This document shows, one piece after another, positions 1 through 28,293 of a stretch of 28,293 bases of DNA. This DNA is from a plasmid. The stretch is taken from sequence record NZ_CP120882.1; one strand, given 5' to 3'. Within the stretch, counting starts at the first letter, position 1, and each line of letters opens with the position of its first letter. The position numbers and the translations under genes were made by a program. The notes below the pieces were generated by a model. The model was not told the DNA's origin, did not search any database, and saw nothing but the letters and a program-made list of their open reading frames with translations.

Positions 1-1383
1 ATGGCAGGACAAGCGCAACTTGCCTTGTTCGAGCCGGCCGACGAGGCCGGCACCTACCATGACACGGCCAGGACGGGCTTTTTCTCGCTCCTGGTCGCGG
101 TAGGGAAGGACAAGCGGCAGGATTCATACAGGCTCACAGACATGCCCACGATCTTGGGCATGGTCGATCAGACCCGCGACACCTGGCTGACGCAGGCAGA
201 GTTCATGCGCCCTAATCGCCGCGTGGTGAATCTTGCGCGTGTCGGGCTGCTGTTCGCCGACCTGGACACCTACCGGCAGCCGTGGGCCGCCGGCAGGACG
301 CCGGAGCAACTGGCGGCCGCCGTGCTGTACCACTGCGCCCAGGAAGGCATCCCCACGCCCTCGCTGCTGGTCTATAGCGGCCGCGGCATACAAGCCAAGT
401 GGCTGCTGGACGGCACCTTGCCGCGTCAGGCGCTGCCGCGCTGGAACGCCTGCCAGCGGTATCTTGTCGATCGCCTGTCCGGCCTCGGCGCCGACCCCCA
501 GGCCAAGGACGCAAGCCGCGTGCTGCGCCTGGTCAGCACCGTGAATACCAAGAGCGGCGACGTGTGCCGCGTGGTGCATGTCGAGCACGGCCAGGACGGC
601 CAGCCCGTCCGCTACGGTTTCGAGTACCTGGCTGAAATGCTGCTGCCGGTGGCCCGCTGGGACATCGAGCAGCAACGCCGCGACCGTGCCGAACGCCGGC
701 AGCTCAAGCTAGTGCCAGGCGGCAAAGCCGACAACCTGCGCGGCTTCTCCGGCCGGCAGCTCGCATGGGATCGCCTGGAGGACTTGCGCAAGCTGGGCGA
801 GCTGCGCGGCGGCGTCAGGGAAGGCGAGCGGATGCAGCATCTTTTCTGGCGTCTCAATTTCCTGCTGCTGTCCGGTGCCACGCACAGCGGGCAGATGTAC
901 CACGAAGCGGCCGCGCTGGCCGGCGAGCTTGATCCGGCCTGGTCGTATCGCTCCAAGGAGCTGATGACGTTGTACGCCAAGGCGAAAGCCTACGAGGCCG
1001 GCGAGAAGGTGACGCTTGGCGGCCGCGAGTTCGCACCGCTCTACACGCCCAAGAACGACACCCTCATCAGCCTGTTCCAGATCACCGACGACGAGCAGCG
1101 CAAGCTCCGCACGCTTATCAGTGCGGGCATGGCCGCTGAACGCCACAGGGAGCGCGAAGCGGCCCGCCGGCGGGCCGCTGGGGCGGTAGATCGGCAAACC
1201 TACGAAAGCCGCTCCTTGAGCCGGCAGAAGCCTTGGGAAGCCCTCGGCATGAGCCGGGCGAGCTGGTATCGCGCCGGCAAGCCGACCGTGCCGGACAGTG
1301 AGACAGGTTCGTGCGTATTACAGGCCCTGGCGGGCGACCTGGCCAGCATCGCCGGAAGTGACGAGGGCGGCTACGATGCTTGA
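1..1383 (+). CDS. Replication-type protein with an N-terminal primase-polymerase domain (candidate Rep). The reading frame is open from base 1, so the N-terminus could be truncated by the window or could coincide with the plasmid's first base.
   Basis: The 460-aa ORF contains AEP/Prim-Pol-like motifs: LLFADLD (DxD), YSGRGIQAKW (the SGxG nucleotide-binding motif) and RLVSTVNTKSG (the hPGTxNxK-like motif). The C-terminal half is helical and Arg-rich. A GGAAGGGG Shine-Dalgarno-like run ends 2 nt before the window end, which would fit a circular junction onto the ATG at position 1. Confidence 0.55.
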   Translation: MAGQAQLALFEPADEAGTYHDTARTGFFSLLVAVGKDKRQDSYRLTDMPTILGMVDQTRDTWLTQAEFMRPNRRVVNLARVGLLFADLDTYRQPWAAGRTPEQLAAAVLYHCAQEGIPTPSLLVYSGRGIQAKWLLDGTLPRQALPRWNACQRYLVDRLSGLGADPQAKDASRVLRLVSTVNTKSGDVCRVVHVEHGQDGQPVRYGFEYLAEMLLPVARWDIEQQRRDRAERRQLKLVPGGKADNLRGFSGRQLAWDRLEDLRKLGELRGGVREGERMQHLFWRLNFLLLSGATHSGQMYHEAAALAGELDPAWSYRSKELMTLYAKAKAYEAGEKVTLGGREFAPLYTPKNDTLISLFQITDDEQRKLRTLISAGMAAERHREREAARRRAAGAVDRQTYESRSLSRQKPWEALGMSRASWYRAGKPTVPDSETGSCVLQALAGDLASIAGSDEGGYDA

Positions 1384-1617
1384 GACAAGTCCGTGCGTAT
1401 TACTAATGGCGAAGCCTAGCGGCTTGTCCGCCTCGGCCGTAGGCCGGAGTAGCCCCCTGCGTTCATATAACGCGAGTAGCCGGCAAGGGCGGTGGGTAAC
1501 TTGCTTGCAAGTTATCCACGGGCCGCGCAGCGCCGGAACGGCGCGGAGGGGCCGAAGGCCCGGAGTAGCCCGCCGCCCGCAGGGCGGCCCCTTCGTCCAG
1601 CTCGCCGGGGTGTTGTC

Positions 1618-1926
1618 ATGAGCCGCGCCCGTCGAGCTTTCCCGCCTGAGTTGTTGGCGCACCTGCACGCGATGCAGGTAACGGCCGCGCTCGATCTCTT
1701 GGGCCTCTACTGGAAGCACGACCCGGATTTCAAACCGATCAAGGACAAGGCCACGGTGCGGGTGAATGTCGCGCTGGGTGGCGGTGGCGTGGAGCTGCTG
1801 GCGACCGGGCCGAAGTGGTACGACACCCGCGCAGAGAAGGGCGGCGGTGGTGCCATCGACCTTGCCATGCACCTGCTGCGCCTGGACTTCGTTTCAGCCG
1901 TGAAGCGCCTACAGGCCGCGACCTGA
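1618..1926 (+). CDS. Small hypothetical protein downstream of rep (about 102 aa). The ORF track extends it upstream to 1492 through Arg/Pro-rich sequence that is unlikely to be coding.
   Basis: ATG at 1618 follows a GC-rich intergenic region. It has Gly-run motifs (GGGGVELL, EKGGGGAID). The stop codon lies 1 bp before a KorB operator, which is followed by a hairpin terminator. Confidence 0.4.
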   Translation: MSRARRAFPPELLAHLHAMQVTAALDLLGLYWKHDPDFKPIKDKATVRVNVALGGGGVELLATGPKWYDTRAEKGGGGAIDLAMHLLRLDFVSAVKRLQAAT

Positions 1927-1927
1927 T

Positions 1928-1940
1928 TTTTAGCCGCTAA
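1928..1940. promoter_or_regulatory. KorB operator (OB): TTTAGCCGCTAAA
   Basis: Exact match to the 13-bp IncP-1 OB consensus TTTAGC(G/C)GCTAAA, immediately after the stop of the 1618..1926 ORF. Confidence 0.7.
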
Positions 1941-1956
1941 ATCTGACGCCAAGGGA

Positions 1957-1987
1957 AAGCCAGGCCGGCCGTGGTCTGGCTTTTTTC
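1957..1987 (+). terminator. Rho-independent terminator hairpin followed by a T-run
   Basis: Stem agccaggcc / ggtctggct, followed by ttttttcgttt. Confidence 0.5.
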
Positions 1988-2045
1988 GTTTGCGCCGGAG
2001 ATCGGCCGCGTAGAAACGCCCAGGACGGGGACGTCTCAGAAAACG

Positions 2046-2305
2046 GAAAATAAAGTACGTTAAGCCATTGGCATGGCCACCGCTCTCGCAAACGATCATT
2101 TTCAAGAAGCCACCGTGAGAATGCGGGCCGCGCCAGTGCTGGCCTTGTCCGTCCCGTTCTCGAAAACCGCTCTCGAATCGAGCCGCCGAGACTGCCGAGT
2201 TTCGAGAACAGCCGAAACGCCGCTTCCAGCGGCAGACGCCACACGCAAAGCCGCGCCGTTGCTGGATCGAGCATTCCTTAGCGTGCTTTAAATTCCGTTT
2301 TCTGA
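2046..2305. repeat. 260-bp segment bounded by perfect 13-bp inverted repeats TCAGAAAACGGAA / TTCCGTTTTCTGA. A 9-bp direct repeat CCCAGGACG lies just outside each end.
   Basis: The inverted repeats are at 2046-2058 and 2293-2305. The direct repeats are at 2029-2037 and 2312-2320. An inner inverted repeat GTTCTCGAAAAC / GTTTCGAGAAC is also present. Confidence 0.4.
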
Positions 2306-2468
2306 ATCGACCCCAGGACGCCCGAAACCGGGCGAGGGTAGGGGATAGGTGCCGCCAACCCCGGAAAACGCCGCCACGGCCCGCCCAGGCCCGAATTTCG
2401 ACCCCCGACGCGCTCCCGGCCGGGATGACCCAGGCCATGCGGAAAATAATGGCTTGCATAATAATAAG

Positions 2469-2489
2469 AATAAGAATATTATTCTTATT
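2469..2489. promoter_or_regulatory. AT-rich palindromic operator in the kfrA promoter: AATAAGAAT-ATT-ATTCTTATT
   Basis: 9-bp perfect inverted repeat inside a 40-bp AT-rich island, 25 bp upstream of the kfrA start. IncP-1 kfrA is known to be autoregulated through an inverted repeat in its promoter. Confidence 0.5.
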
Positions 2490-2513
2490 ATCTTATCCAC
2501 CGGAGCCGATGCC

Positions 2514-3455
2514 ATGACACCGCAAGCCCCCCAAATCCCCGCCGACGTGCGCGAGCGCATCATTGCCGCCGCCACTGATCTTTTCGAGCAGTCGGGCCGC
2601 GAGACGATGCCCACGGTCGATGCGGTGCGCCGGGCCGCCCGCGTGGATATGAATGCAGCCAGTGCCGTGATGAAGGAATGGCGCAGGGCGCAGACTGCCC
2701 AGGCCGCCCCGGTGGCCGTGGCGGTGCCGGAGGTTGTGCAGCAGGCCAGCAGCGCCGCCGTGGCGACGATCTGGCAGCAGGCCCAGGAGCTGGCGAACGA
2801 ATCCCTACGCAGCGCACAGGCCGCATGGGAAACCGAGCGGGCCGAGCTGGACGCGATGCGGCAGGAGCTGGCCGAGGCTTTCGAGCGCCAGGCCGGCGAG
2901 TTGGACGCGACCACGGCCGAGCTGGCCGCCGAGAAGGCCGCCACCGAAAAGCTGGCCCAGGAACTTGCCGCCGTTCGTCAAGAGCTGGGCGCAGCACAGG
3001 AACAGGCGCACACCGCCGAGGCCCGCGCCCAGGAGATCGAGCGCCGGGCCGACGAGCTGCGCACGGAACTGGACAGGGCGCACCAGGACGCCGACCAGGC
3101 ACGCGGGGCACTGGCCGAACAGCAGAAGGCCAGCCAGGCGGCCGCCGCTCAACTCGACCAGGTGCGCGCCGAGCTGGTGAAGGTGCAGGCCAAGGCCGAG
3201 GCCAACGAGGAAGCGCACCAAGAACAGCGCAAGACCGCAGCGGGCGAGGCGCACCGCATGGCCGAACGCCTCACCGCCGCCCAGGCCGAGCGCGACCAGG
3301 CCACGAAGGCGGCTGCACAGGCACGCGAAGAAGCCGCTCGCCTGGCCGGGCAGCTCGACACGCTCAAGGAGCAATCGGCCGCGCTGTTGGCCCGCATCAC
3401 ACCGCCGGCGGCCGAGGCGAAGCCCGCGACCAGGAAGAAGCCAGGCGGCGAGTGA
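2514..3455 (+). CDS. kfrA: KfrA-like alanine-rich coiled-coil DNA-binding protein
   Basis: N-terminus MTPQAPQIPADVRERIIAAATDLFEQSGRE is the HTH-like segment. A long Ala/Glu/Gln-rich heptad coiled coil follows, typical of IncP-1 KfrA. GGAG ribosome-binding site 8 nt upstream. The ORF track's upstream extension to 2349 is ignored. Confidence 0.8.
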   Translation: MTPQAPQIPADVRERIIAAATDLFEQSGRETMPTVDAVRRAARVDMNAASAVMKEWRRAQTAQAAPVAVAVPEVVQQASSAAVATIWQQAQELANESLRSAQAAWETERAELDAMRQELAEAFERQAGELDATTAELAAEKAATEKLAQELAAVRQELGAAQEQAHTAEARAQEIERRADELRTELDRAHQDADQARGALAEQQKASQAAAAQLDQVRAELVKVQAKAEANEEAHQEQRKTAAGEAHRMAERLTAAQAERDQATKAAAQAREEAARLAGQLDTLKEQSAALLARITPPAAEAKPATRKKPGGE

Positions 3456-3464
3456 CCGGCCCCC

Positions 3465-3627
3465 AGGGGGGGGCGATTTCACGAACTCAGGGGGAGGCCC
3501 GGATATTGACACTTGAGGGGCGCGGGCCTGCCTCTAGCGGCCAGGTTTGGCCGTCCTGATCTGTTGGCCGGTGGGAGGCGCAGGGGGGGGCGATTTCACG
3601 TCATGGGGTTATTGACACTTGAGGGGC
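3465..3627. repeat. Two direct repeats of about 50 bp (3465-3521 and 3581-3627), each with the motifs CAGGGGGGGGCGATTTCACG and ATTGACACTTGAGGGGC
   Basis: Found by direct sequence comparison. Repeat spacing is about 116 bp. The repeats lie between the kfrA stop and the traK stop. Confidence 0.6.
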
Positions 3628-3673
3628 CGGCCGACTGTCTCCCTTTGGCGTTCATCCACCCATCAGGGGCGGC

Positions 3674-4102
3674 TTACAGCAAGTCCTCTTTGTTCAGCGT
3701 TGGGTTGAAATTGAAGCTGGGAATCTTCCCGGCTTGCTCGCTGGCAGGGCTGGCCGGAGCTGGTACGGCCGGCTTTGGCGTGACGGCTGGAACGGTGGTC
3801 GGCGAGTCGCTGGCCGACCTGGTGGCGGCCTTCGGTGTCGGCGGCGCGGTGTCGGCCGGCGCTGCCTTGATGAACCGCTGGACGTGCCGGCGGAACGTCT
3901 CATAGCTGGTTTTCACCCGGCCGGTTTCGTGCATGTGATCGTAGATCGTCGTCAGCGCGTAACCGGCTTCCATTGCCTCGACCACATCCCCGCGCACCGC
4001 CAGAAACGCTACTGCCGCCGTGTCCTGGCGGCGCTTCTTCTCGGCCTTCTGATTGGCCCAGGCAGCAAGTTCATCGGTGTATCGGGTTCCCATCGGAATC
4101 AT
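3674..4102 (-). CDS. traK: oriT-binding relaxosome protein TraK
   Basis: 142 aa. Motifs YTDELAAWANQKAEKKRRQDTAAVAFLAVRGDV and the C-terminal FNFNPTLNKEDLL match the IncP TraK family as I recall it. The gene is divergent from traJ across oriT. The start could be the ATG at 4102 or the one at 4093. Confidence 0.75.
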   Translation of the reverse strand: MIPMGTRYTDELAAWANQKAEKKRRQDTAAVAFLAVRGDVVEAMEAGYALTTIYDHMHETGRVKTSYETFRRHVQRFIKAAPADTAPPTPKAATRSASDSPTTVPAVTPKPAVPAPASPASEQAGKIPSFNFNPTLNKEDLL

Positions 4103-4444
4103 TCCAGTTCATGAAATGTGTGCGGTCTAATGCGTGTAAAGCAGTAGGAAACTGCGTGGAAATTGGTAGTAAATCGTTGTTTGTTCGTGGATTCCATTGC
4201 ATTTTGCCCTACTGCACGCCAATACACCATTTTCCTTGCGAAAAACAATGCAATCCTACTGAACCGCTGTATAGTTTCCTTATCTAATGCAATGCTGAAT
4301 AGAGGGCAGGATGTGTGAAGTAGGCCCACCATGCAAGCATGGTGATCCTCTTCACTTCCCCTTATTCGCGCCTGCGGCGCTCAACGGGGCATCCTGCCCT
4401 GCGGGGCCAGCCGGCGGCCGCCGGCAACGACAGAGGACGCCAAG
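4103..4444. other. oriT: IncP-type origin of transfer (oriT) between traK and traJ
   Basis: 4304-4402 reads GGGCAGGATGTGTGAAGTAGGCCCACC...GGTGATCCTCTTCACTTCCCCTTATTCGCGCCTGCGGCGCTCAACGGGGCATCCTGCCC, which aligns with the RK2/RP4 oriT core (the imperfect 19-bp inverted repeat plus the ATCCTG|CCC nick motif). By analogy the nick lies on the minus strand opposite 4306/4307. A second ATCCTGCCC motif is on the plus strand at 4391-4399. The traK-proximal side (4110-4300) is AT-richer, like the TraK-binding region in RP4. Confidence 0.7.
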
Positions 4445-4822
4445 ATGGAGGCCAACGAGAACAAGGTAACGAGGAAGGGCAGTACGCCCATCAAGGTCTA
4501 TTGCCTGCCGGACGAACGGGCCGCCATCGAGGCCAACGCCCAAGCCGCCGGCATGAGCACGTCCGCCTACCTGCTGGCGGTCGGCCAGGGCTACCAGGTC
4601 AAAGGCGTGACCGACTTCGAGAACGTGCGCGACCTGGTGCGCGTGAATGGCGACCTCGGCCGGCTGGGTGGCCTGCTCAAGCTCTGGCTGACCGACGACC
4701 CGCGCACGGCTCGCTTCGGCGATGACACCATCCGGGCGCTGCTGGCCCGGATCGAGGCAACCCAGGACAAGATCAGCACCATCGCGGAAAGCGTGGTGCG
4801 GCCGCGAGGCGGGCAATCGTGA
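4445..4822 (+). CDS. traJ: Relaxosome accessory protein TraJ (binds the oriT inverted repeat)
   Basis: 125 aa. The segment KGSTPIKVYCLPDERAAIEANAQAAGMSTSAYLLAVGQGYQVKGV...GDLGRLGGLLKLWLTDDPRTARFGD is collinear with RP4 TraJ. Confidence 0.85.
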   Translation: MEANENKVTRKGSTPIKVYCLPDERAAIEANAQAAGMSTSAYLLAVGQGYQVKGVTDFENVRDLVRVNGDLGRLGGLLKLWLTDDPRTARFGDDTIRALLARIEATQDKISTIAESVVRPRGGQS

Positions 4823-6648
4823 TCGCCAAGCACGTGCCCATGCGCTCGCTGGGCAAGTCCGACTTCGCCGGCCTGGTGCGGTACGTCACCGACGCGCAGA
4901 GCAAAGACCACCGGCTGGGCCAGGTGCAGGTCACGAACTGCGCCGCCGACACCGTGCGCGATGCCATCACCGAGGTGCTGGCGACCCAGCAGGCCAACAC
5001 GCGGGCTAAGGGTGACAAGACCTATCACCTGATCGTCAGCTTTCGCGCCGGCGAGCAGCCGAGCGCCGATACCCTGCGGCAGATCGAGGCCCGCATCTGC
5101 GACGGGCTGGGCCTGGGCGAGCATCAGCGCGTCAGCGCCGTGCATAACGACACCGACAACCTGCACATCCACATCGCCATCAACAAGATTCACCCGACCA
5201 GGGGCACGATGCAGGAGCCGTACTACTCGCATCGGGCGCTGGCTGACCTCTGCGCGACCCTGGAACGCGACTACGGCCTGGAGCGGGACAACCACGAACC
5301 ACGCCAGCGCGGCGCGGCCGCCAGGGCCGGCGACCTGGAACAGCACGCCGGCGTGGAAAGCCTGGTCGGCTGGATCAAGCGCGAGTGCCTGGACGAGATC
5401 AAGGGCGCGGCGAGCTGGGCCGAGCTGCACCAGGTCATGCGCGATAACGGCCTGGCGCTGCGCGCACGCGGTAACGGCCTAGTCATCGAGGCCGGCGACG
5501 GCACGATCATCAAGGCCAGCACCTTGGCCCGCGACCTGTCCAAGCCCGCCCTGGAAAAGCGGCTTGGCACGTTCGAGGCGTCGCCCGAGCGCCAGGCCGC
5601 GCCGGCACAGCGCAACTACCAGAAGGGCCGGCCGATGCGTCTGCGCGGCGGCCTGGACACGACCGAGCTTTACGCCCGGTACAAGGGCGCACAGCAGACC
5701 CTCACGGCCGCCAGGGCCGGCGTGCTGGCCGAGGCGAAGCGCCGGAAGGATCGGGCCATCGAGCACGCCAAGAAGGCGGCGGCCACCCGGCGGGCGGCCA
5801 TCAAGCACCTGACCGATGGCCGGCTGACCAAGAAGCTGCTGTATGCCCAGGCCAGCGCCGCGCTGCGGGCCGACCTGGATGCGATCCACAAGCGCCACGA
5901 CCAGGAGCGGGCGGCGATCTACAACGAGCACCGCCGGCGGCCGTGGGCCGACTGGCTCAAGCAGCAGGCAACGGCCGGCGACGGCCAGGCGCTCGATGCG
6001 CTACGCGCCCGCGAGGCGGCCCAGGGCCTCAAGGGCGACACCATCCAGGGCGACGGCCAGGCGAAGCCCGGCCATGCCCCGGTGATCGACAGCATCACGA
6101 AGAAGGGCACGATCATCTACCGCGCCGGCAGCTCGGCCGTGCGCGATGACGGCGAGCGCCTGGCCGTGTCCAGCCAGGCCGACCGCGCCGGCGTGGCGGC
6201 GGCGCTGCGCCTGGCAATGGAACGCTACGGCGAGCGCATCACTGTCAGCGGCAGCGTGGAGTTCAAGGCCGCCGTGATCCGGGCGGCCGTCGATGCCCAG
6301 CTCCCCATCACCTTCGCCGATCCGGCACTGGAAAGCCGGCGGCAGGCCGAGGCCACCAAGGCCCAGGCCAAGCGCCGGCCAGGTGTGCCCCCTGTCGGCC
6401 AGGAGCCGCCGCCACATCGCCGGCACGGCCTGCGCACGTTGGGCCAGCTCGACGGGCTGCACATCGAGGGCGAAGCCCAGCGGCCGGCACAAGCGCCGAC
6501 CCAGGCCACCCCGACACCGCCGCCGGCCAAAGTGCAGCAGCCGGCCAGGCCCGCGCTGTCCGAGCTGGAACAGCGCGAGGCGCGGCTACGGGCGCAGATG
6601 GAAGCCAAGAAGGCGAAACGCCAGGAGGGCAAGAAGCGCGGGCGATGA
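4819..6648 (+). CDS. traI: IncP-type relaxase TraI, MOB-P family. At 609 aa it is shorter than the roughly 730-aa RP4/R751 TraI.
   Basis: GTG start overlaps the traJ stop as GTGA. N-terminus MIAKHVPMRS. The catalytic tyrosine region is LVRYVTD. The histidine triad HNDTDNLHIHIAINKI and the conserved GTIIYRAGSSAVRDDGERL block are present. The C-terminus ends in a Lys/Arg-rich tail right before an EcoRI site and the junction with trb. Confidence 0.85.
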   Translation: MIAKHVPMRSLGKSDFAGLVRYVTDAQSKDHRLGQVQVTNCAADTVRDAITEVLATQQANTRAKGDKTYHLIVSFRAGEQPSADTLRQIEARICDGLGLGEHQRVSAVHNDTDNLHIHIAINKIHPTRGTMQEPYYSHRALADLCATLERDYGLERDNHEPRQRGAAARAGDLEQHAGVESLVGWIKRECLDEIKGAASWAELHQVMRDNGLALRARGNGLVIEAGDGTIIKASTLARDLSKPALEKRLGTFEASPERQAAPAQRNYQKGRPMRLRGGLDTTELYARYKGAQQTLTAARAGVLAEAKRRKDRAIEHAKKAAATRRAAIKHLTDGRLTKKLLYAQASAALRADLDAIHKRHDQERAAIYNEHRRRPWADWLKQQATAGDGQALDALRAREAAQGLKGDTIQGDGQAKPGHAPVIDSITKKGTIIYRAGSSAVRDDGERLAVSSQADRAGVAAALRLAMERYGERITVSGSVEFKAAVIRAAVDAQLPITFADPALESRRQAEATKAQAKRRPGVPPVGQEPPPHRRHGLRTLGQLDGLHIEGEAQRPAQAPTQATPTPPPAKVQQPARPALSELEQREARLRAQMEAKKAKRQEGKKRGR

Positions 6649-6670
6649 CGCTTGCGAATTCTCGGATGTT

Positions 6671-6720
6671 CGATTAGCATCCGAGTTAGAAGCTAGAAGC
6701 TATATAGCAGCTAGTTAGCT
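6671..6720. repeat. Hairpin (ctcggatg...catccgag) followed by a cluster of TAGAAGCTAGAAGCTATATAGCAGCTAG repeats, related to the repeats flanking the parA/parG locus
   Basis: TAGCAGCTAG at 6704-6713 is identical to the motifs at 26738-26747 and 27707-27716. AGAAGCTAGA is the reverse complement of the TCTAGCTTCT repeats at 26688-26723. Confidence 0.5.
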
Positions 6721-6886
6721 TACACCGATGTTCAACAAAAATGGCCGGGCGCAACGGTGTCGCTCAGGTCGGGTACCGGGACAACGATTCGGCGTGTTGT
6801 CTCTGTGATGGCCCAACGCCGCCAGTTTGCCGAAAAGGCAGCAGGCCGGCGCAGCGCAGCCGCTCATCACATCGAGGTACTCGACC

Positions 6887-7672
6887 ATGAAACACGTCCG
6901 CCTTTTAGCGGCTAAAACCGCGCTCGCCGCTGCCCTGGCCGGCAGCATCATCATCACCCCGGCGCAGGCCGGCATTCCCGTCATCGACGGCGGGAACCTG
7001 GTGCAGAACGTCATGACGGCCATCGAGTCAGTGGCGCAGACGCTCAAGCAGATCGAGCAGTACCAGACCCAATTGCAGCAGTACGAGAACATGCTGCAAA
7101 ACACGATGGCCCCAGCGGCCTACATCTGGGATCAGGCGCAGTCCACCATCAACGGGCTGATGAATGCCGTCAACACGCTGGACTACTACAGGAACCAGCT
7201 CGGCAGTCTCGACGCCTACCTGGGCAAGTTCCAGGACGTGAGCTACTACCGCAGCTCGCCGTGCTTCTCGGCCGCCGGGTGCTCGGATGCCGAGCGCGCC
7301 GCGATGGAGCAAAACCGCCGCCTGGCGAGCGAGAGCCAGAAGAAGGCGAACGACGCGCTGTTCAAGGGTCTGGAGCAGCAGCAGCGCAACCTGACCGCCG
7401 ACGCTCGCCAGCTCGAACGGCTCCAGTCCGCTGCGCAGGGAGCGACCGGGCAGATGCAGGCCATCGGCTTCGCCAATCAGCTCGCTGCCAACCAAGCAAA
7501 CCAGCTTCTGCAAATCCGTGGCCTGCTGATCGCGCAGCAGAACGCCGCGACCGCCAGGATGCAGGCGCAGGCCGACCTTGAGGCGCAGCAGCAGGCCGCC
7601 GGCGCGACTTCCAGGGAATCCAGGATCGAGCGCACGGCAAGCCCGAGAAACTGGCTCGAACTGACCCGCTGA
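6887..7672 (+). CDS. trbJ: VirB5-like mating-pair-formation protein TrbJ
   Basis: Signal peptide MKHVRLLAAKTALAAALAGSIIITPAQAG. The block GIPVIDGGNLVQNVMTAIESVAQTLKQIEQYQTQLQQYENMLQNT is collinear with IncP-1 TrbJ. The ORF track's TTG start at 6827 is rejected in favour of the ATG at 6887, which has a GAGGT ribosome-binding site. Confidence 0.8.
   Translation: MKHVRLLAAKTALAAALAGSIIITPAQAGIPVIDGGNLVQNVMTAIESVAQTLKQIEQYQTQLQQYENMLQNTMAPAAYIWDQAQSTINGLMNAVNTLDYYRNQLGSLDAYLGKFQDVSYYRSSPCFSAAGCSDAERAAMEQNRRLASESQKKANDALFKGLEQQQRNLTADARQLERLQSAAQGATGQMQAIGFANQLAANQANQLLQIRGLLIAQQNAATARMQAQADLEAQQQAAGATSRESRIERTASPRNWLELTR
6904..6916. promoter_or_regulatory. KorB operator (OB): TTTAGCGGCTAAA, inside the first codons of trbJ
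   Basis: Exact OB consensus. It encodes RLLAAKT of the TrbJ signal peptide. Confidence 0.7.
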
Positions 7673-7687
7673 CGGAGGCCCTGCACC

Positions 7688-7954
7688 ATGAAGAAAACGA
7701 TGCTGCTTGCCGGCCTCGTGGTGGTGCTGGTGGCTGGCTGCGACAACAAGCCGGCCATCCCGCCCATGCCCGAGGTCAATGACACCAATTGCCAGATCGA
7801 GGCGATCAAGAAGATCGAGGACAGGGCCACGCGCGAGAAATTCGCCGGGCTGTGCTCGCGTCGGTCGCCGGCCGCCGGCGGCATCGCGCCGACCGAGAAG
7901 CCCATGAACTGGCTCGAACTGGCCGACCCGAAAGACCAGGAGGCGAAGCCATGA
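7688..7954 (+). CDS. trbK: Entry-exclusion lipoprotein TrbK
   Basis: 88 aa. Lipoprotein signal MKKTMLLAGLVVVLVAGC with lipobox LVAGC. Its position between trbJ and trbL matches IncP-1. Confidence 0.65.
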   Translation: MKKTMLLAGLVVVLVAGCDNKPAIPPMPEVNDTNCQIEAIKKIEDRATREKFAGLCSRRSPAAGGIAPTEKPMNWLELADPKDQEAKP

Positions 7955-9612
7955 AAGCACTGCACAAGGCGGCGCTGATCGGCGTCACCCTCGCGCTTTA
8001 CTCCACCGCCGCATCGGCCCAGCTCACCAACCAAGGGATGCTTGACCAGGTGGTGACGGAGTTCGCCACGCGGGCCACGTCCTGGCAGACGGTGGTGATG
8101 AATGCCGCGATGTTCCTGTTCTGGACGCTGGGCACGATCTCGCTGGTTTTCACGTTCGGCTTCATGGCGCTGCGCAAGGCCGACATTGGCGAGTTCTTCG
8201 CCGAGTTCATCCGCTTCATCCTGTTCTTTGGCTTCTTCCTCTGGCTGCTGCGCAACGGCCCGGCCTTCGCCAACTCGATCATCCAGTCATTGGCCCGGAT
8301 CGGTGAGCAGGCGTCCGGGGTGGCATCGGTGACACCCTCGGGCATCGTGGATATCGGCTTCATGATCTTGAAGCAGGCATTCAGCAACTCGTCGATCTGG
8401 TCGCCCGTGGATAGCTTCATCGGCGTGGCCTTGAGCCTCGGCATCCTGATCTTGCTGGCTGTCGTTGCCATAAACATGCTGTTGCTGCTCGTCTCGGGCT
8501 GGCTGCTGATGTACGCCGGCATCTTCTTCCTCGGCTTCGGCGGAAGCCGTTGGACGTCCGACATGGCGATCAACTACTACAAGACCGTGTTGGGCGTGGC
8601 CGTGCAGATCATGACGATGGTGCTCCTGGTCGGCATCGGGAACGACCTGCTTTCCAGCTTCTACGCCAGGATGAACACCGGCACGCTGAACTTTGAAGAG
8701 CTGGGCGTGATGCTGGTTTTCTGCGTGGCGTTGCTCATGCTGGTCAATCGCGTGCCGCCGCTTGTCGCCGGCATCATCACCGGCTCGGGTATCGGTGGCG
8801 CTGGTGGCATCGGCAACTTCGGTGCAGGTGCTGCCATCGGTGCGGCTATGGGCGCGGCGAGCATGGCCGCCGGTGCGGCAAGCGTGGCCGGCGCGGCCGT
8901 GATGGGTGGTGCAGCCTCGGCCGCCGGCGGCATGTCGGCCATCAAAGCAGCGTTCGAGAAAGCGGGATCGAGCGCCGGCGGCGAGTCGGGCGGAATGCCC
9001 ATGCTCGGCGGTGGCTCCGACTCCGGCAGCGATGCAGGCTCGTTTGCGCAAGCTGCTGGCTTTGGTGGCGGGTCAAGCTCAGGAGCGGGCACCACTACAC
9101 CACTTGCACAGGCCGCCGGTTTCGGCAGCAGCTCGGGCAGCGGTGCCAGCGGCTCGGGTGGAAGCAATGGGCAACAGCCCGGTAAATCGGGTGGAGGTTC
9201 CAGCTCGAAGGGTGGCGACGAAGCCGGCAGCAAGAAAGCCCAGCAAGGCGGCCAGCAGGCAGCACCAGGCAGCACCGGCCCCGGCTTGCTGGCCTCGGCC
9301 GCATCGGCGCTTGGCACGGCGGGCCGCGTGACGGCCGACGCCGGCGCGAACCTGATGCAAGGCGTCGGCGAGGTTGCGAAGGCCAAGGCCGCCAGCATGC
9401 GCGACGCCGCCGCCGAACGCATCGCTGACACCACCGGCGGGAAGATCGCGGCGGCTATCAGGGCGAGTGCGGAGAGTGACCAGGCCGCCGCTGTCGAGGC
9501 GGTGCCGACATTCGGCGGCAACAACCTGGCAGGGGCCGATTCGGCTGCTGCCGATCCTGATGACGAAGTGGCCGCGTTCGCCAACCGCGAGCACGGTAAA
9601 TCGGAGGCGTGA
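7951..9612 (+). CDS. trbL: VirB6-like inner-membrane mating-pair-formation protein TrbL
   Basis: ATG at 7951 overlaps the trbK stop, with an AGGAGG ribosome-binding site. Signal peptide MKALHKAALIGVTLALYSTAASA. Multiple transmembrane segments and a Gly/Ser/Ala-rich C-terminal tail, as in IncP TrbL. Confidence 0.8.
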   Translation: MKALHKAALIGVTLALYSTAASAQLTNQGMLDQVVTEFATRATSWQTVVMNAAMFLFWTLGTISLVFTFGFMALRKADIGEFFAEFIRFILFFGFFLWLLRNGPAFANSIIQSLARIGEQASGVASVTPSGIVDIGFMILKQAFSNSSIWSPVDSFIGVALSLGILILLAVVAINMLLLLVSGWLLMYAGIFFLGFGGSRWTSDMAINYYKTVLGVAVQIMTMVLLVGIGNDLLSSFYARMNTGTLNFEELGVMLVFCVALLMLVNRVPPLVAGIITGSGIGGAGGIGNFGAGAAIGAAMGAASMAAGAASVAGAAVMGGAASAAGGMSAIKAAFEKAGSSAGGESGGMPMLGGGSDSGSDAGSFAQAAGFGGGSSSGAGTTTPLAQAAGFGSSSGSGASGSGGSNGQQPGKSGGGSSSKGGDEAGSKKAQQGGQQAAPGSTGPGLLASAASALGTAGRVTADAGANLMQGVGEVAKAKAASMRDAAAERIADTTGGKIAAAIRASAESDQAAAVEAVPTFGGNNLAGADSAAADPDDEVAAFANREHGKSEA

Positions 9613-9614
9613 CC

Positions 9615-9872
9615 ATGAAACGTAGTGGCTTTTTCGACTGCCTGGCGCTCGACCAGGTGCAGCGGCCGGCGGTGGAGTTTGAGCAGCCTGGCGACCAATC
9701 AACCGAGCTTGATGCGGCGGCGGAAGTGGCGGCCTTCGTTGATCGCCCTGCCCCGTCTGCCATCGAGGCCACCAGGCCGGCGGCCAGGTCATCGAGCAAC
9801 AGCTACAGCGGCAGCAACAGGAACACGCCGCTGGCAGAGGCCGCCGGCATCTACAGCAGCGGCCAGCGGTAA
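9615..9872 (+). CDS. Hypothetical 85-aa ORF downstream of trbL. It could be a degenerate remnant of the next trb gene.
   Basis: ATG 3 bp after the trbL stop. No signal peptide. Ser/Ala-rich low-complexity C-terminus. Confidence 0.3.
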   Translation: MKRSGFFDCLALDQVQRPAVEFEQPGDQSTELDAAAEVAAFVDRPAPSAIEATRPAARSSSNSYSGSNRNTPLAEAAGIYSSGQR

Positions 9873-9935
9873 AGCGCGCCGGCCGGCGTGGGGCCGGCCG
9901 ACACTTCCACAACCCACCTACCACAGAGGTGAATC

Positions 9936-10169
9936 ATGGCAACTTTGAATCCTACCAATGCAATCGCAACCCAGGCAGTTCATCATGCGGCCGCGCAGCT
10001 CGCGGCCCTGGACTGGATCGACCAAGAGGCGGCGCGGCAGCTCTCGCCGATGGCGGAAGCCGTCGCCAATATGTTCATGGTGCTGTACTACCAGGCCGAG
10101 ACGGGCCAGGCCACGCGGGACGACTTCCGCCAGGCCCTGGACGCGGTGCGGCAGTCACTTACCGCGTAG
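9936..10169 (+). CDS. Hypothetical small protein (77 aa)
   Basis: AGAGGTG ribosome-binding site 6 nt upstream. Followed directly by a strong terminator. Confidence 0.45.
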   Translation: MATLNPTNAIATQAVHHAAAQLAALDWIDQEAARQLSPMAEAVANMFMVLYYQAETGQATRDDFRQALDAVRQSLTA

Positions 10170-10179
10170 GCTCAACCAG

Positions 10180-10216
10180 AAACAACAAGGGCGGCCATTG
10201 GCCGCCCTTGTTGTTT
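10180..10216. terminator. Bidirectional rho-independent terminator with a perfect 17-bp stem (aaacaacaagggcggcc / ggccgcccttgttgttt) and a 3-nt loop
   Basis: Seen directly. It lies between the plus-strand trb-side operon and the converging minus-strand vapD. Confidence 0.7.
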
Positions 10217-10226
10217 CAATGCCCAC

Positions 10227-10511
10227 TTATAGCGCAGGTGCAAGGTCGTTCATTTCTTCGATACGGAGCATCCTAATGTCACGCACAGAGGCTTTGAACC
10301 ATGTGTAAGTCGTACTGAGTTGCTGTGCGGCCAAGACACACTGAACTGCATTGATGCGTTCATCGCCGAAGTAGACGCTTCCCTGTTGCCAAGAGAACCC
10401 GAGAGGTTCTAGCGTTTTGCGAATGTCCCCGTAAGCGTTGTTCCAGGACGGATTGGGGTAAGACTGTTTGAGTGTTTCTGTATCAAGATCGAAAGCAATG
10501 GCGTAGGTCAT
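10227..10511 (-). CDS. vapD: VapD-family (Cas2-like) endoribonuclease
   Basis: 94 aa. MTYAIAFDLDTETLKQ...LGFSWQQGSVYFGD...KASVRDIRMLRIEEMNDL matches the VapD family pattern. The local region is about 50% GC against about 65% for the backbone. Confidence 0.8.
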   Translation of the reverse strand: MTYAIAFDLDTETLKQSYPNPSWNNAYGDIRKTLEPLGFSWQQGSVYFGDERINAVQCVLAAQQLSTTYTWFKASVRDIRMLRIEEMNDLAPAL

Positions 10512-10520
10512 CGTGTTCCC

Positions 10521-10790
10521 TTAGTTGTAAGAGCGGCGGGGTGCAATTTGGGATACACGGGCTGAGCTGACGCCGTACTTTTCGGCAACGGCCTTTGTTG
10601 CAGCGCCGTTTGCGATCTCGGCTTGGATGGCGCTGTTGCGCAGTTCCATGACTTTGGTTTCGAGGGCCGCGATGTCTTGGCCTTGGCTCTCGATGATTTT
10701 CCCGTGCGTTGCGACGGTCTTTTCCAAGTCCTTATGCGCCTTGGCGATTGATTCAAGCGCGTGCAGGATGTGGTTCTTTTGGCGTGCCAT
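10521..10790 (-). CDS. VapD-partner protein (VapX-like position) with a C-terminal resolvase-type HTH
   Basis: 89 aa. Helical N-terminus. C-terminal ATKAVAEKYGVSSARVSQIA resembles the HTH_7/Hin-type motif. AAGGGAA ribosome-binding site for vapD lies 9 bp downstream. An AT-rich near-palindrome TTAAATTAAATTAATTTAA sits in its promoter at 10806-10826. Confidence 0.5.
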   Translation of the reverse strand: MARQKNHILHALESIAKAHKDLEKTVATHGKIIESQGQDIAALETKVMELRNSAIQAEIANGAATKAVAEKYGVSSARVSQIAPRRSYN

Positions 10791-11145
10791 CTTTGGCCTC
10801 CATGCTGTTAAATTAAATTAATTTAACCACATTAAGAGGATATGGTCAAGCAGGGAGCGGCCTGCAGCACCGTCAGAAATGGCGATGCTGGCCATTGCTC
10901 TTCTATGCCGGTTCGTTCTGCCCTTCCTTGGCGTCCAACAACGGCCAGAGAAGCAACCGGCTCAGGCTATGCGCCTGGTTCAACAAGGCGGCAAGCGGCC
11001 CGCCCATCGCCTCGTCGGCCAACCACCAGCGCAGAAGTTGGGGTCGTTTGCGGGAAGGGGCGGAATCCTACGCTAAGGCTTTGGCCAGCGATATTCTCCG
11101 GTGAGATTGATGTGTTCCCAGGGGATAGGAGAAGTCGCTTGATAT

Positions 11146-11982
11146 CTAGTATGACGTCTGTCGCACCTGCTTGATCGCGGCCGCGATAGCTAGATCGCGT
11201 TGCTCCTCTTCTCCATCCGCGTTCCAAGCTGCGGAAAGGCACCCATAAGCGTACGCCTGGTCGAGCAGGCGACGCGGATCGACGTCCAGCGCACGAGAGA
11301 ATGCGTCCGCCATCTGTGCAATGCGTCTAGGATCGAGACAAAGGTCGTCTCTGTCAGCCGGATCGTAGAACATATTGGCGGCGCCAAAGCCCACTTCACC
11401 GACCAGACCGACGGGATCTATCACCAGCCAGCCGCGACTGGAGAACATGATGTTTTCATGATGCAGATCGCCATGTAGCCCACGCAGTTCCGAGGCATTG
11501 CTCATCATTTGATCGGCTATAATCGCCGCGTGGACGTAGTCAGTTTGACAACCTGCGTTTTGATCATCGCGCGCCCGCTGAAACAAAGCTGCAAAGCGAT
11601 CCCGGATCGGGAGAAGGGCAGAAGGCAGGGGTTCCTCAGATGCGGCATACAGCTTCGCCATTAGTTCCGCTGCAATTTCGGTCGCCTGGTAGTCGCCGTG
11701 CTCGGCAACGATGTGAGAGAGCATTCGCTCCCCGGCATATTCGAGCAACATCAGATTGTTCTCACGACCGAGCAACCGGACTGCTCCCCTCCCATTGCGC
11801 CATACCAGATAGTCGGCCCCGCGCAGTTCATCAGCAATGTCTTCTATAGGTTTCAATCCCTTGACGATTGCAGGAGTCCCGTCTGGCAATGAAACTTTCC
11901 AAACGAGGCTGGAAAAGGTGTCCGCAATGAGAACAGGTTGCGAAACGTGCCAATGAGCAGGAAAAACAGGCGGCATGAACAT
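11146..11982 (-). CDS. strB: Aminoglycoside 6-phosphotransferase APH(6)-Id (streptomycin resistance)
   Basis: The protein starting MFMPPVFPAHWHVSQPVLIADTFSSLVWKV... is the StrB sequence as I recall it. It overlaps the strA stop as TGATG. Confidence 0.9.
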   Translation of the reverse strand: MFMPPVFPAHWHVSQPVLIADTFSSLVWKVSLPDGTPAIVKGLKPIEDIADELRGADYLVWRNGRGAVRLLGRENNLMLLEYAGERMLSHIVAEHGDYQATEIAAELMAKLYAASEEPLPSALLPIRDRFAALFQRARDDQNAGCQTDYVHAAIIADQMMSNASELRGLHGDLHHENIMFSSRGWLVIDPVGLVGEVGFGAANMFYDPADRDDLCLDPRRIAQMADAFSRALDVDPRRLLDQAYAYGCLSAAWNADGEEEQRDLAIAAAIKQVRQTSY

Positions 11983-12785
11983 CAACCCCAAGTCAGAGGG
12001 TCCAATCGCAGATAGAAGGCAAGGCGTTCGCGGTCGGGGGCTTCGATCCCCAATACATTGAATAGGACAGCGAAGGCGCGCTCTGCTTCATCTGGCGCTG
12101 CCCAGTTCTCTTCGGCGTTAGCAATCATGAGTGCCAAATCGGCATAGCGATCTGCTGTTCCGAGCCGCCCAAGGTCGATCAGACCCGTGCATTGAAGAGT
12201 TTTAGGGTCCACCATGAAGTTCGGCATGCAGGGATCACCATGGCAAACAACCATATCGGTGCGCTCTTGGTCGAGCCGCACCGGTAGCTCTCGTTCGACA
12301 CGAGCCAAAAGATCGAGCTGCGGCGTACTCTTGTCCTCGTCCGGTAAGAAGTCGGGATTGACGGCATTGCGGGACACCACATCAACGGCGCGTCCGAACA
12401 TTCGCGACAGCCTGCGCTCAAACGGACATTGATCAACCGATAGGCTGTGAACAGCGCCAAGTTGCTGCCCCATTGACGGCCACGCTTTGAGCAAATCCGC
12501 TCCAGACAGATCAGCCGCCGGTACTCCCGGAATTGCCGTTATCACCAAGCATGCACCCTCCTGTTCCTCCTGCCAGTTGATGACCTCGGGGCAAGCCACA
12601 CCTCGACCTTTGAGCCAAATGAGGCGGTCACGCTCTCCAGCGAGCTCACCGCGGCGGGAAGCAGGTGCGATTTTCGCGAAGGCATGCCCGTCACCACGTC
12701 GAAAAACAAAATCACCAGATTCTCCGCCTCTGACAGGCAACCAGTCAGAATGCGATTCACCAAAAAAAATATTAGTTCGATTCAA
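11982..12785 (-). CDS. strA: Aminoglycoside 3''-phosphotransferase APH(3'')-Ib (streptomycin resistance)
   Basis: 267 aa. MNRTNIFFGESHSDWLPVRGGESGDFVFRRGDGHAFAKIAP... is the StrA sequence as I recall it. Confidence 0.9.
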   Translation of the reverse strand: MNRTNIFFGESHSDWLPVRGGESGDFVFRRGDGHAFAKIAPASRRGELAGERDRLIWLKGRGVACPEVINWQEEQEGACLVITAIPGVPAADLSGADLLKAWPSMGQQLGAVHSLSVDQCPFERRLSRMFGRAVDVVSRNAVNPDFLPDEDKSTPQLDLLARVERELPVRLDQERTDMVVCHGDPCMPNFMVDPKTLQCTGLIDLGRLGTADRYADLALMIANAEENWAAPDEAERAFAVLFNVLGIEAPDRERLAFYLRLDPLTWG

Positions 12786-12796
12786 TGGAGGTTCCT

Positions 12797-13465
12797 TCAG
12801 TTTTCTGATGAAGCGCGGAGGTGGCTCAACTTGCGAAAAGAAACGAGTTGCGACGTAAGTCCGAGAACATGCTTTCCATGGTCTCTGAGCTCGCCTTTGG
12901 GACCGACATATCGGTAGAGAGTGACGCGCTCGATGCCGAGTTCCTTGCAGAGATCGGAAACTGAAGTATCGCGCTGGGCCATGGCGGCTTGCGCGAGACG
13001 CACCTGAGCTTTGGTGAGCGCGAATTTTCGTCCGCCCTTGCGACCGCGCGCTCTCGCGGAGGCGAGACCCGCCATGGTGCGCTCTCGGATCAGATCCCGC
13101 TCGAACTCGGCCAAGGTGGCGAAGATTCCGAACACCATGCGACCGGACGCAGTCGTGGTGTCGATCTGAGCGCCCTTTCCAGTCAGAACCCGCAGGCCGA
13201 TCTTGCGGTCTGACAGCTCCTTCACCGTGTTGACCAGATGGGCAAGCGATCGTCCGAGGCGATCGAGCTTCCAGACCACCAGCACATCGCCGTCACGCAA
13301 TGACTTGAGGCAGGCAGTCAAGCCAGGGCGATCATCACGACCGCCGGAAGCAAGATCATCATAGATATTGTCCCGTTCGACACCTGCGGCGCGCAAGGTG
13401 TCGTGCTGCAGGTCGAGAGACTGCGAGCCATCGGCTTTGGAGACGCGGGCATATCCGATCAGCAT
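12797..13465 (-). CDS. tnpR: Tn5393 serine resolvase TnpR
   Basis: MLIGYARVSKADGSQSLDLQ is the catalytic-serine motif. HTH at the C-terminus. Divergent from tnpA across the res region 13466-13590. Confidence 0.85.
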   Translation of the reverse strand: MLIGYARVSKADGSQSLDLQHDTLRAAGVERDNIYDDLASGGRDDRPGLTACLKSLRDGDVLVVWKLDRLGRSLAHLVNTVKELSDRKIGLRVLTGKGAQIDTTTASGRMVFGIFATLAEFERDLIRERTMAGLASARARGRKGGRKFALTKAQVRLAQAAMAQRDTSVSDLCKELGIERVTLYRYVGPKGELRDHGKHVLGLTSQLVSFRKLSHLRASSEN

Positions 13466-13590
13466 GTATCACAAACGTTGGTTTGAGGCGGCGCTTCGGC
13501 CACGATTGCATTGACCTCTGGAAATGTATCTCAACCAGCTTCATAAACAAAGCGTCTTGAACGCTATCAGATTTTGAAAAAGGAACATGT

Positions 13591-16476
13591 ATGCCGCGTC
13601 GCGTCACTCTAACCGATCGGCAGAAAGACGCGCTGTTGCGCTTGCCGACTTCACAGACGGATTTGCTCAAGCACTATACGCTGAGTGATGAAGACCTTGG
13701 GCATATCAGGCTGCGTCGGCGCGCTCACAACAGGTTCGGCTTCGCCCTGCAATTGTGTGTCCTGCGCTATCCCGGCCGGGTGCTGGCTCCAGGCGAACTG
13801 ATCCCTGCAGAGGTCATCGAATTTATCGGAGCGCAGCTTGGCCTGGGTGCCGACGATCTCGTAGACTATGCTGCCCGCGAGGAAACACGGCACGAGCATC
13901 TTGCCGAGTTACGGGGGCTCTACGGCTTCCGCACCTTCTCCGGACGTGGTGCGAGCGAGCTGAAGGAATGGTTGTTCCGAGAAGCCGAGATGGCGGTGTC
14001 GAACGAGGATATCGCCCGTCGCTTCGTAGCCGAGTGCCGACGCACCCGCACTGTCCTTCCCGCGACATCCACGATCGAGCGGCTTTGTGCCGCGGCTCTC
14101 GTCGATGCCGAGCGACGCATCGAGACGAGGATCGCCATTCGTCTGCCTATGTCGATCCGAGAACAGTTGCTGGCATTGCTCGAGGAGACGGCTGATGATC
14201 GGGTGACCCGTTTTGTGTGGCTGCGCCAGTTCGAGCCTGGCTCGAACTCTTCGTCGGCCAACCGGCTGCTCGACCGGCTCGAATATCTGCAACGCGTCGA
14301 TCTCCCCGAGGATCTGCTTGCCGGCGTTCCTGCCCATCGGGTGACTCGTCTGCGCAGGCAGGGTGAACGGTATTATGCCGACGGCATGCGCGATCTCCCG
14401 GAGGACAGGCGGCTTGCGATCTTGGCTGTTTGCGTCTCGGAATGGCAGGCGATGTTGGCCGACGCAGTGGTCGAAACCCACGACCGGATCGTCGGCCGTC
14501 TCTACCGTGCTTCGGAGCGTATTTGCCATGCAAAGGTCGCAGACGAAGCGGGGGTGGTGCGTGACACCCTGAAATCCTTCGCCGAGATCGGGGGCGCCCT
14601 GGTCGATGCACAGGATGATGGCCAGCCGCTGGGCGACGTCATCGCGAGCGGATCAGGGTGGGACGGCTTCAAAACCCTTGTTGCAATGGCAACCAGGCTC
14701 ACCGCCACCATGGCCGACGATCCGCTCAACCATGTGCTCGACGGTTATCACCGCTTCCGCCGATACGCTCCACGCATGTTGCGCCTGCTCGATCTGCGAG
14801 CTGCGCCCGTTGCACTGCCGCTTCTGGAAGCGGTGACGGCCCTTCGTACCGGTTTGAACGATGCCGCGATGACCAGCTTCTTGCGGCCCAGCTCGAAATG
14901 GCATCGCCACCTTCGGGCCCAGAGGGCTGGCGACGCTCGCCTATGGGAGATCGCGGTGCTGTTCCATCTGCGCGATGCGTTCCGCTCCGGAGATGTCTGG
15001 CTTACTAGGTCCCGGCGCTATGGCGATCTGAAACACGCACTCGTTCCGGCACAAGCCATCGCGGAAGGCGGTCGTCTCGCTGTGCCATTGCGGCCGGAGG
15101 AATGGCTGGCAGACCGGCAAGCTCGCCTCGACATGCGGTTGCGCGAGCTTGGCCGTGCCGCTCGCGCAGGCACGATCCCGGGCGGGTCGATTGAAAACGG
15201 CGTTCTGCATATCGAGAAACTCGAAGCCGCCGCGCCGACAGGCGCCGAAGATCTGGTGCTCGATCTCTACAAGCAGATCCCGCCCACGCGCATCACCGAT
15301 CTCCTGCTGGAGGTGGATGCGGCGACCGGCTTCACCGAAGCGTTCACCCATCTGCGCACAGGAGCACCCTGCGCTGACCGGATCGGGCTAATGAACGTTA
15401 TCTTGGCGGAAGGGATCAACCTCGGCTTGCGCAAAATGGCGGATGCGACAAACACCCACACCTTCTGGGAATTGATCCGCATTGGACGGTGGCATGTCGA
15501 GGGCGAAGCCTATGACCGGGCGCTGGCCATGGTGGTCGAGGCACAGGCAGCGTTACCCATGGCCCGGTTCTGGGGCATGGGCACGTCGGCTTCGAGCGAC
15601 GGACAGTTCTTCGTCGCTACAGAGCAAGGTGAGGCCATGAACCTGGTCAACGCGAAATATGGCAATACCCCGGGCCTGAAAGCCTATAGCCACGTCTCCG
15701 ACCAATATGCGCCGTTCGCAACCCAGGTGATTCCTGCAACGGCAAGCGAAGCGCCTTACATCCTCGATGGCCTGCTGATGAACGATGCTGGACGCCATAT
15801 CCGCGAGCAGTTCACCGACACGGGCGGCTTCACCGATCACGTCTTTGCCGCATGTGCCATTCTCGGCTACCGGTTCGCTCCGCGCATCCGCGACCTGCCA
15901 TCCAAACGGCTCTACGCGTTCAATCCGTCGGCCGCCCCGGCGCACCTGCGAGCGTTGATCGGCGGAAAGGTCAACCAAGCCATGATCGAGCGCAATTGGC
16001 CCGACACCCTGCGCATCGCCGCCACCATTGCTGCCGGGACCGTCGCGCCAAGCCAGATTCTGCGGAAACTCGCCTCCTATCCGCGGCAGAACGAGCTCGC
16101 GACAGCCCTGCGGGAAGTCGGTCGCGTCGAGCGCACCCTGTTCATGATCGACTGGATTCTGGATGCCGAACTCCAACGGCGTGCCCAGATCGGGCTCAAC
16201 AAAGGCGAAGCTCATCATGCGCTGAAGCGGGCAATCAGCTTCCACCGCCGCGGTGAAATCCGCGACCGTTCCGCCGAAGGCCAGCATTACCGCATCGCCG
16301 GCATGAATCTGCTCGCCGCCATCATCATCTTCTGGAACACCATGAAGCTCGGCGAGGTCGTTGCAAACCAGAAACGCGATGGAAAGCTGCTATCGCCCGA
16401 TCTCTTGGCCCATGTTTCGCCGCTCGGATGGGAACACATCAATCTCACCGGAGAATATCGCTGGCCAAAGCCTTAG
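13591..16476 (+). CDS. tnpA: Tn3-family DDE transposase TnpA
   Basis: 961 aa. Ends inside the left inverted repeat, as is typical of the Tn3 family. AAGGAA ribosome-binding site. Confidence 0.9.
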   Translation: MPRRVTLTDRQKDALLRLPTSQTDLLKHYTLSDEDLGHIRLRRRAHNRFGFALQLCVLRYPGRVLAPGELIPAEVIEFIGAQLGLGADDLVDYAAREETRHEHLAELRGLYGFRTFSGRGASELKEWLFREAEMAVSNEDIARRFVAECRRTRTVLPATSTIERLCAAALVDAERRIETRIAIRLPMSIREQLLALLEETADDRVTRFVWLRQFEPGSNSSSANRLLDRLEYLQRVDLPEDLLAGVPAHRVTRLRRQGERYYADGMRDLPEDRRLAILAVCVSEWQAMLADAVVETHDRIVGRLYRASERICHAKVADEAGVVRDTLKSFAEIGGALVDAQDDGQPLGDVIASGSGWDGFKTLVAMATRLTATMADDPLNHVLDGYHRFRRYAPRMLRLLDLRAAPVALPLLEAVTALRTGLNDAAMTSFLRPSSKWHRHLRAQRAGDARLWEIAVLFHLRDAFRSGDVWLTRSRRYGDLKHALVPAQAIAEGGRLAVPLRPEEWLADRQARLDMRLRELGRAARAGTIPGGSIENGVLHIEKLEAAAPTGAEDLVLDLYKQIPPTRITDLLLEVDAATGFTEAFTHLRTGAPCADRIGLMNVILAEGINLGLRKMADATNTHTFWELIRIGRWHVEGEAYDRALAMVVEAQAALPMARFWGMGTSASSDGQFFVATEQGEAMNLVNAKYGNTPGLKAYSHVSDQYAPFATQVIPATASEAPYILDGLLMNDAGRHIREQFTDTGGFTDHVFAACAILGYRFAPRIRDLPSKRLYAFNPSAAPAHLRALIGGKVNQAMIERNWPDTLRIAATIAAGTVAPSQILRKLASYPRQNELATALREVGRVERTLFMIDWILDAELQRRAQIGLNKGEAHHALKRAISFHRRGEIRDRSAEGQHYRIAGMNLLAAIIIFWNTMKLGEVVANQKRDGKLLSPDLLAHVSPLGWEHINLTGEYRWPKP

Positions 16477-16617
16477 CGTAGGATTCCGCCCCCTCCCGCA
16501 AACGACCCCAAGTTCGCCGGCCTCGTTGCGGGCTTCCAGTCGCCCGCTCTCAAACATCCAGATCGCAGTCATTGTGCGTACCTCGTTTCCGGGAAAAGCC
16601 CCAGGGAAACGGTACCG

Positions 16618-16968
16618 TCACGACGCGATGCCGTGCATGGTTCGAGCACGTGCCGCTACCTCGCGGGCGTGCTCGATATAGTCCAGGTCGCCGCTGGCTT
16701 CGGCGTGGGCCTGGAACGCGGCTATAGCTTCGGCGGTTTGCAAGTCCTCGGGCAGCAGCTCACGGCCAACGGCCGGGGCATCCACCCATTCGCGTTGCTC
16801 AGGCGGCAATGGATACTGGCCGGATGCTTCGGCTTCGGCTAGCAGCTCATCGAGCGTGTAGCGCACCTGGTCAGCCGTGACGGCGCGGGCCGGGTCGGCC
16901 TTCAATGCGTCATAGGCCGGGCCAGCTTTCTCATGCAGCCAGCTTTCCAGGTTCTTCGGGTCGGTCAT
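16618..16968 (-). CDS. Acidic hypothetical protein (116 aa, rich in Asp/Glu), last gene of a four-gene coupled operon
   Basis: Its ATG overlaps the stop of the upstream RHH gene as ATGA. No recognizable catalytic motif. Confidence 0.5.
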   Translation of the reverse strand: MTDPKNLESWLHEKAGPAYDALKADPARAVTADQVRYTLDELLAEAEASGQYPLPPEQREWVDAPAVGRELLPEDLQTAEAIAAFQAHAEASGDLDYIEHAREVAARARTMHGIAS

Positions 16969-17135
16969 CGGCGGGCCTTATCGAGCCAGGCCAGCGTTTC
17001 AGCATCGCGGGCGGCTACGCGGGCCAGCAGCTCGCGCAGCAGCGCGGCCATGCTCATGCCGTGCGCGGCTGAGATAGCGGCAGCTTCGGCCTTCACGGCC
17101 GCCGGTACGGCGGCGCTCACGGTCTTGGTGGTCAT
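16965..17135 (-). CDS. Small ribbon-helix-helix (CopG/Arc-like) protein, 56 aa. It falls below the ORF-track length cutoff.
   Basis: Translated by hand as MTTKTVSAAVPAAVKAEAAAISAAHGMSMAALLRELLARVAARDAETLAWLDKARR. A beta-strand KTVSAAVP is followed by helices. Its ATG overlaps the ParE stop as TGATG, and its stop overlaps the next gene's ATG. Confidence 0.5.
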   Translation of the reverse strand: MTTKTVSAAVPAAVKAEAAAISAAHGMSMAALLRELLARVAARDAETLAWLDKARR

Positions 17136-17428
17136 CAGTAGCCCGCCTCTTTCTGGTGCCGGAAGGCCAGAACATACACCGCATCGTCGGCCGGTTCGTG
17201 GCGGTACAGGGCCACATAGCCGGAATCCCCGAAGGCAATCACCAGCTCGCGCAGCTCGGGCATTTCAGGGAACGGCCGGCCAATGTCCGGGGCCGTCTCC
17301 AGCAGCAGGAATTGCCGCTCGATGGCCTGGCCGGCACGCCTGGCGGCGTCCGGTGCCTTGACGGCCAGGAACCGCCGGCATCGTTCCAAGCCTTCCGCCG
17401 CGCCTTCGGTGACGATTACTTGTGGCAC
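17135..17428 (-). CDS. parE: ParE/RelE-family type II toxin
   Basis: 97 aa. Length, the pattern ...FPEMPELRELVIAFGDSGYVALYRHEPADDAVYVLAFRHQKE, and the 13-nt overlap with the upstream antitoxin gene all fit ParE-type toxins. Confidence 0.7.
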   Translation of the reverse strand: MPQVIVTEGAAEGLERCRRFLAVKAPDAARRAGQAIERQFLLLETAPDIGRPFPEMPELRELVIAFGDSGYVALYRHEPADDAVYVLAFRHQKEAGY

Positions 17429-17688
17429 TCAGGCACCGCCCTTTCGTCATTGGTGCCCCAGGTGTTCAACCAGGTGCGAACTTCCTGGCCGGTCAGGTGG
17501 CGGCCGGTTTCCTTGTAGGCCGCCCAGGACGCCAAGGCTTCCTGCTTGAAGCTCTCGCGGGCTTCTTCGCGCTCGACGTACTGCTGGATCGCTTCGAGCA
17601 TGATCCAGTGGGGCGAGCGGCGGCGCTGGCTGGCGAGGTGCTGGACGCGACCTTTCAGCGTGTCGTCGATCTTGAGAGACGTTGCCAT
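17416..17688 (-). CDS. RHH-type antitoxin (ParD/CopG-like) paired with ParE
   Basis: 90 aa. N-terminus MATSLKIDDTLKGRVQHLA is the RHH strand. AAGAGG ribosome-binding site. The promoter region carries the inverted repeat TTATCAC-N13-GTGATAA at 17699-17725, the likely autoregulatory operator. Confidence 0.65.
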   Translation of the reverse strand: MATSLKIDDTLKGRVQHLASQRRRSPHWIMLEAIQQYVEREEARESFKQEALASWAAYKETGRHLTGQEVRTWLNTWGTNDERAVPECHK

Positions 17689-18047
17689 AGTGGGCCTCTT
17701 ATCACATGGTAATACCTAGTGATAATAGCCCTTCCCTGCCCCCGAGTCCATCGCGCTGAAACTGTCTTGAAAAGGCTCTTTAAGGCTGGTGTTTTGAGCT
17801 AGGCGCATATAGATCGAGATTTGATAAATGAGCCTGTCGGGCTACTGTCGTTTTCAGAAGACGGCTGCACTGAACGTCAGAAGCCGACTGCACTATAGCA
17901 GCGGAGGGGTTGGATCCATCAGGCAACGACGGGCTGCTGCCGGCCATCAGCGGACGCAGGGAGGACTTTCCGCAACCGGCCGTTCGATGCGGCACCGATG
18001 GCCTTCGCGCAGGGGTAGTGAATCCGCCAGGATTGACTTGCGCTGCC

Positions 18048-19061
18048 CTACCTCTCACTAGTGAGGGGCGGCAGCGCATCAAGCGGTGAGCGCACTCCGG
18101 CACCGCCAACTTTCAGCACATGCGTGTAAATCATCGTCGTAGAGACGTCGGAATGGCCGAGCAGATCCTGCACGGTTCGAATGTCGTAACCGCTGCGGAG
18201 CAAGGCCGTCGCGAACGAGTGGCGGAGGGTGTGCGGTGTGGCGGGCTTCGTGATGCCTGCTTGTTCTACGGCACGTTTGAAGGCGCGCTGAAAGGTCTGG
18301 TCATACATGTGATGGCGACGCACGACACCGCTCCGTGGATCGGTCGAATGCGTGTGCTGCGCAAAAACCCAGAACCACGGCCAGGAATGCCCGGCGCGCG
18401 GATACTTCCGCTCAAGGGCGTCGGGAAGCGCAACGCCGCTGCGGCCCTCGGCCTGGTCCTTCAGCCACCATGCCCGTGCACGCGACAGCTGCTCGCGCAG
18501 GCTGGGTGCCAAGCTCTCGGGTAACATCAAGGCCCGATCCTTGGAGCCCTTGCCCTCCCGCACGATGATCGTGCCGTGATCGAAATCCAGATCCTTGACC
18601 CGCAGTTGCAAACCCTCACTGATCCGCATGCCCGTTCCATACAGAAGCTGGGCGAACAAACGATGCTCGCCTTCCAGAAAACCGAGGATGCGAACCACTT
18701 CATCCGGGGTCAGCACCACCGGCAAGCGCCGCGACGGCCGAGGTCTTCCGATCTCCTGAAGCCAGGGCAGATCCGTGCACAGCACCTTGCCGTAGAAGAA
18801 CAGCAAGGCCGCCAATGCCTGACGATGCGTGGAGACCGAAACCTTGCGCTCGTTCGCCAGCCAGGACAGAAATGCCTCGACTTCGCTGCTGCCCAAGGTT
18901 GCCGGGTGACGCACACCGTGGAAACGGATGAAGGCACGAACCCAGTGGACATAAGCCTGTTCGGTTCGTAAACTGTAATGCAAGTAGCGTATGCGCTCAC
19001 GCAACTGGTCCAGAACCTTGACCGAACGCAGCGGTGGTAACGGCGCAGTGGCGGTTTTCAT
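18048..19061 (-). CDS. intI1: Class 1 integron integrase
   Basis: 337 aa. [49 protein letters not shown]... is IntI1 as I recall it. Confidence 0.95.
18946..18974 (+). promoter_or_regulatory. Cassette promoter Pc, the hybrid variant TGGACA-N17-TAAACT. The second promoter P2 is inactive because it has a 14-nt spacer and lacks the GGG insertion.
   Basis: TGGACA at 18946-18951, 17-nt spacer, TAAACT at 18969-18974, all inside the intI1 coding region. TTGTTA...TACAGT downstream has a 14-nt spacer. Confidence 0.7.
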
Positions 19062-19138
19062 GGCTTGTTATGACTGTTTTTTTGTACAGTCTATGCCTCG
19101 GGCATCCAAGCAGCAAGCGCGTTACGCCGTGGGTCGAT

Positions 19139-19203
19139 GTTTGATGTTATGGAGCAGCAACGATGTTACGCAGCAGGGCAGTCGCCCTAAAACAAAGTTA
19201 GGC
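19139..19203. other. attI1: attI1 recombination site ending at the GTTAGGC core
   Basis: The sequence gttatggagcagcaacgatgttacgcagcagggcagtcgccctaaaacaaagttaggc is the canonical attI1. Confidence 0.8.
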
Positions 19204-19221
19204 ATCACAAAGTACAGCATC

Positions 19222-19776
19222 GTGACCAACAGCAACGATTCCGTCACACTGCGCCTCATGACTGAGCATGACCTTGCGATGCTCTATGAGTGGCTAAATC
19301 GATCTCATATCGTCGAGTGGTGGGGCGGAGAAGAAGCACGCCCGACACTTGCTGACGTACAGGAACAGTACTTGCCAAGCGTTTTAGCGCAAGAGTCCGT
19401 CACTCCATACATTGCAATGCTGAATGGAGAGCCGATTGGGTATGCCCAGTCGTACGTTGCTCTTGGAAGCGGGGACGGATGGTGGGAAGAAGAAACCGAT
19501 CCAGGAGTACGCGGAATAGACCAGTCACTGGCGAATGCATCACAACTGGGCAAAGGCTTGGGAACCAAGCTGGTTCGAGCTCTGGTTGAGTTGCTGTTCA
19601 ATGATCCCGAGGTCACCAAGATCCAAACGGACCCGTCGCCGAGCAACTTGCGAGCGATCCGATGCTACGAGAAAGCGGGGTTTGAGAGGCAAGGTACCGT
19701 AACCACCCCAGATGGTCCAGCCGTGTACATGGTTCAAACACGCCAGGCATTCGAGCGAACACGCAGTGATGCCTAA
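19222..19776 (+). CDS. aacA4: Aminoglycoside 6'-N-acetyltransferase AAC(6')-Ib cassette. The frame is open back through attI1, and alternative starts are the ATG at 19144 and the ATG at 19258.
   Basis: ...[52 protein letters not shown]...[13 protein letters not shown]. The attC site, about 72 bp, runs from GCCTAAC at 19771 to GTTAGCC at 19836-19842. Confidence 0.85.
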
Positions 19777-19856
19777 CCCTTCCATCGAGGGGGACGTCCA
19801 AGGGCTGGCGCCCTTGGCCGCCCCTCATGTCAAACGTTAGCCACCAAGAAGGTGCC

Positions 19857-20657
19857 ATGAAAACATTTGCCGCATATGTAATTACTGCGTGTCTTTCAAG
19901 TACGGCATTAGCTAGTTCAATTACAGAAAATACGTTTTGGAACAAAGAGTTCTCTGCCGAAGCCGTCAATGGTGTTTTCGTGCTTTGTAAAAGTAGCAGT
20001 AAATCCTGCGCTACCAATAACTTAGCTCGTGCATCAAAGGAATATCTTCCAGCATCAACATTTAAGATCCCCAACGCAATTATCGGCCTAGAAACTGGTG
20101 TCATAAAGAATGAGCATCAGGTTTTCAAATGGGACGGAAAGCCAAGAGCCATGAAACAATGGGAAAGAGACTTGAGCTTAAGAGGGGCAATACAAGTTTC
20201 AGCGGTTCCCGTATTTCAACAAATCGCCAGAGAAGTTGGCGAAGTAAGAATGCAGAAATATCTTAAAAAATTTTCATATGGTAACCAGAATATCAGTGGT
20301 GGCATTGACAAATTCTGGTTGGAGGGTCAGCTTAGAATTTCCGCAGTTAATCAAGTGGAGTTTCTAGAGTCTCTATTTTTAAATAAATTGTCAGCATCAA
20401 AAGAAAATCAGCTAATAGTAAAAGAGGCTTTGGTAACGGAGGCTGCGCCTGAATATCTTGTGCATTCAAAAACTGGTTTTTCTGGTGTGGGAACTGAGTC
20501 AAATCCTGGTGTCGCATGGTGGGTTGGTTGGGTTGAGAAGGGAACAGAGGTTTACTTTTTCGCCTTTAACATGGATATAGACAACGAAAATAAGTTGCCG
20601 CTAAGAAAATCCATTCCCACCAAAATCATGGCAAGTGAGGGCATCATTGGTGGCTAA
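19857..20657 (+). CDS. blaOXA: Class D beta-lactamase of the OXA-10 family
   Basis: 266 aa. [76 protein letters not shown] is near-identical to OXA-10 as I recall it, with a few substitutions. Catalytic motifs STFK, SAV and KTG are present. The attC site is at 20652-20715. Confidence 0.9.
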
Positions 20658-20719
20658 CAATTCGCTGCAGGCGCGACGGCCCTGACGGGCCGCGGCCTGA
20701 GCTCAAACGTTAGACCGCT

Positions 20720-21514
20720 ATGACAGTCGCCCTCGACGAAGTATCTGAACTAAAGAATTTGCTTTCACCCTTGTTGGATGAATGCACTTTTGAAGAAGTT
20801 GAGTATGGTCAGTCAGATGCTCGAGTGATTCGAGTTCTATTTCCTGATCGCAATACCGCGTATCTAAAGTACGCCTCCGGATCTTCTGCTCAAGAAATTC
20901 TTCAAGAGCATCAGCGCACTAGATGGCTCAGAACACGAGCTCTCGTACCGGAAGTGATCTCATATGTCTCGACTTCAACTGTCACCATCCTGTTGACAAA
21001 AGCATTGATTGGCCACAATGCCGCTGACGCCGCAGATGCAGATCCAGTTATTGTTGTTGCAGAGATGGCACGAGCGTTACGCGACCTCCATTCGATCTCG
21101 CCTGACGATTGCCCATTCGACGAAAGGCTCCACCTGCGACTGAAGCTGGCTTCGGGCCGTTTGGAAGCCGGGTTAGTTGATGAGGAGGACTTTGATCACG
21201 CAAGGCAAGGCATGCTGGCGCGGGATGTTTACGAGCAACTTTTTATACAAATGCCTGGAGCGGAGCAGCTGGTAGTCACACATGGCGACGCCTGTCCCGA
21301 GAACTTCATCTTCCAAGGTAATGCCTTCGTCGGCTTCATAGACTGCGGTCGGGTCGGGCTTGCCGATAAGTATCAAGACCTGGCGCTTGCATCGAGAAAC
21401 ATTGACGCGGTATTTGGACCAGAACTCACTAACCAGTTCTTCATCGAGTATGGAGAGCCAAATCCGAACATAGCTAAGATTGAGTACTACCGGATCTTGG
21501 ATGAGTTCTTCTAA
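20720..21514 (+). CDS. APH(3')-family aminoglycoside O-phosphotransferase gene cassette (aphA15-like)
   Basis: 264 aa. Motifs VTHGDACPENFIF (the HGD catalytic loop) and GFIDCGRVGLADKYQDLA. Preceded by an attC core and followed by a roughly 108-bp attC at 21520-21627. Confidence 0.75.
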   Translation: MTVALDEVSELKNLLSPLLDECTFEEVEYGQSDARVIRVLFPDRNTAYLKYASGSSAQEILQEHQRTRWLRTRALVPEVISYVSTSTVTILLTKALIGHNAADAADADPVIVVAEMARALRDLHSISPDDCPFDERLHLRLKLASGRLEAGLVDEEDFDHARQGMLARDVYEQLFIQMPGAEQLVVTHGDACPENFIFQGNAFVGFIDCGRVGLADKYQDLALASRNIDAVFGPELTNQFFIEYGEPNPNIAKIEYYRILDEFF

Positions 21515-21655
21515 GCGCGGTCTAACAATTCGTTCAAGCCGAGATCGCTTCGCGGCCGCGGAGTTGTTCTGTAAATTGTCACAACGCCGCGGCCGCAAAG
21601 CGCTCCGGCTTAACTCAGGTGTTAGACGGCAAAGTCACAGACCGCGGGATCTCTT

Positions 21656-22288
21656 ATGACCAACTACTTTGATAGCCCCTTCAAAGGCAAGCTGCTTTCT
21701 GAGCAAGTGAAGAACCCCAATATCAAAGTTGGGCGGTACAGCTATTACTCTGGCTACTATCATGGGCACTCATTCGATGACTGCGCACGGTATCTGTTTC
21801 CGGACCGTGATGACGTTGATAAGTTGATCATCGGTAGTTTCTGCTCTATCGGGAGTGGGGCTTCCTTTATCATGGCTGGCAATCAGGGGCATCGGTACGA
21901 CTGGGCATCATCTTTCCCGTTCTTTTATATGCAGGAAGAACCTGCATTCTCAAGCGCACTCGATGCCTTCCAAAAAGCAGGTAATACTGTCATTGGCAAT
22001 GACGTTTGGATCGGCTCTGAGGCAATGGTCATGCCCGGAATCAAGATCGGGCACGGTGCGGTGATAGGCAGCCGCTCGTTGGTGACAAAAGATGTGGAGC
22101 CTTACGCTATCGTTGGCGGCAATCCCGCTAAGAAGATTAAGAAACGCTTCACCGATGAGGAAATTTCATTGCTTCTGGAGATGGAGTGGTGGAATTGGTC
22201 ACTGGAGAAGATCAAAGCGGCAATGCCCATGCTGTGCTCGTCTAATATTGTTGGCCTGCACAAGTATTGGCTCGAGTTTGCCGTCTAA
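21656..22288 (+). CDS. catB3: Xenobiotic (chloramphenicol) acetyltransferase of the CatB3/CatB8 type
   Basis: 210 aa. [47 protein letters not shown]... has the hexapeptide-repeat fold. The attC site is at 22283-22342. Confidence 0.85.
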
Positions 22289-22444
22289 CAATTCAATCAA
22301 GCCGATGCCGCTTCGCGGCACGGCTTATTTCAGGCGTTAGATGCACTAAGCACATAATTGCTCACAGCCAAACTATCAGGTCAAGTCTGCTTTTATTATT
22401 TTTAAGCGTGCATAATAAGCCCTACACAAATTGGGAGATATATC

Positions 22445-22792
22445 ATGAAAGGCTGGCTTTTTCTTGTTATCGCAATAGTTGGCGAAGTAATCGCAACATC
22501 CGCATTAAAATCTAGCGAGGGCTTTACTAAGCTTGCCCCTTCCGCCGTTGTCATAATCGGTTATGGCATCGCATTTTATTTTCTTTCTCTGGTTCTGAAA
22601 TCCATCCCTGTCGGTGTTGCTTATGCAGTCTGGTCGGGACTCGGCGTCGTCATAATTACAGCCATTGCCTGGTTGCTTCATGGGCAAAAGCTTGATGCGT
22701 GGGGCTTTGTAGGTATGGGGCTCATAATTGCTGCCTTTTTGCTCGCCCGATCCCCATCGTGGAAGTCGCTGCGGAGGCCGACGCCATGGTGA
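22445..22792 (+). CDS. qacEdelta1: Truncated SMR quaternary-ammonium efflux protein of the 3'-conserved segment
   Basis: 115 aa. [30 protein letters not shown]... is the canonical 3'-conserved-segment sequence. Confidence 0.9.
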
Positions 22793-23625
22793 CGGTGTTC
22801 GGCATTCTGAATCTCACCGAGGACTCCTTCTTCGATGAGAGCCGGCGGCTAGACCCCGCCGGCGCTGTCACCGCGGCGATCGAAATGCTGCGAGTCGGAT
22901 CAGACGTCGTGGATGTCGGACCGGCCGCCAGCCATCCGGACGCGAGGCCTGTATCGCCGGCCGATGAGATCAGACGTATTGCGCCGCTCTTAGACGCCCT
23001 GTCCGATCAGATGCACCGTGTTTCAATCGACAGCTTCCAACCGGAAACCCAGCGCTATGCGCTCAAGCGCGGCGTGGGCTACCTGAACGATATCCAAGGA
23101 TTTCCTGACCCTGCGCTCTATCCCGATATTGCTGAGGCGGACTGCAGGCTGGTGGTTATGCACTCAGCGCAGCGGGATGGCATCGCCACCCGCACCGGTC
23201 ACCTTCGACCCGAAGACGCGCTCGACGAGATTGTGCGGTTCTTCGAGGCGCGGGTTTCCGCCTTGCGACGGAGCGGGGTCGCTGCCGACCGGCTCATCCT
23301 CGATCCGGGGATGGGATTTTTCTTGAGCCCCGCACCGGAAACATCGCTGCACGTGCTGTCGAACCTTCAAAAGCTGAAGTCGGCGTTGGGGCTTCCGCTA
23401 TTGGTCTCGGTGTCGCGGAAATCCTTCTTGGGCGCCACCGTTGGCCTTCCTGTAAAGGATCTGGGTCCAGCGAGCCTTGCGGCGGAACTTCACGCGATCG
23501 GCAATGGCGCTGACTACGTCCGCACCCACGCGCCTGGAGATCTGCGAAGCGCAATCACCTTCTCGGAAACCCTCGCGAAATTTCGCAGTCGCGACGCCAG
23601 AGACCGAGGGTTAGATCATGCCTAG
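22786..23625 (+). CDS. sul1: Sulfonamide-resistant dihydropteroate synthase
   Basis: Starts [23 protein letters not shown] and overlaps the qacEdelta1 end. Confidence 0.9.
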
Positions 23626-23752
23626 CATTCACCTTCCGGCCGCCCGCTAGCGGACCCTGGTCAGGTTCCGCGAAGGTGGGCGCAGACATGCTGGGCTCGT
23701 CAGGATCAAACTGCACTATGAGGCGGCGGTTCATACCGCGCCAGGGGAGCGA

Positions 23753-24253
23753 ATGGACAGCGAGGAGCCTCCGAACGTTCGGGTCGCCTGCTCGGGTGAT
23801 ATCGACGAGGTTGTGCGGCTGATGCACGACGCTGCGGCGTGGATGTCCGCCAAGGGAACGCCCGCCTGGGACGTCGCGCGGATCGACCGGACATTCGCGG
23901 AGACCTTCGTCCTGAGATCCGAGCTCCTAGTCGCGAGTTGCAGCGACGGCATCGTCGGCTGTTGCACCTTGTCGGCCGAGGATCCCGAGTTCTGGCCCGA
24001 CGCCCTCAAGGGGGAGGCCGCATATCTGCACAAGCTCGCGGTGCGACGGACACATGCGGGCCGGGGTGTCAGCTCCGCGCTGATCGAGGCTTGCCGCCAT
24101 GCCGCGCGAACGCAGGGGTGCGCCAAGCTGCGGCTCGACTGCCACCCGAACCTGCGTGGCCTATACGAGCGGCTCGGATTCACCCACGTCGACACTTTCA
24201 ATCCCGGCTGGGATCCAACCTTCATCGCAGAACGCCTAGAACTCGAAATCTAA
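23753..24253 (+). CDS. orf5: GNAT-family acetyltransferase orf5 of the 3'-conserved segment
   Basis: 166 aa, in the standard position after sul1. Confidence 0.8.
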   Translation: MDSEEPPNVRVACSGDIDEVVRLMHDAAAWMSAKGTPAWDVARIDRTFAETFVLRSELLVASCSDGIVGCCTLSAEDPEFWPDALKGEAAYLHKLAVRRTHAGRGVSSALIEACRHAARTQGCAKLRLDCHPNLRGLYERLGFTHVDTFNPGWDPTFIAERLELEI

Positions 24254-24575
24254 CGTCCGTTCGGGCATCGAGGTCCATGTCGGGGTGGGACGGGCCCGTG
24301 GCTTCAAGATCACTTGCAGTCCGACCGCGATGTCTTGGTTGCGCGAGAGGTTGTCGATATCCTCCACTTCCATCATCAACCCTGGATAATGCCGCCGCCG
24401 TCATCGCCGCCGACGCCCGTGCCGGGCTTTTCGGGCCTGTCAGGCTTGCTCGGCCTTCAGCCTGCCTGGGCGAGATCTCCGGCGGACGGATTAACGGCGG
24501 AGCTTCGCCGCCTTTCGTGCGTGTGAAGGCCGAAGATAGTTCTCTCAAAAACATCCGTTTATGAGAGATACCAAA

Positions 24576-24698
24576 TGTCATTTTCAGAAGACGACTGCAC
24601 CAGTTGATTGGGCGTAATGGCTGTTGTGCAGCCAGCTCCTGACAGTTCAATATCAGAAGTGATCTGCACCAATCTCGACTATGCTCAATACTCGTGTG
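24576..24698. repeat. 123-bp inverted copy of the Tn402 IRt end, on the inner side of IS6100
   Basis: Starts TGTCATTTTCAGAAGACGACTGCAC. It is the reverse complement of the outer fragment at 25608-25730. Confidence 0.85.
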
Positions 24699-25578
24699 GG
24701 CTCTGTTGCAAAAATCGTGAAGCTTGAGCATGCTTGGCGGAGATTGGACGGACGGAACGATGACGGATTTCAAGTGGCGCCATTTCCAGGGTGATGTGAT
24801 CCTGTGGGCGGTGCGCTGGTATTGTCGCTATCCGATCAGCTATCGCGACCTTGAGGAAATGCTGGCGGAACGCGGCATTTCGGTCGACCATACGACGATC
24901 TATCGCTGGGTCCAGTGCTACGCCCCGGAGATGGAGAAGCGGCTGCGCTGGTTCTGGCGGCGTGGCTTTGATCCGAGCTGGCGCCTGGATGAAACCTACG
25001 TCAAGGTGCGGGGCAAGTGGACCTACCTGTACCGGGCAGTCGACAAGCGGGGCGACACGATCGATTTCTACCTGTCGCCGACCCGCAGCGCCAAGGCAGC
25101 GAAGCGGTTCCTGGGCAAGGCCCTGCGAGGCCTGAAGCACTGGGAAAAGCCTGCCACGCTCAATACCGACAAAGCGCCGAGCTATGGTGCAGCGATCACC
25201 GAATTGAAGCGCGAAGGAAAGCTGGACCGGGAGACGGCCCACCGGCAGGTGAAGTATCTCAATAACGTGATCGAGGCCGATCACGGAAAGCTCAAGATAC
25301 TGATCAAGCCGGTGCGCGGTTTCAAATCGATCCCCACGGCCTATGCCACGATCAAGGGATTCGAAGTCATGCGAGCCCTGCGCAAAGGACAGGCTCGCCC
25401 CTGGTGCCTGCAGCCCGGCATCAGGGGCGAGGTGCGCCTTGTGGAGAGAGCTTTTGGCATTGGGCCCTCGGCGCTGACGGAGGCCATGGGCATGCTCAAC
25501 CACCATTTCGCAGCAGCCGCCTGATCGGCGCAGAGCGACAGCCTACCTCTGACTGCCGCCAATCTTTGCAACAGAGCC
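24699..25578 (+). mobile_element. IS6100 (IS6 family), 880 bp
   Basis: Terminal inverted repeats GGCTCTGTTGCAAA at 24699-24712 and TTTGCAACAGAGCC at 25565-25578. It encodes a 254-aa transposase. Confidence 0.95.
24760..25524 (+). CDS. tnpA: IS6100 transposase
   Basis: MTDFKWRHFQGDVILWAVRWYCRYPISYRDLEEMLAERGISVDHTTIYRWVQ... is the IS6100/IS6 DDE transposase. Confidence 0.95.
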   Translation: MTDFKWRHFQGDVILWAVRWYCRYPISYRDLEEMLAERGISVDHTTIYRWVQCYAPEMEKRLRWFWRRGFDPSWRLDETYVKVRGKWTYLYRAVDKRGDTIDFYLSPTRSAKAAKRFLGKALRGLKHWEKPATLNTDKAPSYGAAITELKREGKLDRETAHRQVKYLNNVIEADHGKLKILIKPVRGFKSIPTAYATIKGFEVMRALRKGQARPWCLQPGIRGEVRLVERAFGIGPSALTEAMGMLNHHFAAAA

Positions 25579-25730
25579 TCCGTCGCCATGCTCACCTCGC
25601 TTTGGTGCACACGAGTATTGAGCATAGTCGAGATTGGTGCAGATCACTTCTGATATTGAACTGTCAGGAGCTGGCTGCACAACAGCCATTACGCCCAATC
25701 AACTGGTGCAGTCGTCTTCTGAAAATGACA
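25579..25730. repeat. 152-bp IRt-end fragment, the outer and functional integron terminus
   Basis: Ends with the IRt 25-mer at 25706-25730. The 123-bp and 152-bp lengths match the In4 arrangement. Confidence 0.85.
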
Positions 25731-25770
25731 GCTACGATAGGCGCATTCAGGTATGCCCAAAGGAGCCAGC

Positions 25771-26676
25771 ATGAGCAGGACGAAGCCAGCAGCCGCGCCG
25801 ATGGTGGCGCGGGTCTATCTGCGCGTCAGCACCGACGCGCAAGACCTTGAACGCCAGGAAGGGATCATCACGGCCGCGAAGGCCGCCGGGTACTACGTCG
25901 CCGGCATCTACCGCGAGAAAGCCAGCGGCGCACGCGCTGACCGGCCCGAGCTGCTGCGCATGGTGGCCGACCTGCAACCGGGCGAGGTGGTCATTGCCGA
26001 GAAGATCGACCGCATCAGCCGCCTACCCTTGCCCGAGGCCGAGCGCCTGGTGGCCTCGATCCGGGCCAAGGGTGCGCGCCTGGCCGTCCCTGGCGTGGTC
26101 GATCTATCCGACCTGGCGGCCGAGGCCCAGGGCGTCGCCAAGATCGTCCTGGAATCCGTCCAGGACATGCTTTTGAAGCTGGCCCTACAGATGGCCCGCG
26201 ACGACTACGAGGACAGGCGCGAGCGGCAGCGCCAGGGCATCGAGCTGGCGAAGCGGGACGGCCGCTACAAGGGCCGGCGGGCCGATCCGAAGCTGCGCGC
26301 CCAGGTGATCGCGTTGCGCAGCATCGGCCAGAGCATCGCGGAGACTGCCAAGCTGGCCGGGTGCAGCGTGGCCCAGGTCAAACGGATTTGGGCCAGCCGT
26401 GACATGAGCCGGGCCGAGGCGGCCAGGCATGGCGCTTTCGTGGAGGACGCATTGACCGAGGCCGACGCCGGCGCGGCGGCCGACGTGGAGCAGGGCGCGG
26501 CCGAGCTGCCCGAGCCGGCTTTTCTGGACGATGAAGGCCCAGTCGCCGATCTGCCGATGCCCCCGTACCGAACCCAAAACCTGCCGCAAATCCTGGCGGC
26601 CCTCACCGATGACGAGCTGGCGACGTGGCCCGGCGACCTGGCAGACGCCGAGCGGGCGCGGCGGCGCAAACTTTAG
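25771..26676 (+). CDS. Serine recombinase/resolvase with a long C-terminal extension (about 300 aa); candidate plasmid multimer-resolution enzyme
   Basis: VYLRVSTDAQDLERQ is the catalytic-serine motif. HTH at SIAETAKLAGCSVAQVKRIW. About 110 further residues are acidic and Ala-rich. AGGAG ribosome-binding site. The gene starts only 40 bp after the integron IRt. Confidence 0.75.
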   Translation: MSRTKPAAAPMVARVYLRVSTDAQDLERQEGIITAAKAAGYYVAGIYREKASGARADRPELLRMVADLQPGEVVIAEKIDRISRLPLPEAERLVASIRAKGARLAVPGVVDLSDLAAEAQGVAKIVLESVQDMLLKLALQMARDDYEDRRERQRQGIELAKRDGRYKGRRADPKLRAQVIALRSIGQSIAETAKLAGCSVAQVKRIWASRDMSRAEAARHGAFVEDALTEADAGAAADVEQGAAELPEPAFLDDEGPVADLPMPPYRTQNLPQILAALTDDELATWPGDLADAERARRRKL

Positions 26677-26684
26677 CGGCTAAA
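26672..26684. promoter_or_regulatory. KorB operator (OB): TTTAGCGGCTAAA, overlapping the resolvase stop codon
   Basis: Exact OB consensus. Confidence 0.7.
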
Positions 26685-26687
26685 ATC

Positions 26688-26755
26688 TATCTAGCTACTA
26701 TCTTGTATCTAGCTTCTATCTTATAATCGCTGCTACCTAGCAGCTAGATAGGGGC
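26688..26755. repeat. Iteron cluster upstream of parA; candidate centromere/operator
   Basis: Direct repeats TATCTAGCT(A/T)CTATCTT occur twice. Then the palindrome GCTGCTA-CC-TAGCAGC at 26729-26744 and TAGCAGCTAGATAG. Confidence 0.5.
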
Positions 26756-26761
26756 TAAATT

Positions 26762-27394
26762 ATGGCGGCGATTGTCGCATTCGTCTCACAGAAGGGCGGC
26801 GTAGGGAAATCCACCCTGGCGCGTGCCCTTGCACGCGAAGCGGCCGCCGGCGGCTTGCGCGTGAAGGTAGCAGACCTGGATACACAGCAGGGAACTGCTG
26901 TCGATTGGCACCGCCTGCGGCTTTCTCAGGGCATTGAACCCGTGGTGTCCGTCGAGGCGTTCGCCACGGCCGCGCAGGCCCTGGAAGCGGCCAAGGGCTA
27001 CGACCTTCTCATCATCGACGGGCCGGCCCGCACCAGCTCGGCGACGCTCGACATAGCCCGCGCTGCCGATTTGATCGTCCAGCCGTCCGGCGCATCGAGG
27101 GATGACCTCATTCCGGCCGTGCGCGAGTTCCACGCGCTGACAAAGGCCGGTGTCCCGAACGACCGCCTAGCGTTCGCCCTCAACCGCATCGGCACGCCGG
27201 CGGAAGAGGTCGCGGCGCGGGTCTATTTGCAGCAGGCCGGCTACACCGTCCTGGATGGGAGCTTGCGCGACCGGCCGGCCTACCGCCAGGCGCAAAACAC
27301 CGGCCACAGCATCACGGAAACCCGCTTTGCGGGCCTGAACGAGCGGGCCGACACACTCATTCAATCGCTCATCGACCGGGTGACAAATGGCTGA
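26762..27394 (+). CDS. parA: Small Walker-type ParA partition ATPase (type Ib)
   Basis: 210 aa. Deviant Walker A motif SQKGGVGKST at the N-terminus. The size is typical of ParF/pB171 ParA-like proteins. Confidence 0.8.
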   Translation: MAAIVAFVSQKGGVGKSTLARALAREAAAGGLRVKVADLDTQQGTAVDWHRLRLSQGIEPVVSVEAFATAAQALEAAKGYDLLIIDGPARTSSATLDIARAADLIVQPSGASRDDLIPAVREFHALTKAGVPNDRLAFALNRIGTPAEEVAARVYLQQAGYTVLDGSLRDRPAYRQAQNTGHSITETRFAGLNERADTLIQSLIDRVTNG

Positions 27395-27716
27395 CGTATC
27401 CAAGCTCAAGAAACTGAAAGGCCGGCGCGACGAGCTGGGCGCACCGCCAACGCTGGACGAGGCCAGCACGAACCTGACCGCGCCGGAGGTTGCGCCGGTA
27501 GCCAGGCCGACCGCCGCCAACCCACCACCGCAAGCACCGGCGGCCAAGAAGATCGACGGCCGGAGCGCCCGCAAGACGAACCGCACGGTGCAGTTCGCCA
27601 CGCGGGTGACGCCGGAATGGGATGCCCGCATTCGCGCCCTGGCGCAGCGTGAAGGTGTGCTGCTGGTCGAGGTACTGGAAAAAGCCCTTGACCACTACGA
27701 ACAATCTAGCAGCTAG
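27387..27716 (+). CDS. ParG/ParB-like ribbon-helix-helix centromere-binding protein
   Basis: 109 aa. Overlaps the parA stop. Disordered basic N-terminus. C-terminal RTVQFATRVTPEWDARIRALAQREGVLLVEVLEKAL is the RHH fold. Confidence 0.65.
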   Translation: MADVSKLKKLKGRRDELGAPPTLDEASTNLTAPEVAPVARPTAANPPPQAPAAKKIDGRSARKTNRTVQFATRVTPEWDARIRALAQREGVLLVEVLEKALDHYEQSSS

Positions 27717-27741
27717 TTTGCTGCTAGGTAGCAGCTACATA
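27705..27741. repeat. Downstream partner repeat set: TCTAGCAGCTAG plus the inverted palindrome GCTGCTA-GG-TAGCAGC
   Basis: Mirror image of the 26729-26747 site. Overlaps the parG-like stop codon. Confidence 0.5.
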
Positions 27742-27799
27742 ATCGAAAACCGACACCTGCATTTTTCGTTAATGCTGGACACTGCTGCGAAGGTGGGGC

Positions 27800-28114
27800 A
27801 TGATTACGTTTGATTCAAAGGCTGTCATCAATCCGACCGCGTTTAAGGAGGTCGTTTTGGTGGGTGGCGTACAGGGTGCGACTGTCACCGTTGCAGAGAA
27901 GGGCCTGGTTCTGGCGCTTCGGATCGGCGGAGAAAATCGCATCCTTGGGCAGTATCGGGGTGGCCCCCGCTACTTCCGCACGATTGACGCGGCGGCGTCG
28001 TTGCTGATCCAGCACGGCATCTACCGCTTCGAGGCGGACGTGGCCGGGTGGAAGCCCAAGACGCTGACCCGCAAAGGTGGCGAGCTGCTGGGTGGCACCG
28101 GCATCGAGCCGTAA
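27800..28114 (+). CDS. Hypothetical 104-aa protein
   Basis: AGGTGG ribosome-binding site. Followed by a terminator hairpin at 28122-28147. Confidence 0.45.
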   Translation: MITFDSKAVINPTAFKEVVLVGGVQGATVTVAEKGLVLALRIGGENRILGQYRGGPRYFRTIDAAASLLIQHGIYRFEADVAGWKPKTLTRKGGELLGGTGIEP

Positions 28115-28121
28115 AAATGCA

Positions 28122-28147
28122 AAAGCCCCGTTTGGCGACGGGGCTTT
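28122..28147 (+). terminator. Rho-independent terminator hairpin (aaagccccgt-ttggcg-acggggcttt)
   Basis: Perfect 10-bp stem. Confidence 0.55.
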
Positions 28148-28216
28148 GGCGGGGGTTCCGGGCCTATCAGCTTTGGCGAGCTGGCAGACACGACAGCCGA
28201 TGAATGAGGAACGACT

Positions 28217-28228
28217 GTTTAGCTAAAC
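28217..28228. promoter_or_regulatory. KorA operator (OA): GTTTAGCTAAAC
   Basis: Exact 12-bp IncP-1 OA palindrome, 65 bp before the window end and upstream of rep if the molecule is circular. Confidence 0.65.
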
Positions 28229-28293
28229 CTCATTCTACGGCCTGACCCCTTCAATGGCAAGAGTCACGCGCGGATTCCGTGCGGGAAGGGGTT

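Follow-up and report, generated by a model that had tools for sequence, protein, structure and literature searches.

The pMATVIM-7 (p07-406)/pSMC1/pPE52IMP family of plasmids has been classed as MOBP11 and probably mobilisable in the published descriptions consulted, which make no mention of Kor operators or iterons. Stability of one member, pSMC1, required parABC (PMC4231636). The integrative mobilisable 'IncP islands'/GIsul2, found at the 3' end of guaA, carry a traK-oriT-traJ-traI-trbJKL-ptaRNA1 cassette for which dependence on an IncP helper has already been proposed (PMC5704250). Here we compare with both the plasmid of record NZ_CP120882.1, and we refer to the whole stretch analysed, 28,293 nucleotides in length, as the window.

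Judging from sequence comparison, this 28.3-kb circular plasmid is a member of the pMATVIM-7/p07-406 family, and the window holds the whole replicon. Its Rep is 87-100% identical to those of the described members, tra/trb are ~96% identical at the nucleotide level, and parA-orf-parC is common to both; the sub-lineage of the window differs in its KfrA type and in having lost the KorB operator (OB) distal to kfrA. The window starts and ends at the same points as the circular 26.6-kb twin pNY11384-aadB, from which it differs solely in integron cassettes, and relatives carry, internally, sequence collinear with its end-to-start junction. Since the replicon is complete, korA or korB elsewhere on it, a possibility that could have overturned the sequence-only reading, are excluded. 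The plasmid is best explained as a drug-resistance 'satellite', non-self-transmissible, with a RepB-type replicon and a ParA/ParC locus of its own (Table 1).

Table 1 Backbone features of the window, in window coordinates
Feature	Position	Strand	Description
rep	1-1383	+	RepB/IncU-type initiator gene, the plasmid's own replicon, unrelated to TrfA
orf102	1618-1926	+	ORF 3' of rep; TGA stop at 1924-1926
OB1, TTTAGCCGCTAAA	1929-1941		Perfect KorB operator; 2 nt past orf102 TGA, just 5' of the terminator
Intrinsic terminator	1962-1982		After OB1, at end of rep-orf102 unit
KfrA's own operator	~2460-2500		AT-rich, iterated
kfrA	2514-3455	+	KfrA-family DNA-binding coiled-coil protein (Pfam KfrA_N, E 3e-17)
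Iteron copy 1, TGACACTTGAGGGGC	3507-3521	+	IncP-1 oriV type
Iteron copy 2	3613-3627	+	Direct repeat, 106 bp from copy 1
Relaxosome genes	3674-6648		
traK	3674-4093	-	
traJ	4445-4822	+	
traI	4819-6648	+	
IncP-type oriT core	4304-4426	+	Nick motif ATCCTG/C at 4391-4397
trbJ-trbK-trbL	6887-9612	+	Mpf fragment including entry-exclusion gene
OB2	6904-6916		Perfect KorB operator; within trbJ codons 6-10 (L-L-A-A-K), signal peptide
OB3	26672-26684		Perfect KorB operator; includes TAG stop (26674-26676) of 307-aa serine resolvase
Partition locus	26762-28114	+	The plasmid's own; not IncC/KorB type
parA	26762-27394	+	Partition locus component
orf109	27387-27716	+	Partition locus component
parC	27800-28114	+	Partition locus component
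Candidate transcript, ~110 nt	28112-28226	-	From divergent promoter to minus-strand intrinsic terminator
OA, GTTTAGCTAAAC	28217-28228		Perfect KorA operator; parC-rep spacer, 65 bp upstream of rep ATG
Predicted sigma70-like promoter, TTGCCA-17-TAGAAT	28232-28260	-	10/12 match; start ~28225, inside OA

An exact-pattern search of the whole window returned three perfect copies of the OB TTTAGCSGCTAAA, and no further copy even when two mismatches were allowed. A first-order Markov model predicts ~0.0003 exact OBs and ~0.0002 exact KorA operators (OA) by chance, against three and one observed, and three OB matches were reached in none of 100 shuffles. Both cores are the sequences used experimentally for KorB and KorA of RK2 (PMC11790492). 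The sequence-only reading had thus counted the perfect sites correctly, although it placed the first OB one nucleotide too early, at 1928-1940. It had also described two OBs as overlapping stop codons, which is true of OB3 and not of OB1. Its placement of an OB in the signal-peptide codons of trbJ was accurate, and R751 trbJ carries an OB at the homologous codons. OB2 contains one of only two TTA codons among the 316 leucine codons of the backbone, a codon choice with a probability of ~7e-5. Meanwhile, OB3 ends 77 nt before the parA ATG and adjoins the CTAGC-repeat region in the parA promoter.

Two perfect iterons of the IncP-1 oriV type, the target of TrfA, are also present without any trfA. 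The first is identical to the oriV iterons of R751, p2-T1 and RK2 (PMC3273809 for RK2). Each small plasmid with OBs has exactly two of them 3' of kfrA, and none occur in the eight relatives lacking OBs. With only two copies, in GC-rich DNA, they do not constitute an origin. The iterons, the position of OA over a divergent promoter start and the recurrence of both cassette and sites in elements integrated at guaA go beyond the sequence-only reading.

The OA had been placed where a rep promoter would be, and it does lie upstream of the rep ATG; the one strong sigma70-like promoter in the spacer, however, is directed away from rep. OA is perfect in every RepB-type relative with OBs, and remains so even where the spacing around it differs by 21 bp, while at the position aligned with it sister plasmids lacking OBs carry a different loop. 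In alignments of these sisters we spotted by eye an equivalent promoter, TTGTGC-17-TACAAT. The predicted transcript of the window would end at a minus-strand terminator (stem 28147-28122 plus a T-run) and would run antisense to any transcript reading through from parC into rep. It folds into three hairpins (z = -3.8; equal stability in 0 of 200 shuffles) and has no match in Rfam. Orphan iterons from a Rep_3 replicon also occur in this spacer, which fits the idea that at least some sites are leftovers of replicon swapping.

The absence of regulator genes was borne out. No frame of the window encodes korA, korB, incC or trfA; a tblastn search of the circularised window with R751 KorA, KorB, IncC, KorC, TrbA and TrfA gave noise only (best E for KorA and KorB 0.5-0.8), and no backbone ORF showed a ParB, KorA, KorB or TrfA domain in Pfam and NCBIfam scans. 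Coding capacity for KorA, KorB, IncC and TrfA is likewise lacking in all eight small plasmids with OBs and in the 53 genomic loci.

The mobilisation genes indicate which helper might supply these proteins. traK, traJ and traI are ~75-80% identical in nucleotide sequence to those of true IncP-1 plasmids, TrbJ is 77% identical in amino acids to that of R751, and the oriT core, overlapped by a match to the Rfam traJ-II element (RF01760; 4304-4408), is 82% identical to the oriT of the IncP-1β plasmid p2-T1. The cassette encodes no coupling protein, and with the other trb genes absent most of the mating-pair apparatus is missing. Given an IncP-type oriT with its nick motif, the helper is expected to be IncP-1. 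In Acidovorax sp. T1, the satellite p3-T1 resides alongside p2-T1, which carries korA, incC, korB, trfA and a full tra/trb set. No IncP-1 co-resident was found in three of the four strains checked; hence, co-residence is not obligatory. Together with pSMC1, which proved highly stable in a strain with no IncP-1 plasmid (PMC4231636), this indicates that maintenance does not require the sites, so that selection would have to act during intermittent encounters. Further observations count against the helper: conjugation experiments with the family member pPE52IMP yielded no transconjugants; OA lies on a divergent promoter, with no recognisable rep promoter there, so that any effect on replication could have either sign; and the kfrA promoter lacks the OB and OA-like site found in R751.

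The sequence-only reading had left open whether global regulators are supplied in trans by an IncP-1 helper that would also mobilise the plasmid or the sites are fossils. The latter, in which OA, OBs and iterons are neutral leftovers of an IncP-1-like ancestor that have yet to decay, finds some agreement in gene order, as kfrA converging on traK and followed by oriT, traJ and traI matches the IncP-1β order except that kfrBC and traLM are missing. The trbJ OB also occupies its ancestral position, the spacer of OA also contains orphan Rep_3 iterons, and decay does occur: some sites of relatives carry one mismatch, and loss of the kfrA-distal OB in the sub-lineage of the window shows that individual sites can be dispensable. 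However, the cores of the sites stay at 100% consensus while their flanks fall to 53-79% identity in divergent pairs (Marinobacter pMAD49b, K. oxytoca p2990, R751). OB1 lies at the same place in six relatives, with a 3' flank that becomes unalignable, and OB3 is kept in three relatives, with one mismatch, at the central position, in a fourth. The rare codons at the trbJ OB are kept as well.

The sites also persist in plasmids whose replicon, partition genes or whole transfer module have been swapped. Alcaligenes pMUB-AF14-2, with different par genes and a Ti-type relaxase, has three OBs (one 16 bp upstream of traA), one near-OB, OA and two iterons; pMRCP1333, with a Rep_3 replicon, has four OBs (one 5 bp 5' of the rep ribosome-binding site), OA and two iterons. 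Sites occur in contexts foreign to IncP-1: the RepB rep spacer, the end of orf102, the parA promoter, the leader of a Ti-type traA and that of a Rep_3 rep. Eight sister plasmids with related Rep (66-86% amino acid identity), five of which share the par-rep scaffold, carry no OA, OB or iteron even at 1-2 mismatches. The guaA-integrated elements hold 91 perfect OBs and 71 perfect iterons in 365 kb at 53 diverse genomic loci. The sites track the lineage and no single module. This comparative evidence is strongly against fossils and suggests that the sites are kept by purifying selection. Helper supply is favoured, indirectly, because of the invariant sites amid diverged flanks, their presence in swapped modules and absence from sisters, the rare trbJ codons, the orphan TrfA iterons, the IncP-type oriT and the one co-resident strain.

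Selection could also be imposed from within, if an unrecognised plasmid protein (KfrA, orf102, orf109, ParC or the resolvase) read the TTTAGC half-sites with no helper, which we consider even less probable. A number of small backbone ORFs could not be assigned to a family, the end of orf102 2 nt 5' of OB1 is a conserved arrangement, and an IncP-1-type KfrA is the only protein found in all eight small plasmids with OBs and in no relative lacking them. Yet there are two divergent N-terminal types of KfrA, each co-varying with different repeats of its own promoter and not with OB, against invariant OA and OB, and known KfrAs bind their own operators rather than OB (PMC7783346). As for the other candidates, orf102 is missing from pMRCP1333 and present in four plasmids lacking OBs, and orf109 is missing from three plasmids with OBs. 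Integrated elements with the same sites have no KfrA, orf102 or Rep, and one novel protein cannot explain OA, OB and iteron all being identical to the IncP-1 forms.

Least probable is that the sites serve the mobilisation cassette in guaA-integrated elements (e.g., in control of excision or replication) and were merely brought to the plasmid by recent recombination, since the 93-99% identity of trbJKL and the other cassette proteins and the inverted iteron-OB pairs that flank the int-repA-repC block of those elements are outweighed by OA, OB1 and OB3 lying outside the common cassette, in plasmid-specific rep/par regions conserved across plasmids ~78% identical in nucleotides, by pMUB-AF14-2 having sites and no cassette, and by the integrated elements themselves lacking Kor/TrfA genes, which only moves the question elsewhere.

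Based on these findings, we postulate, with a probability of roughly 0.65, that the sites are selected docking sites read in trans by KorA, KorB and TrfA of an IncP-1-type helper. With such a helper in the same cell, its proteins would read the sites of the satellite. KorB-CTP clamps would load at the three OBs and then slide, and KorA at OA would cover the start of the conserved promoter for the candidate antisense RNA and could lock arriving KorB clamps, the nearest OBs being 1.5 kb upstream and 2.0 kb downstream. Both par and trbJKL would come under this control as well, par through OB3, which adjoins the parA promoter, and trbJKL through OB2, early in trbJ; the two iterons might bind helper TrfA, by titration or handcuffing. 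The net effect would be to wire the replication control, partition and Mpf/exclusion genes of the satellite into the global circuit of the helper; it is also possible that the satellite exploits or perturbs the KorB/IncC partition and replication of the helper. We infer the binding partners and the direction and benefit of regulation from the published mechanism, in which a KorB sliding clamp and a KorA clamp lock account for operators kilobases from OA (PMC11790492). The plasmid, which keeps perfect sites for proteins made only by large conjugative IncP-1 plasmids, appears to be built for reading and control by the helper on which its spread depends.

This organisation can be compared with three known systems. 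IncP-1 plasmids (RK2/RP4, R751) have OA, OB and iteron identical to those of the window, an OB at the same trbJ codons, OA over a core promoter element, and OBs both near promoters and kilobases away; the oriT and KfrA of the window are of IncP type. The window differs from them in lacking korA, incC, korB, trbA and trfA, in its RepB/IncU-type initiator and unrelated ParA/ParC partition, and in the absence of the OB-32 bp-OA architecture of korAp/trfAp. Moreover, the kfrA promoter of the satellites has neither OB nor OA, whereas that of R751 has an OB and an OA-like site. The 'IncP islands'/GIsul2 share with the window the cassette, the OBs, including that in trbJ, and the TrfA-type iterons, and also have no Kor/TrfA genes; unlike this RepB-type plasmid, they integrate by a tyrosine integrase and carry IncQ-like RepA/RepC, and OA was observed only in plasmid-type loci. 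Finally, SGI1/MGI elements, which depend on IncC (A/C) helpers, are non-self-transmissible resistance elements that bear sites for a helper regulator (AcaCD boxes), mimics of helper parS bound by helper ParB, and a handful of genes for Mpf subunits, by which the helper apparatus is remodelled (PMC10954446, PMC5704250). In contrast, the window is a plasmid that is autonomous and has a partition system of its own, and in place of an activator the helper proteins proposed to act on it comprise repressors together with a ParB clamp and a replication initiator.

The window is a complete circular plasmid of 28,293 bp. It matches the circular Pseudomonas aeruginosa plasmid pNY11384-aadB (26.6 kb), with 100% identity across 91% of a 25-kb query. 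Both plasmids have the same rep ATG start and the same 179-bp tail past parC, and differ only in extra integron cassettes. Across the end-to-start junction of the window, the order of sequence follows that of internal stretches in relatives. The backbone is that of the pMATVIM-7/p07-406 family, with a RepB-type Rep, parA-orf-parC, kfrA and traKJI-trbJKL; identity to pMATVIM-7 itself reaches 96% at the nucleotide level over tra/trb and 87% at the amino acid level in Rep. This family has been described as MOBP11, with an unclassified replicon, and as "probably mobilisable" (PMC9501424). The cargo outside the backbone comprises Tn3-family sequence, strAB and a class 1 integron, whose intI1 is the only integrase; no guaA-type tyrosine integrase was detected in the backbone.

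Features of the window, with strand given where reported
Feature	Position	Strand	Remarks
rep	1-1383		RepB/IncU-type; 62-69% amino acid identity to IncU RepB; no Pfam match
orf102	1618-1926		
OB1	1929-1941		perfect KorB operator
AT-rich iterated palindrome, AATAAGAAT units	about 2460-2500		overlaps kfrA promoter; co-varies with KfrA N-terminal type among relatives
kfrA	2514-3455		
20-mer CAGGGGGGGGCGATTTCACG, two copies	3464-3483; 3581-3600		one beside each TrfA iteron
TrfA iteron TGACACTTGAGGGGC, two copies	3507-3521; 3613-3627		
traK	3674-4093	minus	
traJ-II cis-regulatory RNA	4304-4408		Rfam match upstream of traJ, overlapping oriT core
traJ and traI	4445-6648		IncP-type oriT between traK and traJ
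trbJ, trbK, trbL	6887-9612		
OB2	6904-6916		perfect KorB operator
PtaRNA1 antitoxin RNA	9872-9942		Rfam match opposite ptaRNA1 toxin gene (9936-10169)
serine resolvase, 307 aa	25753-26676		
OB3	26672-26684		perfect KorB operator
parA-orf109-parC	26762-28114		
candidate RNA, ~110 nt, with its promoter	28112-28260	minus	predicted promoter and intrinsic terminator; no Rfam match
OA	28217-28228		perfect KorA operator, single copy
PtaRNA1 type I and ParE/CopG toxin-antitoxin systems			backbone

MOB-suite assigns several of the plasmids compared, in PLSDB, to the replicon type "IncP" (L001, L002 and L012-L016), although trfA and an IncP-1 oriV are absent from them; for this family the label misleads. 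A large korAB-bearing parent of the cassette at high identity was sought in PLSDB and not found, as matches of at least 90% were all small plasmids and true IncP-1 plasmids reached at most 80%. The literature on pMOS94 deals with another lineage and was of no help. Two further observations were made on the window. Between the rep-orf102 terminator and kfrA, a pair of 38-bp terminal inverted repeats of Tn21/Tn3-family type (2027-2064 and 2277-2314, 82% complementary) encloses only 212 bp, forming a miniature transposase-less element. At the edge of the strAB insertion, the minus strand of 10227-10790 holds two small ORFs that only the window and its twin share. The product of one, annotated "virulence factor", contains a Cas2/VapD-like domain, and that of the other matches DUF3071 weakly; the pair may be toxin-antitoxin-like.

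The single OA and the three OBs are exact matches, for which chance expectations are ~2e-4 and ~3e-4, respectively, and their cores are identical to those used in the biochemistry of RK2 KorB and KorA (PMC11790492). The sequence-only reading had proposed that these operators are kept without korA, korB or incC, and this was confirmed. A six-frame tblastn search of the window for a korA-incC-korB operon at E<=10 returned noise, and no ParB, KorA or KorB domains were found. Coding capacity for KorA, KorB, IncC, KorC, TrbA and TrfA is absent in every frame, hidden copies of korA, korB, incC or trfA being ruled out by the same search together with Pfam and NCBIfam scans of all backbone ORFs. Neither tblastn nor Pfam detected an IncP-1 TrfA initiator, and the full IncP-1 Tra1/Tra2 regions (trbB-trbP, traG and others) are missing, leaving only traK, traJ, traI, trbJ, trbK and trbL. 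The positions first proposed for OB2 and OB3 hold, while that of OB1 was one base off. Of the two OBs said to overlap stop codons, OB3 does contain the TAG of the resolvase, but OB1, at the operon end, sits 2 nt past the stop of orf102. OB2 spans codons 6-10 at the 5′ end of trbJ, and R751 has an OB at the homologous codons, which agrees with the earlier proposal that this site is placed as in genuine IncP-1 trb operons. After several OBs, CGCCAAGGRAAAG begins within 0-5 nt (e.g., at 11620 in Alcaligenes pMUB-AF14-2 and at 1929-1960 in the window), a pairing that points tentatively to spread of the OBs as a short cassette and not via point mutation.

A third type of IncP-1 site was found in the kfrA-traK spacer. 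The motif TGACACTTGAGGGGC, which is conserved beside the kfrA-distal OB of relatives, occurs there in two copies. It forms the classic 5+3+1+1 array with ~22-bp spacing in the oriV of R751 and of the IncP-1β plasmid p2-T1, and the five-iteron TrfA-binding fragment of RK2 has this motif as its iteron (PMC3273809). In 200 Markov simulations of the window, no iteron match arose at up to 1 mismatch. Added to OA and OB, the iterons make the window a set of docking sites for three IncP-1 trans-acting proteins, with genes for none. The adjacent identical 20-mers, CAGGGGGGGGCGATTTCACG, recur as five tandem copies directly after the Rep_3 rep gene of pMRCP1333 (L018, 1020-1249), and thus look like the iteron of that replicon. 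On sequence grounds, the spacer looks like a collection of orphan iterons of two foreign initiators. The 20-mers could be a remnant of replicon exchange, in which case some of the sites in this spacer may be historical.

Since two distinct operators and an iteron all have exactly the IncP-1 form, the most parsimonious readers are KorA, KorB and TrfA supplied in trans. Reading of the sites by an IncP-1-type helper, one of the two explanations offered by the sequence-only reading, is the best-supported one, with a probability of roughly two in three. The mobilisation region points to the same type of helper: the oriT core has 82% identity to the IncP-1β oriT (ATCCTG|C at 4391-4397), and the window encodes no coupling protein, its Mpf components being limited to TrbJ, TrbK and TrbL. 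In Acidovorax sp. T1, the window-type plasmid p3-T1 is co-resident with p2-T1, a 79-kb plasmid with korA (whose protein accession is that of R751), incC, korB, trfA and full tra/trb. An IncP-1 co-resident was absent from the other three of the four strains checked, whose co-residents are MOBH plasmids or a P-type Trb/TraG plasmid devoid of Kor genes, so that co-residence is suggestive and not decisive. The family member pSMC1 is maintained very stably in a Serratia host that has no IncP-1 plasmid, and was cured only once parABC was deleted (PMC4231636). The sites are thus dispensable for basic maintenance, and any benefit must come during encounters with a helper.

The other explanation of the sequence-only reading was that these are fossil sites. 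Loss does occur, as the kfrA-distal OB is gone from the sub-lineage of the window, whose kfrA promoter is also without the OB and the OA-like site that R751 has there; individual sites are thus dispensable in some cases. Comparison with relatives nevertheless makes a fossil origin unlikely. Close to moderately diverged plasmids (Acidovorax p3-T1, Xanthomonas perforans pLH3.4, pMATVIM-7 and a X. cucurbitae plasmid) retain the same sites, with two OBs more in pMATVIM-7. The cassettes of Marinobacter pMAD49b and Klebsiella oxytoca p2990 have only ~78% nucleotide identity, and still these plasmids carry perfect OBs past orf102 and inside trbJ, a perfect OA upstream of rep, two iterons, and an OB downstream of kfrA that is perfect or has 1 central mismatch. 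In the alignments the site cores fully match the consensus, whereas their flanks are 53-79% identical or unalignable, and the distance from OA to the arm of the flanking inverted repeat differs by 21 bp between relatives. The sites also persist where modules have been swapped. The Alcaligenes plasmid pMUB-AF14-2 has only rep, orf102, kfrA and the resolvase in common with the window, next to other par genes and a Ti-type relaxase, and displays three OBs (one of them 16 bp upstream of the traA start), one near-OB, an OA and two iterons. The Rep_3 replicon pMRCP1333 has four OBs, one of which lies 5 bp ahead of the rep ribosome-binding site, an OA and two iterons. Conversely, eight sister plasmids (Rep 66-86% amino acid identity; par-rep scaffold common to five) have no OA, OB or iteron even with mismatches allowed, and a different loop occupies the aligned position upstream of rep. 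Within trbJ, the OB is written as TTA-GCS-GCT-AAA, where TTA accounts for 2/316 backbone Leu codons and the joint probability of the codon choice is ~7e-5. Collectively, these lines of evidence speak for the DNA sites being under purifying selection and having been recruited into control regions that are not of IncP-1 origin.

A reader encoded by the plasmids themselves was also considered. KorA and KorB are encoded by none of the OB-bearing plasmids (presence/absence matrix; R751 and IncU queries), and KfrA is the only protein common to all OB-bearing small plasmids and missing from the OB-free ones. KfrA was rejected because OA and OB are unchanged across its two N-terminal types, each of which tracks a distinct set of repeats in its own promoter (the AATAAGAAT type for the window and, as in R751, the GTAGTAT/ACTAC type), and because known KfrAs bind their own operators; they also interact with KorB and IncC (PMC7783346). 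The palindrome at the kfrA promoter is likely the operator of KfrA. The guaA-integrated elements described below also have the same sites without KfrA, orf102 or Rep. As for orf102, orf109, ParC and the resolvase, they are excluded by their presence and absence across the panel and have no sequence similarity to KorA or KorB in PDB.

If an IncP-1 helper supplies the readers, the arrangement of the sites suggests how they might work. KorB-CTP of RK2 loads at OB, from where it slides, and OA-bound KorA locks KorB at core promoter elements (PMC11790492). The OA is the sole KorA site in the window, and its nearest OBs are OB3, 1,533 bp upstream, and OB1, about 1,993 bp downstream across rep-orf102. 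A promoter in the rep direction under OA was sought, and none passed the promoter scan. The only strong predicted promoter in the parC-rep spacer faces the opposite way (minus strand, TTGCCA-17-TAGAAT, 28260-28232, 10/12 matches) and starts inside OA, so that KorA and locked KorB would act on the replication-control region. With a minus-strand terminator at 28147-28122, it would yield the candidate RNA of ~110 nt, with three predicted hairpins (z = -3.8). Being antisense to parC-to-rep read-through, this RNA is a possible regulator of copy number. Inspection by eye of the aligned OB-free sisters, which are without OA, shows an equivalent promoter and terminator. The position of OB3 beside the predicted parA promoter region and that of OB2 at the 5′ end of trbJ would place par and trbJKL under KorB. 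The two iterons, isolated in GC-rich DNA, cannot form an origin; titration of TrfA or handcuffing with the oriV of the helper is more plausible. We infer both the binding of all these sites and its regulatory outcome. The window also contains CTAGCWKCTA-type repeats upstream of trbJ, parA and parC (6687-6714, 26709-26747 and 27706-27716; 7 matches vs 0.12 expected). They probably serve as operators or as the centromere for the partition adaptor of the plasmid itself (orf109, which takes the place of ParG), and this would link trbJKL to the par circuit.

The sites extend beyond plasmids. A scan of species-representative genomes for a composite of iteron, 3-8 nt and OB retrieved 53 loci (365 kb), with 91 perfect OBs, 71 perfect iterons and 11 trbJ OBs, and no Kor or TrfA homologues were detected in these composite-bearing loci. 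The majority are elements at the 3′ end of guaA, with a tyrosine integrase and IncQ-like RepA/RepC, in which inverted iteron-OB composites ~3.6 kb apart bracket the int-rep block. L054, L051, L064 and about 40 more genomic loci carry the integrase, orf332, RepA/RepC and the traK/J/I-trbJKL cassette. In the guaA elements the int-rep block is followed by traK/traJ/(traI)/trbJKL, whose products are 93-99% identical to those of the window (TrbJ, TrbK and TrbL 93-99%, TraI up to 98%). One composite adjoins KfrA-operator-like repeats of R751 type, with no kfrA detected there. The accessible literature on the plasmid family and the guaA elements, which does not cover the primary p07-406 and IncP-island papers, makes no mention of Kor operators or iterons; in a Serratia paper the OB string appears only within a PCR primer.

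We tentatively suggest that a widespread non-self-transmissible guild, made up of small carbapenemase-bearing plasmids with at least three different replicons and of guaA-integrated islands, may have evolved an inter-element regulon, in which exact docking sites let incoming IncP-1 KorA, KorB and TrfA act while the guild titrates or handcuffs them in return. Such a regulon could de-repress helper transfer, borrow the helper's partition machinery, or depress or displace the helper. It would extend the KorAB circuit past a single replicon and let the KorB sliding-clamp model be tested in trans in a natural setting. These plasmids and islands carry VIM, IMP, KPC and OXA beta-lactamase and aminoglycoside resistance genes in Pseudomonas, Achromobacter, Enterobacterales and plant pathogens, and published attempts at their mobilisation failed. 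Wiring of their genes for replication control, partition and exclusion to IncP-1 KorA, KorB and TrfA would identify the helper and make it possible to predict when mobilisation and copy-number shifts occur. It would also give the long-range model of KorB clamp and KorA lock a natural system, with loading and lock sites 1.5-2 kb apart and proteins from another molecule.

The guaA elements are integrative mobilisable elements of the IncP island/GIsul2 type, which the window resembles in its mobilisation cassette, but from which it differs in being a circular plasmid with no guaA-type integrase. IncP plasmids have been proposed as the helpers of these islands, and TrbJKL have been proposed to subvert helper Mpf and exclusion (PMC5704250, PMC9376610). 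Among systems already worked out, SGI1 comes closest; it bears AcaCD boxes as well as mimics of the parS of its IncC helper, which it destabilises while exploiting it (PMC10954446). The window shares the site-carrying part of this helper-hijacking strategy, as it has sites for a helper's regulator, ParB and initiator without the genes. Carrying helper-regulator and ParB sites is a known strategy of mobilisable elements; on the helper reading, it would be extended here to the IncP-1 KorA/KorB/TrfA network and to a clinically relevant guild of plasmids and islands. If the wiring holds, the best-studied plasmid global regulon would reach across replicons, as the repressor/ParB-clamp counterpart of SGI1-IncC.

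Follow-up and report, generated by a model that had tools for sequence, protein, structure and literature searches.

The window, i.e., the whole 28,293-bp stretch of plasmid DNA that was analyzed, was found to carry traK, an IncP-type oriT, traJ, and traI, followed by trbJ, trbK, trbL, a small ORF termed orf85, and a PtaRNA1 locus (Table 1). All elements from traK to trbL are present and intact, and family matches confirmed the order and the positions that a first-pass annotation had given for them, including the length of 609 amino acids for TraI.

Table 1. Features of the transfer region and KorB-operator-type sites in the window
Feature	Position	Strand	Description
KorB-operator-type palindrome TTTAGCCGCTAAA	1929..1941		Upstream of kfrA-like gene; perfect match
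traK	3674..4093	-	oriT-binding relaxosome accessory gene, leader-operon side; Pfam DUF5338/TraK, E 1e-23
IncP-type oriT	4290..4410	+	Inverted repeat (TraJ site), then nick region CATCCTG/CCC at 4390-4399
traJ	4445..4822	+	oriT-recognizing relaxosome protein; NCBIfam NF010451, 191 bits (cutoff 134)
traI	4819..6648	+	609-aa MOBP11-type relaxase; TraI_MobP NF041893, 566 bits (cutoff 250)
Proximal junction part, variable	6649..6721	+	EcoRI site, hairpin, 22-bp imperfect palindrome
Conserved non-coding trbJ leader, ~165 nt	6722..6886	+	Candidate structured 5' UTR
trbJ	6887..7672	+	VirB5-family T4SS component; NF010452, 424 bits (cutoff 286)
KorB-operator-type palindrome	6904-6916		Inside trbJ; perfect
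trbK	7688..7954	+	Entry-exclusion lipoprotein family, IncP-1beta-like allele type; TIGR04359, 79.6 bits (cutoff 23)
trbL	7951..9612	+	VirB6-family inner-membrane T4SS component; TIGR02783, 252 bits (cutoff 129)
orf85	9615..9872	+	Small conserved ORF, always 3' of trbL in the module
PtaRNA1 type I toxin-antitoxin	9872..10169		End of module; antisense RNA 9872-9942 (-), toxin 9936-10169 (+)
KorB-operator-type palindrome TTTAGCGGCTAAA	26672..26684		78 nt upstream of parA; perfect match

TraK shares 42% identity with pB3 TraK over its full length, in agreement with the RefSeq annotation of an identical sister plasmid, and TraJ is 60% identical to its pB3 counterpart. The oriT matched the Rfam traJ-II model at 4304-4408 (109.5 bits; gathering score 40), and its alignment with pB3 (IncP-1beta), pMAD49b, and p2990 revealed a nearly invariant block that includes the inverted repeat and the nick region; from homology to the RP4 site ATCCTG/C, nicking is predicted to occur, presumably, after G4396. 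TraI contains the Pfam domains Relaxase, TraI_middle, and LPD7, is 72% identical to residues 4-525 of pB3 TraI, and has a dN/dS of 0.12-0.23. Its basic C-terminus (...KKAKRQEGKKRGR) ends with the stop codon at 6648. The first-pass annotation had expected that an alignment would locate a truncation point in this protein. However, the alignment with IncP-1beta TraI showed two gaps of 61 and 16 amino acids, both internal, in addition to the lack of some 60 C-terminal residues, and the short tail is kept across family members at 71-76% identity, so that the protein has a family-specific tail and is not a simple truncation.

When 37 pB3 backbone proteins were compared by tblastn with the whole window, matches were obtained only for KfrA, TraK, TraJ, TraI, TrbJ, TrbK, and TrbL; apart from these, a short stretch resembled TraD, and IncC/ParA gave a weak match. 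No match was detected anywhere in the window for TraL, TraM, TraH, TraG, TraF, TraE, TraC, TrbA-I, TrbM-P, KorA, KorB, or TrfA. The earlier claim that the remaining IncP-1 transfer genes are missing thus holds for the entire replicon, and trbB-I and traG/traF gave no match elsewhere on it either. Since the replicon lacks a coupling protein and pore genes, nicked DNA would have to leave by way of a P-type (IncP-1-like) conjugative element present in the same cell. We infer, as had been proposed, that the plasmid is mobilizable without being self-transmissible, which is in accord with the literature. Conjugation attempts were unsuccessful for the 'IncpSE5381-aadB' group (PMC11135338) and for pPE52IMP (PMC9501424), the published attempts in this plasmid family being of self-transfer only, and PIME1, which has its own traJ, traI, and oriT of the same kind, was mobilized by the IncP-1 plasmids pB10 and pKJK5 (bioRxiv 10.64898/2026.01.12.698999).

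The window most likely represents pNY7583-catB3, a member of the 'IncpSE5381-aadB' group and kin of pMATVIM-7 and pPE52IMP: over bases 3000-10500, it shares 100% identity with three sister plasmids of this group, and a catB cassette was detected. The group (pSE5381-aadB, pNY11384-aadB, pSE5418-aacA3, and pNY7583-catB3) has been published (PMC11135338). Its members and pMATVIM-7, pPE52IMP, pSMC1, and p138R are 94-100% identical to the window across bases 3000-10500, with short mosaic patches at the 5' ends of kfrA and traK and at the junction. Common to the window and these plasmids is the backbone order rep, orf, kfrA-like, traK, oriT, traJ, traI, trbJ, trbK, trbL, orf, PtaRNA1, then parA, orf, parC. 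There is no essential difference between the window and these plasmids, the accessory integron and transposon load being the variable part. The transfer region has already been published as the transfer backbone that a small resistance plasmid of Pseudomonas aeruginosa carries, and the absence of traG, traH, and trbB-I as well as the mobilizable reading have been reported for pMATVIM-7/pPE52IMP-type plasmids (PMC9501424). The observation is hence real but not new, the architecture having been described in 2022; new in this work are the leader of ~165 nt, the perfect KorB-operator palindrome within trbJ on elements that lack korB, and the joint exchange of trbK and trbL.

The transfer region had been regarded as collapsed and the junction between traI and trbJ as marked by an EcoRI site. 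The sequence elements described there were all confirmed: the basic TraI tail is followed by GAATTC at 6656-6661, 8 nt past the traI stop codon, by a hairpin at 6661-6685 (CTCGGATG-N9-CATCCGAG), and by TAGAAGCTAG-type repeats at 6686-6719, which make a 22-bp imperfect palindrome (6693-6714) that is unique in the window and may be an operator. This proximal part is kept in the closest relatives only; in others the palindrome differs, and a FitA-like RHH gene may or may not be present. The EcoRI site is the only one in the window against ~3.75 expected from composition. The X. cucurbitae plasmid, pMRCP1333, and pMAD49b have lost it, and its absence in relatives implies that it marks nothing. Eight genera are represented among the 30 PLSDB plasmids in which the junction itself was found, and 25 of these plasmids were typed as mobilizable; together with the leader, the junction was also found in 67 genomic or metagenomic loci. 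It was detected down to ~73% nucleotide identity and also in chromosomal islands, some of the loci being GIsul2-like islands with int, alpA, and repA. Where the sequence extends far enough 5' of the leader (52 loci), TraI is encoded at most 900 nt upstream in 48 cases; where it extends far enough 3' (59 loci), the leader is directly followed by trbJ in 55. [quoted passage not shown] Given this spread, the unconserved EcoRI site, the conserved TraI tail, and the purifying selection on trbJ and trbL, the junction is old and conserved and represents neither a recent collapse nor a cloning scar.

The leader has invariant blocks across 52 distinct sequences, and coding is excluded since its indels are not multiples of 3. 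It matched no Rfam family, and no sigma-70-like promoter was found 5' of trbJ. In its closing helix, GGUCGGGUACC pairs with GGUACUCGACC, directly 5' of the AUG, and variation in this helix is restricted to changes from G-C to G-U on the + strand. In the alignment, 97.8% of the cells are paired, and compensatory changes occur in helices 3 and 6, i.e., in two of the six helices, most of which are invariant; the fold z-score was -2.77 for the + strand and -1.15 for the - strand. This evidence, which we grade as moderate, indicates that the leader is probably structured; it can pair with the ribosome-binding region and start codon of trbJ. A longer ORF with a TTG start at 6827 was rejected as the real start of trbJ. 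The KorB-operator-type palindrome near the trbJ start is shared with pB3, GIsul2, and the relatives fetched, and 27 of 28 further loci checked have a perfect copy. Three perfect sites of this type are present in the window, as compared to 0.25 expected even when two mismatches are permitted, and the kfrA-side position is also occupied in p2990 and pMAD49b.

TrbJ is 77% identical to pB3 TrbJ (dN/dS 0.02-0.24), and TrbL, which contains the Pfam TrbL domain at residues 62-267 and a Gly/Ser/Ala-rich C-terminal half, is 56% identical to residues 16-276 of its pB3 counterpart (dN/dS 0.12-0.44). orf85 follows trbL in the family plasmids and GIsul2 at 37-98% identity (dN/dS 0.12-0.37) and has no match in Pfam or NCBIfam. 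These three genes are under purifying selection, with synonymous divergences in the cassette comparisons that reach >1. PtaRNA1 matched Rfam RF01811 (84.7 bits; gathering score 47) and Pfam ptaRNA1_toxin (E 1.6e-39). Among Beta- and Gammaproteobacteria, the five-gene block is kept both on plasmids and in integrative mobilizable elements (IMEs); single members deviate, p4130-KPC having an interrupted trbJ (also PMC9501424) and pMAD49b a TrbL devoid of its C-terminal half. TrbK, with its intact lipobox (LVAG/C19), classifies as a bona fide TrbK_RP4-family lipoprotein, with 55-62% identity to TrbK of pB3 (IncP-1beta) and 27-36% to those of GIsul2, the X. cucurbitae plasmid, and p2990. The window and the X. 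cucurbitae plasmid are 95-98% identical in traJ, traI, and the leader, but identity drops to 43-48% in the trbJ 3' end and trbK and to 58-71% in the trbL membrane domain, the low-complexity half of trbL being more variable, and is back to 90-96% from orf85 on. The window-type TrbK always occurs with a TrbL of at least 72% identity and other TrbK types with a TrbL of 39-52%, independently of TraI identity (58% to 99%). trbK and trbL are thus exchanged jointly as a cassette between near-identical backbones. IncP TrbK has no known partner on the donor side (PMC8923210), so this pairing may reflect mere physical linkage.

The reading that we favor, with a probability of roughly 0.7, is that of a conserved, published mobilization backbone in which two old modules, an IncP-1-type relaxosome and a leader-trbJ-trbK-trbL-orf85-PtaRNA1 cassette, are joined at the conserved leader and depend on a P-type helper. 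The first module (traK, oriT, traJ, traI) would nick the plasmid's own oriT, and the DNA would be handed to the co-resident conjugative element. The second, which is also present in GIsul2, IncP islands, and PIMEs, may act in two ways: the inner-membrane TrbK of the plasmid-bearing cell would lower entry via P-type T4SSs, and, when a helper is present, TrbJ (VirB5) and TrbL (VirB6) would be built into its T4SS, which, by analogy with SGI1, could bias the machine to the hitch-hiker or alter its exclusion specificity. Expression of the cassette would be controlled by the structured leader, occluding the trbJ start region, and by the KorB-operator palindrome in trbJ. Guedon et al. 2017 (PMC5704250) put forward an SGI1-like reshaping of the helper's MPF by TrbJKL for GIsul2 and IncP islands. 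The PIME study used TrbJ/TrbL merely as markers (bioRxiv 10.64898/2026.01.12.698999).

Alternatively, the cassette may serve only the TrbK-mediated exclusion of incoming IncP-1 plasmids, with trbJ and trbL as expression context for trbK. A TrbK-type protein encoded between trbJ and trbL acts as an exclusion factor and cross-excludes IncP and IncN plasmids, cross-exclusion being seen at 28-41% identity (PMC8923210); its passage on RP4, citing Haase 1996, states that RP4 TrbK excludes R751 at a mere 41% identity. The earlier view of trbJ and trbK as the entry-exclusion pair of RP4 is outdated, since TrbK alone suffices according to the passages on RP4 exclusion in PMC5704250 and PMC8923210. With an intact lipobox and 55% identity to IncP-1beta TrbK, the window protein is a plausible agent of exclusion of IncP-1-type transfer. 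However, exclusion leaves unexplained the purifying selection on TrbJ (dN/dS 0.02-0.24) and the TrbL membrane domain as well as the joint replacement of trbK and trbL alleles, and excluding the sole helper class able to move the plasmid would hamper the plasmid's dissemination if exclusion were not subject to regulation. Defense as the only role is thus rather unlikely, and the first-pass reading, which leaves the retention of trbJ and trbL unexplained, is partly supported. Still less probable is that trbJ, trbK, and trbL are non-functional leftovers riding beside a working relaxosome. The absence of all usual pore partners, the failure of self-transfer, and the interrupted trbJ or shortened TrbL of individual members are compatible with decay, but the reading frames are undamaged and show dN/dS values of 0.02-0.44 over synonymous divergences up to >1, the five-gene block is conserved and the leader upstream strongly so, and whole-cassette allele replacement is seen instead of decay. 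A fresh or engineered IncP-1 deletion derivative, with the EcoRI site, hairpin, and repeats as the deletion joint, is suggested by a gene order that equals IncP-1 minus blocks (kfrA-traK, oriT, traJ-traI, then trbJKL) and by the position of GAATTC next to traI, but is already refuted by the distribution of the junction and the loss of the site described above, by proteins that are only 42-77% identical to IncP-1beta, by a replicon without TrfA, and by the family-wide TraI tail.

The two-module backbone can be compared to several known systems. IncP-1 plasmids (RP4/RK2, R751, pB3, pB10) share with the window the layout of oriT with its nick region and inverted repeat, the local orders kfrA...traK-oriT-traJ-traI and trbJ-trbK-trbL, and the KorB operator within the trbJ 5' end. 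In contrast to them, the window lacks the TrfA replicon, KorA, KorB, and IncC as well as the coupling protein TraG, TraF, primase, TraH, TraL/M, TrbA-I, and TrbM-P; its TraI is devoid of the traH-overlapping segment and ~60 C-terminal residues, and a 238-bp intergenic region with the conserved leader lies 5' of trbJ, where IncP-1 plasmids have trbI. TrbK of RP4 and of pKPC_UVA01 is likewise a small lipoprotein whose gene lies between trbJ and trbL, whereas the trbK of the window is located on an element without its own T4SS. SGI1, which replaces TraG, TraH, and TraN of its IncC helpers, is similarly non-autonomous and encodes a handful of mating-pore subunits instead of a full T4SS; however, the T4SS class is MPF_F and not MPF_T, its proteins are unrelated, and it lacks a relaxase of its own type. 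For TrbJ/TrbL, an SGI1-like mechanism is a putative analogy. The block trbJ-trbK-trbL-small ORF-PtaRNA1 toxin is shared with GIsul2, and traK, traJ, traI, and an IncP-like oriT with IncP islands and PIMEs (PMC5704250; bioRxiv 10.64898/2026.01.12.698999), of which PIME1 was shown experimentally to depend on an IncP-1 helper (bioRxiv 10.64898/2026.01.12.698999). In the chromosomal islands L092, L076, and L109, which bear GIsul2-type alpA and repA, the leader and the traI-to-trbJ junction are those of the window, whereas E. coli GIsul2 and the E. coli PIME examined lack the conserved leader, and most GIsul2, IncP islands, and PIMEs have the other TrbK allele type. These elements integrate by means of int and alpA and have an IncQ-type repA/repC, whereas the window, which has a rep and parA/parC of its own, is an autonomous plasmid.

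The transfer region of this small, complete plasmid combines an IncP-type relaxosome and oriT with a conserved and selected trbJ-trbK-trbL cassette, and it encodes no coupling protein or pore. The first-pass annotation had named traK, traJ, traI, trbJ, trbK and trbL and had listed traL, traM, traH-traC and trbB-trbI as missing; all six genes were found intact, and the claimed losses were confirmed over the entire sequence. When the whole window was searched by tblastn with 37 backbone proteins of the IncP-1beta reference plasmid pB3, real matches were obtained only for KfrA, TraK (42%), TraJ (60%), TraI (72%), TrbJ (77%), TrbK (62% over 42 amino acids) and TrbL (56%). TraL, TraM, TraH, TraG, TraF, TraE, TraC, TrbA to TrbI, TrbM to TrbP, TrfA, KorA and KorB had no match in the 28,293-base window, so that intact trbB-trbI or traG/traF genes are not present elsewhere on the replicon, and pB3 IncC gave only a weak match of 43 amino acids to the plasmid's own ParA. 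The full Tra2 pore set (TrbB to TrbL, TraF and the coupling protein TraG) is represented in the 28,293 bases by TrbJ, TrbK and TrbL only. Likewise, the window was not found to contain a TrfA/oriV replicon with a KorA-KorB-IncC central control region, and its Rep protein was matched by no Pfam or NCBIfam model. The one oddity of this search was a stretch of 57 amino acids (26416-26580) with 61% identity to IncP-1 TraD. It lies within the part by which a resolvase-like protein (Resolvase and HTH_7 domains, ORF 25753-26676) is extended at its C-terminus, and this ORF stops at the KorB-type palindrome that precedes parA.

Features of the transfer region and KorB-operator-type palindromes in the window
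Feature	Position	Strand	Evidence or remark
traK	3674-4093	-	Pfam match
IncP oriT region (Rfam traJ-II)	4304-4408		Between traK and traJ; 109.5 bits, gathering threshold 40
traJ	4445-4822	+	Above curated NCBIfam cutoff
traI (609 aa)	4819-6648	+	Relaxase, TraI_middle and LPD7 domains; above NCBIfam cutoff
trbJ	6887-7672	+	Above curated NCBIfam cutoff
trbK	7688-7954	+	Above curated NCBIfam cutoff
trbL	7951-9612	+	Above curated NCBIfam cutoff
orf85 (conserved ORF, 85 aa)	starts 9615		After trbL
PtaRNA1 antisense RNA	9872-9942	-	Rfam, 84.7 bits, gathering threshold 47
PtaRNA1 type I toxin	9936-10169	+	
KorB-operator-type palindrome	1929-1941		Perfect match; upstream of kfrA
KorB-operator-type palindrome	6904-6916		Perfect match; trbJ codons 6-10
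KorB-operator-type palindrome	26672-26684		Perfect match; 78 nt upstream of parA

The plasmid, its family, its gene set and its absent genes are already published, and the present analysis mostly confirms this knowledge. The P. aeruginosa plasmids pSE5381-aadB, pNY11384-aadB and pSE5418-aacA3 are 100% identical to positions 3000-10500, and two of the three also match the first approximately 22 kb at 100%. A new group, "IncpSE5381-aadB", was defined from four plasmids (He et al. 2024, PMC11135338), the fourth of which, pNY7583-catB3, is listed with 28,293 bp, the same length as the window (PMC11135338). Plasmids pMATVIM-7, pPE52IMP, pSMC1, p138R and others share the backbone at 94-96% identity and were found in Pseudomonas, Achromobacter, Serratia, Enterobacter, Acidovorax and Xanthomonas. 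The syntenic backbone and rep common to the window and this pMATVIM-7/IncpSE5381-aadB family comprise rep, kfrA, traK, oriT, traJI, trbJKL, PtaRNA1, parA and parC. An assignment to a "pMOS94-like" family was rejected, since the lineage described in PMC6614342 differs (MOBF11). As to accessory genes, a class 1 integron at 18048-23625 carries an aac(6')-Ib-family gene, an OXA-10-family gene, aph(3')-XV, a catB cassette and sul1, with an Rfam "AAC_AAD_leader / attI" match at 19151-19221, and a Tn5393-like strA-strB unit is located at 11146-16476. Backbone recombination appears to be frequent, judged from mosaic patches at 2400-2900, 3400-3600, 4000-4200 and 6500-6800 that have 43-80% identity to relatives otherwise 96-99% identical; these fall in the 5' half of kfrA, the kfrA-traK spacer, the 5' end of traK with the left side of oriT, and the 3' end of traI.

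MOBP11 relaxase, TraJ, TraK and an IncP-type oriT are all present, and in an alignment with pB3 the oriT of the window proved nearly unchanged in its inverted repeat and in its nick region (CATCCTG/CCC, 4390-4399). TraI of the window was aligned with the 746-residue pB3 protein and, within the family, with TraI proteins of 71-76% identity. It is collinear with pB3 TraI up to approximately residue 516, after which it lacks a Gly/Arg/Ala-rich segment of 61 residues, the place where IncP-1 plasmids encode traH in another reading frame; a segment of 16 residues and approximately 60 C-terminal residues are also missing, and the PPVGxxPPP...LRxLxQL motif and the terminal RGR are retained. The suspected truncation of TraI was not borne out, since pMAD49b and p2990 share the short tail and a traI dN/dS of 0.12-0.23 indicates purifying selection. 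The short-tailed TraI is thus a stable family trait.

A similar conclusion was reached for the junction between traI and trbJ, which the first-pass annotation had interpreted as a collapse marked by an EcoRI site. The basic TraI end, the GAATTC, the hairpin and the TAGAAGCTAG-type repeats around 6648-6720 are all there as described. The collapse itself is wrong: a 521-bp probe spanning the traI end and the trbJ start retrieved 30 plasmids of 8 genera from PLSDB, with identities down to 73%, and the EcoRI site is restricted to the nearest relatives. This junction is old and widespread, and 25 of the 30 plasmids that bear it are typed as mobilizable. The EcoRI site (the sole GAATTC in the window, where approximately 3.75 are expected), the hairpin and the repeats were rejected as a conserved joint because they are kept only among the closest relatives. 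The hairpin and a 22-bp palindrome (6693-6714) are confined to close relatives, and a regulon test detected no second copy of this palindrome in the window within 3 mismatches. In other members, the leader that precedes trbJ bears another palindrome, TCGTGCAGGGTTGCACGA, on its 5' edge, and in many relatives a FitA-like ribbon-helix-helix gene is inserted between traI and this leader (6768-6950 in L006 and 8690-8878 in L013, two related loci, and approximately 26 leader loci). No such gene is present in the window, where the hairpin and the 22-bp palindrome take its place; this suggests that alternative repressor and operator pairs serve the same cassette.

The part of the junction that is conserved everywhere is a stretch of approximately 165 nt (6722-6886) immediately 5' of trbJ. 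Further copies of this leader were sought by pattern scans, followed by an nhmmer filter, in a species-representative genome collection and in metagenome contigs; the first genome pattern was loose, and approximately 80 of its 101 matches, which were chance hits in high-GC Actinobacteria, were removed with the nhmmer profile. The leader was recovered in 67 loci, namely, 21 from the genome collection and 46 metagenome contigs. [quoted passage not shown] Several of the loci are chromosomal islands with int, alpA and repA of the type found in GIsul2, an integrative mobilizable element with a related module, and the traI-to-trbJ junction of the window recurs in three islands (L092, L076 and L109).

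The leader contains indels of lengths not divisible by three and is therefore non-coding, and a covariance search of positions 6600-6960 on both strands, up to E = 10, matched no Rfam family. Its predicted fold is multi-helix, with pairing in 97.8% of the alignment cells, and compensatory changes were observed in two hairpins, one of which has a tip of variable length; the remaining helices are invariant and therefore provide no information on structure. In the predicted closing helix, which reaches the start codon, GGUCGGGUACC pairs with GGUACUCGACC just before the AUG of trbJ, and the only variation is from G-C to G-U, by which pairing is preserved on the sense strand only. Relative to shuffled sequences, folding was better on the sense strand (z = -2.77) but not on the antisense strand (z = -1.15). 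The covariation evidence stayed moderate because the 46 additional metagenome copies contributed little sequence diversity, and the leader is proposed, with moderate confidence, as a candidate translational control element. It could not be aligned in E. coli GIsul2 or in an E. coli PIME (another integrative mobilizable element) and is therefore specific to a sub-lineage of these elements. A sigma-70 promoter scan of 3400-10300 returned nothing, even at oriT, where promoters are known in IncP-1 plasmids, and thus gives no information on a trbJ promoter.

Judged from its sequence, the trbJ-trbK-trbL block that follows is a functional and exchangeable cassette. Across synonymous divergences that reach values above 1, dN/dS was 0.02-0.24 for trbJ, 0.12-0.44 for trbL and 0.12-0.37 for the small ORF after trbL. 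TrbK, encoded between the two, matched TIGR04359 with 79.6 bits (cutoff of 23) and has a lipoprotein signal peptide with a lipobox cysteine (MKKTMLLAGLVVVLVAG followed by C). It is highly variable, the allele of the window being 98% identical to that of pMRCP1333, 55% to that of IncP-1beta, and 27-36% to the allele of an X. cucurbitae plasmid, pMAD49b, p2990 and GIsul2. In a sliding comparison with the X. cucurbitae plasmid, identity is 95-98% across traJ, traI and the leader, 43-48% at the 3' end of trbJ and in trbK, 58-71% in the membrane domain of trbL, from 54% to 93% in its low-complexity C-terminal half, and again 90-96% from orf85 on; the 3' end of trbJ, trbK and trbL form one replaced block (7400-9500). 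Across the 67 loci, the window-type TrbK always occurs with a TrbL of at least 72% identity and other TrbK types with a TrbL of 39-52% identity, a pairing that holds at every TraI identity from 58% to 99%. Because the allele types pair irrespective of TraI identity, trbK and trbL are replaced together; each TrbK allele type, of which two or three exist at a minimum, has its own TrbL partner type regardless of TraI lineage. This co-replacement is compatible with a common role in specificity, though tight linkage would by itself give rise to it as well. With respect to pMAD49b, for which the PLSDB gene table lists no trbL CDS, a degraded gene was rejected: an intact ORF of approximately 365 amino acids with the VirB6 domain is present (7654-8733 of its locus), and the protein lacks only the low-complexity, Gly/Ser-rich C-terminal half seen in the TrbL of the window. 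Downstream of trbJ-trbK-trbL, with which no other mating pair formation gene is associated, the window has the small ORF and the PtaRNA1 toxin. As the 85-aa ORF and the PtaRNA1 toxin-antitoxin pair always follow trbL, GIsul2 included, the transfer cassette ends in an addiction module.

The IncP-1 KorB operator has the established consensus TTTAGCSGCTAAA (Kostelidou and Thomas 2000). The two pB3 loci contain 11 perfect copies, a number of which lie in intergenic control regions. Three perfect copies were found in the window, where 0.25 would be expected even allowing 2 mismatches. In pB3, GIsul2 and the family plasmids retrieved, the trbJ palindrome is found 14-17 nt after the gene start, and it is perfect in 27 of the 28 other loci checked, most of which bear the leader. 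A rare TTA leucine codon has persisted in it despite the GC-rich DNA, an indication that the nucleotide sequence itself is selected. A korB gene was not found on the replicon by whole-window tblastn with pB3 KorB; the simplest idea, which is speculation, is that the KorB of a helper binds the predicted sites. Literature searches of limited coverage provided no earlier description of the conserved leader, of trbK-trbL co-replacement, or of a trbJ KorB site that is conserved at the DNA level where korB is lacking; all three are considered leads, not results.

As regards transfer, self-transfer failed for the IncpSE5381-aadB group (PMC11135338) and for pPE52IMP (PMC9501424), and when the literature was searched for mobilisation tests on named members of the family, only such reports of failed self-transfer were obtained. 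PIME1, a PIME that carries traJ, traI and an IncP-like oriT of its own, was mobilised by the IncP-1 plasmids pB10 and pKJK5, for which its own relaxase was required (bioRxiv 10.64898/2026.01.12.698999). P-type helpers would likewise be expected to move the present plasmid, and TrbK may lower P-type entry into the cells that bear it. The first-pass annotation had proposed that the retained trbJ and trbK could exclude incoming IncP-1 plasmids. This is plausible for TrbK: a passage of PMC8923210 states that TrbK alone is enough for RP4 entry exclusion, and the TrbK-type protein of pKPC_UVA01 cross-excludes IncP and IncN plasmids, with no donor-side partner of IncP TrbK known (PMC8923210). The exclusion idea leaves TrbJ and TrbL unexplained. 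According to a proposal by Guedon et al., the TrbJ, TrbK and TrbL of GIsul2 and the IncP islands reshape the helper pore and bypass exclusion, analogous to SGI1 (PMC5704250), and in the present plasmid TrbJ and TrbL might similarly join the helper's machine.

It is conceivable, with a probability of roughly one in five, that trbJ-trbK-trbL is not a leftover but a regulated, exchangeable "helper-interface cassette". According to this reading, the structured leader of approximately 165 nt may keep the start region of trbJ closed, the KorB of an incoming IncP-1 helper may act via the palindromes at trbJ, kfrA and parA, and trbK and trbL may be swapped as a matched pair, TrbL (VirB6) being the donor-side determinant of TrbK exclusion specificity. 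If true, mobilisable plasmids and integrative mobilizable elements could re-key both the pore of the helper and their own exclusion group. The leader with its potential to mask the trbJ start, the KorB site without KorB, and trbK-trbL co-replacement are experimental handles on the interface between hitch-hiker and IncP-1 helper and on the donor-side target of TrbK. In Pseudomonas, Achromobacter, Serratia, Enterobacter and Xanthomonas, the small broad-host-range plasmids of this family carry integrons that encode carbapenemases and aminoglycoside resistance; their spread would rely on P-type helpers, and this reliance matters for predicting the movement of resistance genes.

The relaxosome-plus-TrbJKL module of non-autonomous elements has already been reviewed, and one relative was tested by experiment. 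Why such elements keep homologues of VirB5, Eex and VirB6 is a question that the plasmid shares with approximately 1,000 PIMEs and with GIsul2. Like the window, GIsul2 possesses the five-gene block of trbJ, trbK, trbL, the small ORF and the PtaRNA1 toxin, whereas an own MOBP relaxase, TraJ and an IncP-like oriT are common to the window, the IncP islands and PIME1 but not to GIsul2. IncP islands, PIMEs and GIsul2 have an integrase, alpA and IncQ-type repA/repC and integrate into the chromosome, for example at guaA; judged from its replication and partition genes, namely, rep (1-1383) and parA/parC, the window does not follow this int/alpA/repA/repC pattern. It shares the module of the IncP islands, PIMEs and GIsul2 but is a plasmid and not an integrative mobilizable element.

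Follow-up and report, generated by a model that had tools for sequence, protein, structure and literature searches.

On the Pseudomonas aeruginosa resistance plasmid pNY7583-catB3, vapD, the gene of a predicted nuclease toxin, is preceded by a small gene whose 89-aa product we read, with a probability of about 0.5, as a dimeric autorepressor: judging from the sequence, its main role would be transcriptional control, keeping VapD expression low. Direct neutralisation of VapD by this partner protein, as an added role, appears less likely. The partner represents an undescribed protein family, and throughout this family a palindromic motif, TTAAATT-N5-AATTTAA, is conserved upstream of the gene and covaries with the recognition helix of the protein.

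Results

The window, meaning the whole stretch of DNA that was analyzed, is the entire plasmid (NZ_CP120882.1, 28,293 nt). The vapD cassette takes up ~640 bp of it (about 10218-10860), in the gap separating convergent backbone operons, and comprises, together with its borders, the following features:

10179..10217, no strand assigned: bidirectional intrinsic-terminator-like hairpin of the backbone (A-tract, GC stem and T-tract on both strands)
10227..10511, minus strand: vapD, predicted 94-aa Cas2-like nuclease toxin (similarity to Pfam, PDB and pConj VapD entries)
10512..10520, minus strand: intergenic spacer of 9 nt, TAA-GGGAACACG-ATG, read from the sequence
10521..10790, minus strand: partner gene (89-aa product), ahead of vapD in the same orientation, with 9 nt between the two
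10797..10801, minus strand: RBS GGAGG of the partner gene, 6 nt ahead of its ATG, read from the sequence
10802..10832, no strand assigned: predicted operator, a 15+1+15 imperfect inverted repeat around a perfect core
10844..10849, minus strand: -35 element TTGACC from the promoter scan, 18 nt upstream of the -10 hexamer
10861..10896, no strand assigned: resumption of the backbone (94% identity to pMATVIM-7), the right edge of the cassette

Read along the minus strand, the order is therefore the TTGACC -35 element, the palindrome with the -10 hexamer, the GGAGG RBS, the 89-aa gene, 9 nt, and vapD. The GC content of the cassette is 51%, against 66% in the adjacent backbone (51.4% for positions 10180-10840, 66.1% for backbone positions 1-10216 and 61.2% for the entire window); by part, it amounts to 49.5% in vapD, 55.9% in the partner gene and 31% in the promoter stretch. 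Moreover, the related plasmid pMATVIM-7 lacks the cassette, its homology ending at 10216 and picking up again at 10861. Low GC content and absence from pMATVIM-7 together bear out an earlier note on this DNA, which had proposed an acquired low-GC islet, and all the elements listed in that note were found in the sequence. The right coordinate it had given to the islet, 10840, falls slightly short, as the -35 element lies just beyond it.

On the left, the edge of the cassette comes directly after the hairpin at 10179-10217, whose 19-nt arms are perfect and which folds as RNA into an 18-bp stem with a 3-nt loop, at -35.2 kcal/mol on the plus strand and -42.9 kcal/mol on the minus strand (folding z of -9.2 and -8.1, respectively). 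A bidirectional terminator with a 17-bp stem had been described as the left bound of the islet; the hairpin is indeed there and marks that bound, with a stem slightly undercounted, but it does not belong to the islet. It is kept in pMATVIM-7 and in further relatives without vapD, whose homology stops at 10216, and because of this conservation it is assigned to the plasmid backbone and ruled out as an islet component. Being terminator-like, it would stop transcription coming from either side, that of ptaRNA1-toxin/trb on the left and that of vapD on the right. A further small hairpin, at 10878-10896, lies inside the resumed backbone to the right of the cassette.

The islet was also considered as a transposable unit, a possibility that was rejected, as no flanking repeats were seen. 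DNA homology to the cassette in other contexts covers the two coding regions only, with 67-78% identity. The nearby Tn5393c (11040-16509) is distinct from the vapD islet; it inserted separately and later, with AAGTT as its target-site duplication. The cassette is carried by multidrug-resistance plasmids as well as by a 452-kb megaplasmid of clinical P. aeruginosa, on which two further addiction modules, PtaRNA1 and ParE/CopG, are found beside it. The paper describing this plasmid does not mention the vapD cassette.

The vapD product scored 26.2 bits against Pfam CRISPR_Cas2 (cut-off 23.8), and matched the VapD proteins of H. pylori (PDB 3ui3, E 2e-19) and H. influenzae (6zn8 and 6zi0, E about 2e-9); against the NCBIfam VapD equivalog model it reached 62.6 bits, which is under the model cut-off of 100. 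Its closest relatives are the VapD of H. pylori and that of the Neisseria gonorrhoeae plasmid pConj, to which it is 71% identical, and the identical protein is recorded on 264 contigs. The catalytic residues Asp8 (AFDLD), Ser45 (QGSVY) and Asp78 (VRDIR) are kept, and align to D7, S43 and D76 of 3ui3; Asp and Ser are required in VapD, and separate it from the inactive VapW (PMC11980593). By analogy, VapD would be a nuclease toxin with an intact active site, and its toxicity is what we infer from such relatives: over-expressed pConj VapD is toxic to E. coli, and the protein aids plasmid maintenance (PMC10212123). The designation of VapD as an RNase, made in the earlier note, has become uncertain, since VapD toxins trigger the SOS response (PMC11980593). 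The same study makes the view that VapD usually pairs with VapX too narrow, as VapY and VapW are known partners as well, while about half of the VapDs have no consistent partner assigned, and the H. pylori VapD is called stand-alone (PMC11980593).

The AF2 model of the 89-aa partner (pLDDT 89) is all helical (H2-60, H65-72 and H76-82), with residues 2-60 forming one long helix at the N-terminus and a tri-helical HTH, whose recognition helix is SSARVSQIAPRR, at the C-terminus. The long helix is presumed to be a coiled-coil dimerisation element. The last 31-38 residues superpose on the HTHs of Sin resolvase, Hin, KorB and LuxR-type proteins at 0.6-2.6 A (Foldseek). For Sin (2r0q), rmsd was 0.6 A over 33-34 residues, with a probability of 0.91-0.94 and E of at least 0.6, and for Hin (1hcr) the probability was 0.57, with KorB, LuxR-type and IS21 HTHs matching equally well; the best E in the Foldseek search of the partner model was 0.6, so that no match was significant. 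Likewise, all the Pfam HTH matches (HTH_23, HTH_28 and Sigma70_r4) stayed under threshold, and no match to the Xre-type HTH_3, HTH_31 and HTH_19 was found in Pfam at E <= 1. Model confidence and local superpositions on DNA-bound HTH domains, the latter individually non-significant, nevertheless agree with the C-terminal HTH predicted earlier.

The partner has no recombinase catalytic domain, and no family was found for it in Pfam, NCBIfam or PDB; its homologues form 116 clusters, none of them named, with 310 representatives in a 50%-identity library. Residues 39-86 gave a weak profile match to PHROG 836 (Mu Mor/C-type, E 1.6e-4). A relationship to VapX, VapY or VapW was rejected, given the entirely helical fold and the lack of a sequence match: the VapX chains in PDB showed none to the partner at E <= 10, VapX entries are absent from the best 50 Foldseek matches listed, and no Cas2 or VapD match was found in Pfam, NCBIfam or PADLOC, which speaks against VapW. 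A weak Pfam match, together with homologues on small Pasteurellaceae mobilisable plasmids, had also raised the idea of an MbeD/MobD mobilisation protein. It was dismissed, as the match reaches 13 bits only and the Pasteurella homologue has no MbeD_MobD match.

Upstream of the partner gene lies the palindrome TTAAATTAAATTAATTTAA (10808-10826), a perfect 9+1+9 inverted repeat composed of TTAAATTAA-A-TTAATTTAA, which retains 87% complementarity when extended to 15-nt arms (10802-10832). It is unique in the window even at 2 mismatches, and appeared 0 times in 100 shuffles. A -10-like hexamer, TAAATT, is situated inside the palindrome (10825..10820, minus strand), its tentative assignment resting on a match at 4 of 6 positions, and the promoter scan returned this as the one promoter-like site in the cassette. 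One may ask whether the palindrome is a protein operator at all, instead of an AT-rich promoter or UP-like element, a recombination site or a leader RNA hairpin. Such motifs are frequent by chance in AT-rich genomes, and RNA of positions 10795-10840 does fold (-14.7 kcal/mol, z -3.9), pairing with the Shine-Dalgarno sequence. However, transcription is predicted to start inside the palindrome, near 10812-10814 on the minus strand, and a transcript from the cassette promoter would then lack part of the RNA hairpin; the comparison of homologous loci makes all these non-operator explanations highly improbable.

That comparison covered 84 loci with partner homologues, with 365 kb as background. Of the 84 loci, 27 have the exact motif TTAAATT-N5-AATTTAA ahead of the partner ORF, at a distance of 26-88 nt, and it turned up only once elsewhere in the 365 kb, which is a position-specific distribution. 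Most of the remaining loci have near-matches (at least 12 of 14 positions), usually just downstream of TTGAC(A), an element that most of the homologous loci have in the corresponding place. The symmetry is kept across loci although the 5-nt centre varies, and the motif changes along with the recognition helix: loci of the ...GR[IV]xQI subfamily carry TTTA[GA]T-N1-3-A[CT]TAAA instead (11/11), whereas among the loci with an [AS]R[IV]xQI helix (n = 64) the main motif is present in 29 and the variant in 2; these conservation and covariation counts are not independent events, because the loci are phylogenetically related. Conservation upstream of the gene and covariation with the helix support the palindrome as a probable regulatory site at the promoter, and so uphold the AT-rich, near-palindromic promoter that the earlier note had singled out. 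Our literature search on operator sequences or an HTH partner of VapD returned nothing relevant.

The motif was also searched for in viral contigs, where 120 loci with a median GC of 33% carried it; it arises by chance in AT-rich DNA. The partner protein is encoded by none of these 120 contigs, which revealed no phage link; on its own, therefore, the motif has no diagnostic value.

We then considered what follows the partner gene, in pNY7583-catB3 and elsewhere. Here, a Shine-Dalgarno-like sequence, AAGGGA, overlaps the stop codon of the partner gene ahead of the vapD ATG, which makes translational coupling of the two genes likely. The pair recurs, with gaps of 8-24 nt in other loci, on the tiny plasmids pM02_c2 and pTM18-2 (partner about 75-79% and VapD about 86-89% identical) and on about 12 metagenome contigs. 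In other genomes the genes after partner homologues encode VapD, TIR, HEPN-like, NYN, kinase, ATPase or Rep proteins. They include a PD-T4-6-like kinase, an SMC/LmuB-like ATPase, a HEPN-like protein and a NYN RNase, as well as, behind a distant homologue, a TIR protein of ThsB type (PADLOC, E 1e-124). A Thoeris system was considered for the latter and rejected, as the TIR is ThsB-like only and no ThsA was found in the flanks. On the metagenome contig L028 the partner gene was matched and vapD was not, and the ORF after the partner gene clusters with ORFs located further downstream in the vapD-carrying L029, L030 and L032.

These associations bear on the possibility that the two genes are functionally unlinked neighbours, the partner being a general plasmid regulator of copy number or replication and vapD a tolerated passenger of low activity. 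In agreement with this, RPA, Rep_1 and ColE2-type rep genes lie directly downstream of some partner homologues, other homologues stand alone on 3-kb Pasteurellaceae mobilisable plasmids, and VapD is an orphan elsewhere. Nevertheless, we consider it unlikely: the 9-nt gap, the Shine-Dalgarno sequence over the stop codon and the lack of a separate promoter make co-transcription almost unavoidable, the pair recurs in independent backbones, and on pNY7583-catB3 the rep gene is 10 kb off, with no second operator in the window.

A more substantial alternative, which we regard as possible, is a true type II toxin-antitoxin system, which would be the fourth kind to contain VapD; in it, the partner would both repress the operon via its HTH and neutralise VapD directly, for example with the long helix in the VapD dimer cleft; a faster turnover of the partner, upon plasmid loss or phage attack, would then free VapD. 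The layout is canonical for such a pair (a small upstream HTH gene, a 9-nt gap and a palindrome at the promoter), one would normally expect a toxin translated together with its repressor to require neutralisation, and the closest characterised VapD, that of pConj, does depend on VapX in trans when over-expressed. Furthermore, partner and vapD have been kept together through divergence, as in pM02_c2, pTM18-2 and the metagenome contigs, and the toxin-like nature of many other downstream genes (HEPN, NYN, TIR) fits a promiscuous antitoxin. Against it, the partner has no variable or disordered segment for toxin binding, its homologues being 60-80% identical over the full length whichever gene follows, and it is unlike VapX, VapY and VapW. 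Moreover, VapDs 77-84% identical have different upstream genes or none, and one and the same VapD protein (P0340) follows a different gene in some places and lacks an upstream gene in others. Since partner homologues stand ahead of unrelated genes, and VapDs that are nearly identical follow other genes or have no partner, the earlier proposal of a DNA-binding antitoxin or regulator is favoured, on sequence grounds, in its second option, while an antitoxin specific for VapD appears less likely.

Discussion

Taking the partner as an autorepressor, we propose that the region at about 10218-10860 was acquired by horizontal transfer and forms, on the minus strand, a self-contained operon of two genes. 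The partner protein would dimerise via its long N-terminal helix, and the two C-terminal HTHs would contact the two half-sites of TTAAATT-N5-AATTTAA, which lie about 12 bp apart from centre to centre. Since the palindrome includes the -10 hexamer and the start region, the bound dimer would occlude RNA polymerase at the only promoter of the cassette, and the operon would, by such occlusion, repress itself. Being translationally coupled, 9 nt downstream, within a self-repressed operon, vapD would be expressed only at a low, copy-number-buffered level set by this feedback, and at that level VapD may act in plasmid maintenance or in defence while the host survives. Repressor and operator would in this way constitute a portable front end, which mobile elements place before dose-sensitive genes.

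Small dimeric HTH proteins that bind a palindromic box in their own promoter and are co-transcribed with a toxic nuclease gene are known as the controller (C) proteins of restriction-modification systems, in which the circuit exerts homeostatic control on mobile DNA, with activation at low dose being typical. The circuit proposed for the partner and vapD has a similar layout, with no low-dose activation implied for the partner. C proteins, however, have an Xre-type five-helix HTH_3 without a long coiled coil, and the partner has no HTH_3 match at E <= 1. Classical type II antitoxins that bind DNA through a folded C-terminal HTH, such as MqsA and HigA, are encoded upstream of or adjacent to their toxins and autoregulate via promoter palindromes. 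They have a dedicated toxin-binding domain and are tied to one toxin family, whereas the partner is a single helix plus HTH, conserved whichever gene follows. The Mor and C proteins of phage Mu (PHROG 836) share an N-terminal dimerisation helix and a C-terminal HTH with the partner, to which their similarity is weak, but they act as activators in phages, and none of the 120 viral contigs with the motif encodes a partner homologue.

Regarding the known VapD systems, VapXD (H. influenzae, PDB 6ZN8), VapYD and VapWD resemble the present cassette in having a VapD/Cas2-like toxin with catalytic Asp and Ser, a small gene in the same orientation immediately upstream, and a plasmid-borne module. They differ in the partner: VapX and VapY fold as SH3-like beta-barrels, and VapW is a VapD that has lost its activity, whereas here it is an all-helical HTH protein with a conserved operator. 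The text of Gilep et al. (mBio 2025, PMC11980593) mentions no HTH or DNA-binding domain for VapX, VapY or VapW. The pConj vapD also adjoins trb transfer genes on a P-type plasmid, but it lacks a partner gene next to it, and VapX encoded on another replicon neutralises its product in trans (PMC10212123), while in pNY7583-catB3 the HTH protein is encoded in cis.

Overall, the cassette offers a concrete type of partner, an HTH repressor with a defined operator, for at least part of the unassigned half of the VapDs. We put forward, as a somewhat doubtful proposal drawn from the homologous loci, that the partner and TTAAATT-N5-AATTTAA make up a previously unrecognised, portable plug-in autoregulatory module, used in several phyla ahead of dangerous or dose-sensitive cargo; if true, it would account for some of the VapDs without an assigned antitoxin. 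Should the module also act as a trigger, by de-repression upon entry into a naive cell, plasmid loss or phage infection, it would define a new class of transcription-level antitoxin and defence regulator. On the plasmids that carry it, the cassette may contribute to persistence alongside PtaRNA1 and ParE/CopG. As the same repressor/operator front end precedes unrelated toxin, defence and replication genes, it may be a general device for safe carriage, allowing mobile elements to carry harmful genes safely in distant bacteria.

An acquired cassette between two convergent backbone operons

Each element described in the earlier note was recovered. The low-GC islet is evident from base composition, as positions 10180-10840 have a GC content of 51.4% (vapD, 49.5%; the gene of its 89-aa partner, 55.9%; the promoter stretch, 31%), versus 66.1% for positions 1-10216 and 61.2% for the entire window. 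The related plasmid pMATVIM-7 is 96% identical as far as position 10216, a hairpin's last base, and then lacks vapD and the partner gene; homology restarts at 10861-10894 (94%), a short stretch containing a hairpin, whose equivalent in pMATVIM-7 lies directly downstream of a convergent 'transcriptional regulator' gene. Since homology breaks and restarts at these points, an acquired cassette of approximately 643 bp (~10218-10860) can be delimited, lodged between two backbone operons that converge on it. No flanking repeats were seen around it, and in other contexts the similarity of the cassette DNA is confined to the two coding regions (67-78% identity). Window positions 9900-11150 are shared at 100% identity by three plasmids of Pseudomonas aeruginosa, from the 'IncpSE5381-aadB' group; the plasmid itself, pNY7583-catB3 (CP120882), has been described without mention of vapD or its neighbour (PMC11135338).

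Features of the cassette and its surroundings
ending at 9612: trbJ, trbK and trbL, backbone
9615-9872: small ORF, backbone
9872-9942, minus strand: PtaRNA1 antisense RNA (Rfam RF01811, 84.7 bits)
9936-10169, plus strand: type I toxin, 77 aa (PF12703, E 1.6e-39)
10227-10511, minus strand: vapD
10521-10790, minus strand: partner gene
11040-16509, right of the cassette: Tn5393c (strA, strB, tnpR, tnpA)

The hairpin on the left (10179-10217) has 19-nt perfect arms and as RNA forms a stem of 18 bp and a loop of 3 nt (-35.2 kcal/mol, z -9.2, on the plus strand; -42.9 kcal/mol, z -8.1, on the minus strand). On either strand an A-tract is followed by a GC stem and a T-rich tract, as in bidirectional intrinsic terminators; this agrees with the earlier proposal, with the stem corrected from 17 to 18 bp. 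The hairpin is a backbone feature outside the islet, namely the terminator of a complete PtaRNA1 type I toxin-antitoxin module (9872-10169) that adjoins the cassette, and in which the antisense RNA and the toxin gene (77 aa) overlap at the latter's 5' end. On the right, Tn5393c lies between the two copies of a 5-bp target duplication (AAGTT, 11035-11039 and 16510-16514) and interrupts a hypothetical minus-strand ORF of 64 aa (10903-11039 plus 16515-16572), which is unbroken in megaplasmid pZYPA187 (contig L003, 8937-9131); its insertion is an event separate from, and later than, the cassette. Elsewhere on the plasmid, annotation of an identical plasmid places a RelE/ParE-family toxin with a CopG ribbon-helix-helix partner at 17135-17688, a third addiction-type module, adjoining the class 1 integron (intI1, 18048-19061). 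Rfam matches comprise a traJ-II RNA upstream of traJ (4304-4408, 109.5 bits) and an AAC_AAD_leader/attI element at the integron cassette junction (19151-19221, 81.1 bits).

An ordinary VapD with an unusual partner

The 94-aa VapD product matches the VapD proteins of H. pylori (3ui3, E 2e-19), Xylella and H. influenzae, exceeds the Pfam Cas2 threshold and scores 62.6 bits against the NCBIfam VapD equivalog, under the cut-off of 100. The catalytic residues of H. pylori VapD (D7, S43 and D76) have aligned counterparts in its Asp8, Ser45 and Asp78, which sets it apart from inactivated copies of the VapW type; by sequence, it is an unremarkable VapD. A VapD 71% identical to it, encoded by the gonococcal plasmid pConj, is toxic on induction in E. 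coli; VapX neutralises that protein in trans, and it aids plasmid maintenance (PMC10212123). Moreover, VapD toxins induce the SOS response (PMC11980593), and therefore 'RNase' may misname their relevant cellular activity. The identical VapD protein is on record in 264 contigs, and the partner gene lies directly upstream in the two longest places examined.

The partner belongs to no family in Pfam, NCBIfam, PADLOC or PDB, and had an above-threshold match in none of the libraries searched; helix-turn-helix (HTH) hits were all sub-threshold (DUF3071/SepH at 3e-4, Sigma70_r4, HTH_23, HTH_28), and the PHROG Mor/C-type activators matched weakly. An AlphaFold2 model built from 31 homologues (pLDDT 89) predicts a single long helix (residues 2-60) and two shorter ones after it (65-72 and 76-82). 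Foldseek returned no significant whole-chain match for this model (best E 0.6), and its last 31-38 residues superpose on the HTHs of Sin resolvase (0.6 A), Hin, KorB, LuxR-type proteins and the IS21 transposase. A C-terminal HTH is thus well supported by the model, in agreement with the earlier reading, while resolvase/Hin type is only one of several equally good labels for it. VapX, VapY and VapW are the three partner families in a 2025 VapD census (PMC11980593). The all-helical model rules out the SH3 barrel of VapX/VapY, and the fold is not VapD-like, as VapW would be; the partner is outside all three.

A word-indexed search gave 116 clusters of homologues at 90% identity, all unnamed, and a profile search gave 310 representatives at E <= 1e-3, a set that includes false positives due to coiled coils, as well as proteins in which the HTH module is repeated 4-12 times in tandem. 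The latter (P0117, P0121, P0135 and P0136) repeat the ~35-aa module that forms the partner's C-terminal HTH, with the consensus ERNxAIxxDLRxGMSxKEAAxKYGLxxxxIxxIAxK.

A conserved palindrome at the partner's promoter

The AT palindrome reported at the promoter, TTAAATTAAATTAATTTAA (10808-10826), proved to be a perfect 9+1+9 inverted repeat, nested in a 15+1+15 repeat with 87% complementarity; it is the sole match within the window with 2 mismatches permitted, and was found in none of 100 shuffles. A promoter scan of the window gave TTGACC, 18 nt and TAAATT, the -10 hexamer falling within the palindrome. As RNA, the palindrome and its flanks (10795-10840, minus strand) fold at -14.7 kcal/mol (z -3.9), with CCUCU pairing with the partner's GGAGG ribosome binding site (RBS); this is relevant only for transcripts starting upstream of 10840, and the predicted start is within the palindrome.

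Of 84 loci encoding partner homologues, from genomes and metagenomes, 27 have an exact TTAAATT-N5-AATTTAA at 26-88 nt before the ORF, with one more match just within another locus's extended ORF call; the motif occurs only once elsewhere in 365 kb, and relaxed forms bring the count to 39 of 84, the loci being phylogenetically non-independent. In most palindrome-aligned loci a TTGAC(A) -35 lies just upstream and an RBS downstream, so the palindrome covers the spacer, the -10 and the start region. Its arms are conserved and its 5-nt centre is variable, a pattern that a dimer reading two half-sites would be expected to leave. Changes in the HTH are accompanied by changes in the motif: all 11 non-redundant loci with the recognition helix ...GR[IV]xQI have TTTA[GA]T-N1-3-A[CT]TAAA and none the main motif, whereas the 64 loci with [AS]R[IV]xQI have the main motif in 29 and the variant in 2, again counted over related loci. 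Positional specificity, kept symmetry and helix/operator covariation together form what reads as a repressor-operator signature. The motif by itself is not diagnostic in AT-rich DNA, as 120 viral contigs with a median GC of 33% contain it and not one of them encodes the partner. At three loci (L016, L062, L063) the palindrome extends to ~40-45 nt, ~50 nt before the partner-homologue ORF, taking in the -35 TTGACA together with an inverted copy of it (cttgacacagaaaTTAAATTAAGTAAATTTAAtttctgtgtcaag); before these SMC-like ATPase genes, the operator may thus be larger and symmetric, or the promoter divergent.

Regulator or antitoxin

We propose that the partner would dimerise via its long helix, bind both half-sites and, by occupying the -10 and start region, repress its own bicistronic operon. 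The vapD gene is probably coupled to the partner gene, from which 9 nt separate it and whose stop codon is overlapped by AAGGGA, a Shine-Dalgarno-like sequence; being coupled to a self-repressed gene, it would be expressed only at a low, feedback-permitted level, buffered against copy number. We consider this self-repressor reading the best supported, with a probability of about one half. The main rival, which we regard as possible at lesser odds, is that of a true type II antitoxin, binding VapD as well as regulating; the operon layout is canonical for it and the pConj homologue is proven toxic, but the partner lacks a toxin-specific segment and, as shown by the neighbourhoods below, its conservation is independent of downstream cargo and the upstream neighbours of VapD vary. 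The earlier suggestion of a DNA-binding antitoxin or regulator is hence supported in its second half.

Only among the partner's closest homologues (11 metagenome loci and the small plasmids pM02_c2 and pTM18-2) is vapD directly downstream, with gaps of 8-24 nt. Many homologues before other genes still keep 60-80% identity to the window protein along its full length.

Other genes downstream of partner homologues
ThsB-type TIR protein (PADLOC ThsB1, E 1e-124)
PD-T4-6-like Ser/Thr kinase
SMC/LmuB/Ppl-like ATPase, 630 aa
HEPN-like protein
NYN-plus-OST-HTH RNase
resolvases
RPA, Rep_1 and ColE2-type Rep genes

Upstream of VapDs related to that of the window
unrelated 69-aa HTH protein, 27-nt gap (L110-L117; L110 ~1594-1803)
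73-aa helical protein (L102-L108; L102 1695-1916)
124-128-aa protein
nothing (pConj VapD; P0340 in L109)

In contig L028 the partner gene was matched and vapD was not, and the ORF after the partner clusters with ORFs further downstream in the vapD-carrying L029, L030 and L032. Conversely, VapDs 71-84% identical to the window's have a different upstream neighbour or none, and a single VapD protein, P0340, lacks an upstream gene in L109 and has another small gene there elsewhere. As neighbours vary both ways, both genes are modular, and partner-vapD is one combination among several.

Further observations concern these neighbourhoods. Small plasmids with Mob_Pre or Rep_1 carry VapDs 77-84% identical to the window's, with other small genes in front of them. 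The ThsB-type TIR gene (L073/L074, 3365-4060) follows a distant partner homologue, with weak SduA/DUF4263-like matches nearby and no ThsA found in the 3-kb flanks. A conserved 64-74-aa ORF (MxDSWCxP...GGAARN...), with no above-threshold match in Pfam or PADLOC, directly follows partner homologues in L025-L027, L004 (4262-4486) and L041 (978-1172); in L025-L027 it lies between partner and vapD (L025, 3289-3492), a possible third component or alternative antitoxin. Moreover, 3-3.5-kb mobilisable plasmids of Pasteurellaceae carry partner homologues alone (~46-53% identity, one of three annotated genes; e.g., L095, Pasteurella stomatis pB000a, 1847-2104), which, occurring alone, cannot act as VapD partners.

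A VapD module with a partner defined by a putative operator

The finding amounts to a VapD module whose partner is new, being of HTH type and defined by a putative operator. In the searchable literature we found neither the operator sequence nor an HTH partner for VapD; in the census, approximately 50% of VapDs have no consistent neighbour and HTH partners are unmentioned in the text (PMC11980593). Functionally, the partner resembles DNA-binding antitoxins and the controller (C) proteins of restriction-modification systems, although it lacks the Xre HTH_3 domain of the latter, the sole C-protein feature tested. The principle is not new, while the partner is a new family, clean and experimentally tractable, which bears on how partner-less VapD toxins are held in check. 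Assuming that the window VapD is toxic like its pConj homologue, the pair may serve plasmid maintenance or defence. On a more novel reading, repressor and operator may together form a plug-in device of general use, by which mobile elements control the harmful cargo that they carry.

Follow-up and report, generated by a model that had tools for sequence, protein, structure and literature searches.

The stability region and its genes

The window, by which we mean the whole 28,293-nt stretch of DNA that was analysed, is a complete plasmid of the pMATVIM-7/pPE52IMP family. Positions 25771 to 28114 are the stability block of this small IncP-type mobilisable resistance plasmid, and encode a resolvase, a partition ATPase, a protein of 109 amino acids that may bind the centromere, and a third module gene. 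The published description of the plasmid family gives it parA and parC, with no parB (PMC9501424). An extra 223-aa gene of pMATVIM-7-type plasmids had no match in a Pfam scan, and the label of Abi protein is therefore withheld. The genes of the block and the repeat clusters that accompany them are as follows.

25771–26676, plus strand: serine resolvase, 301 aa (ORF, ribosome-binding site, PF00239 and PF02796)
26395–26673, plus strand: C-terminal extension of the resolvase, aa 209–301 (composition, AF2 model, tail variants, stand-alone homologues)
26687–26760, no strand: repeat cluster A, upstream of parA (repeats; same layout, including TATAAT, in relatives)
26762–27394, plus strand: parA, small Walker-type partition ATPase, 210 aa (CbiA, AAA_31 and MipZ matches; NF041546 at 111.8 bits)
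27387–27716, plus strand: candidate centromere-binding protein, 109 aa (homologues, AF2, Foldseek, hhalign)
27704–27738, no strand: repeat cluster B, over the stop codon of the 109-aa ORF (repeats; stop-codon position kept in relatives)
27800–28114, plus strand: parC, third module gene (NF041544 at 121.9 bits against a cut-off of 95)

The resolvase and its C-terminal extension

The ATG of the resolvase gene lies 5 nt downstream of an AAGGAG sequence, and an alternative start at 25753 gives an ORF of 307 aa. In the numbering of that longer ORF (subtract 6 for the 301-aa protein) the Pfam Resolvase domain covers residues 21–172 and HTH_7 residues 183–215; the catalytic and HTH core occupies aa 1–208 of the 301-aa protein. 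Among 3375 resolvase homologues the core is invariant up to QVKRIWA, and the YLRVSTDAQ motif is invariant across the alignment; the active-site serine motif and the C-terminal HTH are both present. An earlier note on this DNA had called the resolvase unusually long, with an acidic, alanine-rich tail. The length (301 aa, with 93 extra residues) and the composition of the tail are borne out: the extension contains 22% Ala and 22% Asp plus Glu and has a pI of 4.2, against 9.9 for the core. It consists of a conserved helix segment (aa 209–243), an acidic disordered linker and a terminal module of ~55 aa. The structure prediction that the note had proposed was carried out with AF2, which leaves residues 222–269 disordered (pLDDT below 50) and places three short helices in residues 270–301 (pLDDT 71–81).

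On sequence comparison, fusion of the gene with a small ORF gave rise to the extension, and the protein itself would be a normal serine resolvase. The terminal ~55 aa are also found as a free-standing ORF of 63–67 aa (66 aa) with no resolvase nearby, and the same module is fused to an unrelated HTH_17 protein. Two alternative tail modules swap at the same resolvase junction, and close homologues stop at 215–245 aa with variable tails. These observations stand against the view that the extension is an integral regulatory domain of the long-resolvase class (ISXc5, Tn5044) and not an incidental fusion, a view that we consider rather unlikely. It draws on the documented long Tn3-family resolvases such as those of ISXc5 and Tn5044, which reach ~310 aa with C-terminal extensions of ~110 aa (PMC12217951), and on the conservation of both tail variants among resolvases that are only 73–81% identical overall. 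The resemblance to that class, which is cited by description only (PMC12217951), lies in a resolvase of ~300 aa with a C-terminal extension; a difference from that class is the mosaic tail, which ends in a small ORF that also occurs on its own. With extended resolvases of ~310 aa already known and the tail explained by fusion, the word "unusual" was an overstatement.

The DNA upstream of the resolvase gene is divided into two parts.

17780–17845, no strand: left part of the split res/target (sequence; junction contiguous in locus L016)
25731–25770, no strand: right part of the split res/target (sequence)

The two halves are parted by a class 1 integron of ~7.9 kb, of Tn402 type, whose IRi begins at 17846 and whose IRt finishes at 25730. 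It is flanked by a 5-bp target duplication, GCTAC, at 17841–17845 on the left and 25731–25735 on the right, and the junction reconstructed from the two halves is contiguous in a relative (locus L016), which thus supplies the uninterrupted target. An independent Tn402-type end is found 36 bp upstream in pLH3.4. In SGI1, a class 1 integron (In104) likewise sits in the res region ahead of the resolvase gene (PMC12217951). There is no intact res directly upstream of the resolvase gene in the window, the halves of the putative res region being split by the integron, and multimer resolution may be impaired as a result. The integron's position in res, parC, and both the additional KorB operators and the KorA operator described below are not mentioned in the earlier note.

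The partition genes

ParA carries the Walker A motif KGGVGKS, and its family matches begin at residue 3, leaving no N-terminal DNA-binding domain. Its size fits type Ib and it belongs with the small ParA proteins; Soj, MipZ and ParF chains give weak matches. The 109-aa ORF overlaps parA by 8 nt and is followed by parC, whose product is 45% identical to ParC of the IncP-6 plasmid Rms149, and rep follows parC across the circular junction. The block thus has the parABC-rep layout of pRA2 and IncP-6 (Rms149), in the order parA, small RHH protein, parC, rep, and shares a homologous ParC with it. The middle protein of Rms149 belongs to the ParG family (PF09274), whereas the 109-aa protein of the window belongs to a family that has no Pfam model.

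The 109-aa protein consists of a conserved N-terminal peptide, a Pro/Ala linker and a C-terminal RHH domain (aa ~66–108). In an alignment of 32 homologues the peptide and the C-terminal domain are conserved and the linker is variable. None of 264 homologues has a Pfam domain, and the protein itself has no Pfam or NCBIfam match, PF09274 included, at E-values up to 0.1. The AF2 model has helices at 76–89 and 93–108 with pLDDT ~90; DSSP called no beta-strand on the monomer model. A Foldseek search gave ParG (1p94) as the best match and RHH proteins for nearly all of the remainder, with weak E-values. Profile comparison relates it to an RHH_10 protein encoded at the same position in pMRCP1333, with which hhalign aligned the strand and both helices (probability 80%, E 1.4e-5); the same program detected no signal against the ParG-family protein of IncP-6 Rms149 (probability 0.1%), and the family profile had no meaningful match among PDB sequences. 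In 459 PLSDB plasmids a gene of this family adjoins a ParA gene.

The predicted fold and the profile comparison indicate that the 109-aa ORF encodes an RHH centromere-binding protein, which would act in the manner of ParG while standing outside the ParG family. The earlier assignment as a parA/parG pair therefore stands for the small ParA and for an RHH-like partner; the partner falls outside the ParG Pfam family, and its likeness to ParG is one of fold and architecture only.

Repeat clusters around the par genes

Cluster A begins with the direct repeats ATCTAGCTACT and ATCTAGCTTCT, followed by a TATAAT box (26722–26727), the palindrome GCTGCTACCTAGCAGC (26729–26744), TAGCAGCTAGAT and TAGGGGCTA. 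Cluster B, which is inverted relative to cluster A, contains ATCTAGCAGCTAG, the palindrome GCTGCTAGGTAGCAGC (27720–27735) and TAGCAGCTAC, with units spaced 11 bp apart. The sequence GCTGCTANNTAGCAGC is present exactly at 26729–26744 and 27720–27735, where each copy is the reverse complement of the other (one with CC at the centre, one with GG), and again at 6696–6711 with 2 mismatches, where 0.13 matches are expected; TAGCAGCTAG occurs without mismatch at 26738, 27707 and 6705. The degenerate 9-mer TAGNNGCTA/TAGCNNCTA has 12 matches (1.9 expected), all of which fall within five loci, namely three clusters and the OB sites described below, and overlapping triplets of matches within 40 bp occur three times in the window and never in 500 shuffles. 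The matching clusters in mirror orientation that had been reported upstream of parA and over the stop codon of the parG-like gene are therefore borne out: their 16-bp palindromes are exact inverted copies, and the repeats exceed chance.

Diverged relatives whose replicons are unrelated also have repeats of the ATCTAGCNGCTAGAT type in both places, ahead of parA and on or shortly behind the stop codon. The stop-codon repeats were seen in all relatives that were examined, among them plasmids that lack parC. As in type Ib loci, iterated sites lie beside the operon, with a conserved TATAAT inside cluster A; a sigma-70 promoter scan of this cluster found no consensus promoter. The repeat sequence appears to change together with a beta-strand residue of the 109-aa protein. 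Proteins with Q in TVQFATRV are accompanied by TAGCnGCTA and never by TTGCnGCAA, and those with A or P in place of Q are accompanied by TTGCnGCAA in 9 of 16 non-redundant loci; both comparisons are uncorrected for shared ancestry.

A third cluster between traI and trbJ

The related cluster that had been noted near 6685–6720 is real, and in three backbone lineages this spot holds repeats matching the resident par system.

6686–6722, no strand: third repeat cluster (between the traI stop at 6648 and the conserved trbJ leader)

It contains two copies of TAGAAGCTA, TAGCAGCTAG and TAGCT, and amounts to an inverted, ~80%-identical copy of ~46 nt of cluster A that lacks the TATAAT box. A promoter scan of the traI/trbJ junction found no consensus sigma-70 promoter. 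Because the copy is inverted and lacks TATAAT, an operator role there is no more than putative.

Comparison of the traI–trbJ junction in three diverged lineages shows a conserved block that starts at TACACCG, preceded by lineage-specific DNA. This DNA matches each lineage's own par repeats, and the lineages are 73–78% identical there. In pMRCP1333, which encodes a different RHH protein, the junction holds a 45-nt copy of the plasmid's own par promoter and not of its Rep_3 iterons. That the third cluster is a passive recombination scar of the parA upstream region, weakly bound or not bound and without function, would agree with its inverted orientation, imperfect identity and missing −10 box and with the lack of a promoter-like site nearby. 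Such a scar is nonetheless clearly unlikely, since independent scars at one position would each have to match the resident par system, and lineage-matched repeats occupy the same spot in three lineages, one of them with a different centromere-binding protein.

Orphan KorB and KorA operators

In IncP-1 plasmids the KorB operator OB is the 13-bp palindrome TTTAGC(C/G)GCTAAA, and a consensus for the KorA operator OA is also available (PMC2680271). Exact matches to both are present in the window.

1929–1941, no strand: exact OB just past the stop of a 102-aa ORF downstream of rep (consensus match)
6904–6916, no strand: exact OB inside trbJ, codons 7–10 (same position as the OB in R751 trbJ)
26672–26684, no strand: exact OB TTTAGCGGCTAAA, containing the resolvase TAG stop (26674–26676) (consensus match)
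28217–28228, no strand: exact OA GTTTAGCTAAAC between parC and rep (consensus match)

Shuffled sequences yield 0.25 OB matches even with 2 mismatches permitted, as against three exact sites in the window. Relatives carry up to five OB, and the 50 kb of R751 that were examined contain 9. Searches by tblastn with R751 KorB, KorA, IncC and TrbA found none of these in the window at E-values up to 1e-3, and in four relatives gave just weak IncC matches that fall on the relatives' own ParA genes. The window thus has the operators of the IncP-1 KorB/OB and KorA/OA network, with a trbJ site positionally orthologous to that of R751, but unlike IncP-1 plasmids it has no korA, korB, incC or trbA homologue, and a cognate KorB is missing from the replicon. 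The earlier note had seen an OB operator on the resolvase stop codon. The site is indeed an exact KorB operator; since the plasmid has no korB, it is probably no part of the ParA/RHH system, and would be a backbone element and not one of the par module.

An alternative is that the OB palindromes (TTTAGCSGCTAAA) are not KorB operators but are bound with high affinity by the 109-aa RHH protein that the plasmid itself encodes. OB and the iterons share the core TAGCNGCTA, 11 of 13 OB positions match the iteron palindrome TCTAGCNGCTAGA, and OB directly adjoins the iterons upstream of parA; in relatives, par-type iterons also occur at the spot after the 102-aa ORF. The distribution of OB renders this proposal improbable. 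The exact 13-mer is invariant whereas the iterons vary, and it is kept in pMRCP1333 despite a different centromere-binding protein and different repeats. Of 56 genome-contig loci that encode the 109-aa protein, 48 have no rep/102-aa-ORF backbone and lack OB, and OB is also absent from 2 of 5 loci that do have this backbone. The trbJ site coincides with the OB inside R751 trbJ, and an exact KorA operator is likewise present on the plasmid.

Other candidate OB binders encoded by these plasmids fare no better. pMRCP1333 keeps exact OB although its Rep is a different one, which speaks against Rep, and although its centromere-binding protein and repeats differ too, which speaks against the 109-aa protein. 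KfrA is disfavoured because no homologue was detected in the OB-bearing X. fragariae plasmid pNBC2815-21, and the 102-aa ORF because BPP5P1 and LMG31884_p23 both have it and lack OB.

Since the plasmids of this family have exact operators for KorB and KorA and encode neither regulator, they may be satellites wired into the circuitry of a co-resident IncP-1 helper, a tentative proposal to which we give somewhat less than even odds. KorB of the helper would be loaded onto the OB sites that flank the par, rep and trb modules, and KorA at the OA beside rep would latch it there. The satellite's genes for replication, partition and entry exclusion would then be silenced or retuned, or else the satellite would hitch-hike on the IncC/KorB machinery with which the helper is partitioned. 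We found no description of orphan OB or OA sites, or of a mobilisable plasmid that senses its helper in this way, in the literature that could be searched.

A probable type Ib partition system and its relatives

Taken jointly, the region reads as a type Ib par operon, a resolvase with a split res and a fused tail, and a KorB operator of the backbone, a reading to which we assign a probability of roughly 0.75. The main reading was tested through fold, profile homology, repeat position, protein–repeat covariation and a natural par-module swap, and the earlier picture of a small ParA, an RHH ParG-like protein, inverted clusters and a related tra/trb site came through every computational test that was run. 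What has been observed directly are sequences, folds, homologies, positional conservation and covariation. The par locus would on this evidence be type Ib, a kind of partition system that is already known. It is highly implausible that the repeats are instead replication iterons or incompatibility elements for the neighbouring Rep, as the placement of the par module directly upstream of rep in this family might suggest, because they flank parA and the 109-aa ORF also where the replicon is unrelated (IncFIA RepE, pYV, Acidithiobacillus RepA), and the Rep_3 iterons of pMRCP1333 (CGTGAAATCGCCCCC) differ in sequence and place from its par repeats.

Protein binding, repression, a centromere role and ATPase stimulation are predicted for the type Ib system as follows. 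Dimers of the 109-aa RHH protein would bind ATCTAGCNGCTAGAT-type repeats through the beta-strand. At cluster A, which is wrapped around the −10-like box, binding would repress the operon and form the first arm of the centromere, and cluster B, inverted on the gene's own stop codon, would be the second arm. The junction cluster would be a third site for the protein, tying the trbJKL region or plasmid positioning to it. Stimulation of ParA-ATP on the nucleoid would fall to the conserved N-terminal peptide, and plasmid copies would be separated as in other ParA systems.

Several characterized systems offer parallels. In ParF-ParG-parH of TP228, a small ParA-type ATPase likewise precedes a small RHH protein that forms dimers and whose N-terminal tail is flexible, and repeats upstream of the operon serve as both centromere and operator, the role proposed for cluster A. 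The TP228 parH repeats are tetramer boxes, whereas those of the window are palindromic units of 9–15 bp; the second cluster on a stop codon, the third site elsewhere and the additional parC gene also set the window apart from TP228. The pSM19035 delta/omega system is Gram-positive and has heptad repeats. Its RHH protein is a centromere binder and also a global regulator acting at dispersed repeat clusters (PMC3235114); an RHH protein and several dispersed clusters are found here too, with promoter control at the junction being only putative. The par2 locus of pB171, with the gene order parC1-parA-parB-parC2 (PMC4270457), is a type Ib locus that shares with the window centromere repeat arrays on both sides of two genes. 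Its repeat sequence is unrelated. The downstream array of the window, unlike that of par2, overlaps a stop codon, and there is a third site, ~8 kb distant when measured through the replication origin and ~20 kb in window coordinates. In the IncP-9 plasmid NAH7, a ParB/parS site upstream of conjugation genes joins partition to transfer (PMC12421886). The window resembles NAH7 in having a predicted partition-protein site upstream of conjugation genes; NAH7 uses a KorB-like HTH ParB and an 18-bp palindrome, whereas here the protein is of the RHH type and only trbJKL are left.

Implications for the plasmid family

Members of this plasmid family disseminate VIM, IMP, KPC and OXA genes among Pseudomonas, Achromobacter and Enterobacterales. 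The split res accounts for the build-up of resistance integrons at this spot. With the 109-aa ORF recognised as the likely centromere-binding protein and its three repeat clusters added, the partition system is complete. A family that lies beside ParA on at least 459 sequenced plasmids, where all members are annotated as hypothetical, also gains a name and a testable DNA motif. The lineage-matched site before trbJ would add a natural case in which partition and transfer modules are coupled. Should the orphan KorA and KorB operators prove functional, a mobilisable plasmid would be reading the regulatory state of its helper.

Plasmid layout

The gene order of the window is that of the complete Pseudomonas aeruginosa plasmid pSE5381-aadB, with the rep gene at the window start. 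The segment 25600-28293 is 100% identical to that plasmid and 97-98% identical to pMATVIM-7-type plasmids. The main features are the following.

Backbone: rep, 102-aa ORF, kfrA, traK/J/I, trbJ/K/L, ptaRNA1 toxin gene, copG/relE pair
Acquired DNA: Tn3-family strAB element; class 1 integron with IS6100 at its end
17846-25730: the integron, with Tn402-type ends (IRi from 17846, IRt to 25730; flanks 17841-17870 and 25706-25735)
Stability block: resolvase (25771-26676, plus), parA (26762-27394), 109-aa ORF (27387-27716, plus), parC (27800-28114)
2455-2500: AT-rich palindrome aataataagaataagaatattattcttattatctta, immediately 5′ of kfrA, probably the KfrA autoregulatory operator
4304-4408, plus: traJ-II RNA upstream of traJ (Rfam, above gathering score)
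9872-9942, minus: PtaRNA1 antitoxin, opposite the ptaRNA1 toxin gene (Rfam, above gathering score)
19151-19221, plus: AAC_AAD leader/attI site (Rfam, above gathering score)

The partition genes and their ribbon-helix-helix protein

The elements described in the earlier note were all found where it had placed them or a few bases away; its observation is confirmed, and its interpretation is largely supported. ParA, at 210 aa, belongs to the Walker-type ATPases and lacks an N-terminal DNA-binding domain; its gene overlaps the 109-aa ORF by 8 nt. The product of this ORF matches nothing in Pfam or NCBIfam. Its homologues fall into 264 clusters. In PLSDB, 459 plasmids have a gene of the family beside a ParA gene; they come from Xanthomonas, Pseudomonas, Klebsiella, E. 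coli, Salmonella, Yersinia and Acidithiobacillus, and the family gene is annotated as hypothetical nearly throughout; a few UniRef entries carry the name “Stability/partitioning determinant”. In an alignment of 32 members the N-terminal peptide (MADVSKLK..R..LG.PP.L.EAS.NL.APEVAP) and a C-terminal domain of ~45 aa (TVQFATRVTPEWDARIRAIAQREGLLLVEVLERALDAYE) are conserved, and the Pro/Ala linker between them varies.

In the AlphaFold2 model the C-terminal 35 residues form two helices (pLDDT ~90). In a Foldseek search of the PDB the NMR structure of ParG ranks first and is followed almost entirely by ribbon-helix-helix (RHH) proteins (CopG, Arc, MatP, AmrZ, NikA and antitoxins), with no E-value reaching significance for so small a domain. 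The family profile also matches, across the strand and both helices (probability 80%, E 1.4e-5), an 83-aa protein that occupies the same position in pMRCP1333 and belongs to Pfam RHH_10. On these three lines the predicted RHH fold is accepted. Of the small-ParA/RHH-ParG pair proposed earlier, the ParA and the fold stand but ParG family membership does not: the protein is ParG-like in its predicted role, outside the ParG family.

The parC gene scores above the NCBIfam cut-off, and its product shares 45% identity with the ParC of Rms149, an IncP-6 plasmid whose gene order is parA, a ParG-family protein, parC and rep. Identity and order together point to a module of the pRA2/IncP-6 parABC-rep type in which the middle position is held by a different RHH protein. 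The system is of the type Ib kind, and its RHH protein family was previously unrecognised.

Repeat clusters flanking the operon

The repeats upstream of parA (26687-26760) and over the stop codon of the 109-aa ORF (27704-27738) are far above chance. GCTGCTANNTAGCAGC has 3 matches in the window against 0.13 expected, and TAGCAGCTA, with at most one mismatch, has 22 against 2.8; a degenerate 9-mer matches at 12 places, all of them inside five loci. Three hit triplets within 40 bp, overlapping and in the repeat clusters, compare with none in 500 shuffles. The mirror orientation ascribed to the clusters is correct, since each of their 16-bp palindromes is the exact reverse complement of the other.

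At nine loci from unrelated replicons, with 49-100% identity in the 109-aa protein, clusters invariably occupy the same two spots, 5′ of parA and over or just past the stop codon of the 109-aa protein. The unit consensus is ATCT(A/T)GCNGC(T/A)AGAT, frequently with 11-bp spacing, and the upstream cluster contains a TATAAT box in the window and in the plasmids of X. citri and Marinobacter; in Bordetella the box reads TACAAT. At 56 additional genomic loci, counted without correction for phylogeny, the β-strand peptide TVQFATRV with Q is paired with TAGCnGCTA and never with TTGCnGCAA, whereas A or P in place of the Q goes with TTGCnGCAA in 9 of 16 non-redundant cases. This covariation, in counts that ignore phylogeny, runs in the direction predicted for an RHH β-strand reader, and the comparisons assign the repeats to the 109-aa protein as its predicted sites. 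Arrays on both sides of the operon are also found in the type Ib par2 system of pB171 (PMC4270457).

The third site at the traI/trbJ junction

The related cluster noted at the tra/trb junction is real (6686-6722) and well supported. It has the traI stop codon on one side and, on the other, a leader kept in all relatives from TACACCG onward, and it aligns over 46 nt with the cluster upstream of parA, read in reverse complement. The decisive evidence is natural variation among three backbone lineages, with junction identities of 100%, 78% and 73%: the DNA immediately before this leader differs by lineage and matches each lineage’s own par repeats. The pMAD49b junction carries TAGCTGCTAGAT units, and its centromere-binding protein is 68% identical to the 109-aa protein; pMRCP1333, whose RHH protein and Rep both differ from those of the window, has 45 nt there that are nearly identical to its own par promoter region, TATAAT box included. 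That sequence was ruled out as a Rep_3 iteron: the Rep_3 repeat differs in sequence and lies elsewhere. Such lineage matching argues that the junction site tracks the par module, as a candidate trbJKL operator, extra centromere, or both. The window copy is inverted, and no promoter-like site was detected near it. The trbJ leader itself (6720-6886), kept in the three diverged lineages, contains paired segments such as GGGACA...TGTCTC.

Downstream of rep, relatives also have iteron clusters past the 102-aa ORF, which suggests that the predicted multi-site binding is common to the family. This pattern is similar to those of pSM19035 omega (PMC3235114) and of the NAH7 ParB sites near transfer genes (PMC12421886). 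Further par-type clusters, behind a second recombinase gene and behind the 102-aa ORF, were located in three relatives (L010, 7310-7345; L012, 22373-22420; L011, 4320-4350); at the latter spot in the window a KorB operator alone remains.

The resolvase and its upstream region

Residues 1-208 of the resolvase form a standard serine resolvase core. The tail is acidic and Ala-rich, as had been described (pI 4.2, Ala 22%, Asp+Glu 22%). Residues 209-243 are conserved in many ~240-aa homologues and are followed by an acidic linker, and the terminal ~55 aa come in two alternative versions. The structure prediction that had been proposed, run with AlphaFold2, gives disorder at 222-269 and three short helices at 270-301. 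Searched with the last 66 aa, databases return mainly free-standing ORFs, 63-67 aa long, from Burkholderiales and Pseudomonas, with no resolvase nearby in the genomic islands examined, and one fusion to an HTH_17 excisionase-like protein. The other version likewise stands alone as an ORF, in pMAD49b. These occurrences argue that the extension is a fusion with a small mobile ORF. The tail was called unusual; the extra segment is present, but the enzyme is not a new class, since long resolvases, extended by ~110 aa, have been described before (PMC12217951).

In pMAD49b (L074) the alternative module (10877-11038, ~53 aa) has a stop codon overlapping the first par iteron. The pMATVIM-7 tail version has an additional 223-aa gene behind it, located between resolvase and parA at 2748-3419 in L014 (OW849520). 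Burkholderiales contigs (L077-L082, gene 4001-4204) encode free-standing 67-aa homologues of the tail module downstream of a ResIII/RE_endonuc gene, where a conserved block ends; variable DNA begins ~150 nt downstream, like a mobile-element end.

The class 1 integron interrupts the region upstream of the resolvase gene. It is bounded by a 5-bp duplication (GCTAC), and the rejoined flanks are contiguous in an uninterrupted relative. A separate, independent Tn402-type end 36 bp away in pLH3.4 marks this region as a res-hunter hot spot. The insertion, in the presumed res region, fits the res-hunting reported for SGI1, in which an integron so placed inactivates resolution (PMC12217951).

Orphan KorB and KorA operators

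The operator reported on the resolvase stop codon is an exact copy (26672-26684) of the IncP-1 KorB operator, TTTAGC(C/G)GCTAAA (PMC2680271, PMC2848598), one of three in the window (also 1929-1941 and 6904-6916). One exact KorA operator, GTTTAGCTAAAC, lies at 28217-28228, 65 nt upstream of rep. No korA, korB, incC or trbA homologue is present on the plasmid.

On the minus strand of 28116-28260, a conserved promoter-like site (TTGCCA, 17 nt, TAGAAT) is directed away from rep, and the KorA operator sits at its predicted start. The predicted RNA of ~105 nt is structured (z = -4.3), ends at an invariant hairpin after parC, and could be a replication-control countertranscript.

The KorB operator inside trbJ occupies the same codons as in R751 trbJ (TrbJ 81% identical). 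Relatives have one to five exact KorB operators with unrelated flanks, and most have an exact KorA operator between parC and rep; pMRCP1333 is among the bearers despite its different Rep and centromere-binding protein. KorB operators are missing from 48 of 56 genome-contig loci, those without the rep/102-aa-ORF backbone. Together these distributions suggest that the operators belong to the backbone rather than to the par module.

The leading idea is that KorA and KorB of an IncP-1 helper would act in trans on the window operators; no report of such action was found in the searchable literature. The idea fits the sliding-clamp model: KorB is loaded at remote KorB operators, and KorA, bound at its own operator, latches it (PMC11790492). 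The orphan operators are the part of this plasmid most worth an experiment.
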